This document shows positions 1 to 36,286 of a stretch of DNA of 36,286 bases, piece after piece. The notes under the pieces are model-generated. The model did not search any database. It was not told the origin of the DNA and saw only the letters and a list, made by a program, of their open reading frames with translations. Source of the stretch: a virus (lineage: Duplodnaviria; Caudoviricetes); IMG/VR virus record IMGVR_UViG_3300032303_000779, positions 1 through 36,286 of that record. The stretch is one strand, 5' to 3'. How positions within the stretch are numbered: position 1 is the first letter of the stretch; the number at the start of each line of letters is the position of its first letter. The position numbers and the translations under genes are program-made.

Positions 1-40
1 AGTAGAGCCAGTTCCTCCTACAACACCTGGAACACCTGGA
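1..40. repeat. 40-bp terminal overlap (identical to 36247-36286); circular assembly junction
   Basis: AGTAGAGCCAGTTCCTCCTACAACACCTGGAACACCTGGA occurs at both ends, and the reading frame from 33389 continues in phase across the join. Confidence 0.92.
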
Positions 41-859
41 ACACCTACAACACCTGGAACACCTGGAACAACACCTGGAACTACACCTGGAACAACACCT
101 GGAACAACACCTGGAACTACACCTGGAACAACACCTGGAACTACACCTGGAACAACACCTGGAACTACACCTGGAACAACACCTGGAAGTCAAGTTCCTA
201 CACCGGGACAACCAACAACGCCGCCAACTGTAACACCGCCTGGGGCAGAAAATCCAGTTAAAATTACTGATTATTCTAAACCATACGAAGGTCCTTACAG
301 CAATGAAAGTGTGTTAGAGCGTTATATGAATAGCACAATCAGCTATGGTGATATTGCCAAGTTGGTTGCTGCTGGCCTGGTATTGCCAAGCATTTTGGGT
401 CTAATAGCACCACAAGGTCCGGGCACACCAGGCAAGAAATCATATGGACCTATTCCTCCCACCGAATGGGGCAATGCTGCCGCGTTAAACAATCCTGGGC
501 AAAATCCTGGATGGTTTACAGGTGAGTTTCCTACTCCGGCTTATCAAACAACCAATCCATACCAGGCACAATTTTATTGGGGTCAGCAACCATATGTTGG
601 GCCAAACCAACCTAGAGAGACTTACAATCAAATCCCAGCAGCGGCTGGCACACAAGGATTTGGCCTACAAGCAGGACCAGGTCAGTATGATGTCAATCAA
701 CTGTTAAATCAGATCAATCGAACAGCCTTGAATCCTAATTTTATAGGATACAATCAATATCCAACACAGGGCTATGTGGCTCCAGGATATCCACCGCCAG
801 CAGTGGCCGGGCCTGTAATGCCTACACCACCTGTAGCACTAACCGGCTTTGGGCCTTAA
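1..859 (+). CDS. C-terminal part of the ~1238-aa Pro/Thr-rich probable internal virion/ejection protein that starts at 33389
   Basis: Frame from position 2 is open (VEPVPPTTPGTPG...) into the tracked 311..859 ORF and is in phase with 33389..36246 after removing the 40-nt overlap; hydrophobic segment IAKLVAAGLVLPSILGLIA. Confidence 0.8.
   Translation, partial: VEPVPPTTPGTPGTPTTPGTPGTTPGTTPGTTPGTTPGTTPGTTPGTTPGTTPGTTPGTTPGSQVPTPGQPTTPPTVTPPGAENPVKITDYSKPYEGPYSNESVLERYMNSTISYGDIAKLVAAGLVLPSILGLIAPQGPGTPGKKSYGPIPPTEWGNAAALNNPGQNPGWFTGEFPTPAYQTTNPYQAQFYWGQQPYVGPNQPRETYNQIPAAAGTQGFGLQAGPGQYDVNQLLNQINRTALNPNFIGYNQYPTQGYVAPGYPPPAVAGPVMPTPPVALTGFGP
19..187 (+). repeat. Coding tandem repeat of 9/12-bp units encoding TPG/TTPG
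   Basis: Repeated ACACCTGGA / ACAACACCTGGA / ACTACACCTGGA. Confidence 0.95.
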
Positions 860-884
860 CCTACTAGGAATACAATGAAAGCAA

Positions 885-890
885 TAAATA
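885..890 (+). promoter_or_regulatory. T4-late-type promoter box TAAATA ahead of the ejection-protein operon
   Basis: Intergenic ATAAATA, then AGGAG (904-908) and ATG 916; no -35. Confidence 0.7.
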
Positions 891-915
891 TACAATACAC
901 ATCAGGAGAAACAAA

Positions 916-1677
916 ATGAGTTTTGGAAAATCAGGCGGAGGCGGGACCACAGTTCAAACCCCGGAAATGACTCCTGAACAACGGGCACAAATTCAAGCAC
1001 AAACTGAATTTTTTACAAAAACCATTGCTCCCACATACAAACAAGCAGTTGGTGGTGCCACTGACCTTTACAATTTAGGTGCCCCAGGCGTGACCAATGC
1101 CGCACAGAACCTGGCTGGCACAGCAGGTAAAGCACAACAAACATTAGGATCAACTGGTGAAAGTGCCCTACGCACAGGTATCTCAGGATTAGAAAGCCTA
1201 TTCAGTCCTGACTACGAACAGCGTCAAATTCAAACAGCATTACTACCAGCACAACAACAGTATCAACAAAACTTGGCCAATCAAATGGCACAGTATGGTG
1301 GTGCAGGTAATTTAGGAAGTGCTAGAAGTGCTTTGGCTCAAACAGCCTTGGCTGGCCAAACACAAGCGGCACAACAAAAGGCTGCGGCAGATATACAAGC
1401 ACAAATTGCCGCACAACGCTTGTCAGCTGGTCAAAGCCTAGCTGGCCTAGGCCAAGGTGGTATTGGTCAAGCTCTTGGTGCAGCCGCTCAAGGTGTAAGT
1501 GCCGCTATGACTCCACAGCAATTGTATAACCAATACGCTAGTGTAATTTTTGGAACTCCAGCCGCTAGTTACACACCTGACTTCCGTGGCACAATCGGTA
1601 GCACAACTACTACAAATCAAACGGGTTACCAAGCTGGTATGGGCGGTGCATACGGTAGTAAACCGTTCTCATTCTAA
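916..1677 (+). CDS. Probable DNA ejection/pilot (internal virion) protein
   Basis: Gly/Ala/Gln-rich 253 aa, N-terminus MSFGKSGGGGTT, position after the tail genes as in podoviruses; good RBS. Confidence 0.65.
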   Translation: MSFGKSGGGGTTVQTPEMTPEQRAQIQAQTEFFTKTIAPTYKQAVGGATDLYNLGAPGVTNAAQNLAGTAGKAQQTLGSTGESALRTGISGLESLFSPDYEQRQIQTALLPAQQQYQQNLANQMAQYGGAGNLGSARSALAQTALAGQTQAAQQKAAADIQAQIAAQRLSAGQSLAGLGQGGIGQALGAAAQGVSAAMTPQQLYNQYASVIFGTPAASYTPDFRGTIGSTTTTNQTGYQAGMGGAYGSKPFSF

Positions 1678-1686
1678 GGTAGAACA

Positions 1687-3903
1687 ATGTTAGACATATA
1701 TGGAAATGATATTGGTGGTGAAGGTGGCTATGAAACTGAAGAAGAAAAGCGTCGTCGTCTAGCCGCTGAAGCAGAAGCTACCAACCAACCAGTTACACAA
1801 AAAATAACTTACAATCCAGATGGCACTCAAAAGATGACCATCACTGGTAGTCCTCAGGCTTTAAGTCCGGCTAACCCTAATACACCCACCGTGTCTGGTC
1901 CGGTAAATCCACTTGACACATTTGGCCGTATGCAACAGGTTGAATCAGGCAATCGTGATTACAATGCTCAAGGACAACCAATTACAAGTCCAGCCGGTGC
2001 CATGTTTCGCAATCAAGTTATGCCATCAACAGCAGCCAATCCTGGTTATGGAATACGGCCAGCTGCTGCACAAACTCCAGAAGAATACAATCGTGTAGGT
2101 CAAGAATACTATCAAGCCATGCTTCGACAGTTTGGCGGGGATCAGCAAAAAGCAGTTGCGGCCTACAACGCAGGCCCAGGCCGTGTGCAACAAAATATGC
2201 AGGCCAATGCTGGCCAATTGAATCCACAACAGTTACCACCAGAAACACAAGGTTACTTGCAAAAAGTTCTAGGTCCTGTGTTAAATGCTGTGGTTCCAAG
2301 TGCTCAAGCAGCACCTGCACCACAACCAGCATCCGCAGTTCCTGTTAATGCTCAAGCACAAGCACAAGCAATTCAAAATAAACAAGGTTTAAACTTTGCT
2401 AATGCAAATATACCTGCACCACAACCTGCACCTGCCGCACCAGTTAGTCCAACAGCACCGCCAGCGGCTGCTGCTCCAGCAGAACCGATGGGTCCAAGCA
2501 CTACAGCAATGACTCCTGAAGCATGGGCAGAGCGTTTGAACACTGCTCGTCAGGATGATCGTCAATTGGCCAGTTTGGCCTATGATCCAAATATTCCACA
2601 GTATATTCGTGAAGAAGCTTCAGCTGACATGTATAAACGCTTACAGGCTGCTAAAAATGAAACTGCTACCAAAGCCAAACTACAAGAAGGTATTGCGTCA
2701 GGTGACATGAGCGAAATCAACCGCATTATGAAACGCGGCGGCGAAGAAGGTTCATGGATGAAATATCTATTTTTTGGATTACTTGGTAGTGATGCTGCTA
2801 AAATAGAGCGTCAAAAACTATTTCCAGATGAAGGATCAAAAGTTGTTGCCTTTACAGGAGTGGATGGCCGCCAAGGTCTAATCAGACAGGCCGCTGATGG
2901 CAGTCCATTATTTGGACGCTTTGATGATGGCAAAGAATTAGATTCTAAACAGTTGATTCAATATGCAACTGGTGGTGGTAAACTTGGCAAAGGCACAAGC
3001 CTAAGCAGTGAAGTGTATGTTGATACAACTACAGGAAATCGCTATCGTTCAGGATATGACACAGCTGGCAATACAGCCTTGGTCAATGTGCAAGGCGGTG
3101 CTCCGTTCCGTGGCAATCCTAAAAATCTTGAAGTGCAAAGTATTGGCACTGCAATTAGCAAAGCTGAAGGCACCAAAGCAGTTGAATTGCGTTATACAGG
3201 TCCTATTGCTTACACCAAAGCAGGTGCTGATGCCGCCGGAGAATTCAACTTTAAACATGGCACAAACATTGGTTACCAAAGTCAACAACCAGGTGCTCCA
3301 TTGGTAGATTTGAATACTGGTCGTCCTGTTGTTCCTAACTCAAACGGCACAATTACAGCTACCACAGGTGGTGGTGCCGCTGTTACAGCAGGTGCTCCTG
3401 GTGCACCCGGCACAGCTGGCAAAACTCCTGCTGACATTCAAGGCGAATTTGATGCCAATAAAAAGATTCGCGAAAGTGTTGCTAAGAATCAACAGCAAGT
3501 TAAACAGATATATCCATTTATCAACACCATTAAAGGCCTTATTGACAAGAGCACAAGTAGTGGTATTGGTAGTTTGGTTGACGAAGCTGGCAACTGGTTT
3601 GGTTACAGCACTGATGGTGCTGATGCTATTGCCGCTATTAAACCTTTGGCCAATAAAGTATTAATGGGTGTTGAACGCTTTGAAGGACCACAAAGTGATT
3701 TGGATGTTAAATCATACAAAGAAGCCGCTGGTCAGTTGGCTGATCCAAAAGTTCCTGCAAGTCAAAAGCAAGCCGCATTCAATACCATTATCGAAATCAT
3801 GAAGCGTAATGCTCCTGAGCTTGATTGGTCTGCTTATGGCACAGCTGAAGACAACAGTCCGGCTGCCAAAGCCAAGCGTGAATTAGAAAAACGGAAGAAA
3901 TAA
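1687..3903 (+). CDS. Internal virion protein with a lytic transglycosylase (SLT/lysozyme-like) domain
   Basis: Motifs QVESG, QVMPSTA, AAYNAGPG and ETQGYLQKV in the N-terminal third. Confidence 0.8.
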   Translation: MLDIYGNDIGGEGGYETEEEKRRRLAAEAEATNQPVTQKITYNPDGTQKMTITGSPQALSPANPNTPTVSGPVNPLDTFGRMQQVESGNRDYNAQGQPITSPAGAMFRNQVMPSTAANPGYGIRPAAAQTPEEYNRVGQEYYQAMLRQFGGDQQKAVAAYNAGPGRVQQNMQANAGQLNPQQLPPETQGYLQKVLGPVLNAVVPSAQAAPAPQPASAVPVNAQAQAQAIQNKQGLNFANANIPAPQPAPAAPVSPTAPPAAAAPAEPMGPSTTAMTPEAWAERLNTARQDDRQLASLAYDPNIPQYIREEASADMYKRLQAAKNETATKAKLQEGIASGDMSEINRIMKRGGEEGSWMKYLFFGLLGSDAAKIERQKLFPDEGSKVVAFTGVDGRQGLIRQAADGSPLFGRFDDGKELDSKQLIQYATGGGKLGKGTSLSSEVYVDTTTGNRYRSGYDTAGNTALVNVQGGAPFRGNPKNLEVQSIGTAISKAEGTKAVELRYTGPIAYTKAGADAAGEFNFKHGTNIGYQSQQPGAPLVDLNTGRPVVPNSNGTITATTGGGAAVTAGAPGAPGTAGKTPADIQGEFDANKKIRESVAKNQQQVKQIYPFINTIKGLIDKSTSSGIGSLVDEAGNWFGYSTDGADAIAAIKPLANKVLMGVERFEGPQSDLDVKSYKEAAGQLADPKVPASQKQAAFNTIIEIMKRNAPELDWSAYGTAEDNSPAAKAKRELEKRKK

Positions 3904-4859
3904 TGGCATTAGACTACAGCAAGTTATCTACTGAAGAATTAGAAGCCATTGCCAATGATGATTACAGTCGTTTATCCACTGAAACATTGCAAGCATTGGC
4001 CGATGATCCAGATGCCGCAAAAGCACCTGGTGCAAAAAAGACTCCAGCTAGTTTAACACCACAAGGTGTTGATGTGGGTGATGCTGCCATGTTGGCCACA
4101 CCAGCACTGGCCGCTATAGCTCCTGCTATTCCGGGTGCTGTTAGTAGTGCATATCAAACAGGCAAGGCATTGGCAACTCCTGCGGCCAGTGCCGCACTTG
4201 ATTTAGGCAAGGCTTATTTGACCAAACCTGGAGCATTAGTAACTGATGTTGCTATGGGTGCTATGGGATTACCTCCTCCAACAGCAGCTGAACAAAGTTA
4301 TAAAGGTGTGCAAGGCACATATCAGACAGCAAGAGATTTGTTATCAAAACAGGGTCAATTTGCTCCCAAAGCCGCTCCGGTTGCTCCGGGACCATTTGCC
4401 GCAGCCGCAGAATTTCCAACAGCAGAACAAATTGCAAGAAATGCTACTTATACAGAAATGGCCGCAAGAGATGCCGCTGGAGCTGTTGCCAAACCAGGTG
4501 TAATGAGTCGTGTGGCACAAGGTGCAGGATCCTTATTATCCGGTGCCGGCACACTATTAAACAATGCTACACCAGCTATGAGCTTTGCTATGCCATATCA
4601 AATGGCTGGTGCCGAAATGGAAAAGATTCGGGCCAACCCCACAGCACCAGAATATGCTACCAATCCGTATGCACAAATGACTCGTGGTGAAGCCACAACA
4701 CAAGGAGCGGCCGGTGCTGCTAATCGTCGTCAAGCAATAGCCAGACAACAGTATGGTGGATTGACAGAAGCAGAACAACGCATATTAGAAAGCGATAGAT
4801 TAAATATGGCCATACGCTTACGGGCCGCAAAGAAAGTATTAGGACCAGTAGCACCTTAA
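3903..4859 (+). CDS. Ala-rich probable ejection/internal virion protein
   Basis: Coupled to the upstream gene (TAATG); N-terminal DYSKLSTEEL/DYSRLSTETL duplication. Confidence 0.55.
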   Translation: MALDYSKLSTEELEAIANDDYSRLSTETLQALADDPDAAKAPGAKKTPASLTPQGVDVGDAAMLATPALAAIAPAIPGAVSSAYQTGKALATPAASAALDLGKAYLTKPGALVTDVAMGAMGLPPPTAAEQSYKGVQGTYQTARDLLSKQGQFAPKAAPVAPGPFAAAAEFPTAEQIARNATYTEMAARDAAGAVAKPGVMSRVAQGAGSLLSGAGTLLNNATPAMSFAMPYQMAGAEMEKIRANPTAPEYATNPYAQMTRGEATTQGAAGAANRRQAIARQQYGGLTEAEQRILESDRLNMAIRLRAAKKVLGPVAP

Positions 4860-4868
4860 GGAAACCAA

Positions 4869-5306
4869 ATGACAGATCTAATCGAAAAATTAACCCAAGT
4901 ATTCAACACCAATTTTGTAACTTACTACAGAACACATGTAGCACATGTGAATATTGTGGGTCGTAATTTTTATAGTGATCACAAATTGCTACAAAAAATT
5001 TACGAGGAATTGCAAGGCGATATCGACACAATCGCCGAGTTTTTACGCACTTTAGCCGCAGTTATGCCAGAAAGTCTGGACACAGTTGTAAAAGGTTCTA
5101 AAATCGATGACGAGGATGTGTTTGGCACAGCAGATGAATTGTTGGCTGGTGTTTTAACTGATTTGACCACATTGATTGCCTTATACCGCGACCTAGAAGA
5201 AGAAGCTGACATGGCCGGCGAAGATCAAATTGCCAATTTTGCACAAGACCGCGAAACAGTGTTCAACAGATTTAGTTGGATGTTGCGTAGCACACTAGAA
5301 GAGTAA
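4869..5306 (+). CDS. dps: Dps-like ferritin-superfamily protein
   Basis: HVNIVGRNFYSDHKLLQKIYEE...DTIAEFLR and C-terminal WMLRS match the Dps signature; 145 aa; RBS AAGGA. Confidence 0.85.
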   Translation: MTDLIEKLTQVFNTNFVTYYRTHVAHVNIVGRNFYSDHKLLQKIYEELQGDIDTIAEFLRTLAAVMPESLDTVVKGSKIDDEDVFGTADELLAGVLTDLTTLIALYRDLEEEADMAGEDQIANFAQDRETVFNRFSWMLRSTLEE

Positions 5307-5309
5307 GGC

Positions 5310-5397
5310 GACACCCCGTTATATCTGCCGGAAACAGACTCCTGATGGAAAGCCACAAAAACTCAGGATTAGAGGACTAGCCTTGCGGTGGCTTGAC
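5310..5397 (-). ncRNA. Candidate small pseudoknotted RNA between convergent genes
   Basis: Interleaved stems TCCTGA(5340-45)/TCAGGA(5363-68) and AAGCCAC(5350-56)/GTGGCTT(5388-94); minus-strand TAAATA at 5403-5408 directly upstream. Confidence 0.35.
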
Positions 5398-5405
5398 ACA
5401 AGTAT

Positions 5406-6110
5406 TTAATCAGTCTTTCCAGAATAAATTTTCATTTCAGGTGCTGATCCTACAACTACAATTTGCGGTTGATGATCTTGATAATAGTAATCACCGGCTG
5501 CAGGAGCAGTAAAGCGTCCATCTGCTACCACTGTTTGCGGATTCACTGATTGATCAACCACAAATGTAGCAGTGCTCATACGCTTGTAAGCAATGCTGCC
5601 ACGCACACTATAACCCGCTGACGCATGTAGATGCATAAAAGCGGCCTGATCTCCACGCATGGTTGTGCTACAAATGATTTTGATATCACAGGCCTTGGCC
5701 CATGTTTCCCACATGCGTATCATCTGTGCCAACAACACAATTCTAGCACGAGCACTCAACTTTAAATTCACATGTGCTATACGCACAGCCACCATTTCCT
5801 CTGAGCTCCAAGGAGCATATTGTCCACGCATGGCCCAGGTATAGGCCAAGATCTGTTGTGTTTCGTTGTGTGTGGCCACACTGATCAATTCCTTACGGGG
5901 ATTGTAAAATTGATTTACCGTGGCCAACAACACATTGCGACTGTATTCAACAGGATCATTTTCAAATATTTGATCTGTTTCTAGTCCAAAATGACTTTGT
6001 GCCATGGCTGTGATCTCTTCGGTATCAGGTCCAGCAGCTGGACGCCAACGCCAAGGATCTGATTCAGTGTGTGCATACTTTTCTAAACCGGTGTCTTTGG
6101 CAGTTTTCAT
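5406..6110 (-). CDS. Probable GNAT-fold acetyltransferase-like protein
   Basis: Pattern ...VRIAHVNLKLSARAR...WETWAK...IICSTT...AAFMHLHASAGY resembles GNAT motifs A/B; degenerate. Confidence 0.5.
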   Translation of the reverse strand: MKTAKDTGLEKYAHTESDPWRWRPAAGPDTEEITAMAQSHFGLETDQIFENDPVEYSRNVLLATVNQFYNPRKELISVATHNETQQILAYTWAMRGQYAPWSSEEMVAVRIAHVNLKLSARARIVLLAQMIRMWETWAKACDIKIICSTTMRGDQAAFMHLHASAGYSVRGSIAYKRMSTATFVVDQSVNPQTVVADGRFTAPAAGDYYYQDHQPQIVVVGSAPEMKIYSGKTD

Positions 6111-6526
6111 ACCGTTTTCTCCGCGGTTGAATATGGTTCAGGTAGCAGGCCTTTGCGATCACGATAGCGTTTTTGTGCTGGACTACGCCAACCAGCAGCC
6201 ACAGCCTCACCTTGCATACGAGCATGTTGTTCACGGGTCACAATCATGGTGTTTTCTACAGTCCAAGGTGTTGACCAGTCCCGGCGTGTCATACAATAAC
6301 AGCCCTTTTCACGACCACGGTTCTCCCATTGCCCTGACTCAGCCCACATGTGTTTCCAATCCGCAAATGAAATAGTCCAACCTTCTTCTCTATACTGTGC
6401 TTGGTTCTTTTGCTGTATCCAAACTCTATATCGTTTGTGTTCCACAGGATCTGGTCCTGTGATCCACGCACCTGGCTTGGGTCCTCTTGTGTGTGGGCGA
6501 GGTATTCCTTTGGTTGACTTAGGCAT
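6107..6526 (-). CDS. HNH/His-Me finger-like endonuclease-family protein
   Basis: W..SGQWENRGR..GCYCMTR.D...PWTVEN.MIVT resembles phage beta-beta-alpha nuclease-like proteins; start set at MPKSTKG (6526), which overlaps the upstream stop. Confidence 0.5.
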   Translation of the reverse strand: MPKSTKGIPRPHTRGPKPGAWITGPDPVEHKRYRVWIQQKNQAQYREEGWTISFADWKHMWAESGQWENRGREKGCYCMTRRDWSTPWTVENTMIVTREQHARMQGEAVAAGWRSPAQKRYRDRKGLLPEPYSTAEKTV

Positions 6527-6911
6527 CGTATCCGTTCCCCGCATCAAATAATTGTCCAAATGTGGTTGATGGCTTGCGAAATGAATCGGTATTGGCTTGA
6601 ACCAATCTGGCCAATTCTGCATCATCCACGCAACGATACACTATGCGTGCCCGGCCATCTGCACTTACCACAGGCACACCCTTGGCGGTTGTTTTGTTTG
6701 TGCGTCGGAGTCCTTCATACACACCATAAGGATATGGGTCTGTGACCACATGATTCCATCCTGATCGTTTAAAATTTTTATATGCAGGATCCACTGTCAT
6801 TTCGTGTGTGGTTCCGTCATCTAGGCTTTGAAAGGTCAATCGCCAGAAACGCCCACCATTTAATTGGCTATGCCCTTCTTCACAATTGACCAAGATATAC
6901 TGATTGTCCAT
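6519..6911 (-). CDS. Hypothetical protein
   Basis: 130-aa ORF with AGGAG RBS (6921-6925) and TAAATA box (6938-6943) upstream on the minus strand. Confidence 0.8.
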   Translation of the reverse strand: MDNQYILVNCEEGHSQLNGGRFWRLTFQSLDDGTTHEMTVDPAYKNFKRSGWNHVVTDPYPYGVYEGLRRTNKTTAKGVPVVSADGRARIVYRCVDDAELARLVQANTDSFRKPSTTFGQLFDAGNGYDA

Positions 6912-6937
6912 ACTTGACTTCTCCTATGCTATGCTTT

Positions 6938-6943
6938 TATTTA
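6938..6943 (-). promoter_or_regulatory. T4-late-type TAAATA box driving the 6911->5406 operon
   Basis: TATTTAT on plus = ATAAATA on minus, intergenic. Confidence 0.65.
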
Positions 6944-6970
6944 TGCCTATGTGGTAATTACAACGAATTA

Positions 6971-7144
6971 TCATCTTAACTTGGGATTACGCCGTTGTAG
7001 TTCTGTGGCAAACATAGTGGCAAGTCCGCGGTCAGTGAGATTCATCACAGCCCATTTGAGATAATCCTCTGGGATATCCTTAATGAAGAAACCTTTATAC
7101 TTGCCAAATGGCATCTTAGTAAGTTCGTATTCTTGATATCTCAT
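6971..7144 (-). CDS. Small MPFGKYKG-motif protein (DUF3820-like)
   Basis: MPFGKYKG...DIPEDYLKW signature; likely start MRYQEY at 7144. Confidence 0.75.
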   Translation of the reverse strand: MRYQEYELTKMPFGKYKGFFIKDIPEDYLKWAVMNLTDRGLATMFATELQRRNPKLR

Positions 7145-7159
7145 AGCTAATAATAACAC

Positions 7160-7630
7160 TATTTGAGATCTCTTGCGAGATCTATTGAGCAACTTCGTAG
7201 CTCAATGCGTTCTTTTAACTAATTAAGAGATCATTTGACAGATAGATTGATCAGAGTGCCACTATCCGAAGTAGTGGCGTATCTTTGACGAGTGAGTCGA
7301 TCCGTCGTTACCAGCAGGTGTTTAGTAAGTATTCGAAGTATTGCTTGGGCTCAACGCTTACCCAGACCTGCCGCGACTTTTAAGAGAACTTTTCAGTGGC
7401 TGTTTTGTTCTCATAGCAATAGTAATCTTCTAACCATTCCGATTACGCAAATCGTCATCCGTTCGTCAGGATTCTCAACTAATGGGACTATTCTTTCAGG
7501 CTACTCTTCAGTAGTGCGTAAAAGCCACCCGACAGATACGAGCGATTTGGTTGCCGTCACACATCAGAACGGATTCACCAGCACAATAGATATTCGGCGT
7601 GCCAACCTTGTCTGTAACTACATCTCCAAC
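7160..7630 (-). ncRNA. Large structured non-coding element (candidate ncRNA and/or replication origin)
   Basis: About ten stems, long-range and pseudoknot pairings, C(UUCG)G and GCAA tetraloops on the minus strand, TAAATA box directly upstream (7634-7639), no credible ORF. Confidence 0.65.
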
Positions 7631-7633
7631 ACA

Positions 7634-7639
7634 TATTTA
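7634..7639 (-). promoter_or_regulatory. TAAATA box at the 5' end of the large structured element
   Basis: CTAAATA on the minus strand, just downstream of a terminator. Confidence 0.6.
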
Positions 7640-7658
7640 GTTGACTAATTTAATTGCC

Positions 7659-7698
7659 AAAGAAAAACCCCCAAGATGGCTTAATAACTTGGGGGTTT
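7659..7698 (-). terminator. Rho-independent terminator
   Basis: 11-bp stem AAACCCCCAAG(7665-75)/CTTGGGGGTTT(7688-98) followed by a U-tract on the minus strand. Confidence 0.8.
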
Positions 7699-7790
7699 GG
7701 GTTCGCCGTTTTGTTGAAAGTTGGAGACTTAAACAGATAGGTTGGCTAGTGCAAAAACTTTAATTAACTAGAAAAAAGGATTTCCTGCAC
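7660..7790 (-). ncRNA. Candidate ~130-nt small RNA complementary to the 5' end of the large element
   Basis: Bounded by a CTAAATA box (7796-7801) and a terminator; 7720-7746 is an imperfect inverted copy of 7601-7630. Confidence 0.45.
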
Positions 7791-7798
7791 ACAAATAT

Positions 7799-8083
7799 TT
7801 AGTCTCGCGGCGGTATAGTGTAGAATTGTGGCGTCATTTCACCACGCAATCCACGGCAACAGGTCAACAACAGGGCACGATAATACCATTCTTCACTGAC
7901 CGGATTGGGTTCCAAACTGCTCCAGGTAAGTGCAGTTTCCCATTCGATCAGGATCTCATCCAAGATGTTTGGTTCAGTGTCACGAATAATCTGTTCTGCT
8001 GTGTTTAATACAACAGCCAATTCTTCAGGGCTACAAAAACGATGTGGCACAGGGCCTATCTGTTGTAAATTAACGACAATCAT
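7799..8083 (-). CDS. Hypothetical protein, probably leaderless
   Basis: 94-aa ORF; TAAATA (8089-8094, minus) 5 nt before ATG, no SD. Confidence 0.7.
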   Translation of the reverse strand: MIVVNLQQIGPVPHRFCSPEELAVVLNTAEQIIRDTEPNILDEILIEWETALTWSSLEPNPVSEEWYYRALLLTCCRGLRGEMTPQFYTIPPRD

Positions 8084-8098
8084 ATGAGTATTTACGGC

Positions 8099-8127
8099 TT
8101 GACACAGCCAAAGCCCTGTGTTATACT
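8099..8127 (+). promoter_or_regulatory. Consensus sigma70 promoter
   Basis: TTGACA(8099-8104)-17 nt-TATACT(8122-8127) with extended -10 TG. Confidence 0.85.
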
Positions 8128-8157
8128 AACAACTGTTAAATCAAATCAGGCACCAAA

Positions 8158-8340
8158 ATGAACTTTGAACAACTCAAACTACAGATGCACATGAGAAGTC
8201 TTTACGAGCGTCTGGGCACAATGGATGCAGAGCTAATGATTGTTGAAGCTTTTCGTAAAGAAATGGCGAGGAACGACAGGATTCAAGCACTTGCGGCCGC
8301 ACCTCATAAGAACTTGACCGCATGCGATCCCAGCGTTTGA
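8158..8340 (+). CDS. Small helical hypothetical protein, likely early/host-RNAP expressed
   Basis: 60-aa ORF directly downstream of the sigma70 promoter. Confidence 0.55.
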   Translation: MNFEQLKLQMHMRSLYERLGTMDAELMIVEAFRKEMARNDRIQALAAAPHKNLTACDPSV

Positions 8341-8388
8341 AAACCCTATTCCATTTGTAGTGAGCAACTTGTATGATCATTGAACCAA

Positions 8389-8410
8389 TATTTACCCAAA
8401 CGGTTAAATA
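8389..8410. promoter_or_regulatory. Back-to-back divergent TAAATA boxes
   Basis: TATTTA 8389-8394 (minus) and TAAATA 8405-8410 (plus), each 8 nt from an ATG (8380 minus; 8419 plus). Confidence 0.6.
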
Positions 8411-8418
8411 TGTGTATA

Positions 8419-8670
8419 ATGGCCAGACCAAAAATATCAGCAATAGAATCAACTAGAGTAGGCATGTTTGAATGGACAGTGGCCGAAACACCGGCCTACT
8501 GGGCAGTGCTACGCTATGAACAGCCCATCTACATAGTCAAGCAACACTGGTTGCAGGATAGAAAAAACTATCCCAGGACCACATTTAGCAACGCGGCACA
8601 TGCACAGAACTTGGCTGACAAGCTGAATGGCCTGTTTGAGACATCAGCCTATACCATAAGGAAATTATGA
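8419..8670 (+). CDS. Hypothetical protein MARPK...FSNAAHAQNLADKLN
   Basis: 83 aa from ATG 8419, just after the TAAATA box. Confidence 0.75.
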   Translation: MARPKISAIESTRVGMFEWTVAETPAYWAVLRYEQPIYIVKQHWLQDRKNYPRTTFSNAAHAQNLADKLNGLFETSAYTIRKL

Positions 8671-8765
8671 TCAACTACACACAAAACGGACCAGGACCCA
8701 TCCGAGTGCCCAACCGTCAAGCACCCAAACCCAATCCCAGTCCTATTCCCATCAGACAAAAATAG
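8667..8765 (+). CDS. 32-aa proline-rich peptide (not in ORF track)
   Basis: AAGGA RBS, ATGA overlap with the upstream stop; MINYTQNGPGPIRVPNRQAPKPNPSPIPIRQK. Confidence 0.5.
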   Translation: MINYTQNGPGPIRVPNRQAPKPNPSPIPIRQK

Positions 8766-8807
8766 CTTGTTTGACCCAGGTTCAGATTCAACAGCATAAG
8801 TAAATGT

Positions 8808-9173
8808 ATGACAACGGAAAAACATTCAGATCATTCCGTCCGCGAAAAGATCAGTAGTCGCGGCGGTGCCAGAGCAGGTGCAGGCCGTCCCAAGGGTTCA
8901 ACTGACAAGCTGACCGCACGCCTGCTGTTGGAAACATGCCAACAGGTCATAGGCAAGCCATTTGAAGTCAGCCTGTTGGAAGGCTATAGAGATACCATAC
9001 TAAACGGTGATGCTCGCAACAGAGCCACATATGAAAAGATGCTGTTGGACAAGGTGTCCAGCACCTTGATCGAAGCAGAAGTAACTGACTCAGAAGATGG
9101 TGTTGCTGCCAAGGCCCTGGCATTCCAAGAAGCCCTGGCTAAACTGGCCTCTTTAAACGAATCAACTAAATAA
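8808..9173 (+). CDS. Probable terminase small subunit / DNA-binding protein
   Basis: RGGARAGAGRPKGS motif common at TerS-like N-termini; TAAGTA box (8797-8802) 5 nt before ATG; not adjacent to TerL. Confidence 0.5.
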   Translation: MTTEKHSDHSVREKISSRGGARAGAGRPKGSTDKLTARLLLETCQQVIGKPFEVSLLEGYRDTILNGDARNRATYEKMLLDKVSSTLIEAEVTDSEDGVAAKALAFQEALAKLASLNESTK

Positions 9174-9191
9174 TCCATACAAGGAACACTT

Positions 9192-9359
9192 ATGCCATTG
9201 ATCAAATCCAGTAGCAAAAAAGCAGTAGGCAAGAACATCAAACGAGAGATGGCAGCCGGACGCCCACAAAAACAAGCAGTAGCAATTGCTTTGACCGAGC
9301 GTCGTGAAGTAGCAAAAAAGCAAGGCCGTAAATTGCCTACAAAAGGAAAAACAAAATGA
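9192..9359 (+). CDS. 55-aa basic phage protein (not in ORF track)
   Basis: CTAAATA (9167-72), AAGGA RBS; MPLIKSSSKKAVGKNIKREMAAGRPQKQAVAIAL...; ATGA overlap with the next gene. Confidence 0.8.
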   Translation: MPLIKSSSKKAVGKNIKREMAAGRPQKQAVAIALTERREVAKKQGRKLPTKGKTK

Positions 9360-9757
9360 AAAAATATTCTGACAGTGTTCGCACAGCGTCATGGCAGTAT
9401 GATTCAGCAGACTATGCCGCAGGCATGGACAACAAAGATCATCCCAGCTACCGGGCCTTGAGCAAATACGCAGGCAACCCTAGCAAATCACCAAGCGGAT
9501 CACCAGACCATATCGACAAAGGTCGTGGTCCTACAAAAGGCAACATGGGCTGTGGTATTGAAGGTCCTGCATGTCCTCCATACAGTGCTGTGCCCAGTTC
9601 AATCAAGATCAAGAATCCTGATTACATCAACGGTGGTAGCCAAGTTCGCACACCAGGTGGCACAAGAACATGGGATCCCAAAGGAACTCAAAACTACAAG
9701 GGCAATCCAGACCGTATCAATGAAGGTCGTGGACCAACCAAAGGGAACAGTCAATAA
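9356..9757 (+). CDS. Disordered basic protein with repeated PD.I..GRGPTKGN motif
   Basis: Motif occurs twice in full plus one partial copy. Confidence 0.7.
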   Translation: MKKYSDSVRTASWQYDSADYAAGMDNKDHPSYRALSKYAGNPSKSPSGSPDHIDKGRGPTKGNMGCGIEGPACPPYSAVPSSIKIKNPDYINGGSQVRTPGGTRTWDPKGTQNYKGNPDRINEGRGPTKGNSQ

Positions 9758-10113
9758 TGTCTACAGTGTTTAGACCCTTGGGTCCTACTACCTTTCTCAG
9801 TGCCAACACCGCAGGTGTGCAGGCCAACATTGTGAGTTCTGGTGCAGTAACCGCAACCTACTTGAAAATTGACAATATCAACAATGCCAATGTGGATGCG
9901 TTTGTAAACTTTGGCACAGCCAACACCACAGCGGCCACCATTGCCAATGCCACCTCAACTGGCAACAGCGTTGTGGTGCAACACAATGACACCATATATC
10001 TTGCCACTGCAAGTGGATTCAATCAAGAGCCAGCAAACAAATTATATATTGCTGGTATCACAGCAAGTGGCACAGCCAACTTGTATATCACGCCAGTGGC
10101 TATAGTCAATTAA
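9757..10113 (+). CDS. Small beta-rich probable virion decoration protein
   Basis: Thr/Ala/Asn-rich 118 aa, coupled start. Confidence 0.5.
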   Translation: MSTVFRPLGPTTFLSANTAGVQANIVSSGAVTATYLKIDNINNANVDAFVNFGTANTTAATIANATSTGNSVVVQHNDTIYLATASGFNQEPANKLYIAGITASGTANLYITPVAIVN

Positions 10114-10123
10114 GGAAAACACT

Positions 10124-10897
10124 ATGCCAACCACAATAACTCCTGCAGTAGAAACAGTTGTCAACACAGGCAGTCAAAACCTGTTTACCATCAGCACAGT
10201 CACAACCATTCCAGCAGTGCAACCCGCCAATGTTCAAATCACTGGCAGCAATGGCACATTTAGTTCAGATGGATTTAACTGTTACAATGTGGGTGATACC
10301 ATAACCATTAGTGGAACTCCAGGCGGCAATGTCATCATCACTGGCTACACCGATCCAACCACTTACTACATTATCAACACCAATGGCGGCACCACATTTC
10401 AATTGAGTGCCACAGCAGGCGGTGCCAACATTGTGACCGCAAGTGGTCCTACCACAGGCTTGAGCTTTGCCGCTTCGGGCACAGCATTTCCTGCCAAAGC
10501 AGGTGCTGTTCAATACAACACAACTACAACACCACAAACAGTGACCTATAGTGCTGTCACAGCCAATGTGGGCACAGCCATTACCAGCAATGTGACCACT
10601 GGTGTGTTCAGCTTGACAGCCAATGTGGCCAACATAGCTTATCAATTAAACGGTTTTGTGACGGTGACAGCCACACCGGCTGTGTATGGTTGGGTCAACA
10701 CAGCCACTGGTGCTGCTATTGGACCCACAGCAACAGCAGGCACACCACTTAGCACCACCTATGTCAAAAGCACAGCCAACACAGTCACAGTAGGCCTAAG
10801 AGTCAGCACAGTGGATGGAGGGCCTTTTGCCTATCCCACACAGATACAAGCGGCCGCTGCCACAGTATCAGAACTATCAGGCTACACAGTAGCATAA
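10124..10897 (+). CDS. Thr-rich probable virion structural protein
   Basis: GDTITISG...YYIINT..TTFQLSATAGG beta module typical of virion proteins; RBS AAGGA. Confidence 0.55.
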   Translation: MPTTITPAVETVVNTGSQNLFTISTVTTIPAVQPANVQITGSNGTFSSDGFNCYNVGDTITISGTPGGNVIITGYTDPTTYYIINTNGGTTFQLSATAGGANIVTASGPTTGLSFAASGTAFPAKAGAVQYNTTTTPQTVTYSAVTANVGTAITSNVTTGVFSLTANVANIAYQLNGFVTVTATPAVYGWVNTATGAAIGPTATAGTPLSTTYVKSTANTVTVGLRVSTVDGGPFAYPTQIQAAAATVSELSGYTVA

Positions 10898-10907
10898 GGA
10901 ACTCCAA

Positions 10908-11225
10908 ATGAAAACAACCAAAAACCCACAATCCAAACCCATCAATCAGAAGCGTGGTCCAACCACAGGCAATGGTAACGACGGTGAAAAACGCAAGACA
11001 TTTATCAAAGAAAAGGCCGACTCAGGCAATGAACGCACACGCTTGGCAGACTTTGTTATGGATGCCTTGGCCATGCGTGGTCGCGGTATGGCACCCAGCA
11101 TTGATCCAGCCTTGGAGAACATGAGCCCCAACAGTGGCCGAACTACAGGCATCAGCCGTAATCCCACAGCTGGTGGCACCCGATACAATGTCAAGAGCAA
11201 GACCCCAGGCAAGATCACTAAGTAA
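10908..11225 (+). CDS. Small basic hypothetical protein
   Basis: RBS AAGGA; INQKRGPTTGN resembles the motif in 9356..9757. Confidence 0.7.
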   Translation: MKTTKNPQSKPINQKRGPTTGNGNDGEKRKTFIKEKADSGNERTRLADFVMDALAMRGRGMAPSIDPALENMSPNSGRTTGISRNPTAGGTRYNVKSKTPGKITK

Positions 11226-11231
11226 TAGATC

Positions 11232-12554
11232 ATGAGTTACGGCACAAGTTCTGGCAACTCTGGCACTGGCACAGGTGGCAAGAGTGCCGGTGGTAATCCC
11301 AATGTGATTGGTGGTTATCAACCCACACAACAAGCACAAACAAATTTCAGTCAAGGTGTAGCCACACAGCCTGGTCCCACACAAGGTGGGCTCAACAACA
11401 TTGGTGGAGTCAATGCAGGACAAGGGTTTGATTCAGCCGCACAAAATTTAAATCCATATGGCCCCATGGGCATGAGTTCGCAGACTGCGATTGGTGGGTC
11501 TGCTGGACAGTCTACAGGGACTGACTTGGCACCTATTATGATGGGCTATGTGGGCAGTGGTATAGCAGGTTGGGGACCCAATGGGGAAGGTTCCTATTTG
11601 AAAATGAACGCTGGTAGCCCAATTGGTCTACCCAACGGACAACAGTTGGACTTGAGTCCACAGTCGCAACAGCCACTGCCACAGAATAGTTTATTTAAAG
11701 ACTTTGGTAACGGTTATATGATGGACCAAAATGGCATGAATTTAGGCCCGGGACAAACAGATCCGTTTGCCCAGTATGGTCAATACGCTGACCGTATGCG
11801 GCAAGAGTTTGATACAATGAAAAACAATTATATTTCAGGAGTTAATAGTCCTGGTGCTCGGAATGAAGCCAATGATCAATATTATTCTAGTCCTGAAGGA
11901 TTTATTAACAATCAAGCAGATCAATTCTTAAACCAATATAAAATAAACGATTATTATACTAATAATAATCCAGACCAAAACCCATTTAACCAAAGTGGAA
12001 ATTATTGGAACCGTGGCATTGATTGGGACACAGGCTTGGACTATGGTCAAGGTGGCGAAATATATTCGGGTGGCCAACTTTACATACCACAGGGCAATGA
12101 CACTTATCTCAATGTTAACACTGGTAAAATAATGCGGCAAGAAATGCCCGAACAAGATCCTAATAATCCATTTGGAATTTTTATTGGTGGTAGTCCTAGG
12201 CCTGTATTCAAAGAGTATACTCAACCAGGCCAACCCGCACCAGCTCCAGTTGCCCGTCCAGTGGCACAACCTGTAGCCAAACCAGCACCTGCACCAATGC
12301 CCACACGGGCCACGCAGGGCTATGTGAGCCGTATACCCACAAGACCCACCAGTCCTGTGCCAGTCAAGGCACCTGTCAAGGCACCTGTCAAGGCACCTGC
12401 TCCTGCACCTAAACCAGTGGCCAAACCTGCCCCAGTGGCCAAACCTGTGGTTCAATCAGTGGCCAAGCCCGCACCCAAGCCTGTGGTTCAACCGACGGCC
12501 AAGCCAGTGGTAAAGGCCGCAGTAAAAGCCCCAGTTAAAATAATCAAACGCTAA
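11232..12554 (+). CDS. Low-complexity protein with Gly/Gln N-terminus and Pro/Ala/Val/Lys repeat C-terminus
   Basis: 440-aa ORF; PVKA/PVAKP repeats; CTAAGTA (11218-24) 7 nt before ATG. Confidence 0.75.
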   Translation: MSYGTSSGNSGTGTGGKSAGGNPNVIGGYQPTQQAQTNFSQGVATQPGPTQGGLNNIGGVNAGQGFDSAAQNLNPYGPMGMSSQTAIGGSAGQSTGTDLAPIMMGYVGSGIAGWGPNGEGSYLKMNAGSPIGLPNGQQLDLSPQSQQPLPQNSLFKDFGNGYMMDQNGMNLGPGQTDPFAQYGQYADRMRQEFDTMKNNYISGVNSPGARNEANDQYYSSPEGFINNQADQFLNQYKINDYYTNNNPDQNPFNQSGNYWNRGIDWDTGLDYGQGGEIYSGGQLYIPQGNDTYLNVNTGKIMRQEMPEQDPNNPFGIFIGGSPRPVFKEYTQPGQPAPAPVARPVAQPVAKPAPAPMPTRATQGYVSRIPTRPTSPVPVKAPVKAPVKAPAPAPKPVAKPAPVAKPVVQSVAKPAPKPVVQPTAKPVVKAAVKAPVKIIKR

Positions 12555-12606
12555 ATAAAGATACTTGCAGAGCAAGTTTGTAGTATAGAATAGAAAAGGT
12601 AACGCA

Positions 12607-13413
12607 ATGAAAAAAACAACTCCCACCCCTGAATCCAAAACGCTTGATACCGAAGCCAACCCCTGGAACGACGCCGCAGTTGATCCTGCTGACACCGTTA
12701 CCATCAAAGAACAAATCAAAGAAACCATTGTCAAGCATGCTATTGAAACAGAATATGATTTGGAAGGTCTCATGAATGACTTCCCAACAGCTACCGAATT
12801 GGAACGCTTTGTGTATGACCAAACTGGCTACACACTCAACCTGAAAGGTCGTGCCCAGAAATTAAAATACCAAGTGGCCATGGATGTGTTGAATGGTGAG
12901 TCAGTTGATCCAAAATTCTTGACCGGTGACAATCCCTACATTGACCGTGCTGACCTGGTGCCAGTGGAAGACCTTCGTCCAGTGCCGCCTCGTGCCGCAG
13001 ACTTGCCGGACGAAACAGAACTACAAAATCAATTTTACACACCATTTATTCCACATAGTGATGCGGACTATCGTGCCCGTGGCAAGAAAGTTCATACAGT
13101 GTTTCGCAAATACAAGAACGGCATGATTTCATATGAAGTGTTGGGACCAATCGAACCCAAGGCCATTGGTGAAAAGATGGACAAGTTTGGCAAGATGCGT
13201 CCCGAACTGATGAGCTGGGTAGACCCACGCACAGGCGAACAAGTGGTAGTGCGTCGTGATGGCACCTTGACTCCACAAGGTCGTAATTTACGAGCTATCA
13301 TGCAGAAGATGCGTGTGAACAATACCAATCATTGGGAAATGTGGGTCAACCGTGACTTTGTAAATCTAGAAGGCGGTGAGCTACTAAATCCATGGGACAC
13401 AGACGCAAGTTGA
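12607..13413 (+). CDS. Hypothetical protein heading the terminase operon
   Basis: 268 aa; CTAAATA (12551-57) and AAGGT RBS upstream. Confidence 0.8.
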   Translation: MKKTTPTPESKTLDTEANPWNDAAVDPADTVTIKEQIKETIVKHAIETEYDLEGLMNDFPTATELERFVYDQTGYTLNLKGRAQKLKYQVAMDVLNGESVDPKFLTGDNPYIDRADLVPVEDLRPVPPRAADLPDETELQNQFYTPFIPHSDADYRARGKKVHTVFRKYKNGMISYEVLGPIEPKAIGEKMDKFGKMRPELMSWVDPRTGEQVVVRRDGTLTPQGRNLRAIMQKMRVNNTNHWEMWVNRDFVNLEGGELLNPWDTDAS

Positions 13414-13661
13414 TTGATCAAACGCAAGAAGCACAACGGGTAGCGGATGTCAAGATCCAACAGAAATTAGGTGCCGCACACCGTGAAGCTTTCCAACAAA
13501 AGTTTCCTGGACAGATCGAACACTGCATGCGACTGATTGCCGAGCGGCTACAGTCAGGCCTACGCAAAGATTCGGATCTGCAGATCAGTGATTGCAGTGC
13601 CAAGGACTTGAGTTGGGCCCTGCTTAATCTTTATCAGATACACGCAGAACTACAGGACTAG
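13410..13661 (+). CDS. Small helical hypothetical protein directly before TerL (alternative TerS candidate)
   Basis: Fills the gap; likely TTG start overlapping the upstream TGA (ATG 13392 also possible). Confidence 0.65.
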   Translation: MIDQTQEAQRVADVKIQQKLGAAHREAFQQKFPGQIEHCMRLIAERLQSGLRKDSDLQISDCSAKDLSWALLNLYQIHAELQD

Positions 13662-13664
13662 GGC

Positions 13665-15269
13665 ATGATAGATCCAGGCGTGCTGATGCGTCGTGCCCTG
13701 CGTTGGAGTTTGGAAACCAATGACCTCAAGCTGGAAAGCCTGGCCTTGATGGATCATGTCACACGGCAACATTTTGAAGATTTGGCCATGGCTGTAGCAG
13801 ATGACATGCAGTATAATCAACTGAAATACTTCAGGCCGTTTGATCACCAAAGGAAATTTTTTGAAACATATCATTCAGATCGTAGAGGCATACTTGCGGC
13901 GAACCGGATTGGCAAAACGGTATCCACATGCTATGAAACAGCTATGCACCTTTCGGGTCAGTATCCTGCGTGGTGGACGGGTCATAGGTTTGATCATCCC
14001 ATTACAGCCATGGTTGCAGGCGAAGGCTGGAGTCAAGTTGCAATGGTTCTACAAAACGAATTATTAGGCACACAGGATGTAAAGATCCGAGATCAATTGG
14101 GCACAGGAGCCATACCGCGGTCAGTCATCATAACAGAAACCATGCGGTCGGACGGTGCCAACTGTATGGGTGTAGAGATACGCCATCCGCGAGGCAAAAG
14201 CTACTTGTTGTTTGCCAACTACACACAGGAAACTCGTCAAATGCAGGGTTTCAAACTGAATCTGGCTGTGTTTGATGAGCAGCCACCAGATGACTTCTTC
14301 AGTGAGATAGTTACCAGAACAGCCACAACACAAGGAAAGATCCTATGCTCATTTACACCATTAAAAGGCTTGAACGGACTTGTCTCCAAGTTTTGGAATC
14401 GCGAGGCCGGTTACGATTTCATAAGAGTCGCGTGGGACGATGTTCCCGAATACGACCCATGGGGCGAAGCTTTCTTGCTAAAAGAAACACGAGCACAACT
14501 CGAGCGAGATTACTTGCCGCACGAACGCGAAGCCCGTATTGCTGGCAAACCCGTTATGGGACAAGGTGCTGTATTCCAAATCCGTAACTGGCCCACTTAC
14601 AAAACAGGTGACTACAACTTCCGTGAAATGAACAATATACATCGTATCATTGCCCTGGACTTGGGCTTGGTCAACGACAGAACAGTGATCAGCCTCATGT
14701 ATTGGAATCCCTACGAGCGTTGTGCTTGGTTGCATCGTCAAATCTGTGTGAGTGGCATTGAAGAAGCCAATCCCACTAACTATATCAATCACTTGATGCG
14801 TCCCGAAGTGTTTGGCACACCCATAGTGCTACCTGCAGATGGTGGAACACAGGGTCGTTATACCATGAGTGCCCTAAGCATTCGTGAACTGTTTGAGCAG
14901 TATGAATTGAATGTGTGGCCCAAGCCCATAATGAATCCGCCAGATGATCAAGGCAGGACCACCAACCATAAGGCCTATGGTATCAACCAGATGCGTCAAA
15001 TGCTGGAAGCCGGAACCTTTATGGTCAACGAAAACTGTGTGGATTTCCTGCGTGAAGCTCAAAACTACTATGTGGATCCACAAGGGCGTTTTAGTGATCC
15101 AGATGACACCATAGACTCAGCCCGTTATGCCCTGTTGGGTTGCCTAAATGACATTGCCGAACCTTGGGATAATCGCACAGCCCGCGAGCGTATGGCTGCC
15201 CAAAGAGACCGAATCCGTATGCCCCAACCCAAGTCAGCTGAATGGAAGAAAACTTTCAATCCAGGTTGA
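13665..15269 (+). CDS. terL: Terminase large subunit
   Basis: Walker A AANRIGKT, Walker B AVFDEQP, motif SFTP, RNase H-like ALDLG and DDTIDSARY. Confidence 0.95.
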   Translation: MIDPGVLMRRALRWSLETNDLKLESLALMDHVTRQHFEDLAMAVADDMQYNQLKYFRPFDHQRKFFETYHSDRRGILAANRIGKTVSTCYETAMHLSGQYPAWWTGHRFDHPITAMVAGEGWSQVAMVLQNELLGTQDVKIRDQLGTGAIPRSVIITETMRSDGANCMGVEIRHPRGKSYLLFANYTQETRQMQGFKLNLAVFDEQPPDDFFSEIVTRTATTQGKILCSFTPLKGLNGLVSKFWNREAGYDFIRVAWDDVPEYDPWGEAFLLKETRAQLERDYLPHEREARIAGKPVMGQGAVFQIRNWPTYKTGDYNFREMNNIHRIIALDLGLVNDRTVISLMYWNPYERCAWLHRQICVSGIEEANPTNYINHLMRPEVFGTPIVLPADGGTQGRYTMSALSIRELFEQYELNVWPKPIMNPPDDQGRTTNHKAYGINQMRQMLEAGTFMVNENCVDFLREAQNYYVDPQGRFSDPDDTIDSARYALLGCLNDIAEPWDNRTARERMAAQRDRIRMPQPKSAEWKKTFNPG

Positions 15270-15294
15270 CAATAAATTCACACAGTTGTATACT
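15266..15294 (+). promoter_or_regulatory. Consensus sigma70 promoter of a moron gene
   Basis: TTGACA(15266-71)-17 nt-TATACT(15289-94), ATG 6 nt later. Confidence 0.85.
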
Positions 15295-15300
15295 GTGTGT

Positions 15301-15684
15301 ATGAAATGGTTAATTGTCCTGGTGTTTTTTGCCGCCTCAGTTCAAGCACAAACAGTGCCAGACTTGGCCATGCGTGGACAATTTGATCTACCCAGCAACA
15401 TAGTTAAAACAGTTGTGGTCCGGGGCTATGGTGAAACACCTGCACTAGCTCGACATGATGCGTTTAGAACTGCTGTAGAACATGTGGCCGGCATAGCTAT
15501 AGTATCAGAAACACAAGTTCATAACTGGCGTATACAGCGTGATCAAACAGCAACCTACAGTCAAGCACAGATCTCCAGCTTTCATGTGTTGAGTATGGAA
15601 ACTACTGCCCGAGGTTGGCAAACACAAATGTGGGTCACTGTGCGTAGTGCCTGCGAACGCAGTTCTTATAACTGTTCTAACTAG
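15301..15684 (+). CDS. Secreted/periplasmic protein (LPP20/FlgT-N-like fold), moron
   Basis: Signal peptide MKWLIVLVFFAASVQA; V.V.GYG.T...A...A...AVE..AG..I.SET pattern. Confidence 0.7.
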   Translation: MKWLIVLVFFAASVQAQTVPDLAMRGQFDLPSNIVKTVVVRGYGETPALARHDAFRTAVEHVAGIAIVSETQVHNWRIQRDQTATYSQAQISSFHVLSMETTARGWQTQMWVTVRSACERSSYNCSN

Positions 15685-15716
15685 AGGCTTACTACACCAC
15701 AAGATTCAGATCCTAC

Positions 15717-15722
15717 TAAATA
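15717..15722 (+). promoter_or_regulatory. TAAATA box ahead of the portal-scaffold-capsid operon
   Basis: Intergenic CTAAATA, AGGA 15731-34, ATG 15745. Confidence 0.7.
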
Positions 15723-15744
15723 ACTAATACAGGATCCTGAACAC

Positions 15745-18021
15745 ATGTTAGATATAAAACACAAAGTCATAATGCAGCTCAACACAAACAACAGCCAATT
15801 GGCCAGGTTTGTGAAACTCAAAGGCCAGTTGGATACCAAATGTGCGGCCTACCTACGCTACTTGGGCACAAAGAACGCTGTGAATCGTGCCTCTGACTAT
15901 CATTATCTTTGTCTAGCTGTAAGCGAATCAACAGCACCAGTAAACGGTATTGATTATATCCATCCAGTGGTCAAACCCTGCGTGGACTATGTTACAGCAG
16001 TGATTGCCAAAGGACTTGCTCCACAGGGCGAAATCAACTTTGATTTTGTGCCTGACACGGAATACGATGATGAAGCAGCTCGTCAAGCCACCAACATGGT
16101 CAGCCGTGTGCTAAATGAAGAAAACGATCCACACTTTATCCTACAGCGTTGGATCATGGATGCTTGCATGCACAAAAACGGCATGCTGATGGTGCTACCC
16201 AAGCGTGAACAGATTGTTCGCTATGTAGAAAGCACAGGCACACTAGATCAGCTGAGAGCATTTGAGCGTCAAGCAGAAGAATCTGGATTGACAGTGCTAC
16301 GCCAAAGCCGTAGAAAAGTAAAGATTGACATGGCTGCTGTAATCCAAGAGGCACAGGCCAACCTGGGTGGTCTAGAACAAGAAGCCGCACAAGGGTTGAT
16401 TGATGCACATTTAAACAACTTGGCAGCAATGAGTTTGGGTGCTGAATCTGAAGAAGTTGGCATTGATGAAGAAACCTTAATGGACGCCAATGAAGATGTG
16501 ATTGCTGATGCTATCCGTCGCAACAGCATCTACACTGCCAAATACAAATTAACAGGTTGGAGCTTGCATGTCAAGTTCCGCAACATTGCACAACACTACT
16601 GGATCTGTGATCCCACTGTGCAAGAAATGAAAGATCAAAGCTTCTGCGGATTCTATGATCCAATGAGCATACAAGAAGCAGTTCACCTGTATCCAGAACT
16701 GCAAGATCACATGGAAGAGTTCCGTGAGTTTGCTGAATACAATCAAAACGGTGCTTACCAAGCCGGCTCAGTGCTCAACAACTTGGCCATACATGCCAGA
16801 GATTCGGTGCCTGTCATGGGTATTCCAGTAGAGTCAGGTGTAGGTGCAGATCCAGACAGCCGTCAGATAACCATACTTACAGTATGGGACCGCTACGATA
16901 TAGACGGGGATGGTGAGCTAGAGCTGTGCGAAATAGTATTCTCTGGCAGTTACATTATTTCGGCCAAGGAAGTGGAATTCATTCCAGTGGCCAACATGTG
17001 TCCAAAACCCTTGCCAGGCAACTTTTACGGTATGAGTATTGCTGAATCCGTAATTCCCATGCAGGAATACATGACTTCAGGCCATCGTGCAGAAATCCTA
17101 CTAGGCTTGTTGACAGCTACACCGCGTATTGGTGTCAAACCTGACAAGGTTGACTTTGAAATGATCCAGGATGGCGAAGCTGCTATCTTTATTTTGGATA
17201 GTAAATTTGATCCTGCCACAGACATTTATCCAATGCCACCTCCGTCGGGCAATCTAGGCTTTATGGACAATGCCATGAACCGTATGCAACAGGACACACA
17301 GGCCATTATTGGCATGACCACACCACAAGATGTGTTCAATCCTGAAATTATGGCTGCTGGTAACTCGGGTGCCAAGCTACAAATGGCACTTGGACCCAAT
17401 CAAATCATACAAGACAACGCTGTGCGTAATTCAGCAGATGGACTCAAAGAAGCCATTTGGTTGGTATGGAGAACACTAATACAATACGGCGATGACTACA
17501 GCGTTAAAAAGCTGGCAGCCATGTTCCATCCCGATTCAAAACCCATATTCATGGACTATGATGCATGGGATGACATGAACTTCTGTGAACGCAAGCTGAT
17601 GCATTTGGAATTGGCACTTGGAATGCAGAGTGAAGAGAACCAATTACAGCGTCAACAGATTATTAACCAAAGTCAAACACAGTTATATACTCAAGTGCAG
17701 GGCATGGTTGCTCAAGGCACACTTACACCTGAGATCTACAAGAAGATCAAAAAGCCATTTGCTGACACACTTTATGTGTTGGGCGTAAAAGACTGCGATA
17801 CATACTTGCCAACCGATGATGAAATCGTAAAAATGATTGAGCAAGGACAAAAAGCCATGAGTAGCAAAGAGCCTACACCAGCTGAGAAGAAAGATCTATC
17901 AGTTGCTGAACTCAATGCAGCCAAGGCCACACAGGTCAAAGCAGAAATGGAAGGCATTGATGCTGAAAGCCAACTGGACTTTATGGCCATGGCACAAGGC
18001 AACCCCAAGGTTTATAACTAA
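15745..18021 (+). CDS. Portal protein (P22-like)
   Basis: 758 aa after TerL; YDIDGDGELEL, PLPGNFYGMSIAE motifs; Gln-rich helical C-terminus. Confidence 0.9.
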   Translation: MLDIKHKVIMQLNTNNSQLARFVKLKGQLDTKCAAYLRYLGTKNAVNRASDYHYLCLAVSESTAPVNGIDYIHPVVKPCVDYVTAVIAKGLAPQGEINFDFVPDTEYDDEAARQATNMVSRVLNEENDPHFILQRWIMDACMHKNGMLMVLPKREQIVRYVESTGTLDQLRAFERQAEESGLTVLRQSRRKVKIDMAAVIQEAQANLGGLEQEAAQGLIDAHLNNLAAMSLGAESEEVGIDEETLMDANEDVIADAIRRNSIYTAKYKLTGWSLHVKFRNIAQHYWICDPTVQEMKDQSFCGFYDPMSIQEAVHLYPELQDHMEEFREFAEYNQNGAYQAGSVLNNLAIHARDSVPVMGIPVESGVGADPDSRQITILTVWDRYDIDGDGELELCEIVFSGSYIISAKEVEFIPVANMCPKPLPGNFYGMSIAESVIPMQEYMTSGHRAEILLGLLTATPRIGVKPDKVDFEMIQDGEAAIFILDSKFDPATDIYPMPPPSGNLGFMDNAMNRMQQDTQAIIGMTTPQDVFNPEIMAAGNSGAKLQMALGPNQIIQDNAVRNSADGLKEAIWLVWRTLIQYGDDYSVKKLAAMFHPDSKPIFMDYDAWDDMNFCERKLMHLELALGMQSEENQLQRQQIINQSQTQLYTQVQGMVAQGTLTPEIYKKIKKPFADTLYVLGVKDCDTYLPTDDEIVKMIEQGQKAMSSKEPTPAEKKDLSVAELNAAKATQVKAEMEGIDAESQLDFMAMAQGNPKVYN

Positions 18022-18386
18022 TGTTGACACAAGAAACTATTGATGCGTTTAACACACGCTTGACTGTGAATTTGAACACAATCAAGAATATGAAACCATC
18101 CGAATTGGATCGTGTCAAGAGTCAAGGCAGCGTGGCCGAAACACTGTTGAAGAATCGTGATTTGGCCTTGTTTATACACCAATACAAATTTGAATGTCTA
18201 GATGCTATCACAGCAATCACTGGACATACTGAAGAAGATAACAGTCGCAGAGTGGCCCTTTCCAACCAACTCAGCGGCATCGACGGTTTTGTAGCATCAC
18301 TCCAACGAGCGATGTATATGAAAAATCGCGTGGTAACTCTGCAAAGCGAGCCCACGCCTAACTTAAAAGGAAATGAAGTCTTATGA
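18021..18386 (+). CDS. Small helical protein between portal and scaffold
   Basis: Coupled at both ends; typical synteny. Confidence 0.75.
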   Translation: MLTQETIDAFNTRLTVNLNTIKNMKPSELDRVKSQGSVAETLLKNRDLALFIHQYKFECLDAITAITGHTEEDNSRRVALSNQLSGIDGFVASLQRAMYMKNRVVTLQSEPTPNLKGNEVL

Positions 18387-19558
18387 TAGACAATATCACG
18401 CCTAACGATCATCCAATCGCGGCCACTGAAAACACTGCGGTGCTTGGTTTAGACCAAATAGCTGCGAAGATGGACGCTATGAAAGCAATGACACAGCGTA
18501 ACCAAATCCGTGCTACTGAACAGCCCGTGACAGGTGAGGACGCTGAGGCAATGGCAGAATCCCCTGTGGCACCCGACGGCAGCGATGCCCAGCCAGAAGT
18601 CGCACAACTAGAAAACGAAGATGTAGACAGCATTGCAGAACCTGAAGTCCCAGAAGGTCTAGAACCAGAGGTAAACTCAGATGAAGCAAACTCCAGCACA
18701 GATGAACTAATTGACTTTATTGAATTCGCAGAAACTAATCCGAACGCCAAGTTCAAGTTTATGCGTAACGGTAAAGAAGTAGTTATTGATGCCAAGAAAG
18801 CTGCCAGTATCCTAGGACAAGGTGGAGCGATACACGAAGAAGCAAGACAGTTAAAAATTGACAAGAGTGAATTTGAAGAATACTCAAAAGAAACTCGCCA
18901 AAGACAAGAAGGTTTGCTCTTGGCCATGGAATTTACTGTGCAACCCAAATTACAAGGTGCCTATGATGAGATTTTGAAAACTCAAAATTATCAAACCACC
19001 TTCCAACAACAATTGGCCGCTACACAGGATCCAGCCCAACAGGCTAGAATCCGTGCAAGTATGGAACAGAATGAGCGTTACATACAACAGCAAGGTCAGA
19101 TCATACAGCAATTAAAGCCTGCTGTGGATCAGTTCAAGGATGTGCGTAGGCAACAAGTGGCCGAGGTTCTGGAACGAAACCGCAAGGCATTCACAGACAA
19201 AGAGTTGAAAAACGAATATGTCTACAATGAACTGCGTGAAAAGATCACCAAGATCTGGCCAGAAGCACAGGGCGAAATCATGCCAGGAATAAAGAATTTG
19301 GATTTGATCAGCAGTGACGAACGCCTATTGGCTTTGGTCCGTGATGGTCTCAAATTCCGCGATCGTAGCACTACCAAACAAGCCGGCAATAGCATTGCTG
19401 CCTTGACTGGTCGTAAACAATCAACTCCTAATGCTCGCAGTCAAGAAGATAACATCAACAGCCTTCGTGAAAAAGCCAAAGGCGGTGACAAAAAAGCCGC
19501 AGACAACTTGTTAATGCAACAGCTGAGTAAAATCCGCAGTGCAAGAACAGGTCGTTGA
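18383..19558 (+). CDS. Scaffolding protein
   Basis: Acidic N-terminus, FKF..NGKEV.I motif, coiled coil, basic C-terminus, directly before the capsid gene. Confidence 0.8.
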   Translation: MIDNITPNDHPIAATENTAVLGLDQIAAKMDAMKAMTQRNQIRATEQPVTGEDAEAMAESPVAPDGSDAQPEVAQLENEDVDSIAEPEVPEGLEPEVNSDEANSSTDELIDFIEFAETNPNAKFKFMRNGKEVVIDAKKAASILGQGGAIHEEARQLKIDKSEFEEYSKETRQRQEGLLLAMEFTVQPKLQGAYDEILKTQNYQTTFQQQLAATQDPAQQARIRASMEQNERYIQQQGQIIQQLKPAVDQFKDVRRQQVAEVLERNRKAFTDKELKNEYVYNELREKITKIWPEAQGEIMPGIKNLDLISSDERLLALVRDGLKFRDRSTTKQAGNSIAALTGRKQSTPNARSQEDNINSLREKAKGGDKKAADNLLMQQLSKIRSARTGR

Positions 19559-19591
19559 GATTTAGCCTAATCTATATTCAAGGAGAATAAC

Positions 19592-20749
19592 ATGGCAGAA
19601 ATTACAACAAGTCAAATTGGTAACGGAACAACAGCTTATGGTGCTGATATCGTTGTCAAAGACTTAGACCTAGATGTATCCAATCGTGTAAAAGACGATA
19701 CCCCTGTATTGAACATGTGTATGACTAAAAAGCGTAAAGTAAACTCTACTTTGCCATTATGGACAGACGATATCTATCGCTTGCCAGAAACTCAAGCATG
19801 GACTGAAGGTGCTCCGGTATCTACAGCACAAGCTGAGTCAAACAGTCGTTACAACTTGGCCAACTACACACAGATTTTTGCAACAACAGTTGCAGCATCT
19901 GGAACAGCTCGTGCTGTTATGCAGTCCGGTGGTGATCCACAGGCTTACCAAGAAGTCAAACAGTTGATCGAACTCATGTTCGATGTGGAACAACAGTTGG
20001 TTCGTAATGACCAAGTTGGCACACAATACGGTGGACAAACTGGAACAGCTGGTGGTGCTACAGGTAACACACAAACTGGTCGTCGTATGGGCTCATTGAG
20101 TTCTTTTGCTGGAACACAAAGTTTCAATACAACAGCTGGTAACGCAACCGTTGGTATCACAACCAATGTGAACAATGCTAGCACAGACAGTTCAAGTGCA
20201 ACAGCCAATACATTCACAATGAACAGTAACGGCACAACATTCTACACTGGCACATTTACAAACCAGTTGTTCAGCCCAATCATCTACAAGCAGTTGGTGA
20301 CCACAGCAGAACAGCGTTACAATGCTAAGATCCGCACTATTGTGGCTCCTACAAGTCTACGCACAATGTTGAGTGATACATTCCCAACTTCAAGAACTAT
20401 CAACCGTGTAAACTCTGAGCGTGGCGACACAATTCAGACTTACGAGGGCGATTTCTCATACACATATGAGATTTTTGACAGCTGGATCATGGACCAAGCT
20501 GGTGTTTCAAACAGCATCTACTTCCTGAACGAAGAAGTGTTACAATGGGGCTCCTTGCGTGACCTCGGTCCTAACAACGAAGTGTTCAGTAATGCGGACG
20601 CTAGTTTAGACCAGTTCATCATGGAAGGCACATTGATCGTGCGTAACCCAGCAGGCGTAGGTATGTTAAACAACATCTCTACAAGTGGTGCGTCAGTTAC
20701 AACAGCTCGTCCAAGTGCTTTGGTTCAAAGAGCAACAAACACTTACTAA
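19592..20749 (+). CDS. Major capsid protein (HK97 fold, DUF5309-like)
   Basis: DTPVL..., W..D, EG, NYTQIF...V..SGTA.AV, EGTL.V.NP motifs; strong AAGGAG RBS; followed by a terminator. Confidence 0.9.
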   Translation: MAEITTSQIGNGTTAYGADIVVKDLDLDVSNRVKDDTPVLNMCMTKKRKVNSTLPLWTDDIYRLPETQAWTEGAPVSTAQAESNSRYNLANYTQIFATTVAASGTARAVMQSGGDPQAYQEVKQLIELMFDVEQQLVRNDQVGTQYGGQTGTAGGATGNTQTGRRMGSLSSFAGTQSFNTTAGNATVGITTNVNNASTDSSSATANTFTMNSNGTTFYTGTFTNQLFSPIIYKQLVTTAEQRYNAKIRTIVAPTSLRTMLSDTFPTSRTINRVNSERGDTIQTYEGDFSYTYEIFDSWIMDQAGVSNSIYFLNEEVLQWGSLRDLGPNNEVFSNADASLDQFIMEGTLIVRNPAGVGMLNNISTSGASVTTARPSALVQRATNTY

Positions 20750-20773
20750 TCTTTAAGATTAGGGAGTTAAGAC

Positions 20774-20800
20774 AAAAGGCCTTCGGGCCTTTTGTTGTTT
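20774..20800 (+). terminator. Rho-independent terminator with C(UUCG)G loop
   Basis: AAAAGGCC-TTCG-GGCCTTTT-GTTGTTT. Confidence 0.92.
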
Positions 20801-20828
20801 GTATAAACCCAGTAATACACAAGCCGAC

Positions 20829-20834
20829 TAAATA
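20829..20834 (+). promoter_or_regulatory. TAAATA box restarting transcription for the tail operon
   Basis: CTAAATA just after the capsid terminator, 6 nt before ATG 20841, no SD. Confidence 0.75.
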
Positions 20835-20840
20835 TACATT

Positions 20841-21431
20841 ATGAGCCAAGACCAAAATAAACCAGAAATTATTGACACCAGCCGGGTAGATTACAACTAC
20901 GATTATCTAAGACAAGATGCAGGCGGCATTATAACTGCACATAATGGCGTTGGTGACCGTTTGTTAAGCAAAAACAACAAGTTATACCGTGCTATGAAGG
21001 GTGATTGGAAGCGTGAGGGCTGGAACGGCAGTCAAAATATCAAGACAACAACTGGACGCCAAGACGGTAAGTTTTACATTACCCGCGAACAGATGAACAC
21101 AGAGGCAATCAAAAAACGCTGTGCAGAATACCGTGCAGGTGCTGAAGCTGGCATGGTTGATCCCTTAGCACCTTACATGCCCGATGGCGGTATTGGCTAC
21201 AAATGGATGGACTTGCCAGATGTTATTGCTATCCGTATCAGCGATCAATACTTTGGTGGCATGCCCTGGAGTGTGGTCAAATTGGACAAAACATTAAAAG
21301 CACAATTTTATCGAGTAGTGCAACAGGAATATCCAGAATATGTGTGCTATCCAGGTGGCCGATTACCTATTCCAATTGATGTTCCATACCCAGCTAAGTC
21401 TGGAGAAACAAAATTCTTTAAAGGCATTTAA
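20841..21431 (+). CDS. Hypothetical protein following the capsid gene
   Basis: 196-aa ORF, leaderless arrangement. Confidence 0.75.
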   Translation: MSQDQNKPEIIDTSRVDYNYDYLRQDAGGIITAHNGVGDRLLSKNNKLYRAMKGDWKREGWNGSQNIKTTTGRQDGKFYITREQMNTEAIKKRCAEYRAGAEAGMVDPLAPYMPDGGIGYKWMDLPDVIAIRISDQYFGGMPWSVVKLDKTLKAQFYRVVQQEYPEYVCYPGGRLPIPIDVPYPAKSGETKFFKGI

Positions 21432-21433
21432 CC

Positions 21434-22402
21434 ATGTTCGTAATTCCAGATGCAGACAGTCTTGTAACATATCTCAAAGATTTTACAGGCAGCAGTAACG
21501 ACAACGAAATCAAACAGTGTATATTCCAAGCTGAATTAAGCATGCGTAACATTGAGTTACCGGCCTTAAGAACAGACCCATATACAACATTTGGCACAGT
21601 GGGTGAAAATCAACTGATGCCTATTCCAGCTGACATGAACAAGCCTATCCTGTTCTTTCAACAAGGACAATATGGCACTCCAGAAGTAACTACCACAGCC
21701 ACAGCCACAGGAGCACAAGGCACCAACACAATTACCCTGACCAGTGTGCCAGGACAAGGCCTTGCTATTGGCATGTTGGTCACCGGCACGGGTATTCCCA
21801 GCAATACAACCATTGTGCTTTTTACCAGTTCAACAGAATTGATTCTCAGCAACAACAACACAGGTAATGTGTCAGGAACACTGACATTTACCAGCACAGC
21901 TCAAAGCAGCAACAGTGTGTCAACAGGCCCTTGGATTGTGTATGATCGTATTGGTGACAGAGACATCATCACACAGGGCCTAATTGCACAGTTATACCTG
22001 ACTCCGGTCAATGTGCCAGCGGTCATACGCGGCAAGTTCAGTGAAGTAGGATCAAACTATCAGTTCCTGCCGTATGTGTCCGAAGGTGCTCAAATCAACC
22101 TGTATTACTACAAGGCATGGAACCTGTTGTTTACGCCTATCTATGATGGTGCGGTAGTGGTTGGCACAGTGCAGACCAATCCTGTGCTACAAACATGGCC
22201 TGAAGGTTATATCTACAACAGCCTACACGAATATTATATCAAGCGGCACAGTTTAGAAGATGCCATGATGTATAAACAAAAAGCCATAGATGCTTGGAAA
22301 ACAGTAGAAGATCAAAACAACTTGGGTAAATGGTCAGGTGGCCATACCCGTTTGACCAGTATTTTCCAACCCAGACGCGATCGCCAGTATGCGGTCAAAT
22401 AA
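21434..22402 (+). CDS. Head-tail adaptor (tail tubular protein A-like) with inserted beta domain
   Basis: Helical N- and C-termini (IFQAEL; N.VLQTWPE.YIY.SL) flanking a Thr/Gly insert GLAIGMLVTGTGIP. Confidence 0.7.
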   Translation: MFVIPDADSLVTYLKDFTGSSNDNEIKQCIFQAELSMRNIELPALRTDPYTTFGTVGENQLMPIPADMNKPILFFQQGQYGTPEVTTTATATGAQGTNTITLTSVPGQGLAIGMLVTGTGIPSNTTIVLFTSSTELILSNNNTGNVSGTLTFTSTAQSSNSVSTGPWIVYDRIGDRDIITQGLIAQLYLTPVNVPAVIRGKFSEVGSNYQFLPYVSEGAQINLYYYKAWNLLFTPIYDGAVVVGTVQTNPVLQTWPEGYIYNSLHEYYIKRHSLEDAMMYKQKAIDAWKTVEDQNNLGKWSGGHTRLTSIFQPRRDRQYAVK

Positions 22403-22414
22403 CAAGGACCTACA

Positions 22415-25400
22415 ATGAGCAATACCATACCAGCAAACAACAATACCAGTCTATACAACAGCACTGGTAATGCCGTTCCCACTACAGGTAATATTGCTGC
22501 CAACAACATAAACGCCACAGGCAATGTCACAGTTGGCGGATATATCATTGCCAATGGATCAATTACCACTGATTCAAACTTTGTTGGCAATTTAATTGGC
22601 AATGTTACAGGCAATTTAACTGGTAATGTCACAGGCAATTTAACTGGTAATGTTACAGGTAACATTACCTTAACAGGCGGCAACACAGAAGTTATCTATA
22701 ACAATTCAGGCGTAACAGGTTCAAGTCCTGCATTCACATTCAATTCAGCCACAAATGTGGTCACTGCCAGTGGCAATGTGTCTGCTAATTATTTCTTGGG
22801 CAATGGTAGCTTGTTAACCGGCATAGCCGCCAGCTATGGCAATGCCAACGTGGCCACATTCATGGCTGCTTTTGGTTCAAACACAATTTCAACCACAGGC
22901 AACATTACTTCTGGTTACGTGTTTGGTAATGGTAGCCAATTAACAGGTTTACCTGCCACATACGGCAATGCCAATGTGGCGGCTTATTTGCCCACATACA
23001 CTGGCAATATCACAGCCAATGTGATCAGCACCACAGGTAACATTGTAAGTGCCGCAAATTTGGTAACTAGTGGTGCTGCTGGCAACATTGTTGGACCAAA
23101 CTATGTAAGTGCCAACTACTTTGTAGGTAATGGCAGTTTATTGACCAATTTGCCAGCAGGAGCATTGGCAGGTAACTTGACAGGCAACCTAAACGGCAAT
23201 GGTTATGGTGCCAATGCATTTGCTTTTGTTAGTGCAACCGGCAATGTAACCAGTGGCAACGTAATGACCGGCGGTGTTGTCAGTGCTACAGGCAATGTGC
23301 GTGGCGGCAATATCAACACAGTAGGCATTGTAACAGCCACTGGCAACGTGTATGGTGATTACTTTATTGGTAATGGCAGTCAATTAACTGGCATTACAGC
23401 AAACTACAGCAACAGCAATGTGACCAGTTTAATGGCCGCATTTGGTAGCAACACAGTTTCAACCACAGGCAATGTTACAGCAGGCAATTTACGCACCACA
23501 GGACAGATCAGTGCCACTGGCAATATTGCAGGCGGAAACATAACTGCCAGCAAGGTCAGTGCTGGTAGTTTTGACACACCAGGCACCATAATTGCAACTA
23601 CTTTTTCAGGTAGTGTAGTCAGTGCCAGTGGCAATATTACTGGTGGTAATATTAACACAGCGGGTCAAGTAAGTGCCACAGGCAACATTACAGGCAACTA
23701 TATTTTAGGTAATGGATCACAGTTGACTGGTCTTGGAGCAACATATTCAAATGCCAATGTGGCTACATTCATGGCCAGCTTTGGTTCAAATACAATTAGC
23801 ACAACTGGCAACATCACAGCAGGTTACTTTGTGGGCAATGGATCATTGCTTACTAACCTGACAGGTGCCAATGTAACAGGATCTGTAGCACAAGCCAACG
23901 TGGCCAACACAGCCAATGCTGTGGCAGGCGGTAATGTTTCAGGACAGGTTGCTAATGCTCTTGTAGCTGGCACAGTTACTACCAACGCACAGCCAAATAT
24001 TACATCATTAGGCACATTAACCAGCGTAACTTCTACTGGCAATGTCACAGGTGGCAATATACTAACAGCGGGGTTGATCAGTGCCACTGGCAATATTACA
24101 GGTGCATATTTTATTGGTAATGGAAGCCAATTAACTGGCATTGCCGCAAGTTATGGCAATAGTAATGTCAATTCCTTGTTGGCTGCCTGGGGTTCAAACA
24201 CAATCAGCACCACAGGCACAATTACAGCAGGCAACGTCACAGGTGGTAATGTGCTCACAGGCGGTGTTGTTAGTGCCACTGGTAATATTTCTGGCAACTA
24301 TTTCATTGGTAACGGAAGTGCCTTGACTGGCATTACAGCCACAGCCAACGCTAGTGGATCAAACACACAACTACAATTCAATGATGGCGGTGCGTTTGCT
24401 GGCAATGCCGCAATGACATTCAACAAGACCACAGGTAACATTACCTTGGGCAACATTGTTACCAACACCAATAGTATACAAACAGTTGCGGCAATTGACC
24501 TGGCCAACGCCACGGCATTTGGCACCACAACACCTTGGCGTATACAAGTGGGCAATGCCTACAATGGTAGTGCCAACAGTATCTATACTCAGACCAACCC
24601 AGGCACTCTTGCCGCTCCCACAGTGACTCCAAGATTGTTGGTATCTGATTTCCAGGTCATACCCAACACAGGTCTTCGCGTTGCAGAACAAAGTAATCAG
24701 CTGTGGTGCAATCTCAGTGCCAACATTAGTAATACAACAACTCGTATTGGCACCCATCGTAATGACCTTTATCTGGGTGGAGGCACCAGTGCTTTCAGTG
24801 TAACCGCAACCAATACACCAACTCTGGCTGTGTGTAATAGCAATCAGGTCAATATTGGACAAGGCACCAATGCCAATTTAAGCCTGTTGGGCAATGTGGC
24901 ATGGTCAGCAGGTGTAACAGGCAGTTTTAATGGTGTGACTGTGCAAAACTACAGCAGTGCCAACATAATCATAGGCCTTTTAAATCAACTTACCGTCAAC
25001 AATGCCAACTCTACAGTGTTTGGTAATGCTACTACACAAATAGGCATGGTATCAAATTTCACTGGTGCTCCAGCCAATGCCAACGTAACAGGCACTACCA
25101 CAGTAGTTGGTTTTTACATGCCAGGTGCCAGTCAGATCATTCCTGGATTAAGCAACCTCAACGGCAACATAGCCCGTCAGGCCACTGACTACTACAGTTT
25201 CCGCAGTGATGACACCTTGGCCAAAGCACAGTTGGGTAGTCTGAGTAGCTTTAATGAATTCACAGCCAATGTGACCAGCAGTGGTGGCACTTTAAATGTG
25301 GACAAATCCTTGGGCCAAGTGCTACAGGTGTATCCAACTGAAGCCATTACCACAGTCACATTCAACAGCTTTATTACTAGAGTGTTAAAACCCAATGCCA

Positions 25401-25621
25401 GCTATGCCAATCAAAGTGACACAGTAACCTTGATTATACAGCAGGGTGCTACACCATACGCTGTTACCATGCCCACAGGCACTGCCTATCGCTATGCTGG
25501 CGGCGTCAACACTGTCACAGCCACAGCCAATACCACAGTCATGATCAGCATCACTGGAACCTACAACTACAACACCGCGGCCGTCCAGTATTTGATCACC
25601 ATCTCACCGGCGTTCTCATAA
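22415..25621 (+). CDS. Long tail fibre with GNVTG/GNGSQLTG/YGNANVA repeats
   Basis: 1068 aa repetitive shaft plus distinct C-terminal domain. Confidence 0.8.
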   Translation: MSNTIPANNNTSLYNSTGNAVPTTGNIAANNINATGNVTVGGYIIANGSITTDSNFVGNLIGNVTGNLTGNVTGNLTGNVTGNITLTGGNTEVIYNNSGVTGSSPAFTFNSATNVVTASGNVSANYFLGNGSLLTGIAASYGNANVATFMAAFGSNTISTTGNITSGYVFGNGSQLTGLPATYGNANVAAYLPTYTGNITANVISTTGNIVSAANLVTSGAAGNIVGPNYVSANYFVGNGSLLTNLPAGALAGNLTGNLNGNGYGANAFAFVSATGNVTSGNVMTGGVVSATGNVRGGNINTVGIVTATGNVYGDYFIGNGSQLTGITANYSNSNVTSLMAAFGSNTVSTTGNVTAGNLRTTGQISATGNIAGGNITASKVSAGSFDTPGTIIATTFSGSVVSASGNITGGNINTAGQVSATGNITGNYILGNGSQLTGLGATYSNANVATFMASFGSNTISTTGNITAGYFVGNGSLLTNLTGANVTGSVAQANVANTANAVAGGNVSGQVANALVAGTVTTNAQPNITSLGTLTSVTSTGNVTGGNILTAGLISATGNITGAYFIGNGSQLTGIAASYGNSNVNSLLAAWGSNTISTTGTITAGNVTGGNVLTGGVVSATGNISGNYFIGNGSALTGITATANASGSNTQLQFNDGGAFAGNAAMTFNKTTGNITLGNIVTNTNSIQTVAAIDLANATAFGTTTPWRIQVGNAYNGSANSIYTQTNPGTLAAPTVTPRLLVSDFQVIPNTGLRVAEQSNQLWCNLSANISNTTTRIGTHRNDLYLGGGTSAFSVTATNTPTLAVCNSNQVNIGQGTNANLSLLGNVAWSAGVTGSFNGVTVQNYSSANIIIGLLNQLTVNNANSTVFGNATTQIGMVSNFTGAPANANVTGTTTVVGFYMPGASQIIPGLSNLNGNIARQATDYYSFRSDDTLAKAQLGSLSSFNEFTANVTSSGGTLNVDKSLGQVLQVYPTEAITTVTFNSFITRVLKPNASYANQSDTVTLIIQQGATPYAVTMPTGTAYRYAGGVNTVTATANTTVMISITGTYNYNTAAVQYLITISPAFS

Positions 25622-26691
25622 TGTTAGGTCTGGGTCGAGCTAGTGAATATGCAGGATGGTGGAGTGGTAGCAGTCCCAGTTTCAGGACCACCGTAACCAC
25701 TGCCATGTCTGCTAGACCCAGCATAGGCACAGGCACCAGCTTGTATGGCAATGACTGGACCAGTCCTGATTTTGGCAACAACATCAGCATGGCATTTAAC
25801 AGCACCAGTATTGGTTCCAATCAAAGTGCCATTTTTTCCGTCACTTTCAAAGCCAGCACCATCAGCAACCTTACTTGGGCAGACCAAGGCGGTCTAGGTT
25901 ATTTGAGTCCCAGCACTTTTGATGGTGTATATTCAAGCTGGAGTCCATGGACGGTGAACTTTGCCAATGCCAGTGGTAACACATGCAATCTGTCTCCATG
26001 GCTTATACGCAGAGCATCAGATAATCGCGTGGGTTTTACCTGGAACTATGGCACATATACTCAAATATACTTTGGCACTGGCCTAGATTGGGACACCGCC
26101 GTAGCTGACAAATTTATTACGTTGGTGGTGTGTCATGCACCTACCAGTGCAAGTTTTGCCCTCTGGACAGGCGGCACAGTGGGCACAGGACAAAATGCTG
26201 TGCGTTCTGTGCTGGTTAATGCCAGCACAGGTGCCATTATCAGCACGGTTGATACCTCAGTAACTATATCTGGCAACATTGTGTCTGACCCTAGTGCTGT
26301 GACCTGGCGACCATACTGGAAAAGCACACTGGCCGCAGGTGATTTTAATTCACAAACTTTTACTCTTAGCCCCACTGCTGGCACAGCCAATACAAATTAC
26401 CTGTTTCTCAACAGTGGTTGGGCCAGCATTGGAGATATACTAGATCCCACAGCCACAGACGGTCCTAGTGGATTGCCTTATTATACCTTGTTAAGTGGAC
26501 AAGGCATGCCTGGCACAATCAACAGCAAACAGGCTTGGATTAATTTTTATTCAGCTGGCACATACACTTCTGGATCTGATGATGGCCTATACAGATTGAG
26601 TTCTGGTAGAACCAGTCAAAGCACTGGCACCTACAGTTTGATGCCTAGCAGTTATCATACCACACCATTAACCAATTCAGCACACCCTTAA
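25621..26691 (+). CDS. Probable fibre-tip/receptor-binding protein
   Basis: Coupled to the fibre gene; Ser/Thr/Trp-rich beta protein. Confidence 0.5.
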   Translation: MLGLGRASEYAGWWSGSSPSFRTTVTTAMSARPSIGTGTSLYGNDWTSPDFGNNISMAFNSTSIGSNQSAIFSVTFKASTISNLTWADQGGLGYLSPSTFDGVYSSWSPWTVNFANASGNTCNLSPWLIRRASDNRVGFTWNYGTYTQIYFGTGLDWDTAVADKFITLVVCHAPTSASFALWTGGTVGTGQNAVRSVLVNASTGAIISTVDTSVTISGNIVSDPSAVTWRPYWKSTLAAGDFNSQTFTLSPTAGTANTNYLFLNSGWASIGDILDPTATDGPSGLPYYTLLSGQGMPGTINSKQAWINFYSAGTYTSGSDDGLYRLSSGRTSQSTGTYSLMPSSYHTTPLTNSAHP

Positions 26692-26701
26692 GGAACACAC
26701 T

Positions 26702-27082
26702 ATGCCAATGACACAATATTTAGAAAACAAGGTGCTGGATGGCACCTTGAAGGCCACAACCTACACAGCTCCTGCCAATGTGTATATGGCTCTTTACAGC
26801 ACAACAAACACAGCCACCACACCAGGTGATGAATTGACTGGCAACAACTACAGCCGTCAGTTGGTCACATTTAATTCAGCCAATGCAGGTATCAGCACAG
26901 GCAATGCCAATGTCACATTCAGTGCCACTGGCAACACTTGGCCAACAGCGATCAGTGCAGCCATTATGGATGCCAGCACCAGTGGCAACATGCTTTACTT
27001 TGGTAGTATAACACCCAAAGCAGTGGCCGCAGGAGATACCCTGGTGTTTGATGGTGCCAACATAGTGATCACAATATCATGA
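26702..27082 (+). CDS. Small tail-fibre-associated structural protein
   Basis: YLENKVL...YMALY...ELTG.NYSRQ.VTF...DAST.GN.L pattern common in tail modules. Confidence 0.7.
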   Translation: MPMTQYLENKVLDGTLKATTYTAPANVYMALYSTTNTATTPGDELTGNNYSRQLVTFNSANAGISTGNANVTFSATGNTWPTAISAAIMDASTSGNMLYFGSITPKAVAAGDTLVFDGANIVITIS

Positions 27083-27225
27083 TACAAATAGGCGGTGGTA
27101 TCACAATCGGAACTGGCATCATCATAGGCAACTCGCCTGTGTTTGTTACCATTACGGATTTTATTACCGAGGATGCAAACAACTTGATCAGTGAAAACAG
27201 TGATCAGTTTATTGAGGAAAATTAA
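27079..27225 (+). CDS. 48-aa probable fibre adaptor peptide (not in ORF track)
   Basis: ATGA overlap; MIQIGGGITIGTGIIIG...FITEDANNLISENSDQFIEEN; fills the gap exactly. Confidence 0.7.
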   Translation: MIQIGGGITIGTGIIIGNSPVFVTITDFITEDANNLISENSDQFIEEN

Positions 27226-27227
27226 AA

Positions 27228-28673
27228 ATGAGCAATATCAAGTTTAGCCAATTACCTGATCAAGGTGCCCCCACAGATGCCACTATCATGCCCACAGTGG
27301 CCGGTGGAGTCAACTACACTGTCACAGGTGCCAATCTCAAAAGCTATGTAAATTCAACCACAGGCAACATTACCGGTGGCAATATCACAGCCACAGGCAA
27401 TGTCACAGGCACATACATTTTGGGCAATGGCAGTCAATTGACTGGTATTGTGTCCACATACGGCAACAGCAACGTGGCTGCGTATTTGCCAGTCAACAGT
27501 GCCAACATACAGGCCAACTTTATCAGTGCAATTGGCAATGTTACCGGTGCTTATTTGCTGGGCAATGGCAGTCAAATAACTGGCTTGCCAGCCAATTATG
27601 GCAACACTCAAGTGGCCACTTTTTTGGCCGCATTTGGAAGCAATGCTGTTTCAACCACAGGCAATGTCACAGCAGGTTACGTGTTTGGCAACATCTCAGG
27701 TGCCACAGGTGGCTACGGCAACAGCAATGTGCAGACCGTGTTGCAGACCTATTCTGGCACAATGACAGCTGGCAGTTTAAGCACCACTGGCAATATTGCT
27801 GGACTCAACTTTATTGGTAACGGATCGGCCCTGACTGGCATTACAGCCAGCCTAAGTGGCACCATGAGTGGCAACATCAACGGCAATGGTTTCCAAATCA
27901 GCAATGTGTCGGCTGTGACGGCCACTGGCAATATCACTGGCACACATTTTGGTTCTGGTTCCAACTTGACCGGTATTCCAACCAGCATTTTGGCTGGTTC
28001 TGGCATCAGCGTAAGTGCCGCAACAGGTGCTGTGACCATTACCAACAACAATCCAAATCCCTACACCAATGCCAACGTGGCCGCTTACTTGCCCACTTAC
28101 ACAGGTGTGTTGGCCGGCAGTTCATTGAGTGTCACAGGCAATGTGCTGGGTGCAAACATCACAGGAACACATTTTGGTTCTGGTGGCAATTTGTCCAACG
28201 TTGTGACCAGTATCATAGCAGGAGCTGGTGTCAGTATCAACAGTTCAACTGGTGCTGTTACCATCACCAGTTTGGCCGCAAGCAACTATGTGGACTTGAC
28301 CACAAATCAAACTGTAGCCGGCAACAAAACATTCACTGGCACAACCACGCTGGGCCCCTATGTGGAAACCACAGCGGCTTCAGTCAACTCCAGCACAAGT
28401 TTTACACCTGTCATGAGCACGGGTCCTGTGCAAAAGATCACAGCCACAGCCAACTTTGCGTTGAATGCTCCAACTGGCATGACCACAGGACAAAGTATCA
28501 CTTTGATCATTACACAAGATGCTACAGGCGGTAGAATTATGACTCCCAATGCCGCATACAAATTTGCCTACAGTGTCAACACACTGAGTTTGCCAGCCAC
28601 AAGCATAGATGTCATGAGTATATTCTACGATGGCACCAATTATCTGTGCAATCTGGTCAAAGGATATGTGTAA
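27228..28673 (+). CDS. Second (short) GN-repeat fibre
   Basis: MSNIKFSQLP N-terminus, same repeats as the 22415 gene, QTVAGNKTFT motif, C-terminal LIITQDATGGR...FYDGTNY domain. Confidence 0.8.
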   Translation: MSNIKFSQLPDQGAPTDATIMPTVAGGVNYTVTGANLKSYVNSTTGNITGGNITATGNVTGTYILGNGSQLTGIVSTYGNSNVAAYLPVNSANIQANFISAIGNVTGAYLLGNGSQITGLPANYGNTQVATFLAAFGSNAVSTTGNVTAGYVFGNISGATGGYGNSNVQTVLQTYSGTMTAGSLSTTGNIAGLNFIGNGSALTGITASLSGTMSGNINGNGFQISNVSAVTATGNITGTHFGSGSNLTGIPTSILAGSGISVSAATGAVTITNNNPNPYTNANVAAYLPTYTGVLAGSSLSVTGNVLGANITGTHFGSGGNLSNVVTSIIAGAGVSINSSTGAVTITSLAASNYVDLTTNQTVAGNKTFTGTTTLGPYVETTAASVNSSTSFTPVMSTGPVQKITATANFALNAPTGMTTGQSITLIITQDATGGRIMTPNAAYKFAYSVNTLSLPATSIDVMSIFYDGTNYLCNLVKGYV

Positions 28674-28675
28674 AC

Positions 28676-29512
28676 ATGCCATTTTTTCACAATCAAACTG
28701 GTATATTTCAAGTTCCTGTCAATGTGACAGGTGGCACTATAACCACAGCAAACATAGATGGCGTGCTGTATAGAATTCATACATTTACCAGCAATGGCAC
28801 ATTGAGTGTAAATCCAGCCTATCAACTCAACACCAACAATGCCAGCATTGCCATGGAATACCTAATAATAGCAGGTGGTGGCAATGGTGGATCCGTAGAA
28901 GGTGGTGGTGGTGGTGGTGGGCAAGTGTTGACCGGCAGTAGAAATTTTATCTATCGCAATTTTACTGTAACAGTCAGCAATGGCAGTAGCAACAGTAGTG
29001 TAACTGGTGTGTCTACTAATTTGGTGGCCTTAGAAGGCGGCGATGGTGGCACAACAGGTGCGAATGGCCAAAATGGTGGCAGTGGCGGTGGCGGTGGATC
29101 TACTGTTGGTGCAACCACAGGCGGAACCGCAACTGGTGGTGGCAACAACGGTGGCGGCAGTTCAAACAGTGTCACTGGTGGTGGTGGTGGTGGTTGGACC
29201 ACAGCAGGACAAAACGCTCCTTCTACCAGTCAGGCAGGCAATGGCGGCACCGGCATATTGATCAATTTCAACGGCACTCCAACCTATTATGGTTCAGGCG
29301 GTGGTGGTGGACGCGGGGCCACCAGCACTACAGGATTTGGCGTTGGTGGCCCCGGTGCCGGCAACGGAGCCACTCGCCAGGTAGTGGCCACTCAGCCTAG
29401 CCAATATGTGGGAGCAGGTGGTGGTGGTGGCAGTGATGCTGGCGGTCAATATGGGCCTAGTCAAGGCGGTTCAGGCGTAGTTATGTTTCGCTATCCGCTA
29501 ATTATTGTATAA
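28676..29512 (+). CDS. Glycine-rich adhesin-like tip protein
   Basis: YRIHTFTSNGT, EYLIIAGGG, polyglycine runs, GGSGVVMFRY; start set at ATG 28676. Confidence 0.7.
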   Translation: MPFFHNQTGIFQVPVNVTGGTITTANIDGVLYRIHTFTSNGTLSVNPAYQLNTNNASIAMEYLIIAGGGNGGSVEGGGGGGGQVLTGSRNFIYRNFTVTVSNGSSNSSVTGVSTNLVALEGGDGGTTGANGQNGGSGGGGGSTVGATTGGTATGGGNNGGGSSNSVTGGGGGGWTTAGQNAPSTSQAGNGGTGILINFNGTPTYYGSGGGGGRGATSTTGFGVGGPGAGNGATRQVVATQPSQYVGAGGGGGSDAGGQYGPSQGGSGVVMFRYPLIIV

Positions 29513-29524
29513 CAAGGAACAAAC

Positions 29525-31186
29525 ATGGCACAAACATTTACCGAAGTTAAAACACCCTTTGTCAACATGAGTTTTACTCCTGATGTGCCCAGTGCGGCCC
29601 TGGCTGGCACAGAATACAACGCAGGTCAAAATGTAGAAACTGACACACGCGGTATTAGATCAGTGCTGGGTGATGAAACAATATTAAATGCTATTCAAGG
29701 CACACCAATTTATATCACAGGTGGCTATAGAGATCAAGATGTGTGGTGGTATATTGTTGCTACCAACACAGGTCGTTGGTGGAGAATAAATGAATCTGGC
29801 ACAGCAGTAGAATGTGGTCCAAATTTAACACCATTGTCAGGTTACAGCGACACTACCAGTATTACTGAAGCTTGGTCGGGCACTACCTTGTTGATCAACG
29901 ATGGTCTACATCCCCCTATGTATTTGCTGGGTGATGCCAGTGAGTTTGAACAATACAGCAATGATCCTGCTGGTCCTGGACCTATATGGAATTACAATCC
30001 TGATTGGTCAGCACTTACCGCACAATTCATGCGTATCTACAACAGTCCCAATGTGGGCAGTTTGTTAATTGCTGGTAATCTAAGAAGCGTTGATGCCAGC
30101 ACAAGTCAAGTCGACAATTATCCAACCACAGTGCGTTGGAGTCGAGTATTTCCTGCACTAGGAGCAGTGCCACAAAGTTGGCAACCAACCCTAAACGATG
30201 TAGCCAACGAATTAGAAGTGCCTGTGCGTGGTCCTGTGGTAGATGGCTTTCCTGCCAATGGTAATTTTTATGTGTGCAGTTATTGGGACACAGTGGTTTT
30301 TAGTCCATTGAATTTTACTTCAACCACAGCACCTGTGTTGGGTGTGCGTTTGATGAATCAAGGTCGCGGTCTTTTAAATCAAAACTGCTGGGCCAATGCC
30401 GACAACACAGTGTATGGCCTAGATGCCAGAGACATTTGGGTGTTTGATGGCAACAACTTCAAGAGCTTGGGCAATCAGCGTGTAAGAAACTATTTCTTTG
30501 ACAACCTGAATCCAGAATATAGTGATCGAGTGTTTGTGGTCAACAACACCAGACGCAATCAAATTGAAATTTATTATCCAGACATGACATCAACTGGTTG
30601 GTGCAACAAGATGTTGAGTTATCGTTATGATTTGGACATATTCAATCCGCCTAGAGATGTCAGTTCGGCCAGTCATGCCACAGAAGGTCCACGGTATGTA
30701 ACATTGCCTGACAGCACAGAAGCATTTGACAAAGCATCAAGAACTATTGTTTACAGTCGTGGTGTGGCCAATACTGCTATTGTGCAAAAAGACACAGGAA
30801 CCACATTTTTAAACAATCAACCAATTGTGAGTCAGTTCCGCAGAGACAACATTAGTCTTGGATTAAAATACAGTCAACAGGCCCTGTTACATCGCATCCT
30901 ACCAGAAGTGGTCAATATTGATCAAGCAGGCATACCCATTGAAGGTGTGGGTAATATCACAGTCCGCATAGGCGGAACCAACAGTGTGGGAACCACAGTT
31001 GAAGATCAACCCAATGGATTTCAAACACCCGTCACTATGCCCGTTGCTACACAAAATCCCTGGACACAGATCAATCAAAACGCACACAGAGTTGTCACAA
31101 TAGAACTCAACAACTCTAGCACCACAGACACTTGGCAATGCACTGCTGTCAACTGGCAGTTTACTCCAACAGAGGATTCTAGATAA
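29525..31186 (+). CDS. Tail nozzle / tubular protein B (P22 gp10-like)
   Basis: 553 aa beta-propeller-like, TVRWS motif, podovirus synteny. Confidence 0.7.
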   Translation: MAQTFTEVKTPFVNMSFTPDVPSAALAGTEYNAGQNVETDTRGIRSVLGDETILNAIQGTPIYITGGYRDQDVWWYIVATNTGRWWRINESGTAVECGPNLTPLSGYSDTTSITEAWSGTTLLINDGLHPPMYLLGDASEFEQYSNDPAGPGPIWNYNPDWSALTAQFMRIYNSPNVGSLLIAGNLRSVDASTSQVDNYPTTVRWSRVFPALGAVPQSWQPTLNDVANELEVPVRGPVVDGFPANGNFYVCSYWDTVVFSPLNFTSTTAPVLGVRLMNQGRGLLNQNCWANADNTVYGLDARDIWVFDGNNFKSLGNQRVRNYFFDNLNPEYSDRVFVVNNTRRNQIEIYYPDMTSTGWCNKMLSYRYDLDIFNPPRDVSSASHATEGPRYVTLPDSTEAFDKASRTIVYSRGVANTAIVQKDTGTTFLNNQPIVSQFRRDNISLGLKYSQQALLHRILPEVVNIDQAGIPIEGVGNITVRIGGTNSVGTTVEDQPNGFQTPVTMPVATQNPWTQINQNAHRVVTIELNNSSTTDTWQCTAVNWQFTPTEDSR

Positions 31187-32947
31187 ATGGGAACATTTGC
31201 TGTTACTAACGACAATGAGGTAATGTCTGCGGTAAATTATCTCTTAAGCAATCAAGGACAAGGCACTGGCAATGGCAATGTAGTAATTCCAGGTAATGTG
31301 TTAGTAGCCAATACTGCCACAGGTGCTGTGACTCAATATGGCAATACCGATGTGTTGTTTTATAAAAATCAATTTATTAATTTAAGATATTCAAACAATG
31401 CCACCGGCACTGCTGGGTTTAGTCCCAGCAGTGACAATTACAATTATTTTGGAGTTTATAATAGTTCTACATCAACTCCATCTACCAATCCGGCAGCCTA
31501 TCAGTGGACACAGGTCAGTCCTGGGTTTAATTCTGCTTCAAGTAGAACACTGTATTACAGTTCAATAGGTGGTCGTCAAATTGTATTTGCGGCTGCTAGT
31601 AGTCCGCCTAGTAGTGCGTTTGTTGTGAGCACTGCCAATGTGGCCATAGATCTTGACATTGTAACAACTGCCAACGGAACACCGGGCAGTCGTGGTCCTA
31701 TTCCAATGGGTTATGTGATTACCACAGCCAATCCTGGGAACGCTTCAACTTCAACCCTGACCGGTTGGTTTGAAGCCAGCAGAACTGCCAACACACCTCC
31801 AATTGGAACCGGACTAACACCAGTAGATGGGGACACTGCTTATTTTGCGTATCCTACTACCGGTGCCAGTAGCACATTTACCTACAACGGTAGCACCTGG
31901 ATCAGTGCAGTAGGACAAGTTGTGTCAGGTAATACCTTGGTGGCCAACACAGTTACAGGCACTAGTCTGGCACCCAGCACCATAACTGGTGACAAGATCA
32001 CTGGCAATACCATAACTGGCAACTTGATTGTGGCCAGCACAATTACCGGCAATTTGATAGCAGCCAACACCATAACTGGCAACACTATCCAGTCCAACAC
32101 CATTACCAGCAACAACATTGCAGCCAACACCATTGTGGCCAACAACATAGCTACTGGCACGCTGACCACCAATCTGTTTACAGCCAACACCATTCAAGGC
32201 AATGTTATTTTGGCCGGCACTATCACAGCAGAACAGTTGGCAGCCAACGTGCTCATAGCCAACACAGTAATATCAACTGGTGCCACAATTGGTAATTTCA
32301 ACAGTTCAGGTTTTTGGTTGCAAGGTTCAACAGGCAATGCTCGCTTTGGCAACACAGTCAGCATTGGTAATCAACTTACCGTGGGCAACAATGCCACCAT
32401 AGGTGGTAATTTAACAGTGACAGGTTTGATCAGTGGCGGCGGATTAAATTCCAACACAGTATCAACCAACACAGTAGTGCCATTAAGCATCAGTAGTGGT
32501 GCGGGCGTGACCACTGAATCTAGTCAAATATTTTCAAACTTGGCACAAAATACTATTGTTAGTTCTAATTTGACATTGGATTTTACCACAACAGAAAACA
32601 ATCAACCTTTGTTTGTGTTTGCTGGCGTTCAAGCTGGCGTTCAATTTACAACCATTTCTGGTAGTGTGGATGTAACTGGATTTTTCTATCTACGCAGAAC
32701 AAATCTCAGCACTGGAGTTATAACTTCTTTGTTTGATCAGATATTTGACGTAAACAATGTGACCACAGCAGATGGTAGCACAGCATTCTTTTATCCAACC
32801 TGGACCGGAGTGGCTGACACAGTTCCTGCTGCAGGCACCTATAGATATAGCATTGCTTTTCAATATGGAAAGACTGGCACCACCAGTGGATCTACTATCT
32901 TTTATTTCTTAGGAAGAACCTGGTTGGTTCAAACACTCAAACGATGA
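31187..32947 (+). CDS. Tail spike/fibre with 10-aa (NTITGNLIAA-like) repeats
   Basis: Beta-helix-type repeats in the middle; followed by a chaperone gene. Confidence 0.65.
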   Translation: MGTFAVTNDNEVMSAVNYLLSNQGQGTGNGNVVIPGNVLVANTATGAVTQYGNTDVLFYKNQFINLRYSNNATGTAGFSPSSDNYNYFGVYNSSTSTPSTNPAAYQWTQVSPGFNSASSRTLYYSSIGGRQIVFAAASSPPSSAFVVSTANVAIDLDIVTTANGTPGSRGPIPMGYVITTANPGNASTSTLTGWFEASRTANTPPIGTGLTPVDGDTAYFAYPTTGASSTFTYNGSTWISAVGQVVSGNTLVANTVTGTSLAPSTITGDKITGNTITGNLIVASTITGNLIAANTITGNTIQSNTITSNNIAANTIVANNIATGTLTTNLFTANTIQGNVILAGTITAEQLAANVLIANTVISTGATIGNFNSSGFWLQGSTGNARFGNTVSIGNQLTVGNNATIGGNLTVTGLISGGGLNSNTVSTNTVVPLSISSGAGVTTESSQIFSNLAQNTIVSSNLTLDFTTTENNQPLFVFAGVQAGVQFTTISGSVDVTGFFYLRRTNLSTGVITSLFDQIFDVNNVTTADGSTAFFYPTWTGVADTVPAAGTYRYSIAFQYGKTGTTSGSTIFYFLGRTWLVQTLKR

Positions 32948-33369
32948 CCTACACTATCTATGATCCGGCCACTGGCCAAATACTCAGTGTGTTGACCACC
33001 CATGATTTGTTGCAAGCGGAAACAAATCTTGCTGACAAGAGTTATATTGCCGGAGAATATTCTGGCCAACACTATTATATTGAATCAGGCCAAGCAGTTG
33101 AAAAGGCCGAGAAACCCAGTAGATCACATGTATTTGATTACTCTACCAAGACATGGCAATTGGATCAGGTGCACAGTGAGGCACAGGCCAGACGACAAAG
33201 AGATTCAGAATTGTCTGTTGTGGATCGTGTAAATCCTGTTTGGTATGCCAGCCTGACTGCGGATCAACAGGCCGACCTTGTGGCTTATAGACAACAACTG
33301 TTGGCAGTGCCTCAACAGGCTGGCTTCCCAACTGCGGTCGTTTGGCCAGCTAAACCCACATGGTTATAA
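32944..33369 (+). CDS. Tail fibre assembly chaperone
   Basis: AYRQQLLAVPQQAGFPTAVVWPAKP C-terminal signature. Confidence 0.85.
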   Translation: MTYTIYDPATGQILSVLTTHDLLQAETNLADKSYIAGEYSGQHYYIESGQAVEKAEKPSRSHVFDYSTKTWQLDQVHSEAQARRQRDSELSVVDRVNPVWYASLTADQQADLVAYRQQLLAVPQQAGFPTAVVWPAKPTWL

Positions 33370-33377
33370 GGAACCGA

Positions 33378-33383
33378 TAAATA
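33378..33383 (+). promoter_or_regulatory. TAAATA box
   Basis: ATAAATA 5 nt before ATG 33389. Confidence 0.65.
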
Positions 33384-33388
33384 TTACT

Positions 33389-36286
33389 ATGGCCTTAACA
33401 ATTCCAAAAACTTTCTCAGGAACACCTGCCAGTGTCAAAAGCCAGGTAGAATCACTTCTTGGCAAGGCCACTACGCCAGCTGAAGTCAACGCAATAACCC
33501 TAGCGGCACGCAGTAGCAATGCCAAATTTGACAACGCTGTGTTGGTAGCCGCTAACAATAGAATAGCCGCAGCCAAGCCAGCTACACCTGCCAAACCAGC
33601 TACGCCTGCAACGCCTGCCACGCCTGCCAAACCAGCTACGCCTACAACGCCTGCAAATTTGTTTAAACCACCGGATCCCAACACCACAATCAAGAATATC
33701 ATGACTGGCAAAGGTGGATCAGATACCATAACAGATCCAGCCACAGGCAACAAATACAACCTAGTGCCCGAGTCACCTACTACAGCCACTTGGTATGTAA
33801 GCAGGCCAGGTGCCACTACAGCAGATCCAGTCAATGCCAGCACAGGACAGGTTCTGCAGACAGGTGGCACTACTTTGGCCGCCCTGACCAAAAATCGTCA
33901 GAGTTGGTATCAGGCCAATCCTACACAAACAGCCAAAGACGCTGCCGCACAAGCAGAAGCCAACAGATTGGCCAACGAAAAAGCTGCCGCTGAAAAGGCT
34001 GCCGCTGAAAAGGCTGCCGCGGTGCCTAAACCACCACCGCCATTGACCAAAGAACAACAGGCTCGTGCCGCTGAATTACAAAATCAGTTGATGCAGAGCA
34101 AGACTCAAGCAGAATTAGACGCTGTGGTCAAACAGGCTGCAGATCAAAATTTGCCATTGAATCAGGGCTTTGTAGAACGTGCCCAAAATATAGTAAAACA
34201 AACCGAAGCCAGGATTGCGGCTGCGGCTTTGCAGGTCAAAACACAAGATTATGAAACTCAAATTCAAAATGCAACTTCACAAAAACAAATTGATGATTTG
34301 ATAAGCAAAGCTCAAGCTGATGGTGTCACTGTGAATCCCAGTGCAATTCAACGAGCACAGGGTGTTATTCAACAACAACAGGCCACTGCTGATTTTGTAT
34401 CCAAATTAGGGCCAGCTACTGGATTTGTCAACACATTTGGTCCAGGCGGTCAAGAGTTTGTGAGCCGAGCAGATGATCCCATCACAGGTGAAAAAGGTGG
34501 ATGGTTTCAAGTGGTGGGCAACAATCTACAACGAGTTGGCACAGATGGTCGTCCTAGTGGTGCTGTTATACCTGCAGATGAGTTTAACAAACAACAACAA
34601 ACTCAACAGACCAATTACAGCATTTATACCACACAGCAACAACAGGCTGAGGCTGCCGCAAAACTAGCAGAGCAAGTCAAAACATTTGAAGCCAATTTGC
34701 CTCAACCTGGCACTGCTAAATTTGCCAATTTGCTCAACAACCGATTCAATGTAAATGGACCCAATGGTGCTGATTATCAACCAATTCCAGGAGCTGGTGG
34801 CTGGGCAGTAGCCCAAAAAGGAACCAATTCATATACACCTTTGAACAATCCCACAGCACCAGCTCAAACATTGCAGGATATTCAACAAGTTTTTAATGCC
34901 AAATTTGAAGCAGAAGATGCCGCACAAAAAGCGGCTAGGGCACGCCTTGGTGCTGAACAAAAAGCAGCAATGGAACATCCATACATGGACATGTTGGCTG
35001 ACTTTGACAAGTTGGTCAACAAGACTGTTGGTTGGAAAACCATTGCTACCATTGCTGGCAGTGCTGCCTTTGGTCCATGGGGTGCCGCCCTGGCCAATGC
35101 TGCCGCAGGTGCAGTTGCTGGTGAAAGCATAGAAGACATAGCCAAAAGTGCCGCATTGGCCTATGCCATGGCCTATGGCACAGAAGCCTTGGGTGAGGCC
35201 TTGAATGAAACTGTGGCAGCCGGTGTTGAATCAGGTGATATTGATCTTGGTTCAGCTACCGATTATGCTGATGGTGTAGATCAAATACAAACAACTGTTT
35301 CAGATGTTCCTCCTGTATCAGAATTACCAACAGATATAACTGCTCCTGTTGTTCCAGAAGCACCTGTATATGATTATTCAACTCCATTTGAACCAACACC
35401 TGTTGAGCCAACTGTGCCTACAGAAATACCAACTGATACATATACACCTGTTAGTGAAGGTCCACAAGTTCCTGGATCTACACCACAACAACCATACAAT
35501 TTACAAAGCAATGGCATAAGCGATTTGCCAGAAGGAACTGTTATTGGCAATGATGTAGTTATGGCCAATGGTAAAACAGTGCCATTGGATGATTATTTGT
35601 CAGCTATTGAAAGTAATCAACCAATCAGCATTGATGGTAACATGACCACCGGTGGAACTCCAAATGTCGAAGTTCTTCCAGCTCCAGATATTCCAGTTCC
35701 TGAAGCTCCTGTTAGTCCAGCAATGCCAGGTGAAGCACCTCCGCCTGGTTATTTAGGTGACATAAGCAATATTCCAGCTAATGAATTTTCGTCTATGACA
35801 CCAGCCGAGGTTGCAAGTTTAACTTCAGAGCAATTGGCAACATTGAGTCCAGAACAATTGGCTAATATTCCAACTGGTGGTTTAACTTCTGATGAATTAC
35901 TTACTTTGGCTGCCGTTGGCGTTCCGGCCGCTGTTGTTGCTGTTGCTGTTGCAGGCGGTGGTGGAGCGGCAGCCGCTCCAGCTGTGCCCCCTCCAGCTCC
36001 GGTGCCACCAGTTACTACACCACCTGTAGTTGAACCAGTGCCACCTGTAACTACACCACCTGTAGTTGAACCAGTGCCACCTGTAACTACACCACCTGTA
36101 GTTGAACCAGTGCCGCCTGTAACTACACCTCCTGTAGTTGAACCAGTGCCACCTGTAACTACACCACCTGTAACTACACCACCTGTAGTAGAGCCAGTTC
36201 CTCCTACACCACCTGTAACTACACCACCTGTAACTACACCACCTGTAGTAGAGCCAGTTCCTCCTACAACACCTGGAACACCTGGA
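33389..36286 (+). CDS. N-terminal part of the ~1238-aa probable internal virion/ejection protein (continues at 1..859; missed by ORF track)
   Basis: Hand translation from MALTIPKTFSG is open to the window end; PAT/PAK and EKAAA repeats, Gln-rich coils, hydrophobic hairpin (IATIAGSAAFGPWGAALANAAAGAVAG), acidic Pro-rich stalk. Confidence 0.85.
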   Translation, partial: MALTIPKTFSGTPASVKSQVESLLGKATTPAEVNAITLAARSSNAKFDNAVLVAANNRIAAAKPATPAKPATPATPATPAKPATPTTPANLFKPPDPNTTIKNIMTGKGGSDTITDPATGNKYNLVPESPTTATWYVSRPGATTADPVNASTGQVLQTGGTTLAALTKNRQSWYQANPTQTAKDAAAQAEANRLANEKAAAEKAAAEKAAAVPKPPPPLTKEQQARAAELQNQLMQSKTQAELDAVVKQAADQNLPLNQGFVERAQNIVKQTEARIAAAALQVKTQDYETQIQNATSQKQIDDLISKAQADGVTVNPSAIQRAQGVIQQQQATADFVSKLGPATGFVNTFGPGGQEFVSRADDPITGEKGGWFQVVGNNLQRVGTDGRPSGAVIPADEFNKQQQTQQTNYSIYTTQQQQAEAAAKLAEQVKTFEANLPQPGTAKFANLLNNRFNVNGPNGADYQPIPGAGGWAVAQKGTNSYTPLNNPTAPAQTLQDIQQVFNAKFEAEDAAQKAARARLGAEQKAAMEHPYMDMLADFDKLVNKTVGWKTIATIAGSAAFGPWGAALANAAAGAVAGESIEDIAKSAALAYAMAYGTEALGEALNETVAAGVESGDIDLGSATDYADGVDQIQTTVSDVPPVSELPTDITAPVVPEAPVYDYSTPFEPTPVEPTVPTEIPTDTYTPVSEGPQVPGSTPQQPYNLQSNGISDLPEGTVIGNDVVMANGKTVPLDDYLSAIESNQPISIDGNMTTGGTPNVEVLPAPDIPVPEAPVSPAMPGEAPPPGYLGDISNIPANEFSSMTPAEVASLTSEQLATLSPEQLANIPTGGLTSDELLTLAAVGVPAAVVAVAVAGGGGAAAAPAVPPPAPVPPVTTPPVVEPVPPVTTPPVVEPVPPVTTPPVVEPVPPVTTPPVVEPVPPVTTPPVTTPPVVEPVPPTPPVTTPPVTTPPVVEPVPPTTPGTPG
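36005..36270 (+). repeat. Coding tandem repeat, 36-bp unit encoding PPVTTPPVVEPV
   Basis: About four near-perfect units followed by variant units. Confidence 0.92.

What the first reader, a model, noticed from the sequence alone, without database searches (positions are those of the whole stretch)
1..36286. Virion-complete but replication-, transcription- and lysis-less genome: candidate satellite of a large T4-like helper phage
Seen: an apparently closed circle in which nearly all DNA encodes head, tail, fibres and ejection proteins. The only non-structural block (about 5.4-8.8 kb) holds small ORFs with no recognisable polymerase, primase, helicase, initiator, integrase, repressor, sigma/RNAP, holin or endolysin. 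Operons are fronted by T4-late-type boxes. Established: T4 late promoters (TATAAATA, no -35) need phage gp55/gp33 and the gp45 clamp; P4, PICIs and PLEs replicate themselves and take virion parts from the helper. Inference: this element does the reverse, building its own podovirus particle while borrowing late transcription, replication and lysis from a co-infecting myophage.
Basis: partly seen in the sequence, partly recalled or inferred. Interest (0 to 1): 0.92.

Follow-up and report, generated by a model that had tools for sequence, protein, structure and literature searches.

The report
Podovirus satellite of T4-related jumbo phages
This complete 36-kb bacterial virus encodes its own particle but no recognisable DNA polymerase, sigma factor or lysis enzyme, and it carries the same promoter box as T4-related jumbo phages, so it likely lives as a parasite of those giant phages, much as virophages parasitise giant viruses of eukaryotes.

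Summary
The observation largely holds. The window is a complete podovirus genome; its capsid protein has 559 matches in IMG/VR. It has no recognisable polymerase, primase, helicase, integrase, sigma, holin or endolysin. The box is TAAATA, not T4's TATAAATA. It fronts operons in all 18 genomes examined (176 sites against 55 in shuffles) and is not enriched in two outgroup relatives, one of which is a conventional phage with its own lysis genes. The likely helpers are 290-540 kb T4-related jumbo phages. They share a small core gene with the window, encode a gp55-type sigma, and one shows the same box and spacing. New here: ORF 6519-6911 ends in a tail like that jumbo's polymerase tail, a predicted clamp-binding motif. 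A covarying ~450-nt structured RNA sits in the block where relatives have a primase-like gene. Corrections: 9 of 18 members encode a primase(-like) gene, 10 a holin-like gene, and the window has host sigma-70 promoters. Dependence on a helper is inferred, not shown. Mulch/Flayer satellites and virophages are precedents.

The parts
13665..15269 (+). Terminase large subunit
   Evidence: phrog_2 E 3e-23; PF03237
15745..18021 (+). Portal (SU10 type), TAAATA at 15717
   Evidence: PF23899 E 3e-47; box in 15 of 18 relatives
18383..19558 (+). Probable scaffold protein (inferred from position)
   Evidence: core in 17 of 18; 40% to MW202484; no family hit
19592..20749 (+). Major capsid protein (SU10 type)
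   Evidence: PF17236 E 2e-34; 559 relatives
20841..33369 (+). Neck, tail, fibre and fibre-chaperone genes; TAAATA at 20829, 6 nt before the first ATG
   Evidence: PHROG/Pfam hits for 21434, 26702, 28676, 29525, 31187, 32944; GNGSQLTG-type repeats
33389..36286 (+). First part of a Pro/Thr-rich probable virion/ejection gene that continues across the junction into 1-859; TAAATA at 33378, 5 nt before ATG
   Evidence: frame open across junction; contiguous in G001 and G005
1..859 (+). End of the junction-spanning gene; 40-nt terminal overlap at 1-40
916..4859 (+). Probable ejection-protein operon, including an SLT-domain protein (1687-3903); TAAATA at 885
   Evidence: PF01464; box in 17 of 18
4869..5306 (+). 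Dps/ferritin-like protein, in 18 of 18 family members and in jumbo G023; not found in outgroup MW202484
5406..6110 (-). GNAT-fold protein, also in the outgroup phage, so not satellite-specific
   Evidence: Atlas structure TM about 0.8 to GNAT clusters; MW202484 E 6e-26
6107..6526 (-). Small protein with a His-Me/HNH-like pattern (label from recall); homologues recur at several positions in some relatives
   Evidence: phrog_16521 unknown function; cluster 22 in 9 of 18
6519..6911 (-). 130-aa protein ending TTFGQLFD, a predicted binder of the helper's sliding clamp; TAAATA at 6943
   Evidence: tail motif in 59 of 65 aligned homologues; G023 polymerase ends NNTFGNLFTFE; clamp fold of the adjacent G023 gene; no PDB relative
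6971..7144 (-). 57-aa DUF3820/ExoX-C-terminal-like domain
   Evidence: PF12843; DnaQ/ExoX C-terminal matches
7165..7634 (-). Structured non-coding RNA with a pseudoknot, behind TAAATA at 7639; occupies the block that holds a PolA-like primase in G003 and G017
   Evidence: 84% identity to G002 with single-base indels; 20 of 53 pairs with two-sided change; no Rfam match over it
7799..8083 (-). Unknown 94-aa ORF, TAAATA 5 nt before ATG; a further TAAATA at 7801
   Evidence: cluster 31 in 4 of 18
8099..8127 (+). Host sigma-70-type promoter (11 of 12 match) in front of 8158-8340
   Evidence: equivalent site in G001 and G002
8419..8670 (+). 83-aa homologue of a conserved gene of jumbo phages; confident model, no known fold
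   Evidence: pLDDT 93; no PDB match at E<=0.001
8808..9173 (+). Probable terminase small subunit-like protein (inferred); TAAGTA in place of the box in this genome
   Evidence: box 4-6 nt before ATG in 14 of 17 family copies; phrog_15261 unknown
9192..13661 (+). Small basic and low-complexity late ORFs plus two conserved genes (12607, 13392) shared with the outgroup; TAAATA at 9167 and 12552
   Evidence: no family assignment
15301..15684 (+). Signal-peptide-bearing moron-like ORF behind a sigma-70-type promoter at 15266-15294
   Evidence: singleton in the family

Best explanation
The window is the complete genome of a podovirus that encodes its own head, tail and DNA-packaging genes, fronts its operons with TAAATA boxes, and likely multiplies only in cells co-infected by a T4-related jumbo phage, whose gp55-type sigma factor would read those boxes, whose polymerase and sliding clamp would copy the DNA, and whose endolysin would release the progeny. 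Shown: gene content, box position and conservation, and the same box, sigma, clamp, loader and endolysin in a jumbo phage that shares genes with the family. Inferred step 1: after entry, host sigma-70 expresses only 8158-8340, 8419-8670 and the 15301 moron, and the genome waits. Inferred step 2: when the helper makes its late sigma, all virion operons and the 7.8-5.4 kb operon switch on; many transcripts would be leaderless because the box ends 4-6 nt before ATG. Inferred step 3: protein 6519-6911 docks on the helper's PCNA-type clamp through its FGQLF tail and brings clamp and polymerase to the satellite DNA, or competes them away from the helper. Inferred step 4, the weakest: the structured RNA at 7165-7634 serves as primer or origin RNA in place of the primase gene that G003 and G017 carry in the same block.
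For: Box: enriched upstream of genes in 18 of 18 genomes, p from 5e-4 to 4e-13; no conserved -35 in the flanking base counts. Fair control 176 against shuffle mean 54.9, maximum 80; antisense 30. 67 of 80 capsid loci enriched at p<0.01. Outgroups with the same virion module are not enriched: MW202484, capsid 57% identical, annotated with Cro, Erf, SSB, RusA and chitinase, 1 of 17; L217, capsid 60%, 1 of 12. Helper link: relatives of the 8419-8670 family include contigs of 290-543 kb and SCTP-2 near its gp43. 5 of 5 such large records encode a gp55-type sigma and a family B polymerase, and 4 of 5 a clamp loader. In the whole 331.6-kb record G023, 77 of 146 TAAATA lie upstream of genes (5.5 expected), peaking 5 nt before ATG as in the family. 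G023 also has Dps and holin-like homologues of family genes, an endolysin, and a PCNA-fold gene next to its polymerase (Foldseek E 7e-11). Tail motif: 59 of 65 homologues of 6519-6911, and 6 of the 9 motif-bearing genes among 712 family genes are this protein or the unrelated protein in the same slot, against 1 of 513 jumbo ORFs. T4 gp55, gp33 and gp43 bind the clamp through similar C-terminal motifs (PMC2988020, passages). No phrog_181 endolysin in 21 of 21 family records.
Against: No experiment, co-abundance or transcript data show dependence. Shared genes with G023 are distant (23-48% identity), so no specific helper is identified, and codon usage does not single it out (r 0.68 against 0.63 for the outgroup). 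7 of 18 members have Prim-Pol plus SF3 helicase, 2 a PolA-like primase, and 10 a holin-like gene, so the family is less helper-dependent than the window suggests. The tail pattern was written after seeing these tails; only 2 of 6 jumbo polymerase tails fit it (G023 and SCTP-2), and 7 of 375 G023 ORFs fit it. The five jumbo sigmas end without an evident clamp-binding tail. phrog_181 also missed jumbo G021, so that search alone does not show absence of lysis genes. Several conserved small ORFs (9356, 10908, 7799, 8158) remain unassigned and were not folded. The RNA's whole-length folding z-score is only -1.24, and covariation rests on 7 related sequences with a structure partly drawn by hand from them.
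Confidence: 0.72

Rival explanations
1. Autonomous lytic phage: a host sigma factor or a still unrecognised phage activator reads TAAATA, the host replisome copies the DNA from an RNA-primed or small-initiator origin, and lysis uses an unknown single gene.
For: Host sigma-70 promoters are present. Nine relatives carry their own primase-type module. Core ORFs 9356-9757 and 10908-11225 have no assigned function.
Against: No sigma-like ORF in 18 genomes. The only jumbo-derived candidate regulator (8419-8670) is in 7 of 18 genomes while the box is in 18 of 18. Six family records with terminal repeats have no recognised endolysin, whereas the outgroup has one. Box sequence and 5-nt spacing equal those of a gp55-encoding jumbo phage.
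Confidence: 0.15
2. Facultative piggy-backing: the virus can persist or replicate slowly alone (as a plasmid-like element) but produces virions mainly when a jumbo phage supplies late sigma and lysis, and so acts as a defence element for the host population.
For: Mosaic of replication modules across the tree; sigma-70-driven early genes and a moron-like exported protein; universal Dps that could protect a waiting genome.
Against: No integrase, partition or repressor gene in the window. Only a 3.2-kb piece of the family was found in the scan of 185,579 species genomes. In the window the putative replication block itself lies behind TAAATA boxes.
Confidence: 0.1
3. Assembly artefact: a fragment closed falsely at a Pro/Thr repeat, with the replication and lysis module missing.
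For: The 40-nt overlap lies in a repeat and contigs of the holder run do not bridge it.
Against: The junction gene is contiguous with the same downstream gene in G001 and G005. Five relatives close at 33-38.5 kb. The longest of the 80 listed capsid relatives is 38.5 kb.
Confidence: 0.03

Closest known systems
Mulch and Flayer satellite phages of Streptomyces (MiniFlayer, MulchRoom; PMC10690885, parts 1-2 of 6 read plus passages)
   Same: Own capsid, portal and terminase; no primase homologue; lytic helper inferred to supply replication; MiniFlayer has no integrase.
   Different: 15-17 kb against 33-38 kb. Helpers are ~130-kb siphoviruses, not T4-related jumbo phages. 'Promoter' and 'sigma' do not occur in that paper's text, so use of helper late promoters was not described. 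Those systems are isolated; this one is sequence only.
Virophages Sputnik and mavirus (PMC6723459, passages)
   Same: Own virion; the giant helper's late promoter motif lies upstream of satellite genes; replication genes vary among members.
   Different: Eukaryotic hosts and an unrelated virion lineage (recalled); here a tailed phage and a bacterial RNA polymerase redirected by a phage sigma.
P4, PICI, PLE and cf-PICI satellites (as summarised in PMC10690885)
   Same: Dependence on a helper phage; Prim-Pol/SF3 helicase modules in 7 relatives resemble satellite replicases.
   Different: Those integrate, replicate by their own replicases and take virion parts (all, or tails) from the helper. The window has a full virion set, no integrase and no replicase.
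MW202484 (Podoviridae sp. ctfne034) and SU10-type podoviruses
   Same: Same terminase, portal, capsid and tail module, GNAT gene and neighbouring small genes; Pfam SU10 portal and capsid families.
   Different: MW202484 has Cro, Erf, SSB, RusA, a membrane protein and a chitinase, and no TAAATA enrichment; it lacks Dps and the 8419 gene.
T4 late transcription (gp55/gp33/gp45; PMC2988020 and PMC7892883, passages) and group 2.2 jumbo phages (PMC7824862, passages)
   Same: Single -10-like box without -35; C-terminal clamp-binding tails; candidate helpers have minimal sigma, family B polymerase, RFC loader, PCNA-type clamp and a MoxR/vWA-like pair.
   Different: The box is the 6-mer TAAATA with an (A/G)(C/A) preference before it, not TATAAATA; the window encodes none of these factors.

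Membership tests
Bacteriophage satellite virus (Mulch/Flayer kind) | Encodes own encapsidation machinery | tested here: met
   terminase, portal, capsid, tail genes
Bacteriophage satellite virus (Mulch/Flayer kind) | Lacks primase and replicase genes | tested here: met
   met for the window; not for 9 of 17 relatives
Bacteriophage satellite virus (Mulch/Flayer kind) | Cannot propagate without helper | not testable with these tools
   needs culture or co-infection data
Bacteriophage satellite virus (Mulch/Flayer kind) | Sequence kinship with MiniFlayer or MulchRoom | tested here: inconclusive
   capsid tblastn against 50,697 phage records returns only MW202484; whether the two satellites are in that collection was not checked
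P4/PICI/PLE satellites | Integrase and chromosomal residence | tested here: not met
   no integrase hit; no integrated copy seen among 2 genome hits
P4/PICI/PLE satellites | Borrowed capsid or tail | tested here: not met
   full virion gene set
gp55-dependent late promoter | Exact TATAAATA | tested here: not met
   0 copies in the window
gp55-dependent late promoter | TAAATA core upstream of late genes, no -35, same spacing as in a gp55-encoding phage | tested here: met
gp55-dependent late promoter | Transcription requires gp55-type sigma | not testable with these tools
   needs in vitro transcription or reporter assay
Sliding-clamp-binding motif | Conserved hydrophobic C-terminal motif resembling the cognate polymerase tail | tested here: met
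   59 of 65 homologues; G023 polymerase tail; pattern defined after the fact
Sliding-clamp-binding motif | Binds the clamp | not tested
   no complex model or assay
Known structured RNA families (Rfam 15; tRNA/tmRNA) | Covariance-model or ARAGORN match over 7165-7634 | tested here: not met
   only a weak tmRNA fragment hit outside it, E 0.31; ARAGORN 0 genes

The most novel reading that the evidence does not exclude
A large family of tailed 'bacterial virophages' that descend from an ordinary podovirus, rewired every operon to the late sigma of T4-related jumbo phages, and dropped the endolysin. In the window's lineage the primase has been replaced by a new ~450-nt structured primer RNA made from a helper late promoter, plus an adaptor that mimics the helper polymerase's clamp-binding tail.
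Probability: 0.3. Interest if true: 0.96.

Novelty: new variant of a known kind. Interest (0 to 1): 0.86.

Why it matters
A 2026 review lists undiscovered mobile elements parasitising jumbo phages as an open question (PMC13282480, passage), and another says it is unclear whether satellites become more common as helpers grow larger (PMC13359090, passages). This family has hundreds of sequenced members that would be counted as ordinary podoviruses. It gives a simple signature for finding such hidden satellites: helper-type late boxes without the sigma gene. It also offers directly testable parts: a promoter box, a clamp-binding tail and a new structured RNA. If dependence holds, lysis and abundance attributed to small phages in these habitats partly reflect parasitism on jumbo phages.

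Tried and rejected
Protein-complex prediction of the G023 clamp with the tail of 6519-6911 was not available, so binding is open. The wide structural search for the 8419-8670 model and a fold of 6519-6911 could not be run. Foldseek gave no match for 8419-8670, and the profile of 6519-6911 has no PDB relative. Sequence profiles did not recognise the jumbo clamp; only the structure did. Sequencing runs: one DNA holder, possibly the source sample, and no RNA holder listed; its contigs stop at the repeat. Codon usage did not discriminate. The 15301 ORF had no viral relative. ORF 7799 gave only 3 loci. One of 7 matches to the RNA motif (L226) was a chance hit in an unrelated coding gene and was dropped. 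The RNA profile found nothing in G023. Stop-codon recoding of 7192-7799 was rejected: mixed stop types by reading and single-base indels. Group I intron, tmRNA and RNase P were considered from recall and not supported. An archaeal TATA box was rejected because of Shine-Dalgarno motifs (AAGGAA) and the 5-nt spacing. Three look-ups of earlier findings returned nothing. Five literature searches for such a family and one for MiniFlayer listed no paper describing it; I saw listings and abstracts only, except where stated, and subscription journals and supplements were not searched.


Full report
Genome and completeness. The window is 36,286 nt, 46% GC, with a 40-nt end overlap, and is a virus record classed as having direct terminal repeats. 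The overlap lies in a Pro/Thr repeat and contigs of the one holder run stop there. The frame reads through the junction, and in G001 and G005 the same gene is internal and followed by the same next gene. The capsid protein has 559 confirmed matches in IMG/VR; the 80 listed lie on contigs of at most 38.5 kb. Of 20 long records examined, 5 have terminal repeats. I fetched 17 of those 20 in full. Fourteen gene clusters occur in 17-18 of the 18 genomes. At most some repeat units can be missing at the junction.

Gene content. PHROG and Pfam scans of 42 ORFs give terminase, SU10-type portal and capsid, tail and fibre proteins, an SLT-bearing large protein, Dps and a DUF3820 domain. NCBIfam on 24 window ORFs adds nothing. 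ORF 5406-6110 has a GNAT fold. No replication, integration, sigma or lysis family was found. Among relatives, 169 of 213 clusters absent from the window were scanned (150 against Pfam, 148 against PHROGs; 44 short singletons were left out). Seven genomes have Prim-Pol plus an SF3-type helicase and 10 have a weak holin-like gene. G003 and G017 have a 370-415 aa protein whose predicted structure resembles domains fused to D5/SF3 helicases, nearest Pfam lead DNA_pol_A; the name TV-Pol is recalled. None of these is detectable in the window. No scanned cluster was a stand-alone endolysin, replicative polymerase or sigma. A jumbo gp55 profile finds nothing in 4727 six-frame ORFs.

The box. TATAAATA is absent. 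TAAATA is the most enriched hexamer upstream of genes: 176 of 372 family sites, 10 of 17 in the window. Because upstream zones are AT-rich, I shuffled them: window 10 against 2.3 (maximum 7 of 500), family 176 against 54.9 (maximum 80); the next best hexamer of equal composition reaches 81 and overlaps the motif. Positions are conserved before the ejection operon (17 of 18), portal (15 of 18) and gene 20841 (14 of 17). 52 of 176 boxes end 4-6 nt before ATG and 75 end 17-26 nt before it. T4 late promoters are a single box about one helical turn upstream of the start, with no -35 (PMC2988020, passage); that five bases separate box and start in T4 is recalled. 67 of 80 capsid loci show the enrichment at p<0.01. 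Two outgroups do not: MW202484 and L217. The window also has two 11-of-12 sigma-70 sites, at 8099 (conserved in G001 and G002) and 15266; weaker sites are no more common than chance (7 against 8.1).

Candidate helper. ORF 8419-8670 belongs to a family of at least 2459 proteins. Its only hit among 50,697 phage records is jumbo phage SCTP-2, near gp43 (E 9e-3). A relative's copy retrieves contigs up to 543 kb. The five largest all encode a gp55-type sigma and a family B polymerase; four encode a clamp loader. In G023, 77 of 146 TAAATA are upstream of genes, with a peak of 16 at 5 nt. G023 shares Dps, the 8419 gene and the holin-like gene with the family at 23-48% identity and has an endolysin. 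The gene after its polymerase folds as PCNA (pLDDT 89.5, Foldseek E 7e-11). This matches the group 2.2 jumbo phages of PMC7824862 (passages). The low identities mean the true helper is not identified. The host is unknown: the two genome hits are a 3.2-kb contig in an Actinomycetota bin and an outgroup contig in a Dechloromonas bin.

Clamp-tail mimic. ORF 6519-6911 ends TTFGQLFD; 59 of 65 aligned homologues keep an [FY]xx[LIV]F tail. An unrelated protein in the same slot of three relatives has it too. G023's polymerase ends NNTFGNLFTFE and SCTP-2's SSKFHEIF; four other jumbo polymerases end in related but non-matching tails. Background is 1 of 513 ORFs in 20 jumbo loci and 7 of 375 in G023. The pattern was defined after seeing the tails, and binding was not modelled.

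Structured RNA. 7150-7800 is 84% identical to G002, against 65% for the neighbouring GNAT-containing block, with single-base indels. It lies behind TAAATA at 7639 on the minus strand. Homologues occur in G001, G002, G007 and four further records. RNAalifold gives 18 of 62 pairs with compensatory change. A hand-drawn 53-pair structure with a pseudoknot has 20 such pairs, 0 of 500 shuffles as high and at most 8 when slid; G-U variants point to the minus strand. Caveats: 7 related sequences, a structure taken partly from them, a whole-length z of -1.24, and two mutually exclusive helices near the 5' end. No Rfam family matches. Within the well-supported seven-member clade (98/100), four genomes have the RNA, two the PolA-like gene and one a 263-aa ORF in this block, never two together. 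That exchange is the only basis for a priming role, so this step is the weakest.

Verdict. The most economical reading is a satellite virus that evolved from an ordinary podovirus and depends on a T4-related jumbo phage for late transcription and lysis and, in the window's lineage, for replication (0.72). Satellites with their own virion are known from Streptomyces (PMC10690885, parts 1-2 and passages), and shared helper late promoters from virophages (PMC6723459, passages). I found no paper on this family or on gp55-promoter piracy, within a library that omits most subscription journals. It is a new variant of a known kind, with new parts and a clear route to testing.

Noticed in passing
window 5306-5408 (- strand): A TAAATA at 5408 at the end of the GNAT gene fronts a ~100-nt hairpin-rich segment running towards the Dps stop; 84% identical over 58 nt in G005 only. 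Possible small RNA or terminator.
   Followed up: partly
window 15266-15684: Moron-like exported protein behind a sigma-70 promoter between terminase and portal; no viral relative found. Other members hold a methylase, glycosyltransferase or endonuclease in this slot.
   Followed up: partly
window 8419-8670; L128:10001-10315: Conserved jumbo-phage gene of unknown function with a confident model (pLDDT 93) and no Foldseek match in PDB; present in 7 of 18 family genomes.
   Followed up: partly
L244:7708-8442: phrog_12062 ('unknown function') is a PCNA-fold sliding clamp of jumbo phages, with at least 7820 homologues.
   Followed up: yes
L082:5792-6046; L114:8917-9180; L221; L223: GroES/Cpn10 co-chaperonin after the GNAT gene in several relatives; absent from the window.
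   Followed up: no
G008, G009, G013, G015 (e.g. L100:5905-8823): A third kind of non-structural block (clusters 39, 46, 56, 72) with no recognised primase or RNA; clusters 56 and 72 end in LF-like tails and follow sigma-70 promoters in G008 and G013.
   Followed up: no
G008 (three copies), G006, G016: Homologues of the HNH-like ORF 6107-6526 are inserted between structural genes, like mobile homing endonucleases.
   Followed up: no
L114:5480-5750; G017 22600-23100; G005 34550-34850: Members with a protein in the RNA's block still have a TAAATA followed by 150-250 nt of hairpin-rich non-coding DNA before the gene; possible shorter origin RNAs.
   Followed up: no
window 22415-28673: Fibre proteins built of GNGSQLTG repeats with weak Chlorovirus glycoprotein repeat hits; whether they bind the cell or the helper virion, as in MiniFlayer, is open.
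   Followed up: no

Follow-up and report, generated by a model that had tools for sequence, protein, structure and literature searches.

Which factor directs transcription from the TAAATA boxes that precede the virion genes of a podovirus in which no gp55 could be found? The question is raised by IMG/VR record IMGVR_UViG_3300032303_000779, the whole 36,286 nucleotides of which are referred to here as the window. The genome is that of a circular podovirus, 100% complete with a terminal repeat. A first-pass annotation had proposed that T4-late-type promoters (TAAATA/TAAGTA) form a genome-wide network which ties gene expression to the late phase of a helper.

The window contained 17 copies of TAAATA (eight on the plus strand and nine on the minus strand) and six of TAAGTA. 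As the TAAATA total was not above the Markov expectation (16-21, orders 1-4), the signal was positional: 10 of the 17 copies had a start on their own strand 5-70 nt downstream (p = 4e-11) and TAAATA ranked first upstream among all hexamers present in the window, above the Shine-Dalgarno word. It occurred in 10 of the 39 upstream regions compared to 1.97 ± 1.31 (maximum 7) in 1000 dinucleotide shuffles of the same regions. When 20 podoviruses were pooled, 185 of 406 TAAATA sites (46%) were upstream, compared to 6-16% for 14 anagrams; stop codons accounted for only 23 of the 185. Enrichment over AT-rich background, on which the proposed network depended, was therefore borne out against both anagrams and shuffles. 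TAAATA ranked seventh or better in 18 of 19 relatives, and at orthologous sites the hexamer was invariant while its flanks drifted. The claim that the boxes lack a -35 element also held, as the best TTGACA match scored 3.10 compared to 3.22 in controls and no TTG peak was found at spacings of 12-25 before TAAATA. The full T4 octamer TATAAATA had 0 copies in the window, where the form was [C/A]TAAATA, like that of Aeh1 and CBB. An ATG peak without a Shine-Dalgarno sequence lay 11-12 nt from the start of the box, and roughly one third of TAAATA sites abut an ATG; these are predicted to be leaderless, 5′-ends being predicted from spacing alone. Their sequence marks the TAAATA boxes as conserved signals near gene starts that belong to the T4 late-promoter type. 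TAAGTA, which had been put forward as a variant, was upstream at two of its six copies in the window and at 29 of 242 in the pooled podoviruses; this signal appears weak overall, with ortholog support only at 8797.

All 15 sites listed in the first-pass annotation, and both of its internal minus-strand sites, exist, those on the minus strand having been cited by their low coordinate. The site at 4801 was absent from that list. The features of the window are as follows.

885-890, plus strand: TAAATA, 31 nt before the gene at 916-1677 (plus strand), which opens a putative ejection-protein unit; Shine-Dalgarno present; 10/11 orthologs.
4801-4806, plus strand: TAAATA, 68 nt before dps (4869-5306); 2/11 orthologs.
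5403-5408, minus strand: TAAATA on the stop codon of a GNAT-like gene, antisense into dps; not an operon start.
6938-6943, minus strand: TAAATA, 32 nt before 6519-6911, upstream of HNH-like and GNAT-like genes.
7150-7611, minus strand: ORF-free structured element, probably an RNA, common to gp55-encoding jumbo phages and other small phages.
7634-7639, minus strand: TAAATA; the structured element has its conserved start approximately 28 nt further on.
7659-7697, minus strand: hairpin with U-run between sites 7801 and 7639, read by eye and outside the terminator-scan list; four relatives have a hairpin with U-run at this place.
7796-7801, minus strand: TAAATA overlapping the stop of 7799-8083; G002 retains it despite a different upstream gene.
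8089-8094, minus strand: TAAATA-N5-ATG at the start of 7799-8083, for which a leaderless message is predicted; a sigma-70 promoter adjoins it, facing the other way.
8099-8127, plus strand: host sigma-70-type promoter (11/12) before a 60-aa ORF at 8158-8340; also in G001, G002 and G034.
8389-8394, minus strand: TAAATA lacking a curated gene start; 14 nt from it is the start of a 68-aa ORF that runs antisense to 8158-8340.
8405-8410, plus strand: TAAATA before 8419-8670, the product of which has a 33% homolog in the jumbo G024.
8797-8802, plus strand: TAAGTA-N5-ATG variant before 8808-9173, whose product is putatively TerS-like by its motif; 9/9 orthologs have TAAATA at 10-12 nt.
9167-9172, plus strand: TAAATA, 25 nt before 9192-9359.
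11219-11224, plus strand: TAAGTA overlapping a stop codon; a 440-aa gene specific to the lineage starts 13 nt on; uncertain.
12552-12557, plus strand: TAAATA, 55 nt before 12607-13413; 8/10 podovirus orthologs.
13665-15269, plus strand: terminase, downstream of the 12552 site and 12607-13413.
15266-15294, plus strand: sigma-70-type promoter (11/12) before a small ORF (15328-15684) with a hydrophobic N-terminus.
15717-15722, plus strand: TAAATA, 28 nt before the portal-scaffold-capsid unit; 11/11 orthologs, absent in MW202484.
15745-18021 and 19592-20749, plus strand: portal and SU10-type capsid, families by profile search.
20771-20834, plus strand: capsid terminator (20771-20796), then TAAATA at 20829, with the tail unit starting 12 nt on, predicted to be leaderless; 10/11 orthologs.
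33378-33383, plus strand: TAAATA-N5-ATG before a 1238-aa ORF running across the circular junction to 859.

Placement at operon starts thus stood as a positional enrichment of TAAATA, but only 6943 and 8094 of the six listed minus-strand sites precede a curated gene. At gene ends, the sites 5408 and 7801 coincide with stop codons, the former not being an operon start, and no curated start is near 7639 or 8394, which had been read as gene-boundary promoters. Both 7801 and 7639 front conserved non-coding units; 7801 would yield a short non-coding transcript. The restart of transcription directly past the capsid terminator was confirmed in layout. "Genome-wide" was an overstatement, as conserved host sigma-70 promoters are present alongside the gp55-type boxes.

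The window phage encodes its own terminase, portal, capsid, tail and fibre genes. Its capsid and portal are SU10-type, and no T4-like Gp23 capsid, gp55 or replisome was found. Comparison of 38 proteins with PHROGs and Pfam gave no match to replication genes, leaving room for unrecognised initiators, and none to lysis genes or to an integrase, which residence in the manner of PICIs, P4 or PLE would call for. No tRNA or tmRNA was found. The reported lack of gp55 was supported: none was found in the window, a gp55 HMM run against six frames of 22 small genomes had a best E of 2.2, and profile comparison gave gp55 a probability of 0.2-0.3%. For several core proteins no fold is known, and sequence searches of the ESM Atlas and PDB left 12607-13413, 20841-21431 and 8808-9173 unexplained. 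The family is common, with 559 capsid matches in IMG/VR; in GTDB genomes only two matches were obtained, both on short MAG contigs that assign no host: one contig of 3.2 kb, and a 60% relative located on a contig of 22 kb.

Natural controls came from relatives that encode replication or lysis functions themselves. MW202484, which encodes ERF, SSB, Cro, RusA and GH19, had TAAATA at 1/17, and L103 had it at 0/12 core genes. Genomes G036-G039 (own Rep, Sak and endolysin, with a spanin in G036) had it at 1/11, 2/12, 2/12 and 0/9, respectively. The motif is therefore absent from these autonomous relatives (0-2 sites each).

Jumbo phages use the same box. TAAATA ranked first in all seven large jumbo contigs analysed, and a gp55-type sigma factor was detected in G024 (E 1e-75) and G022 (E 1e-70), as well as in G021, G020, G023, G026, G027 and G028. 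Two classes of box-to-start spacing, including the predicted leaderless class, are common to the small phages and the jumbos: at 10-14 nt a Shine-Dalgarno sequence was present in 4/53 small-phage genes and 1/32 jumbo genes, compared to 53/79 and 48/62 at 23-35 nt. A comparison of logos showed the same TAAATA core and spacing but a different preceding base, which was C in 90 of 181 podovirus sites and A in 87 of 162 jumbo sites (p = 2e-9); three further jumbos favoured A and only G019 was mixed. As this base mismatched in the seven jumbos tested, no exact helper is named. Sigma-70-type words were TATAAT in jumbos and TTGACA-17-TATACT in podoviruses, so the housekeeping sigma factor of the host looks E. 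coli-like. Three small phages have exchanged genes with jumbos at 55-72% identity. The closest isolates to the candidate helpers were PA5oct/MIJ3 (Wroclawvirus) and RaK2-like phages, with gp55 identities of 49% and 41%, and the order gp55-gp47-gp46-baseplate-portal-capsid was the same in both groups. The helper is probably PA5oct/RaK2-like and not T4 proper. For one such jumbo phage gp33 and gp45 are reported as undetected (PMC5259590), and a reporter built on T4 gp55/gp33/gp45 may therefore be unsuitable; in five jumbo fragments Pfam models matched neither gp33 nor gp45, and their controls were not matched either. Tail-fibre searches for a helper returned only small or weak matches. Diverged kin of the jumbos turned up in each of the four runs of a single study, one run possibly being the source; so frequent an occurrence lends no support.

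The conserved ORF-free element of about 450 nt at 7150-7611, fronted by the minus-strand box at 7639, was also found in jumbo phages of approximately 350 kb that are PA5oct/RaK2-like and encode the gp55-type sigma, and an unrelated small siphovirus lineage has both the element and the TAAATA motif (ranks 2-40). Covariation was detected, 16 of 22 pairs changing on both sides compared to 0/500 shuffles; single-sequence folding was unremarkable (z -1.0), and it is covariation only that argues for a structure. The central 19-mer is invariant because it was used as the search query. Rfam gave 0 matches at gathering score (best E 0.13, far below the cut-off) and blastn against INPHARED none. Within the 20 podoviruses, an own primase/helicase or PolA-like gene was carried by 0/6 genomes with the element and 10/14 without it (Fisher, p = 0.011, kinship ignored). 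Four of the 20 had neither the element nor a recognised primase; PrimPol carriers were confined to one part of the portal tree, with their module at a different place in the genome, and in G003 a gene with a PolA fold (Z 11 to Klenow) occupies the slot of the element. A distant form in the autonomous G036-G039 lineage weakens a role as helper origin. The element was not detected in the syntenic stretches of PA5oct (26 kb) or RaK2 (22 kb), the former having an ORF-poor gap at its place. GC skew was rejected as evidence of an origin: the minimum in G024 and G022 tracks the switch of gene strand at gp55, was not near the element in G019 and fell within 0.7 kb of it only in G021.

We infer from these comparisons, with a probability of about 0.65, that the window phage is a virion-autonomous satellite which would take late transcription, and probably replication and lysis, from a gp55-type PA5oct/RaK2-like jumbo helper; this phage and its relatives would then likely assemble particles only in cells that such a jumbo has also infected. 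Of the promoter mimicry first proposed, a candidate helper class sharing motif and spacing has been found; dependence on it is what the gene content suggests. After entry, expression would be limited to the small sigma-70 units (8099 and 15266). The helper late sigma, on host RNA polymerase, would then switch on approximately ten TAAATA promoters serving the units for head, tail, packaging and ejection, and one third or so of the messages would start at AUG as predicted for the jumbos. Promoter 7639 would produce a structured RNA in place of a primase or initiator, allowing the helper replisome to copy the genome, a step about which our doubt somewhat outweighs our confidence. Lysis would be left to the helper. 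A wider reading is more tentative: a large and as yet undescribed guild of small phages, comprising at least one podovirus and one siphovirus lineage, may parasitise T4-like jumbos, building its own virions, using helper gp55 for virion genes and helper lysis, and carrying a captured RNA of ~450 nt that is a jumbo replication origin or primer replacing its own primase. The element would be a candidate new structured RNA common to jumbo and small phages, with a possible role in jumbo-phage replication.

A host alternative sigma factor, or a state such as starvation, might instead read TAAATA without any helper, host enzymes replicating the genome. This is decidedly unlikely, although the box is common to unrelated small phages, dps is present in all 11 clustered genomes, the base before the hexamer differs from that of the jumbos and RCTAAATA resembles what we take to be the alphaproteobacterial -10 consensus. 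It is opposed by the lack of a -35 or TTG signal and the absence of the box in autonomous relatives; to our knowledge no bacterial sigma reads a lone invariant TAAATA. It also leaves the missing replication and lysis matches and the jumbo-shared element unexplained.

We see only a small chance that an unrecognised late factor is encoded among the small core genes, the motif being a descendant of the gp55 box or convergent with it. A number of core genes lack annotation and the sigma-70 early unit could supply such a factor, but HMM and profile comparisons showed no gp55 similarity, the sigma-sized candidates are GNAT-like (2aj6, E 0.012) or also present in the motif-less MW202484, and siphovirus G035 has the motif yet no blast match to those core families. 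A similarly small chance attaches to facultative exploitation, in which the phage persists or grows slowly through sigma-70 read-through and gp55-type promoters boost virion production when a jumbo destroys the shared host. The conserved promoter at 8099 is directed towards the morphogenesis region, and the only terminators listed on the plus strand from there to the end of the capsid gene are weak intragenic matches, so read-through is possible; moreover, 10 of the 20 podoviruses keep the motif though carrying their own primase/helicase or PolA-like gene. Against it, the capsid terminator is followed by TAAATA in 10/11 genomes, an order that would leave the tail unit without another promoter, and no lysis or integrase matches were found. 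That the sites simply reflect AT-rich junctions between genes, or stop codons, and have no promoter function is barely credible, since the unremarkable total count and the minority of sites on stop codons are outweighed by the anagram and shuffle controls and the ortholog footprint, which contradict it.

Satellite dependence through a helper late sigma can be set against known systems. The T4 late promoter is given as TATAAATA at -13 to -6, that of Aeh1 as CTAAATA and that of CBB and GAP32 as ATAAATA, in CBB before structural genes (PMC1524935, PMC2988020, PMC5259590). The boxes of the window resemble T4-family late promoters, as described there, in having a single -10-type box with a TAAATA core, no -35, a position before virion genes and a spacing that would place +1 approximately 6 nt downstream (here predicted from spacing). 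They differ in their [C/A]TAAATA consensus and in that about one third abut ATG; T4-family phages, as so described, encode gp55 themselves, whereas none was detectable in the window phage. MiniFlayer and MulchRoom, satellites of Streptomyces phages, likewise have their own encapsidation machinery and miss key replication genes, and MiniFlayer is non-integrating (PMC10690885, in excerpt). Their helpers are siphoviruses (PMC10690885), in a paper that uses the word "promoter" 0 times, whereas a helper sigma factor is the link proposed here, from genes alone. Its general account has P4, PICIs and PLE integrating, encoding replicases and taking helper capsids or tails (PMC10690885, in excerpt); unlike these, the window phage encodes a head, a tail and a terminase itself and gave no integrase match. 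A literature search, its coverage mostly outside subscription journals and supplements, returned no report of such a system and no satellite of a jumbo helper class. In P4/P2, the helper protein Ogr activates the late promoters of the satellite, and the expression proposed here would similarly be keyed to a helper protein. If the proposal is true, these phages are a common, undescribed kind of virus parasitising another virus, and a gp55 box without gp55 would be a trait, readable from the genome, by which satellites could be picked out from complete phage genomes that look ordinary. What known satellites obtain from their helpers is capsids, tails or replication; to make a whole virion and yet borrow the late sigma of the helper would be a novel form of dependence.

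The window represents a complete phage genome, circular and 36,246 bp long, whose ends overlap by 40 nt (completeness 100%). Comparison of 38 window proteins with PHROGs and Pfam (a few ORFs <50 aa were left out) identified terminase, SU10-type portal and capsid, podoviral tail and fibre proteins, a 738-aa SLT-domain protein, Dps and a DUF3820-type small protein; none of the 38 matched a polymerase, helicase, primase, initiator, integrase, sigma factor, holin or spanin. The 'endolysin' labels were confined to the SLT domain of the virion-like 738-aa protein. Queries taken from autonomous phages (endolysin, spanin, Rep, Sak, exonuclease) were run against six frames of 22 genomes and matched only MW202484, a relative originating from Manatee Spring. 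By gene content, the window phage is a candidate satellite virus. The following features were located in the window:

33389–36246 plus 1–859: 1238-aa Pro/Thr-repeat low-complexity protein spanning the circular junction, predicted leaderless, strongly variable among relatives
4869–6110: core genes, Dps (11/11 clustered genomes) and a GNAT-like gene (10/11)
5408: TAAATA site aimed antisense into dps
7150–7611 (−): ORF-free structured element
7659–7801 (−): putative promoter-to-terminator unit of ~130 nt, containing a block conserved in four relatives; possibly a small RNA
15266–15684: small ORF with a hydrophobic N-terminus, predicted to be sigma-70-driven, inserted between terminase and portal, a gap in which other relatives carry different inserts
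27079–27222: 48-aa ORF between fibre genes

TAAATA occurred 17 times in the window, at Markov expectation, and 10 of these copies lay 5–70 nt upstream of a start on their own strand (p=4e-11, rank 1); after shuffling, the 39 window upstream regions held 1.97 ± 1.31 copies rather than the 10 observed. When the window and 19 other podoviruses were pooled, 185 of 406 TAAATA sites were upstream (23 of the 185 being stop codons), compared to 6–16% for each of 14 anagrams. Intragenic copies, sense plus antisense, were scarcer than every anagram (175 versus 348–624). The sites listed by the first-pass annotation all exist in the sequence, the upstream enrichment it proposed to check is a real positional excess, and the absence of −35 boxes was borne out, as no −35 signal was found at TAAATA sites. 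Its six minus-strand operon starts were wrong in four cases, its list omitted 4801 and the sigma-70 promoters at 8099 and 15266, and it made too much of TAAGTA (29/242 upstream, pooled).

From 559 IMG/VR capsid matches, 19 near-complete relatives were picked by length. TAAATA ranked seventh or higher in all of these (18 of 19) except G007, where it came 38th. In front of orthologous genes the hexamer stayed fixed amid drifting flanks; it preceded portal in 11/11, genes 916 and 20841 each in 10/11, and gene 8808 in 9/10, the window copy of the last being TAAGTA. Two box-to-gene spacing classes were apparent in the podoviruses, with a Shine-Dalgarno sequence at 4/53 genes spaced 10–14 nt versus 53/79 spaced 23–35 nt. 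As the T4 late box is described as spanning −13 to −6 (PMC1524935), the 10–14 nt class is predicted to be leaderless. The motif was missing from two more distant relatives, MW202484 (1/17, rank 1738; capsid identity 57%), which is annotated with ERF, SSB, Cro, RusA and chitinase, and L103 (0/12 core genes; 60%). The TAAATA boxes are a real, conserved network of predicted promoters.

Sites 7801 and 7639 face the structured element. Its conservation reaches 82% in the relative G002, and it could also be detected in G001 and G007. Across 28 sequences, 16 of 22 pairs changed at both partners and 94% of cells paired, the structure having been derived from the alignment on which it was tested and six pairs within the search word being uninformative. 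None of 500 shuffles reached the observed covariation, and slid controls dropped to 33–48%. G-U variants suggest that the element is an RNA; it had no Rfam match. This undescribed, strongly covarying element (copies L119–L237) was present in three small-phage lineages and in jumbo phages, where it mostly follows a GIY-YIG gene. Among the 20 podoviruses, six carried the element, ten a PrimPol/helicase (7) or PolA-like (3) gene, none both and four neither (p=0.011, kinship ignored). In G003 a PolA-like gene occupies the element's slot, and its model resembled polymerases of family A (Z 11.1, rmsd 5.8, 265 aligned); in G016 such a gene lies in the same region. The PrimPol modules are located elsewhere. 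The element may act in priming or as an origin, a role proposed here with fairly low confidence. Stand-alone 370–550-aa proteins of family A polymerase fold with an HDG motif (L295:5747–6991, L288:3624–4727, L279:1431–3068) had no Pfam or PHROG polymerase match and may resemble TV-Pol primase-polymerases.

A siphovirus lineage unrelated to the podoviruses (G035, G040–G045, G049) has both the element and TAAATA enrichment (ranks 2–40). Its complete 27–31 kb members G035 (L293–L294) and G042 (L297–L298) form a second candidate satellite family; the 22 and 14 proteins scanned included no replication or lysis match. A third lineage (G036–G039) encodes its own Rep, Sak, endolysin and spanin (G036) and lacks TAAATA enrichment, which supports a tie between TAAATA and the missing functions; its element is a distant form (branch 1.31), so this putative RNA family extends beyond satellites and helpers.

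A 19-mer from the element matched ~210 IMG/VR stretches, and 10 of 17 contigs tested among these encoded T4-type Gp23, their completeness values implying genomes near 350 kb. These jumbo contigs encode a gp55-type late sigma, closest to those of PA5oct (49%) and RaK2 (41%). In the majority of jumbo loci the element is preceded by gp55-gp47-gp46-GIY-YIG; the G019 copy lies after a FolE-like gene. TAAATA ranked first in 7/7 large jumbo contigs analysed, and the spacing classes of four jumbos matched the podovirus ones (Shine-Dalgarno 1/32 and 48/62). For CBB, a related isolate, PMC5259590 describes ATAAATA before structural genes and a gp55-like gene, with gp33/gp45 undetected; basal gp55 transcription on core polymerase works without the clamp, but weakly, according to PMC2988020. 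Genes common to small phages and jumbos were 72% (G034–G019) and 59% (G035–G025) alike, the GIY-YIG gene beside the element of siphovirus G049 was 55–58% alike to jumbo genes, and the window's own jumbo-shared genes just 33–34%. In PA5oct, an ORF-poor gap (75,700–77,180; L275:9700–11180) lies where environmental jumbos carry the element; it gave no HMM match for the element and corresponds to none of the four ncRNAs that PMC7318152 lists.

From these sequence comparisons, the promoter network is most likely read by the late sigma of a jumbo helper (probability about 0.65). The −1 base, chiefly C in podoviruses, was chiefly A in jumbos (p=2e-9), a mismatch by which a different gp55 phage may be the real helper. 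Read-through from the sigma-70 promoter at 8099, a type also present in G001, G002 and G034, is possible and would count against reading by a helper. A late factor of the phage's own is unlikely, though one could lie among the unexplained core proteins. The proposed lack of gp55 held when an HMM built on three gp55 proteins of jumbos was run against six frames of the 22 small genomes (best E 2.2) and when phrog_234 was run against the window (nothing at E 10). Two sigma-sized core families had no profile similarity to gp55, and one of them resembles the GNAT 2aj6.

Neither gp55-keyed satellites nor this putative structured RNA turned up in the literature searched, and PMC13282480 does not mention satellites. 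The window promoters are predicted to work like T4-family late promoters, although the phage itself is not T4-like. The Ogr protein of P4/P2 is a precedent for satellite promoters that a helper activates. With no integrase match among its 38 scanned proteins, the window phage falls outside PICI, P4 and PLE. In gene content it agrees with satellite viruses of the MiniFlayer type as described in PMC10690885.

Follow-up and report, generated by a model that had tools for sequence, protein, structure and literature searches.

Comparative analysis of the window (the whole 36,286-bp stretch studied here, a complete virus genome with direct terminal repeats (DTR), record IMGVR_UViG_3300032303_000779) identifies a conserved, pseudoknotted RNA gene of ~400 nt followed by an AT-rich tract and DNA hairpins. 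The RNA is encoded on the minus strand, between about 7630 and 7234, with a TAAATA box ahead of it. We consider it reasonably likely that the element acts in cis as a ColE1/T4-like RNA-primed replication origin for the replisome of a co-infecting giant T4-like phage. The original prediction had offered a structured RNA or an origin recruiting a helper replisome. The structured RNA is borne out, and a helper-dependent RNA-primed origin is the leading explanation for a function that we infer. The features of the locus are:

7634..7639, minus strand: TAAATA box, T4-late-type promoter core
7434..7630, minus strand: Domain I, divergent Polynucleobacter-1-like (covariation; aligns with Rfam-positive copies)
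7607-05/7598-96, minus strand: 5' H-type pseudoknot of Domain I (covariation)
7602-7599/7584-81, minus strand: helix P2 of Domain I
7571-7554, minus strand: conserved 18-nt hairpin of Domain I
7521-15/7449-43, minus strand: closing helix of Domain I, listed with P4 and the CACUAC motif
7311..7417, minus strand: Domain II, type A, with helices 7412-09/7387-84 and 7371-66/7319-14, crossed by 7415:7345 and 7374-72/7356-54
7284..7292, minus strand: CUC plus repeat copy X1, GUCAAA (7289-7284), from the twin-repeat pattern
7258..7278, minus strand: spacer hairpin between the repeat copies, with a UUCG loop (covariation; folding)
7234..7242, minus strand: UCU plus repeat copy X2, GUCAAA (7239-7234), putative nucleation site of an RNA-DNA hybrid
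7207..7233, minus strand: AT-rich tract, candidate DNA unwinding element (sequence)
7166..7206, no strand assigned: pair of DNA-type hairpins with an inner C-GAA-G triloop and a C-GCAA-G loop, candidate patch for primosome loading
6971..7144, minus strand: 57-aa ORF, PF12843-like, directly downstream of the element and not constant across the family

All 11 stems originally proposed are perfect Watson-Crick matches where they were placed. Single-sequence folding is weak: the minimum free energy is no better than that of shuffled controls (z = –1.2 on both strands), and complementary 6-, 7- and 8-mers number 42, 13 and 3 (shuffle means 28, 7.2 and 1.8). Stem conservation was judged in alignment A1, which includes 26 homologues. 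Both conservation and covariation are seen for three stems: 7314-19/7366-71 (142/151 cells paired, 25 double changes), 7384-89/7407-12 (138/149 cells, 51 double changes) and 7258-64/7272-78 (124/168 cells, 36 double changes). Pairing is not conserved for 7422-27/7441-46 (81/155 cells), nor for the crossing pairs 7396-7401/7523-28 (76/143) and 7278-84/7534-40 (46/113). The pair 7457-64/7567-74 falls within an insertion confined to close relatives (27 cells), and 7501-05/7510-14 lies in a length-variable, poorly aligning hairpin (67/126 cells paired). The pair 7448-54/7543-49 is mostly invariant in sequence (112/159 paired, 5 double changes); the helix that truly covaries here, missing from the original list, is 7521-15/7449-43, with which the pair overlaps. 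The claim of pseudoknots stands, but they sit elsewhere than most of the crossing pairs proposed for them. The central pair of the 5' pseudoknot is paired in 49/53 cases, with G-C/C-G swaps, and both pseudoknots of Domain II cross the helix 7371-66/7319-14. We measured covariation with our own G-test against a tree-shuffled null, which is R-scape-like but not R-scape. Thirteen pairs reached E < 0.05 over the full length in 27 window-type sequences; six pairs did so in the 5' domain (53 sequences), and six pairs were found in 32 C-type sequences. Domain II is exchangeable, being of type A in the window and of types B, C and D in relatives.

The strand had been left in doubt, with G-U extensions said to favour plus. 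Helix cells (n = 611) hold 20 G-U against 2 A-C combinations, and GNRA-capped hairpins in the RNA body of 115 homologues number 52 in sense versus 7 in antisense orientation; the RNA is therefore on the minus strand. The ORF at 7292-7648 has no Pfam or PHROG match, and as a protein it is not conserved at homologous positions. The longest open frame on its strand spans 46–88 aa in 25/26 homologues and 113 aa in one, and we rejected it as a gene because the frame is not kept.

As predicted, the element starts right behind a TAAATA box, at 7634-7639 on the minus strand. We take TAAATA to be the core of the T4 late (gp55) promoter. Its overall count in the window is at chance (17 versus 16). Upstream of ORFs it is found 5–17 times in sense versus 0–4 times in antisense orientation in all 11 podophage genomes, and the corresponding numbers for two giant phages are 93/30 (G001) and 86/24 (G004). 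At most 75 nt upstream of the element, TAAATA is present in 28/31 non-redundant copies from bacterial assemblies, some of them probably phage contigs binned into MAGs, versus 0/31 in a control window. Among viral copies it stands just upstream in only 7/42 and 3/42. The late promoter thus characterises the islands and small phages and does not extend to the family as a whole. A late sigma factor is encoded by the family's giant phages (PHROGs), and a sigma70-like promoter is visible before one G001 copy; the sigma70-ECF model has no matches in five phage genomes.

The RNA had been put forward as a novel large ncRNA. This does not hold for the whole of it, since its 5' third belongs to the Polynucleobacter-1 family and is already catalogued as RF01718. 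By alignment, the window's 5' domain is a divergent relative of that family. The window itself gives no hit to Rfam, RF01718 included, at E ≤ 10; it is not found by an HMM built from 7 classic copies, and one built from 11 Rfam-type copies matches only 26 nt of it (E = 0.028). The link is transitive, because it runs through a shared exact hairpin, the order of elements and island copies that continue into the 3' module. Two homologues whose 18-nt hairpin is identical to that of the window reach 70 and 38.3 bits with RF01718 (gathering score 37 bits), and matches above the gathering score occur in 2/20 homologous loci and 4/5 giant-phage records. Alignment A4 joins the window to the Rfam-positive loci L130, L125 and L344. 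The features of RF01718 (three hairpins, CACUAYCC, and a multiloop closed by a covarying helix) can be traced in the window by alignment, in the same hairpin order; the window has CACUAC, a variant hairpin and an insertion. Beyond the Rfam part, classic island copies have the same middle domain and twin repeat (twin repeat in 11/12). Thus the 141-nt RF01718 model covers the initial third of an RNA that is longer and whose middle domains are exchangeable. In the 2010 survey, Polynucleobacter-1 has 16 examples and is listed as a possible cis-regulator; its table entries there mention no origin (Weinberg et al. 2010, PMC2864571). Rfam models of OLE, ROOL, GOLLD, raiA, MISL, introns and RNase P gave no hit in the window and 20 homologous loci. 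None of the papers listed by our literature search describes the RNA at full length, its twin repeat or a link to satellites, and the term 'Polynucleobacter-1' occurs in one paper only; the supplements of PMC10690425, with more than ten thousand candidate viral RNAs, may hold fragments.

A resemblance to intergenic blocks in large freshwater myoviruses had been suggested, and homologues are indeed present in large freshwater T4-like phages, in genomes of 350–370 kb. Overall, the family occurs in T4-like giant phages, ~35 kb podophages and bacterial integrase islands. Full-length copies were found by nhmmer in 8/80 related podophage loci. Exact matches to the 18-nt hairpin in IMG/VR are estimated at ~220 and matches to the 5' motif at ~620 (119 retrieved for each), and GTDB assemblies hold 52 hairpin matches. 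Six loci that share only the 18-nt hairpin (L102, L103, L111, L135, L136 and L146) were excluded from homologue counts. Four of them (L102, L103, L111 and L136) are small phages in which the hairpin sits close to the 3' end of another long non-coding block, followed by short repeats; this is possibly a permuted or an unrelated RNA. Comparison of the window, L130 and L088 elements with cultured and annotated phages by blastn gave no match, and neither did a related-locus search with the neighbouring HNH-like ORF.

Copies in giant phages often stand just after a gp47-gp46-GIY-YIG block. The complete 372-kb genome G001 encodes PolB, a late sigma factor, gp46/47, RNase H, a clamp loader and DnaB, and carries three paralogues of the element, at 97,330, 240,553 and 322,605; G006 has at least two copies, and in G004 one was found. 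A two-piece tmRNA of betaproteobacterial type (L129 6115-6541) is located some 2 kb away from one of the G001 copies. The integrase islands belong to Polynucleobacter, Limnohabitans, Rhodobacteraceae and others, and carry DUF6641 and a clamp-loader-like ATPase (in L369 at 3354-4061 and in related islands; phrog_168, E 6e–24). The same islands encode small proteins whose N-termini resemble those of giant-phage proteins (MRFFEF...). These sequence likenesses suggest further hijacking of the helper.

The 3' part of the element has an organization of its own. The pattern CTC-X...hairpin...CT-X is present in 81/116 non-redundant elements, X being mostly 6–9 identical bases, versus 1 and 4 in controls and a shuffle mean of 1.0; the strict twin repeat is absent from the other 35 of the 116 copies. 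X is variable, with 21 different 5-mers among the 81 (ACATG accounts for 27/81), and the G001 paralogues differ in it, which fits nucleic-acid pairing better than the site of one protein. The complement of X occurs inside the element in only 5/81. This rarity, together with the difference between paralogues, indicates that the conserved feature is the match within each locus. The spacer between the repeats folds at z < –2 in 75/81, with a U-tract at its hairpin in 0/81, and A+T averages 0.73 in the 40 nt from X2 (81 homologues). Further downstream, the hairpins at 7166-7206, originally assigned to the RNA, are better read as DNA hairpins beyond its end. Hairpins of the C-GNA-G kind number 65 at +300..+600, on both strands, versus 7 elsewhere, and GCGN(N)AGC occurs at 3.7 per kb in this interval versus 0.41–0.47 genome-wide (~nine-fold); the strict GCGN(N)AGC word is absent from the window's own patch. 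GNA mini-hairpins are described as far stabler as DNA than as RNA, and such mini-hairpins mark the priming sites of G4, St-1 and alpha3 (PMC13037366). When whole genomes were scanned with a loose 'hairpin patch' motif, the putative origin did not stand out.

Since the element combines the layouts of ColE1 and of T4 oriF/oriG, we interpret it as an RNA-primed origin. Transcription from the TAAATA promoter would be started by the helper's gp55-type sigma factor. The RNA would fold during transcription, its spacer hairpin bringing X1 beside the template strand at X2, where X1 would pair with the DNA and nucleate a persistent hybrid, much like the ColE1 rG/dC stretch. This hybrid would enter the AT-rich tract, where its 3'-OH, perhaps produced through cleavage by RNase H, would be available to the family-B polymerase of the helper, and the displaced strand would expose GNA mini-hairpins on which helicase and primase could load. 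The giant phages' own copies would serve them as multiple origins.

In ColE1, the rG stretch of the folded primer RNA pairs with a template dC stretch to form a persistent hybrid, which can also activate synthesis without priming (PMC4412123). The element resembles this system in its promoter-like box, its long folded RNA (a predicted transcript), the availability of RNase H, signals on the displaced strand and an upstream word able to pair with downstream template DNA; such a word, complementary to the template near the putative origin, is provided by the twin repeat in 81/116 elements. The element differs from ColE1 in having an A-rich word that varies between copies instead of an rG/dC run, a promoter of phage-late type and a polymerase that would be of phage family B; no sequence likeness to ColE1 is expected. 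A consensus scan revealed no sigma70-like antisense promoter in the element that would correspond to that of RNA I. With T4 oriF/oriG the element shares a promoter with a downstream AT-rich tract as candidate unwinding element, and would share a T4-type replisome and several origins per genome. T4 origins are ~100 bp long and sequence-independent and have MotA-dependent middle promoters, whereas the element is a ~400-nt covarying RNA, and the small elements, the window included, have a late-type box. At oriF/oriG, which consist of a promoter and an AT-rich unwinding element, an R-loop primes gp43; a folded RNA is not required there, transcription starts from middle promoters, and late in infection UvsW unwinds the R-loops and so shuts the origins off (PMC3016281). 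These last three points count against the origin reading. Cumulative GC skew is not diagnostic here: it follows the coding strand, with a minimum inside a copy in G001 but not in G004. Also weighing against the origin reading are the small number of viral copies with TAAATA just upstream, the 35 copies without the strict twin repeat, the large share of a single word (ACATG) and the lack of the strict GCGN(N)AGC word in the window's own patch.

The element shares its slot in the genome with protein modules. The 28 podophage loci that reach the slot region contain it in 8 cases, and two further loci have a divergent block with the same hairpin patch. Divergent elements ending in the same hairpins are present at L009 (~1600-2300) and L025 (~1100-1800, both minus strand), where a predicted ORF of ~150 aa overlaps them. 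L077 has PrimPol (PF09250) and DUF5906 in place of the RNA, and others have ORFs of 250–510 aa without a known family. Near-complete podophage genomes (≥90% complete; the window and 10 of 22 records looked up) contain the RNA in 6/11 cases. The RNA-less genomes include G012, with DUF3987 and, outside the slot, PrimPol, G013, with DUF5906 outside it, G009 and G010, with unassigned ORFs in the slot, and G014, with a 700-nt non-coding block and a similar hairpin patch; the Pfam scan covered 28/61 non-shared protein clusters of these podophages. The G014 block (L426 8219-8921) follows a 268-aa ORF, is unmatched by the RNA profiles and has a repeated word around a hairpin; it is probably a further RNA type. 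The ORF replacing the RNA in G010 and L078 contains the A-rich tract and the hairpin patch within its 5' end.

Bacterial islands show the same alternation. We took the 40 DUF6641 islands with the best scores out of 101 listed matches; in the slot behind TAAATA, 12 have the RNA, 18 have a repeat-plus-ORF module (149–177 aa ORF, 6–9 GTTGC/GCAAC repeats) and none has both (Fisher test, P = 1.2e–4, kinship ignored). In the podophage genomes and islands examined, the RNA was never found together with a protein alternative, which we count in favour of the origin reading. Such mutual exclusion in one slot is expected whatever the modules do, and does not prove that they do the same job. Searches assigned no function to the slot proteins other than PrimPol and DUF5906 (those of 263 aa and 383–415 aa and the island protein). 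The AF2 core of a 263-aa slot protein is confident, with no usable Atlas hit and no informative PDB match (best Z 5.4), and the island slot protein (AF2 pLDDT 86.9) has no PDB match at E ≤ 0.001. The best viral structural matches of the latter are uncharacterised phage proteins of 244 and 261 aa (TM about 0.6), for which we found no tie to the 263-aa family, and profile comparison of the 263-aa and island slot families was not significant. A 415-aa slot protein has only weak structural neighbours, among DUF5906/D5 helicase clusters.

Several other readings of the element were weighed. A trans-acting ornate RNA (scaffold, decoy or interference RNA, like OLE, ROOL or GOLLD) made during giant-phage infection would agree with the large multi-domain pseudoknotted fold and its own promoter, and islands could turn such an RNA against the phage. 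We regard it as unlikely, since it leaves unexplained the repeat word matching its own locus, the DNA-type hairpins on both strands, the three divergent paralogues in one genome and the exchange with PrimPol/helicase, and Rfam gives no hit to these RNA classes. Alternatively, the origin could work at the DNA level: transcription would open the duplex, the AT tract and hairpins would act, and the RNA would be a platform for helper proteins, not a primer. The hairpin patch kept where an ORF replaces the RNA would be explained in this way, and the ColE1 hybrid, too, can activate without priming (PMC4412123), but strand-specific G-U pairs and GNRA loops imply selection on the RNA and the twin repeat points to RNA-DNA pairing, which makes this quite improbable.

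There is little to recommend a cis-regulatory leader of the downstream gene, the possibility flagged for Polynucleobacter-1 in 2010 (PMC2864571): the element does lie between a promoter and a same-strand gene, but the genes that follow it in giant phages, in podophages and in islands are not related to one another, and a terminator-like U tract is lacking. A packaging signal or prohead RNA would suit capsid-less islands, which would need the helper's packaging machinery; the podophage has its own terminase, portal and capsid of unrelated type, and the element is absent from close relatives, so we give such a role very little weight. Equally improbable is a guide RNA for the upstream GIY-YIG nuclease, or a template for a repeat-jumping reverse transcriptase. 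Many giant-phage copies do start right behind a GIY-YIG-type gene, and repeats are typical of template jumping; against this, the window has no GIY-YIG hit, the gene upstream of the syntenic G001 copy is an RNase H gene, and RVT_1 matches none of the five phage genomes searched.

Returning to the RNA-primed origin, a broader scenario can be put forward tentatively, and we hold it to be somewhat less than probable. Widespread ~35 kb podophages would make their own virions but live as parasites of 350–370 kb T4-like phages, on which they would rely for replicating their DNA and for late transcription. The means would be a portable, folded RNA origin, a copy of the helper's, whose variable word has to match its own gene; the same origin, exchangeable with protein initiators, would arm islands of Polynucleobacter and other aquatic bacteria. 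PLE of ICP1, PICIs and P4 are satellites that use protein initiators and borrow capsids or tails. The podophage is like them a small element without replication or late-transcription genes that would be keyed to helper signals; unlike them, it encodes its own virion and would borrow transcription and replication. If true, an orphan Rfam motif would gain a function and be revealed as a third of a large, modular RNA of which aquatic viruses carry hundreds of copies. Alongside ColE1, the element would stand as a second natural example of a folded RNA that primes an origin; the phage would represent a kind of satellite that owns its virion and borrows a giant phage's sigma factor and replisome. 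The twin word offers a clean compensatory-mutation test, and the idea is testable because cultured Polynucleobacter strains carry the island form.

The genome around the element encodes an SU10-type portal and capsid, a terminase and tail proteins. Polymerase, primase, helicase and sigma families have no matches among the 42 window ORFs scanned (Pfam, PHROG), and six-frame searches of the window for sigma70-ECF, reverse transcriptase and DnaB were negative. Judging from its predicted genes, the phage appears to be without replication and late-transcription genes of its own; unannotated ORFs could hide an initiator. A near-perfect sigma70 promoter (11/12, extended –10) is predicted at 8099-8127 on the plus strand, ahead of a 60-aa ORF at 8158-8340, which is a candidate for a gene expressed without the helper. 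This predicted promoter shows the phage to be not wholly dependent on late-type promoters and is a point against the origin reading. DNA contigs from four public runs cover parts of the stretch, with variants, and the best-covering run confirmed the assembly across the element. The description of the element as the genome's only long non-coding stretch is roughly right, but there is a second, smaller leader at 7645-7800. This leader (7645-7801, minus strand) lies behind a TAAATA at 7796-7801 and has two hairpins; similar blocks occur in relatives both with and without the large RNA. Elsewhere in the window, a Dps/ferritin gene (4869-5306) is kept across the podophage family, and an 86-aa ORF (8410-8670) has homologues in both giant phages examined.
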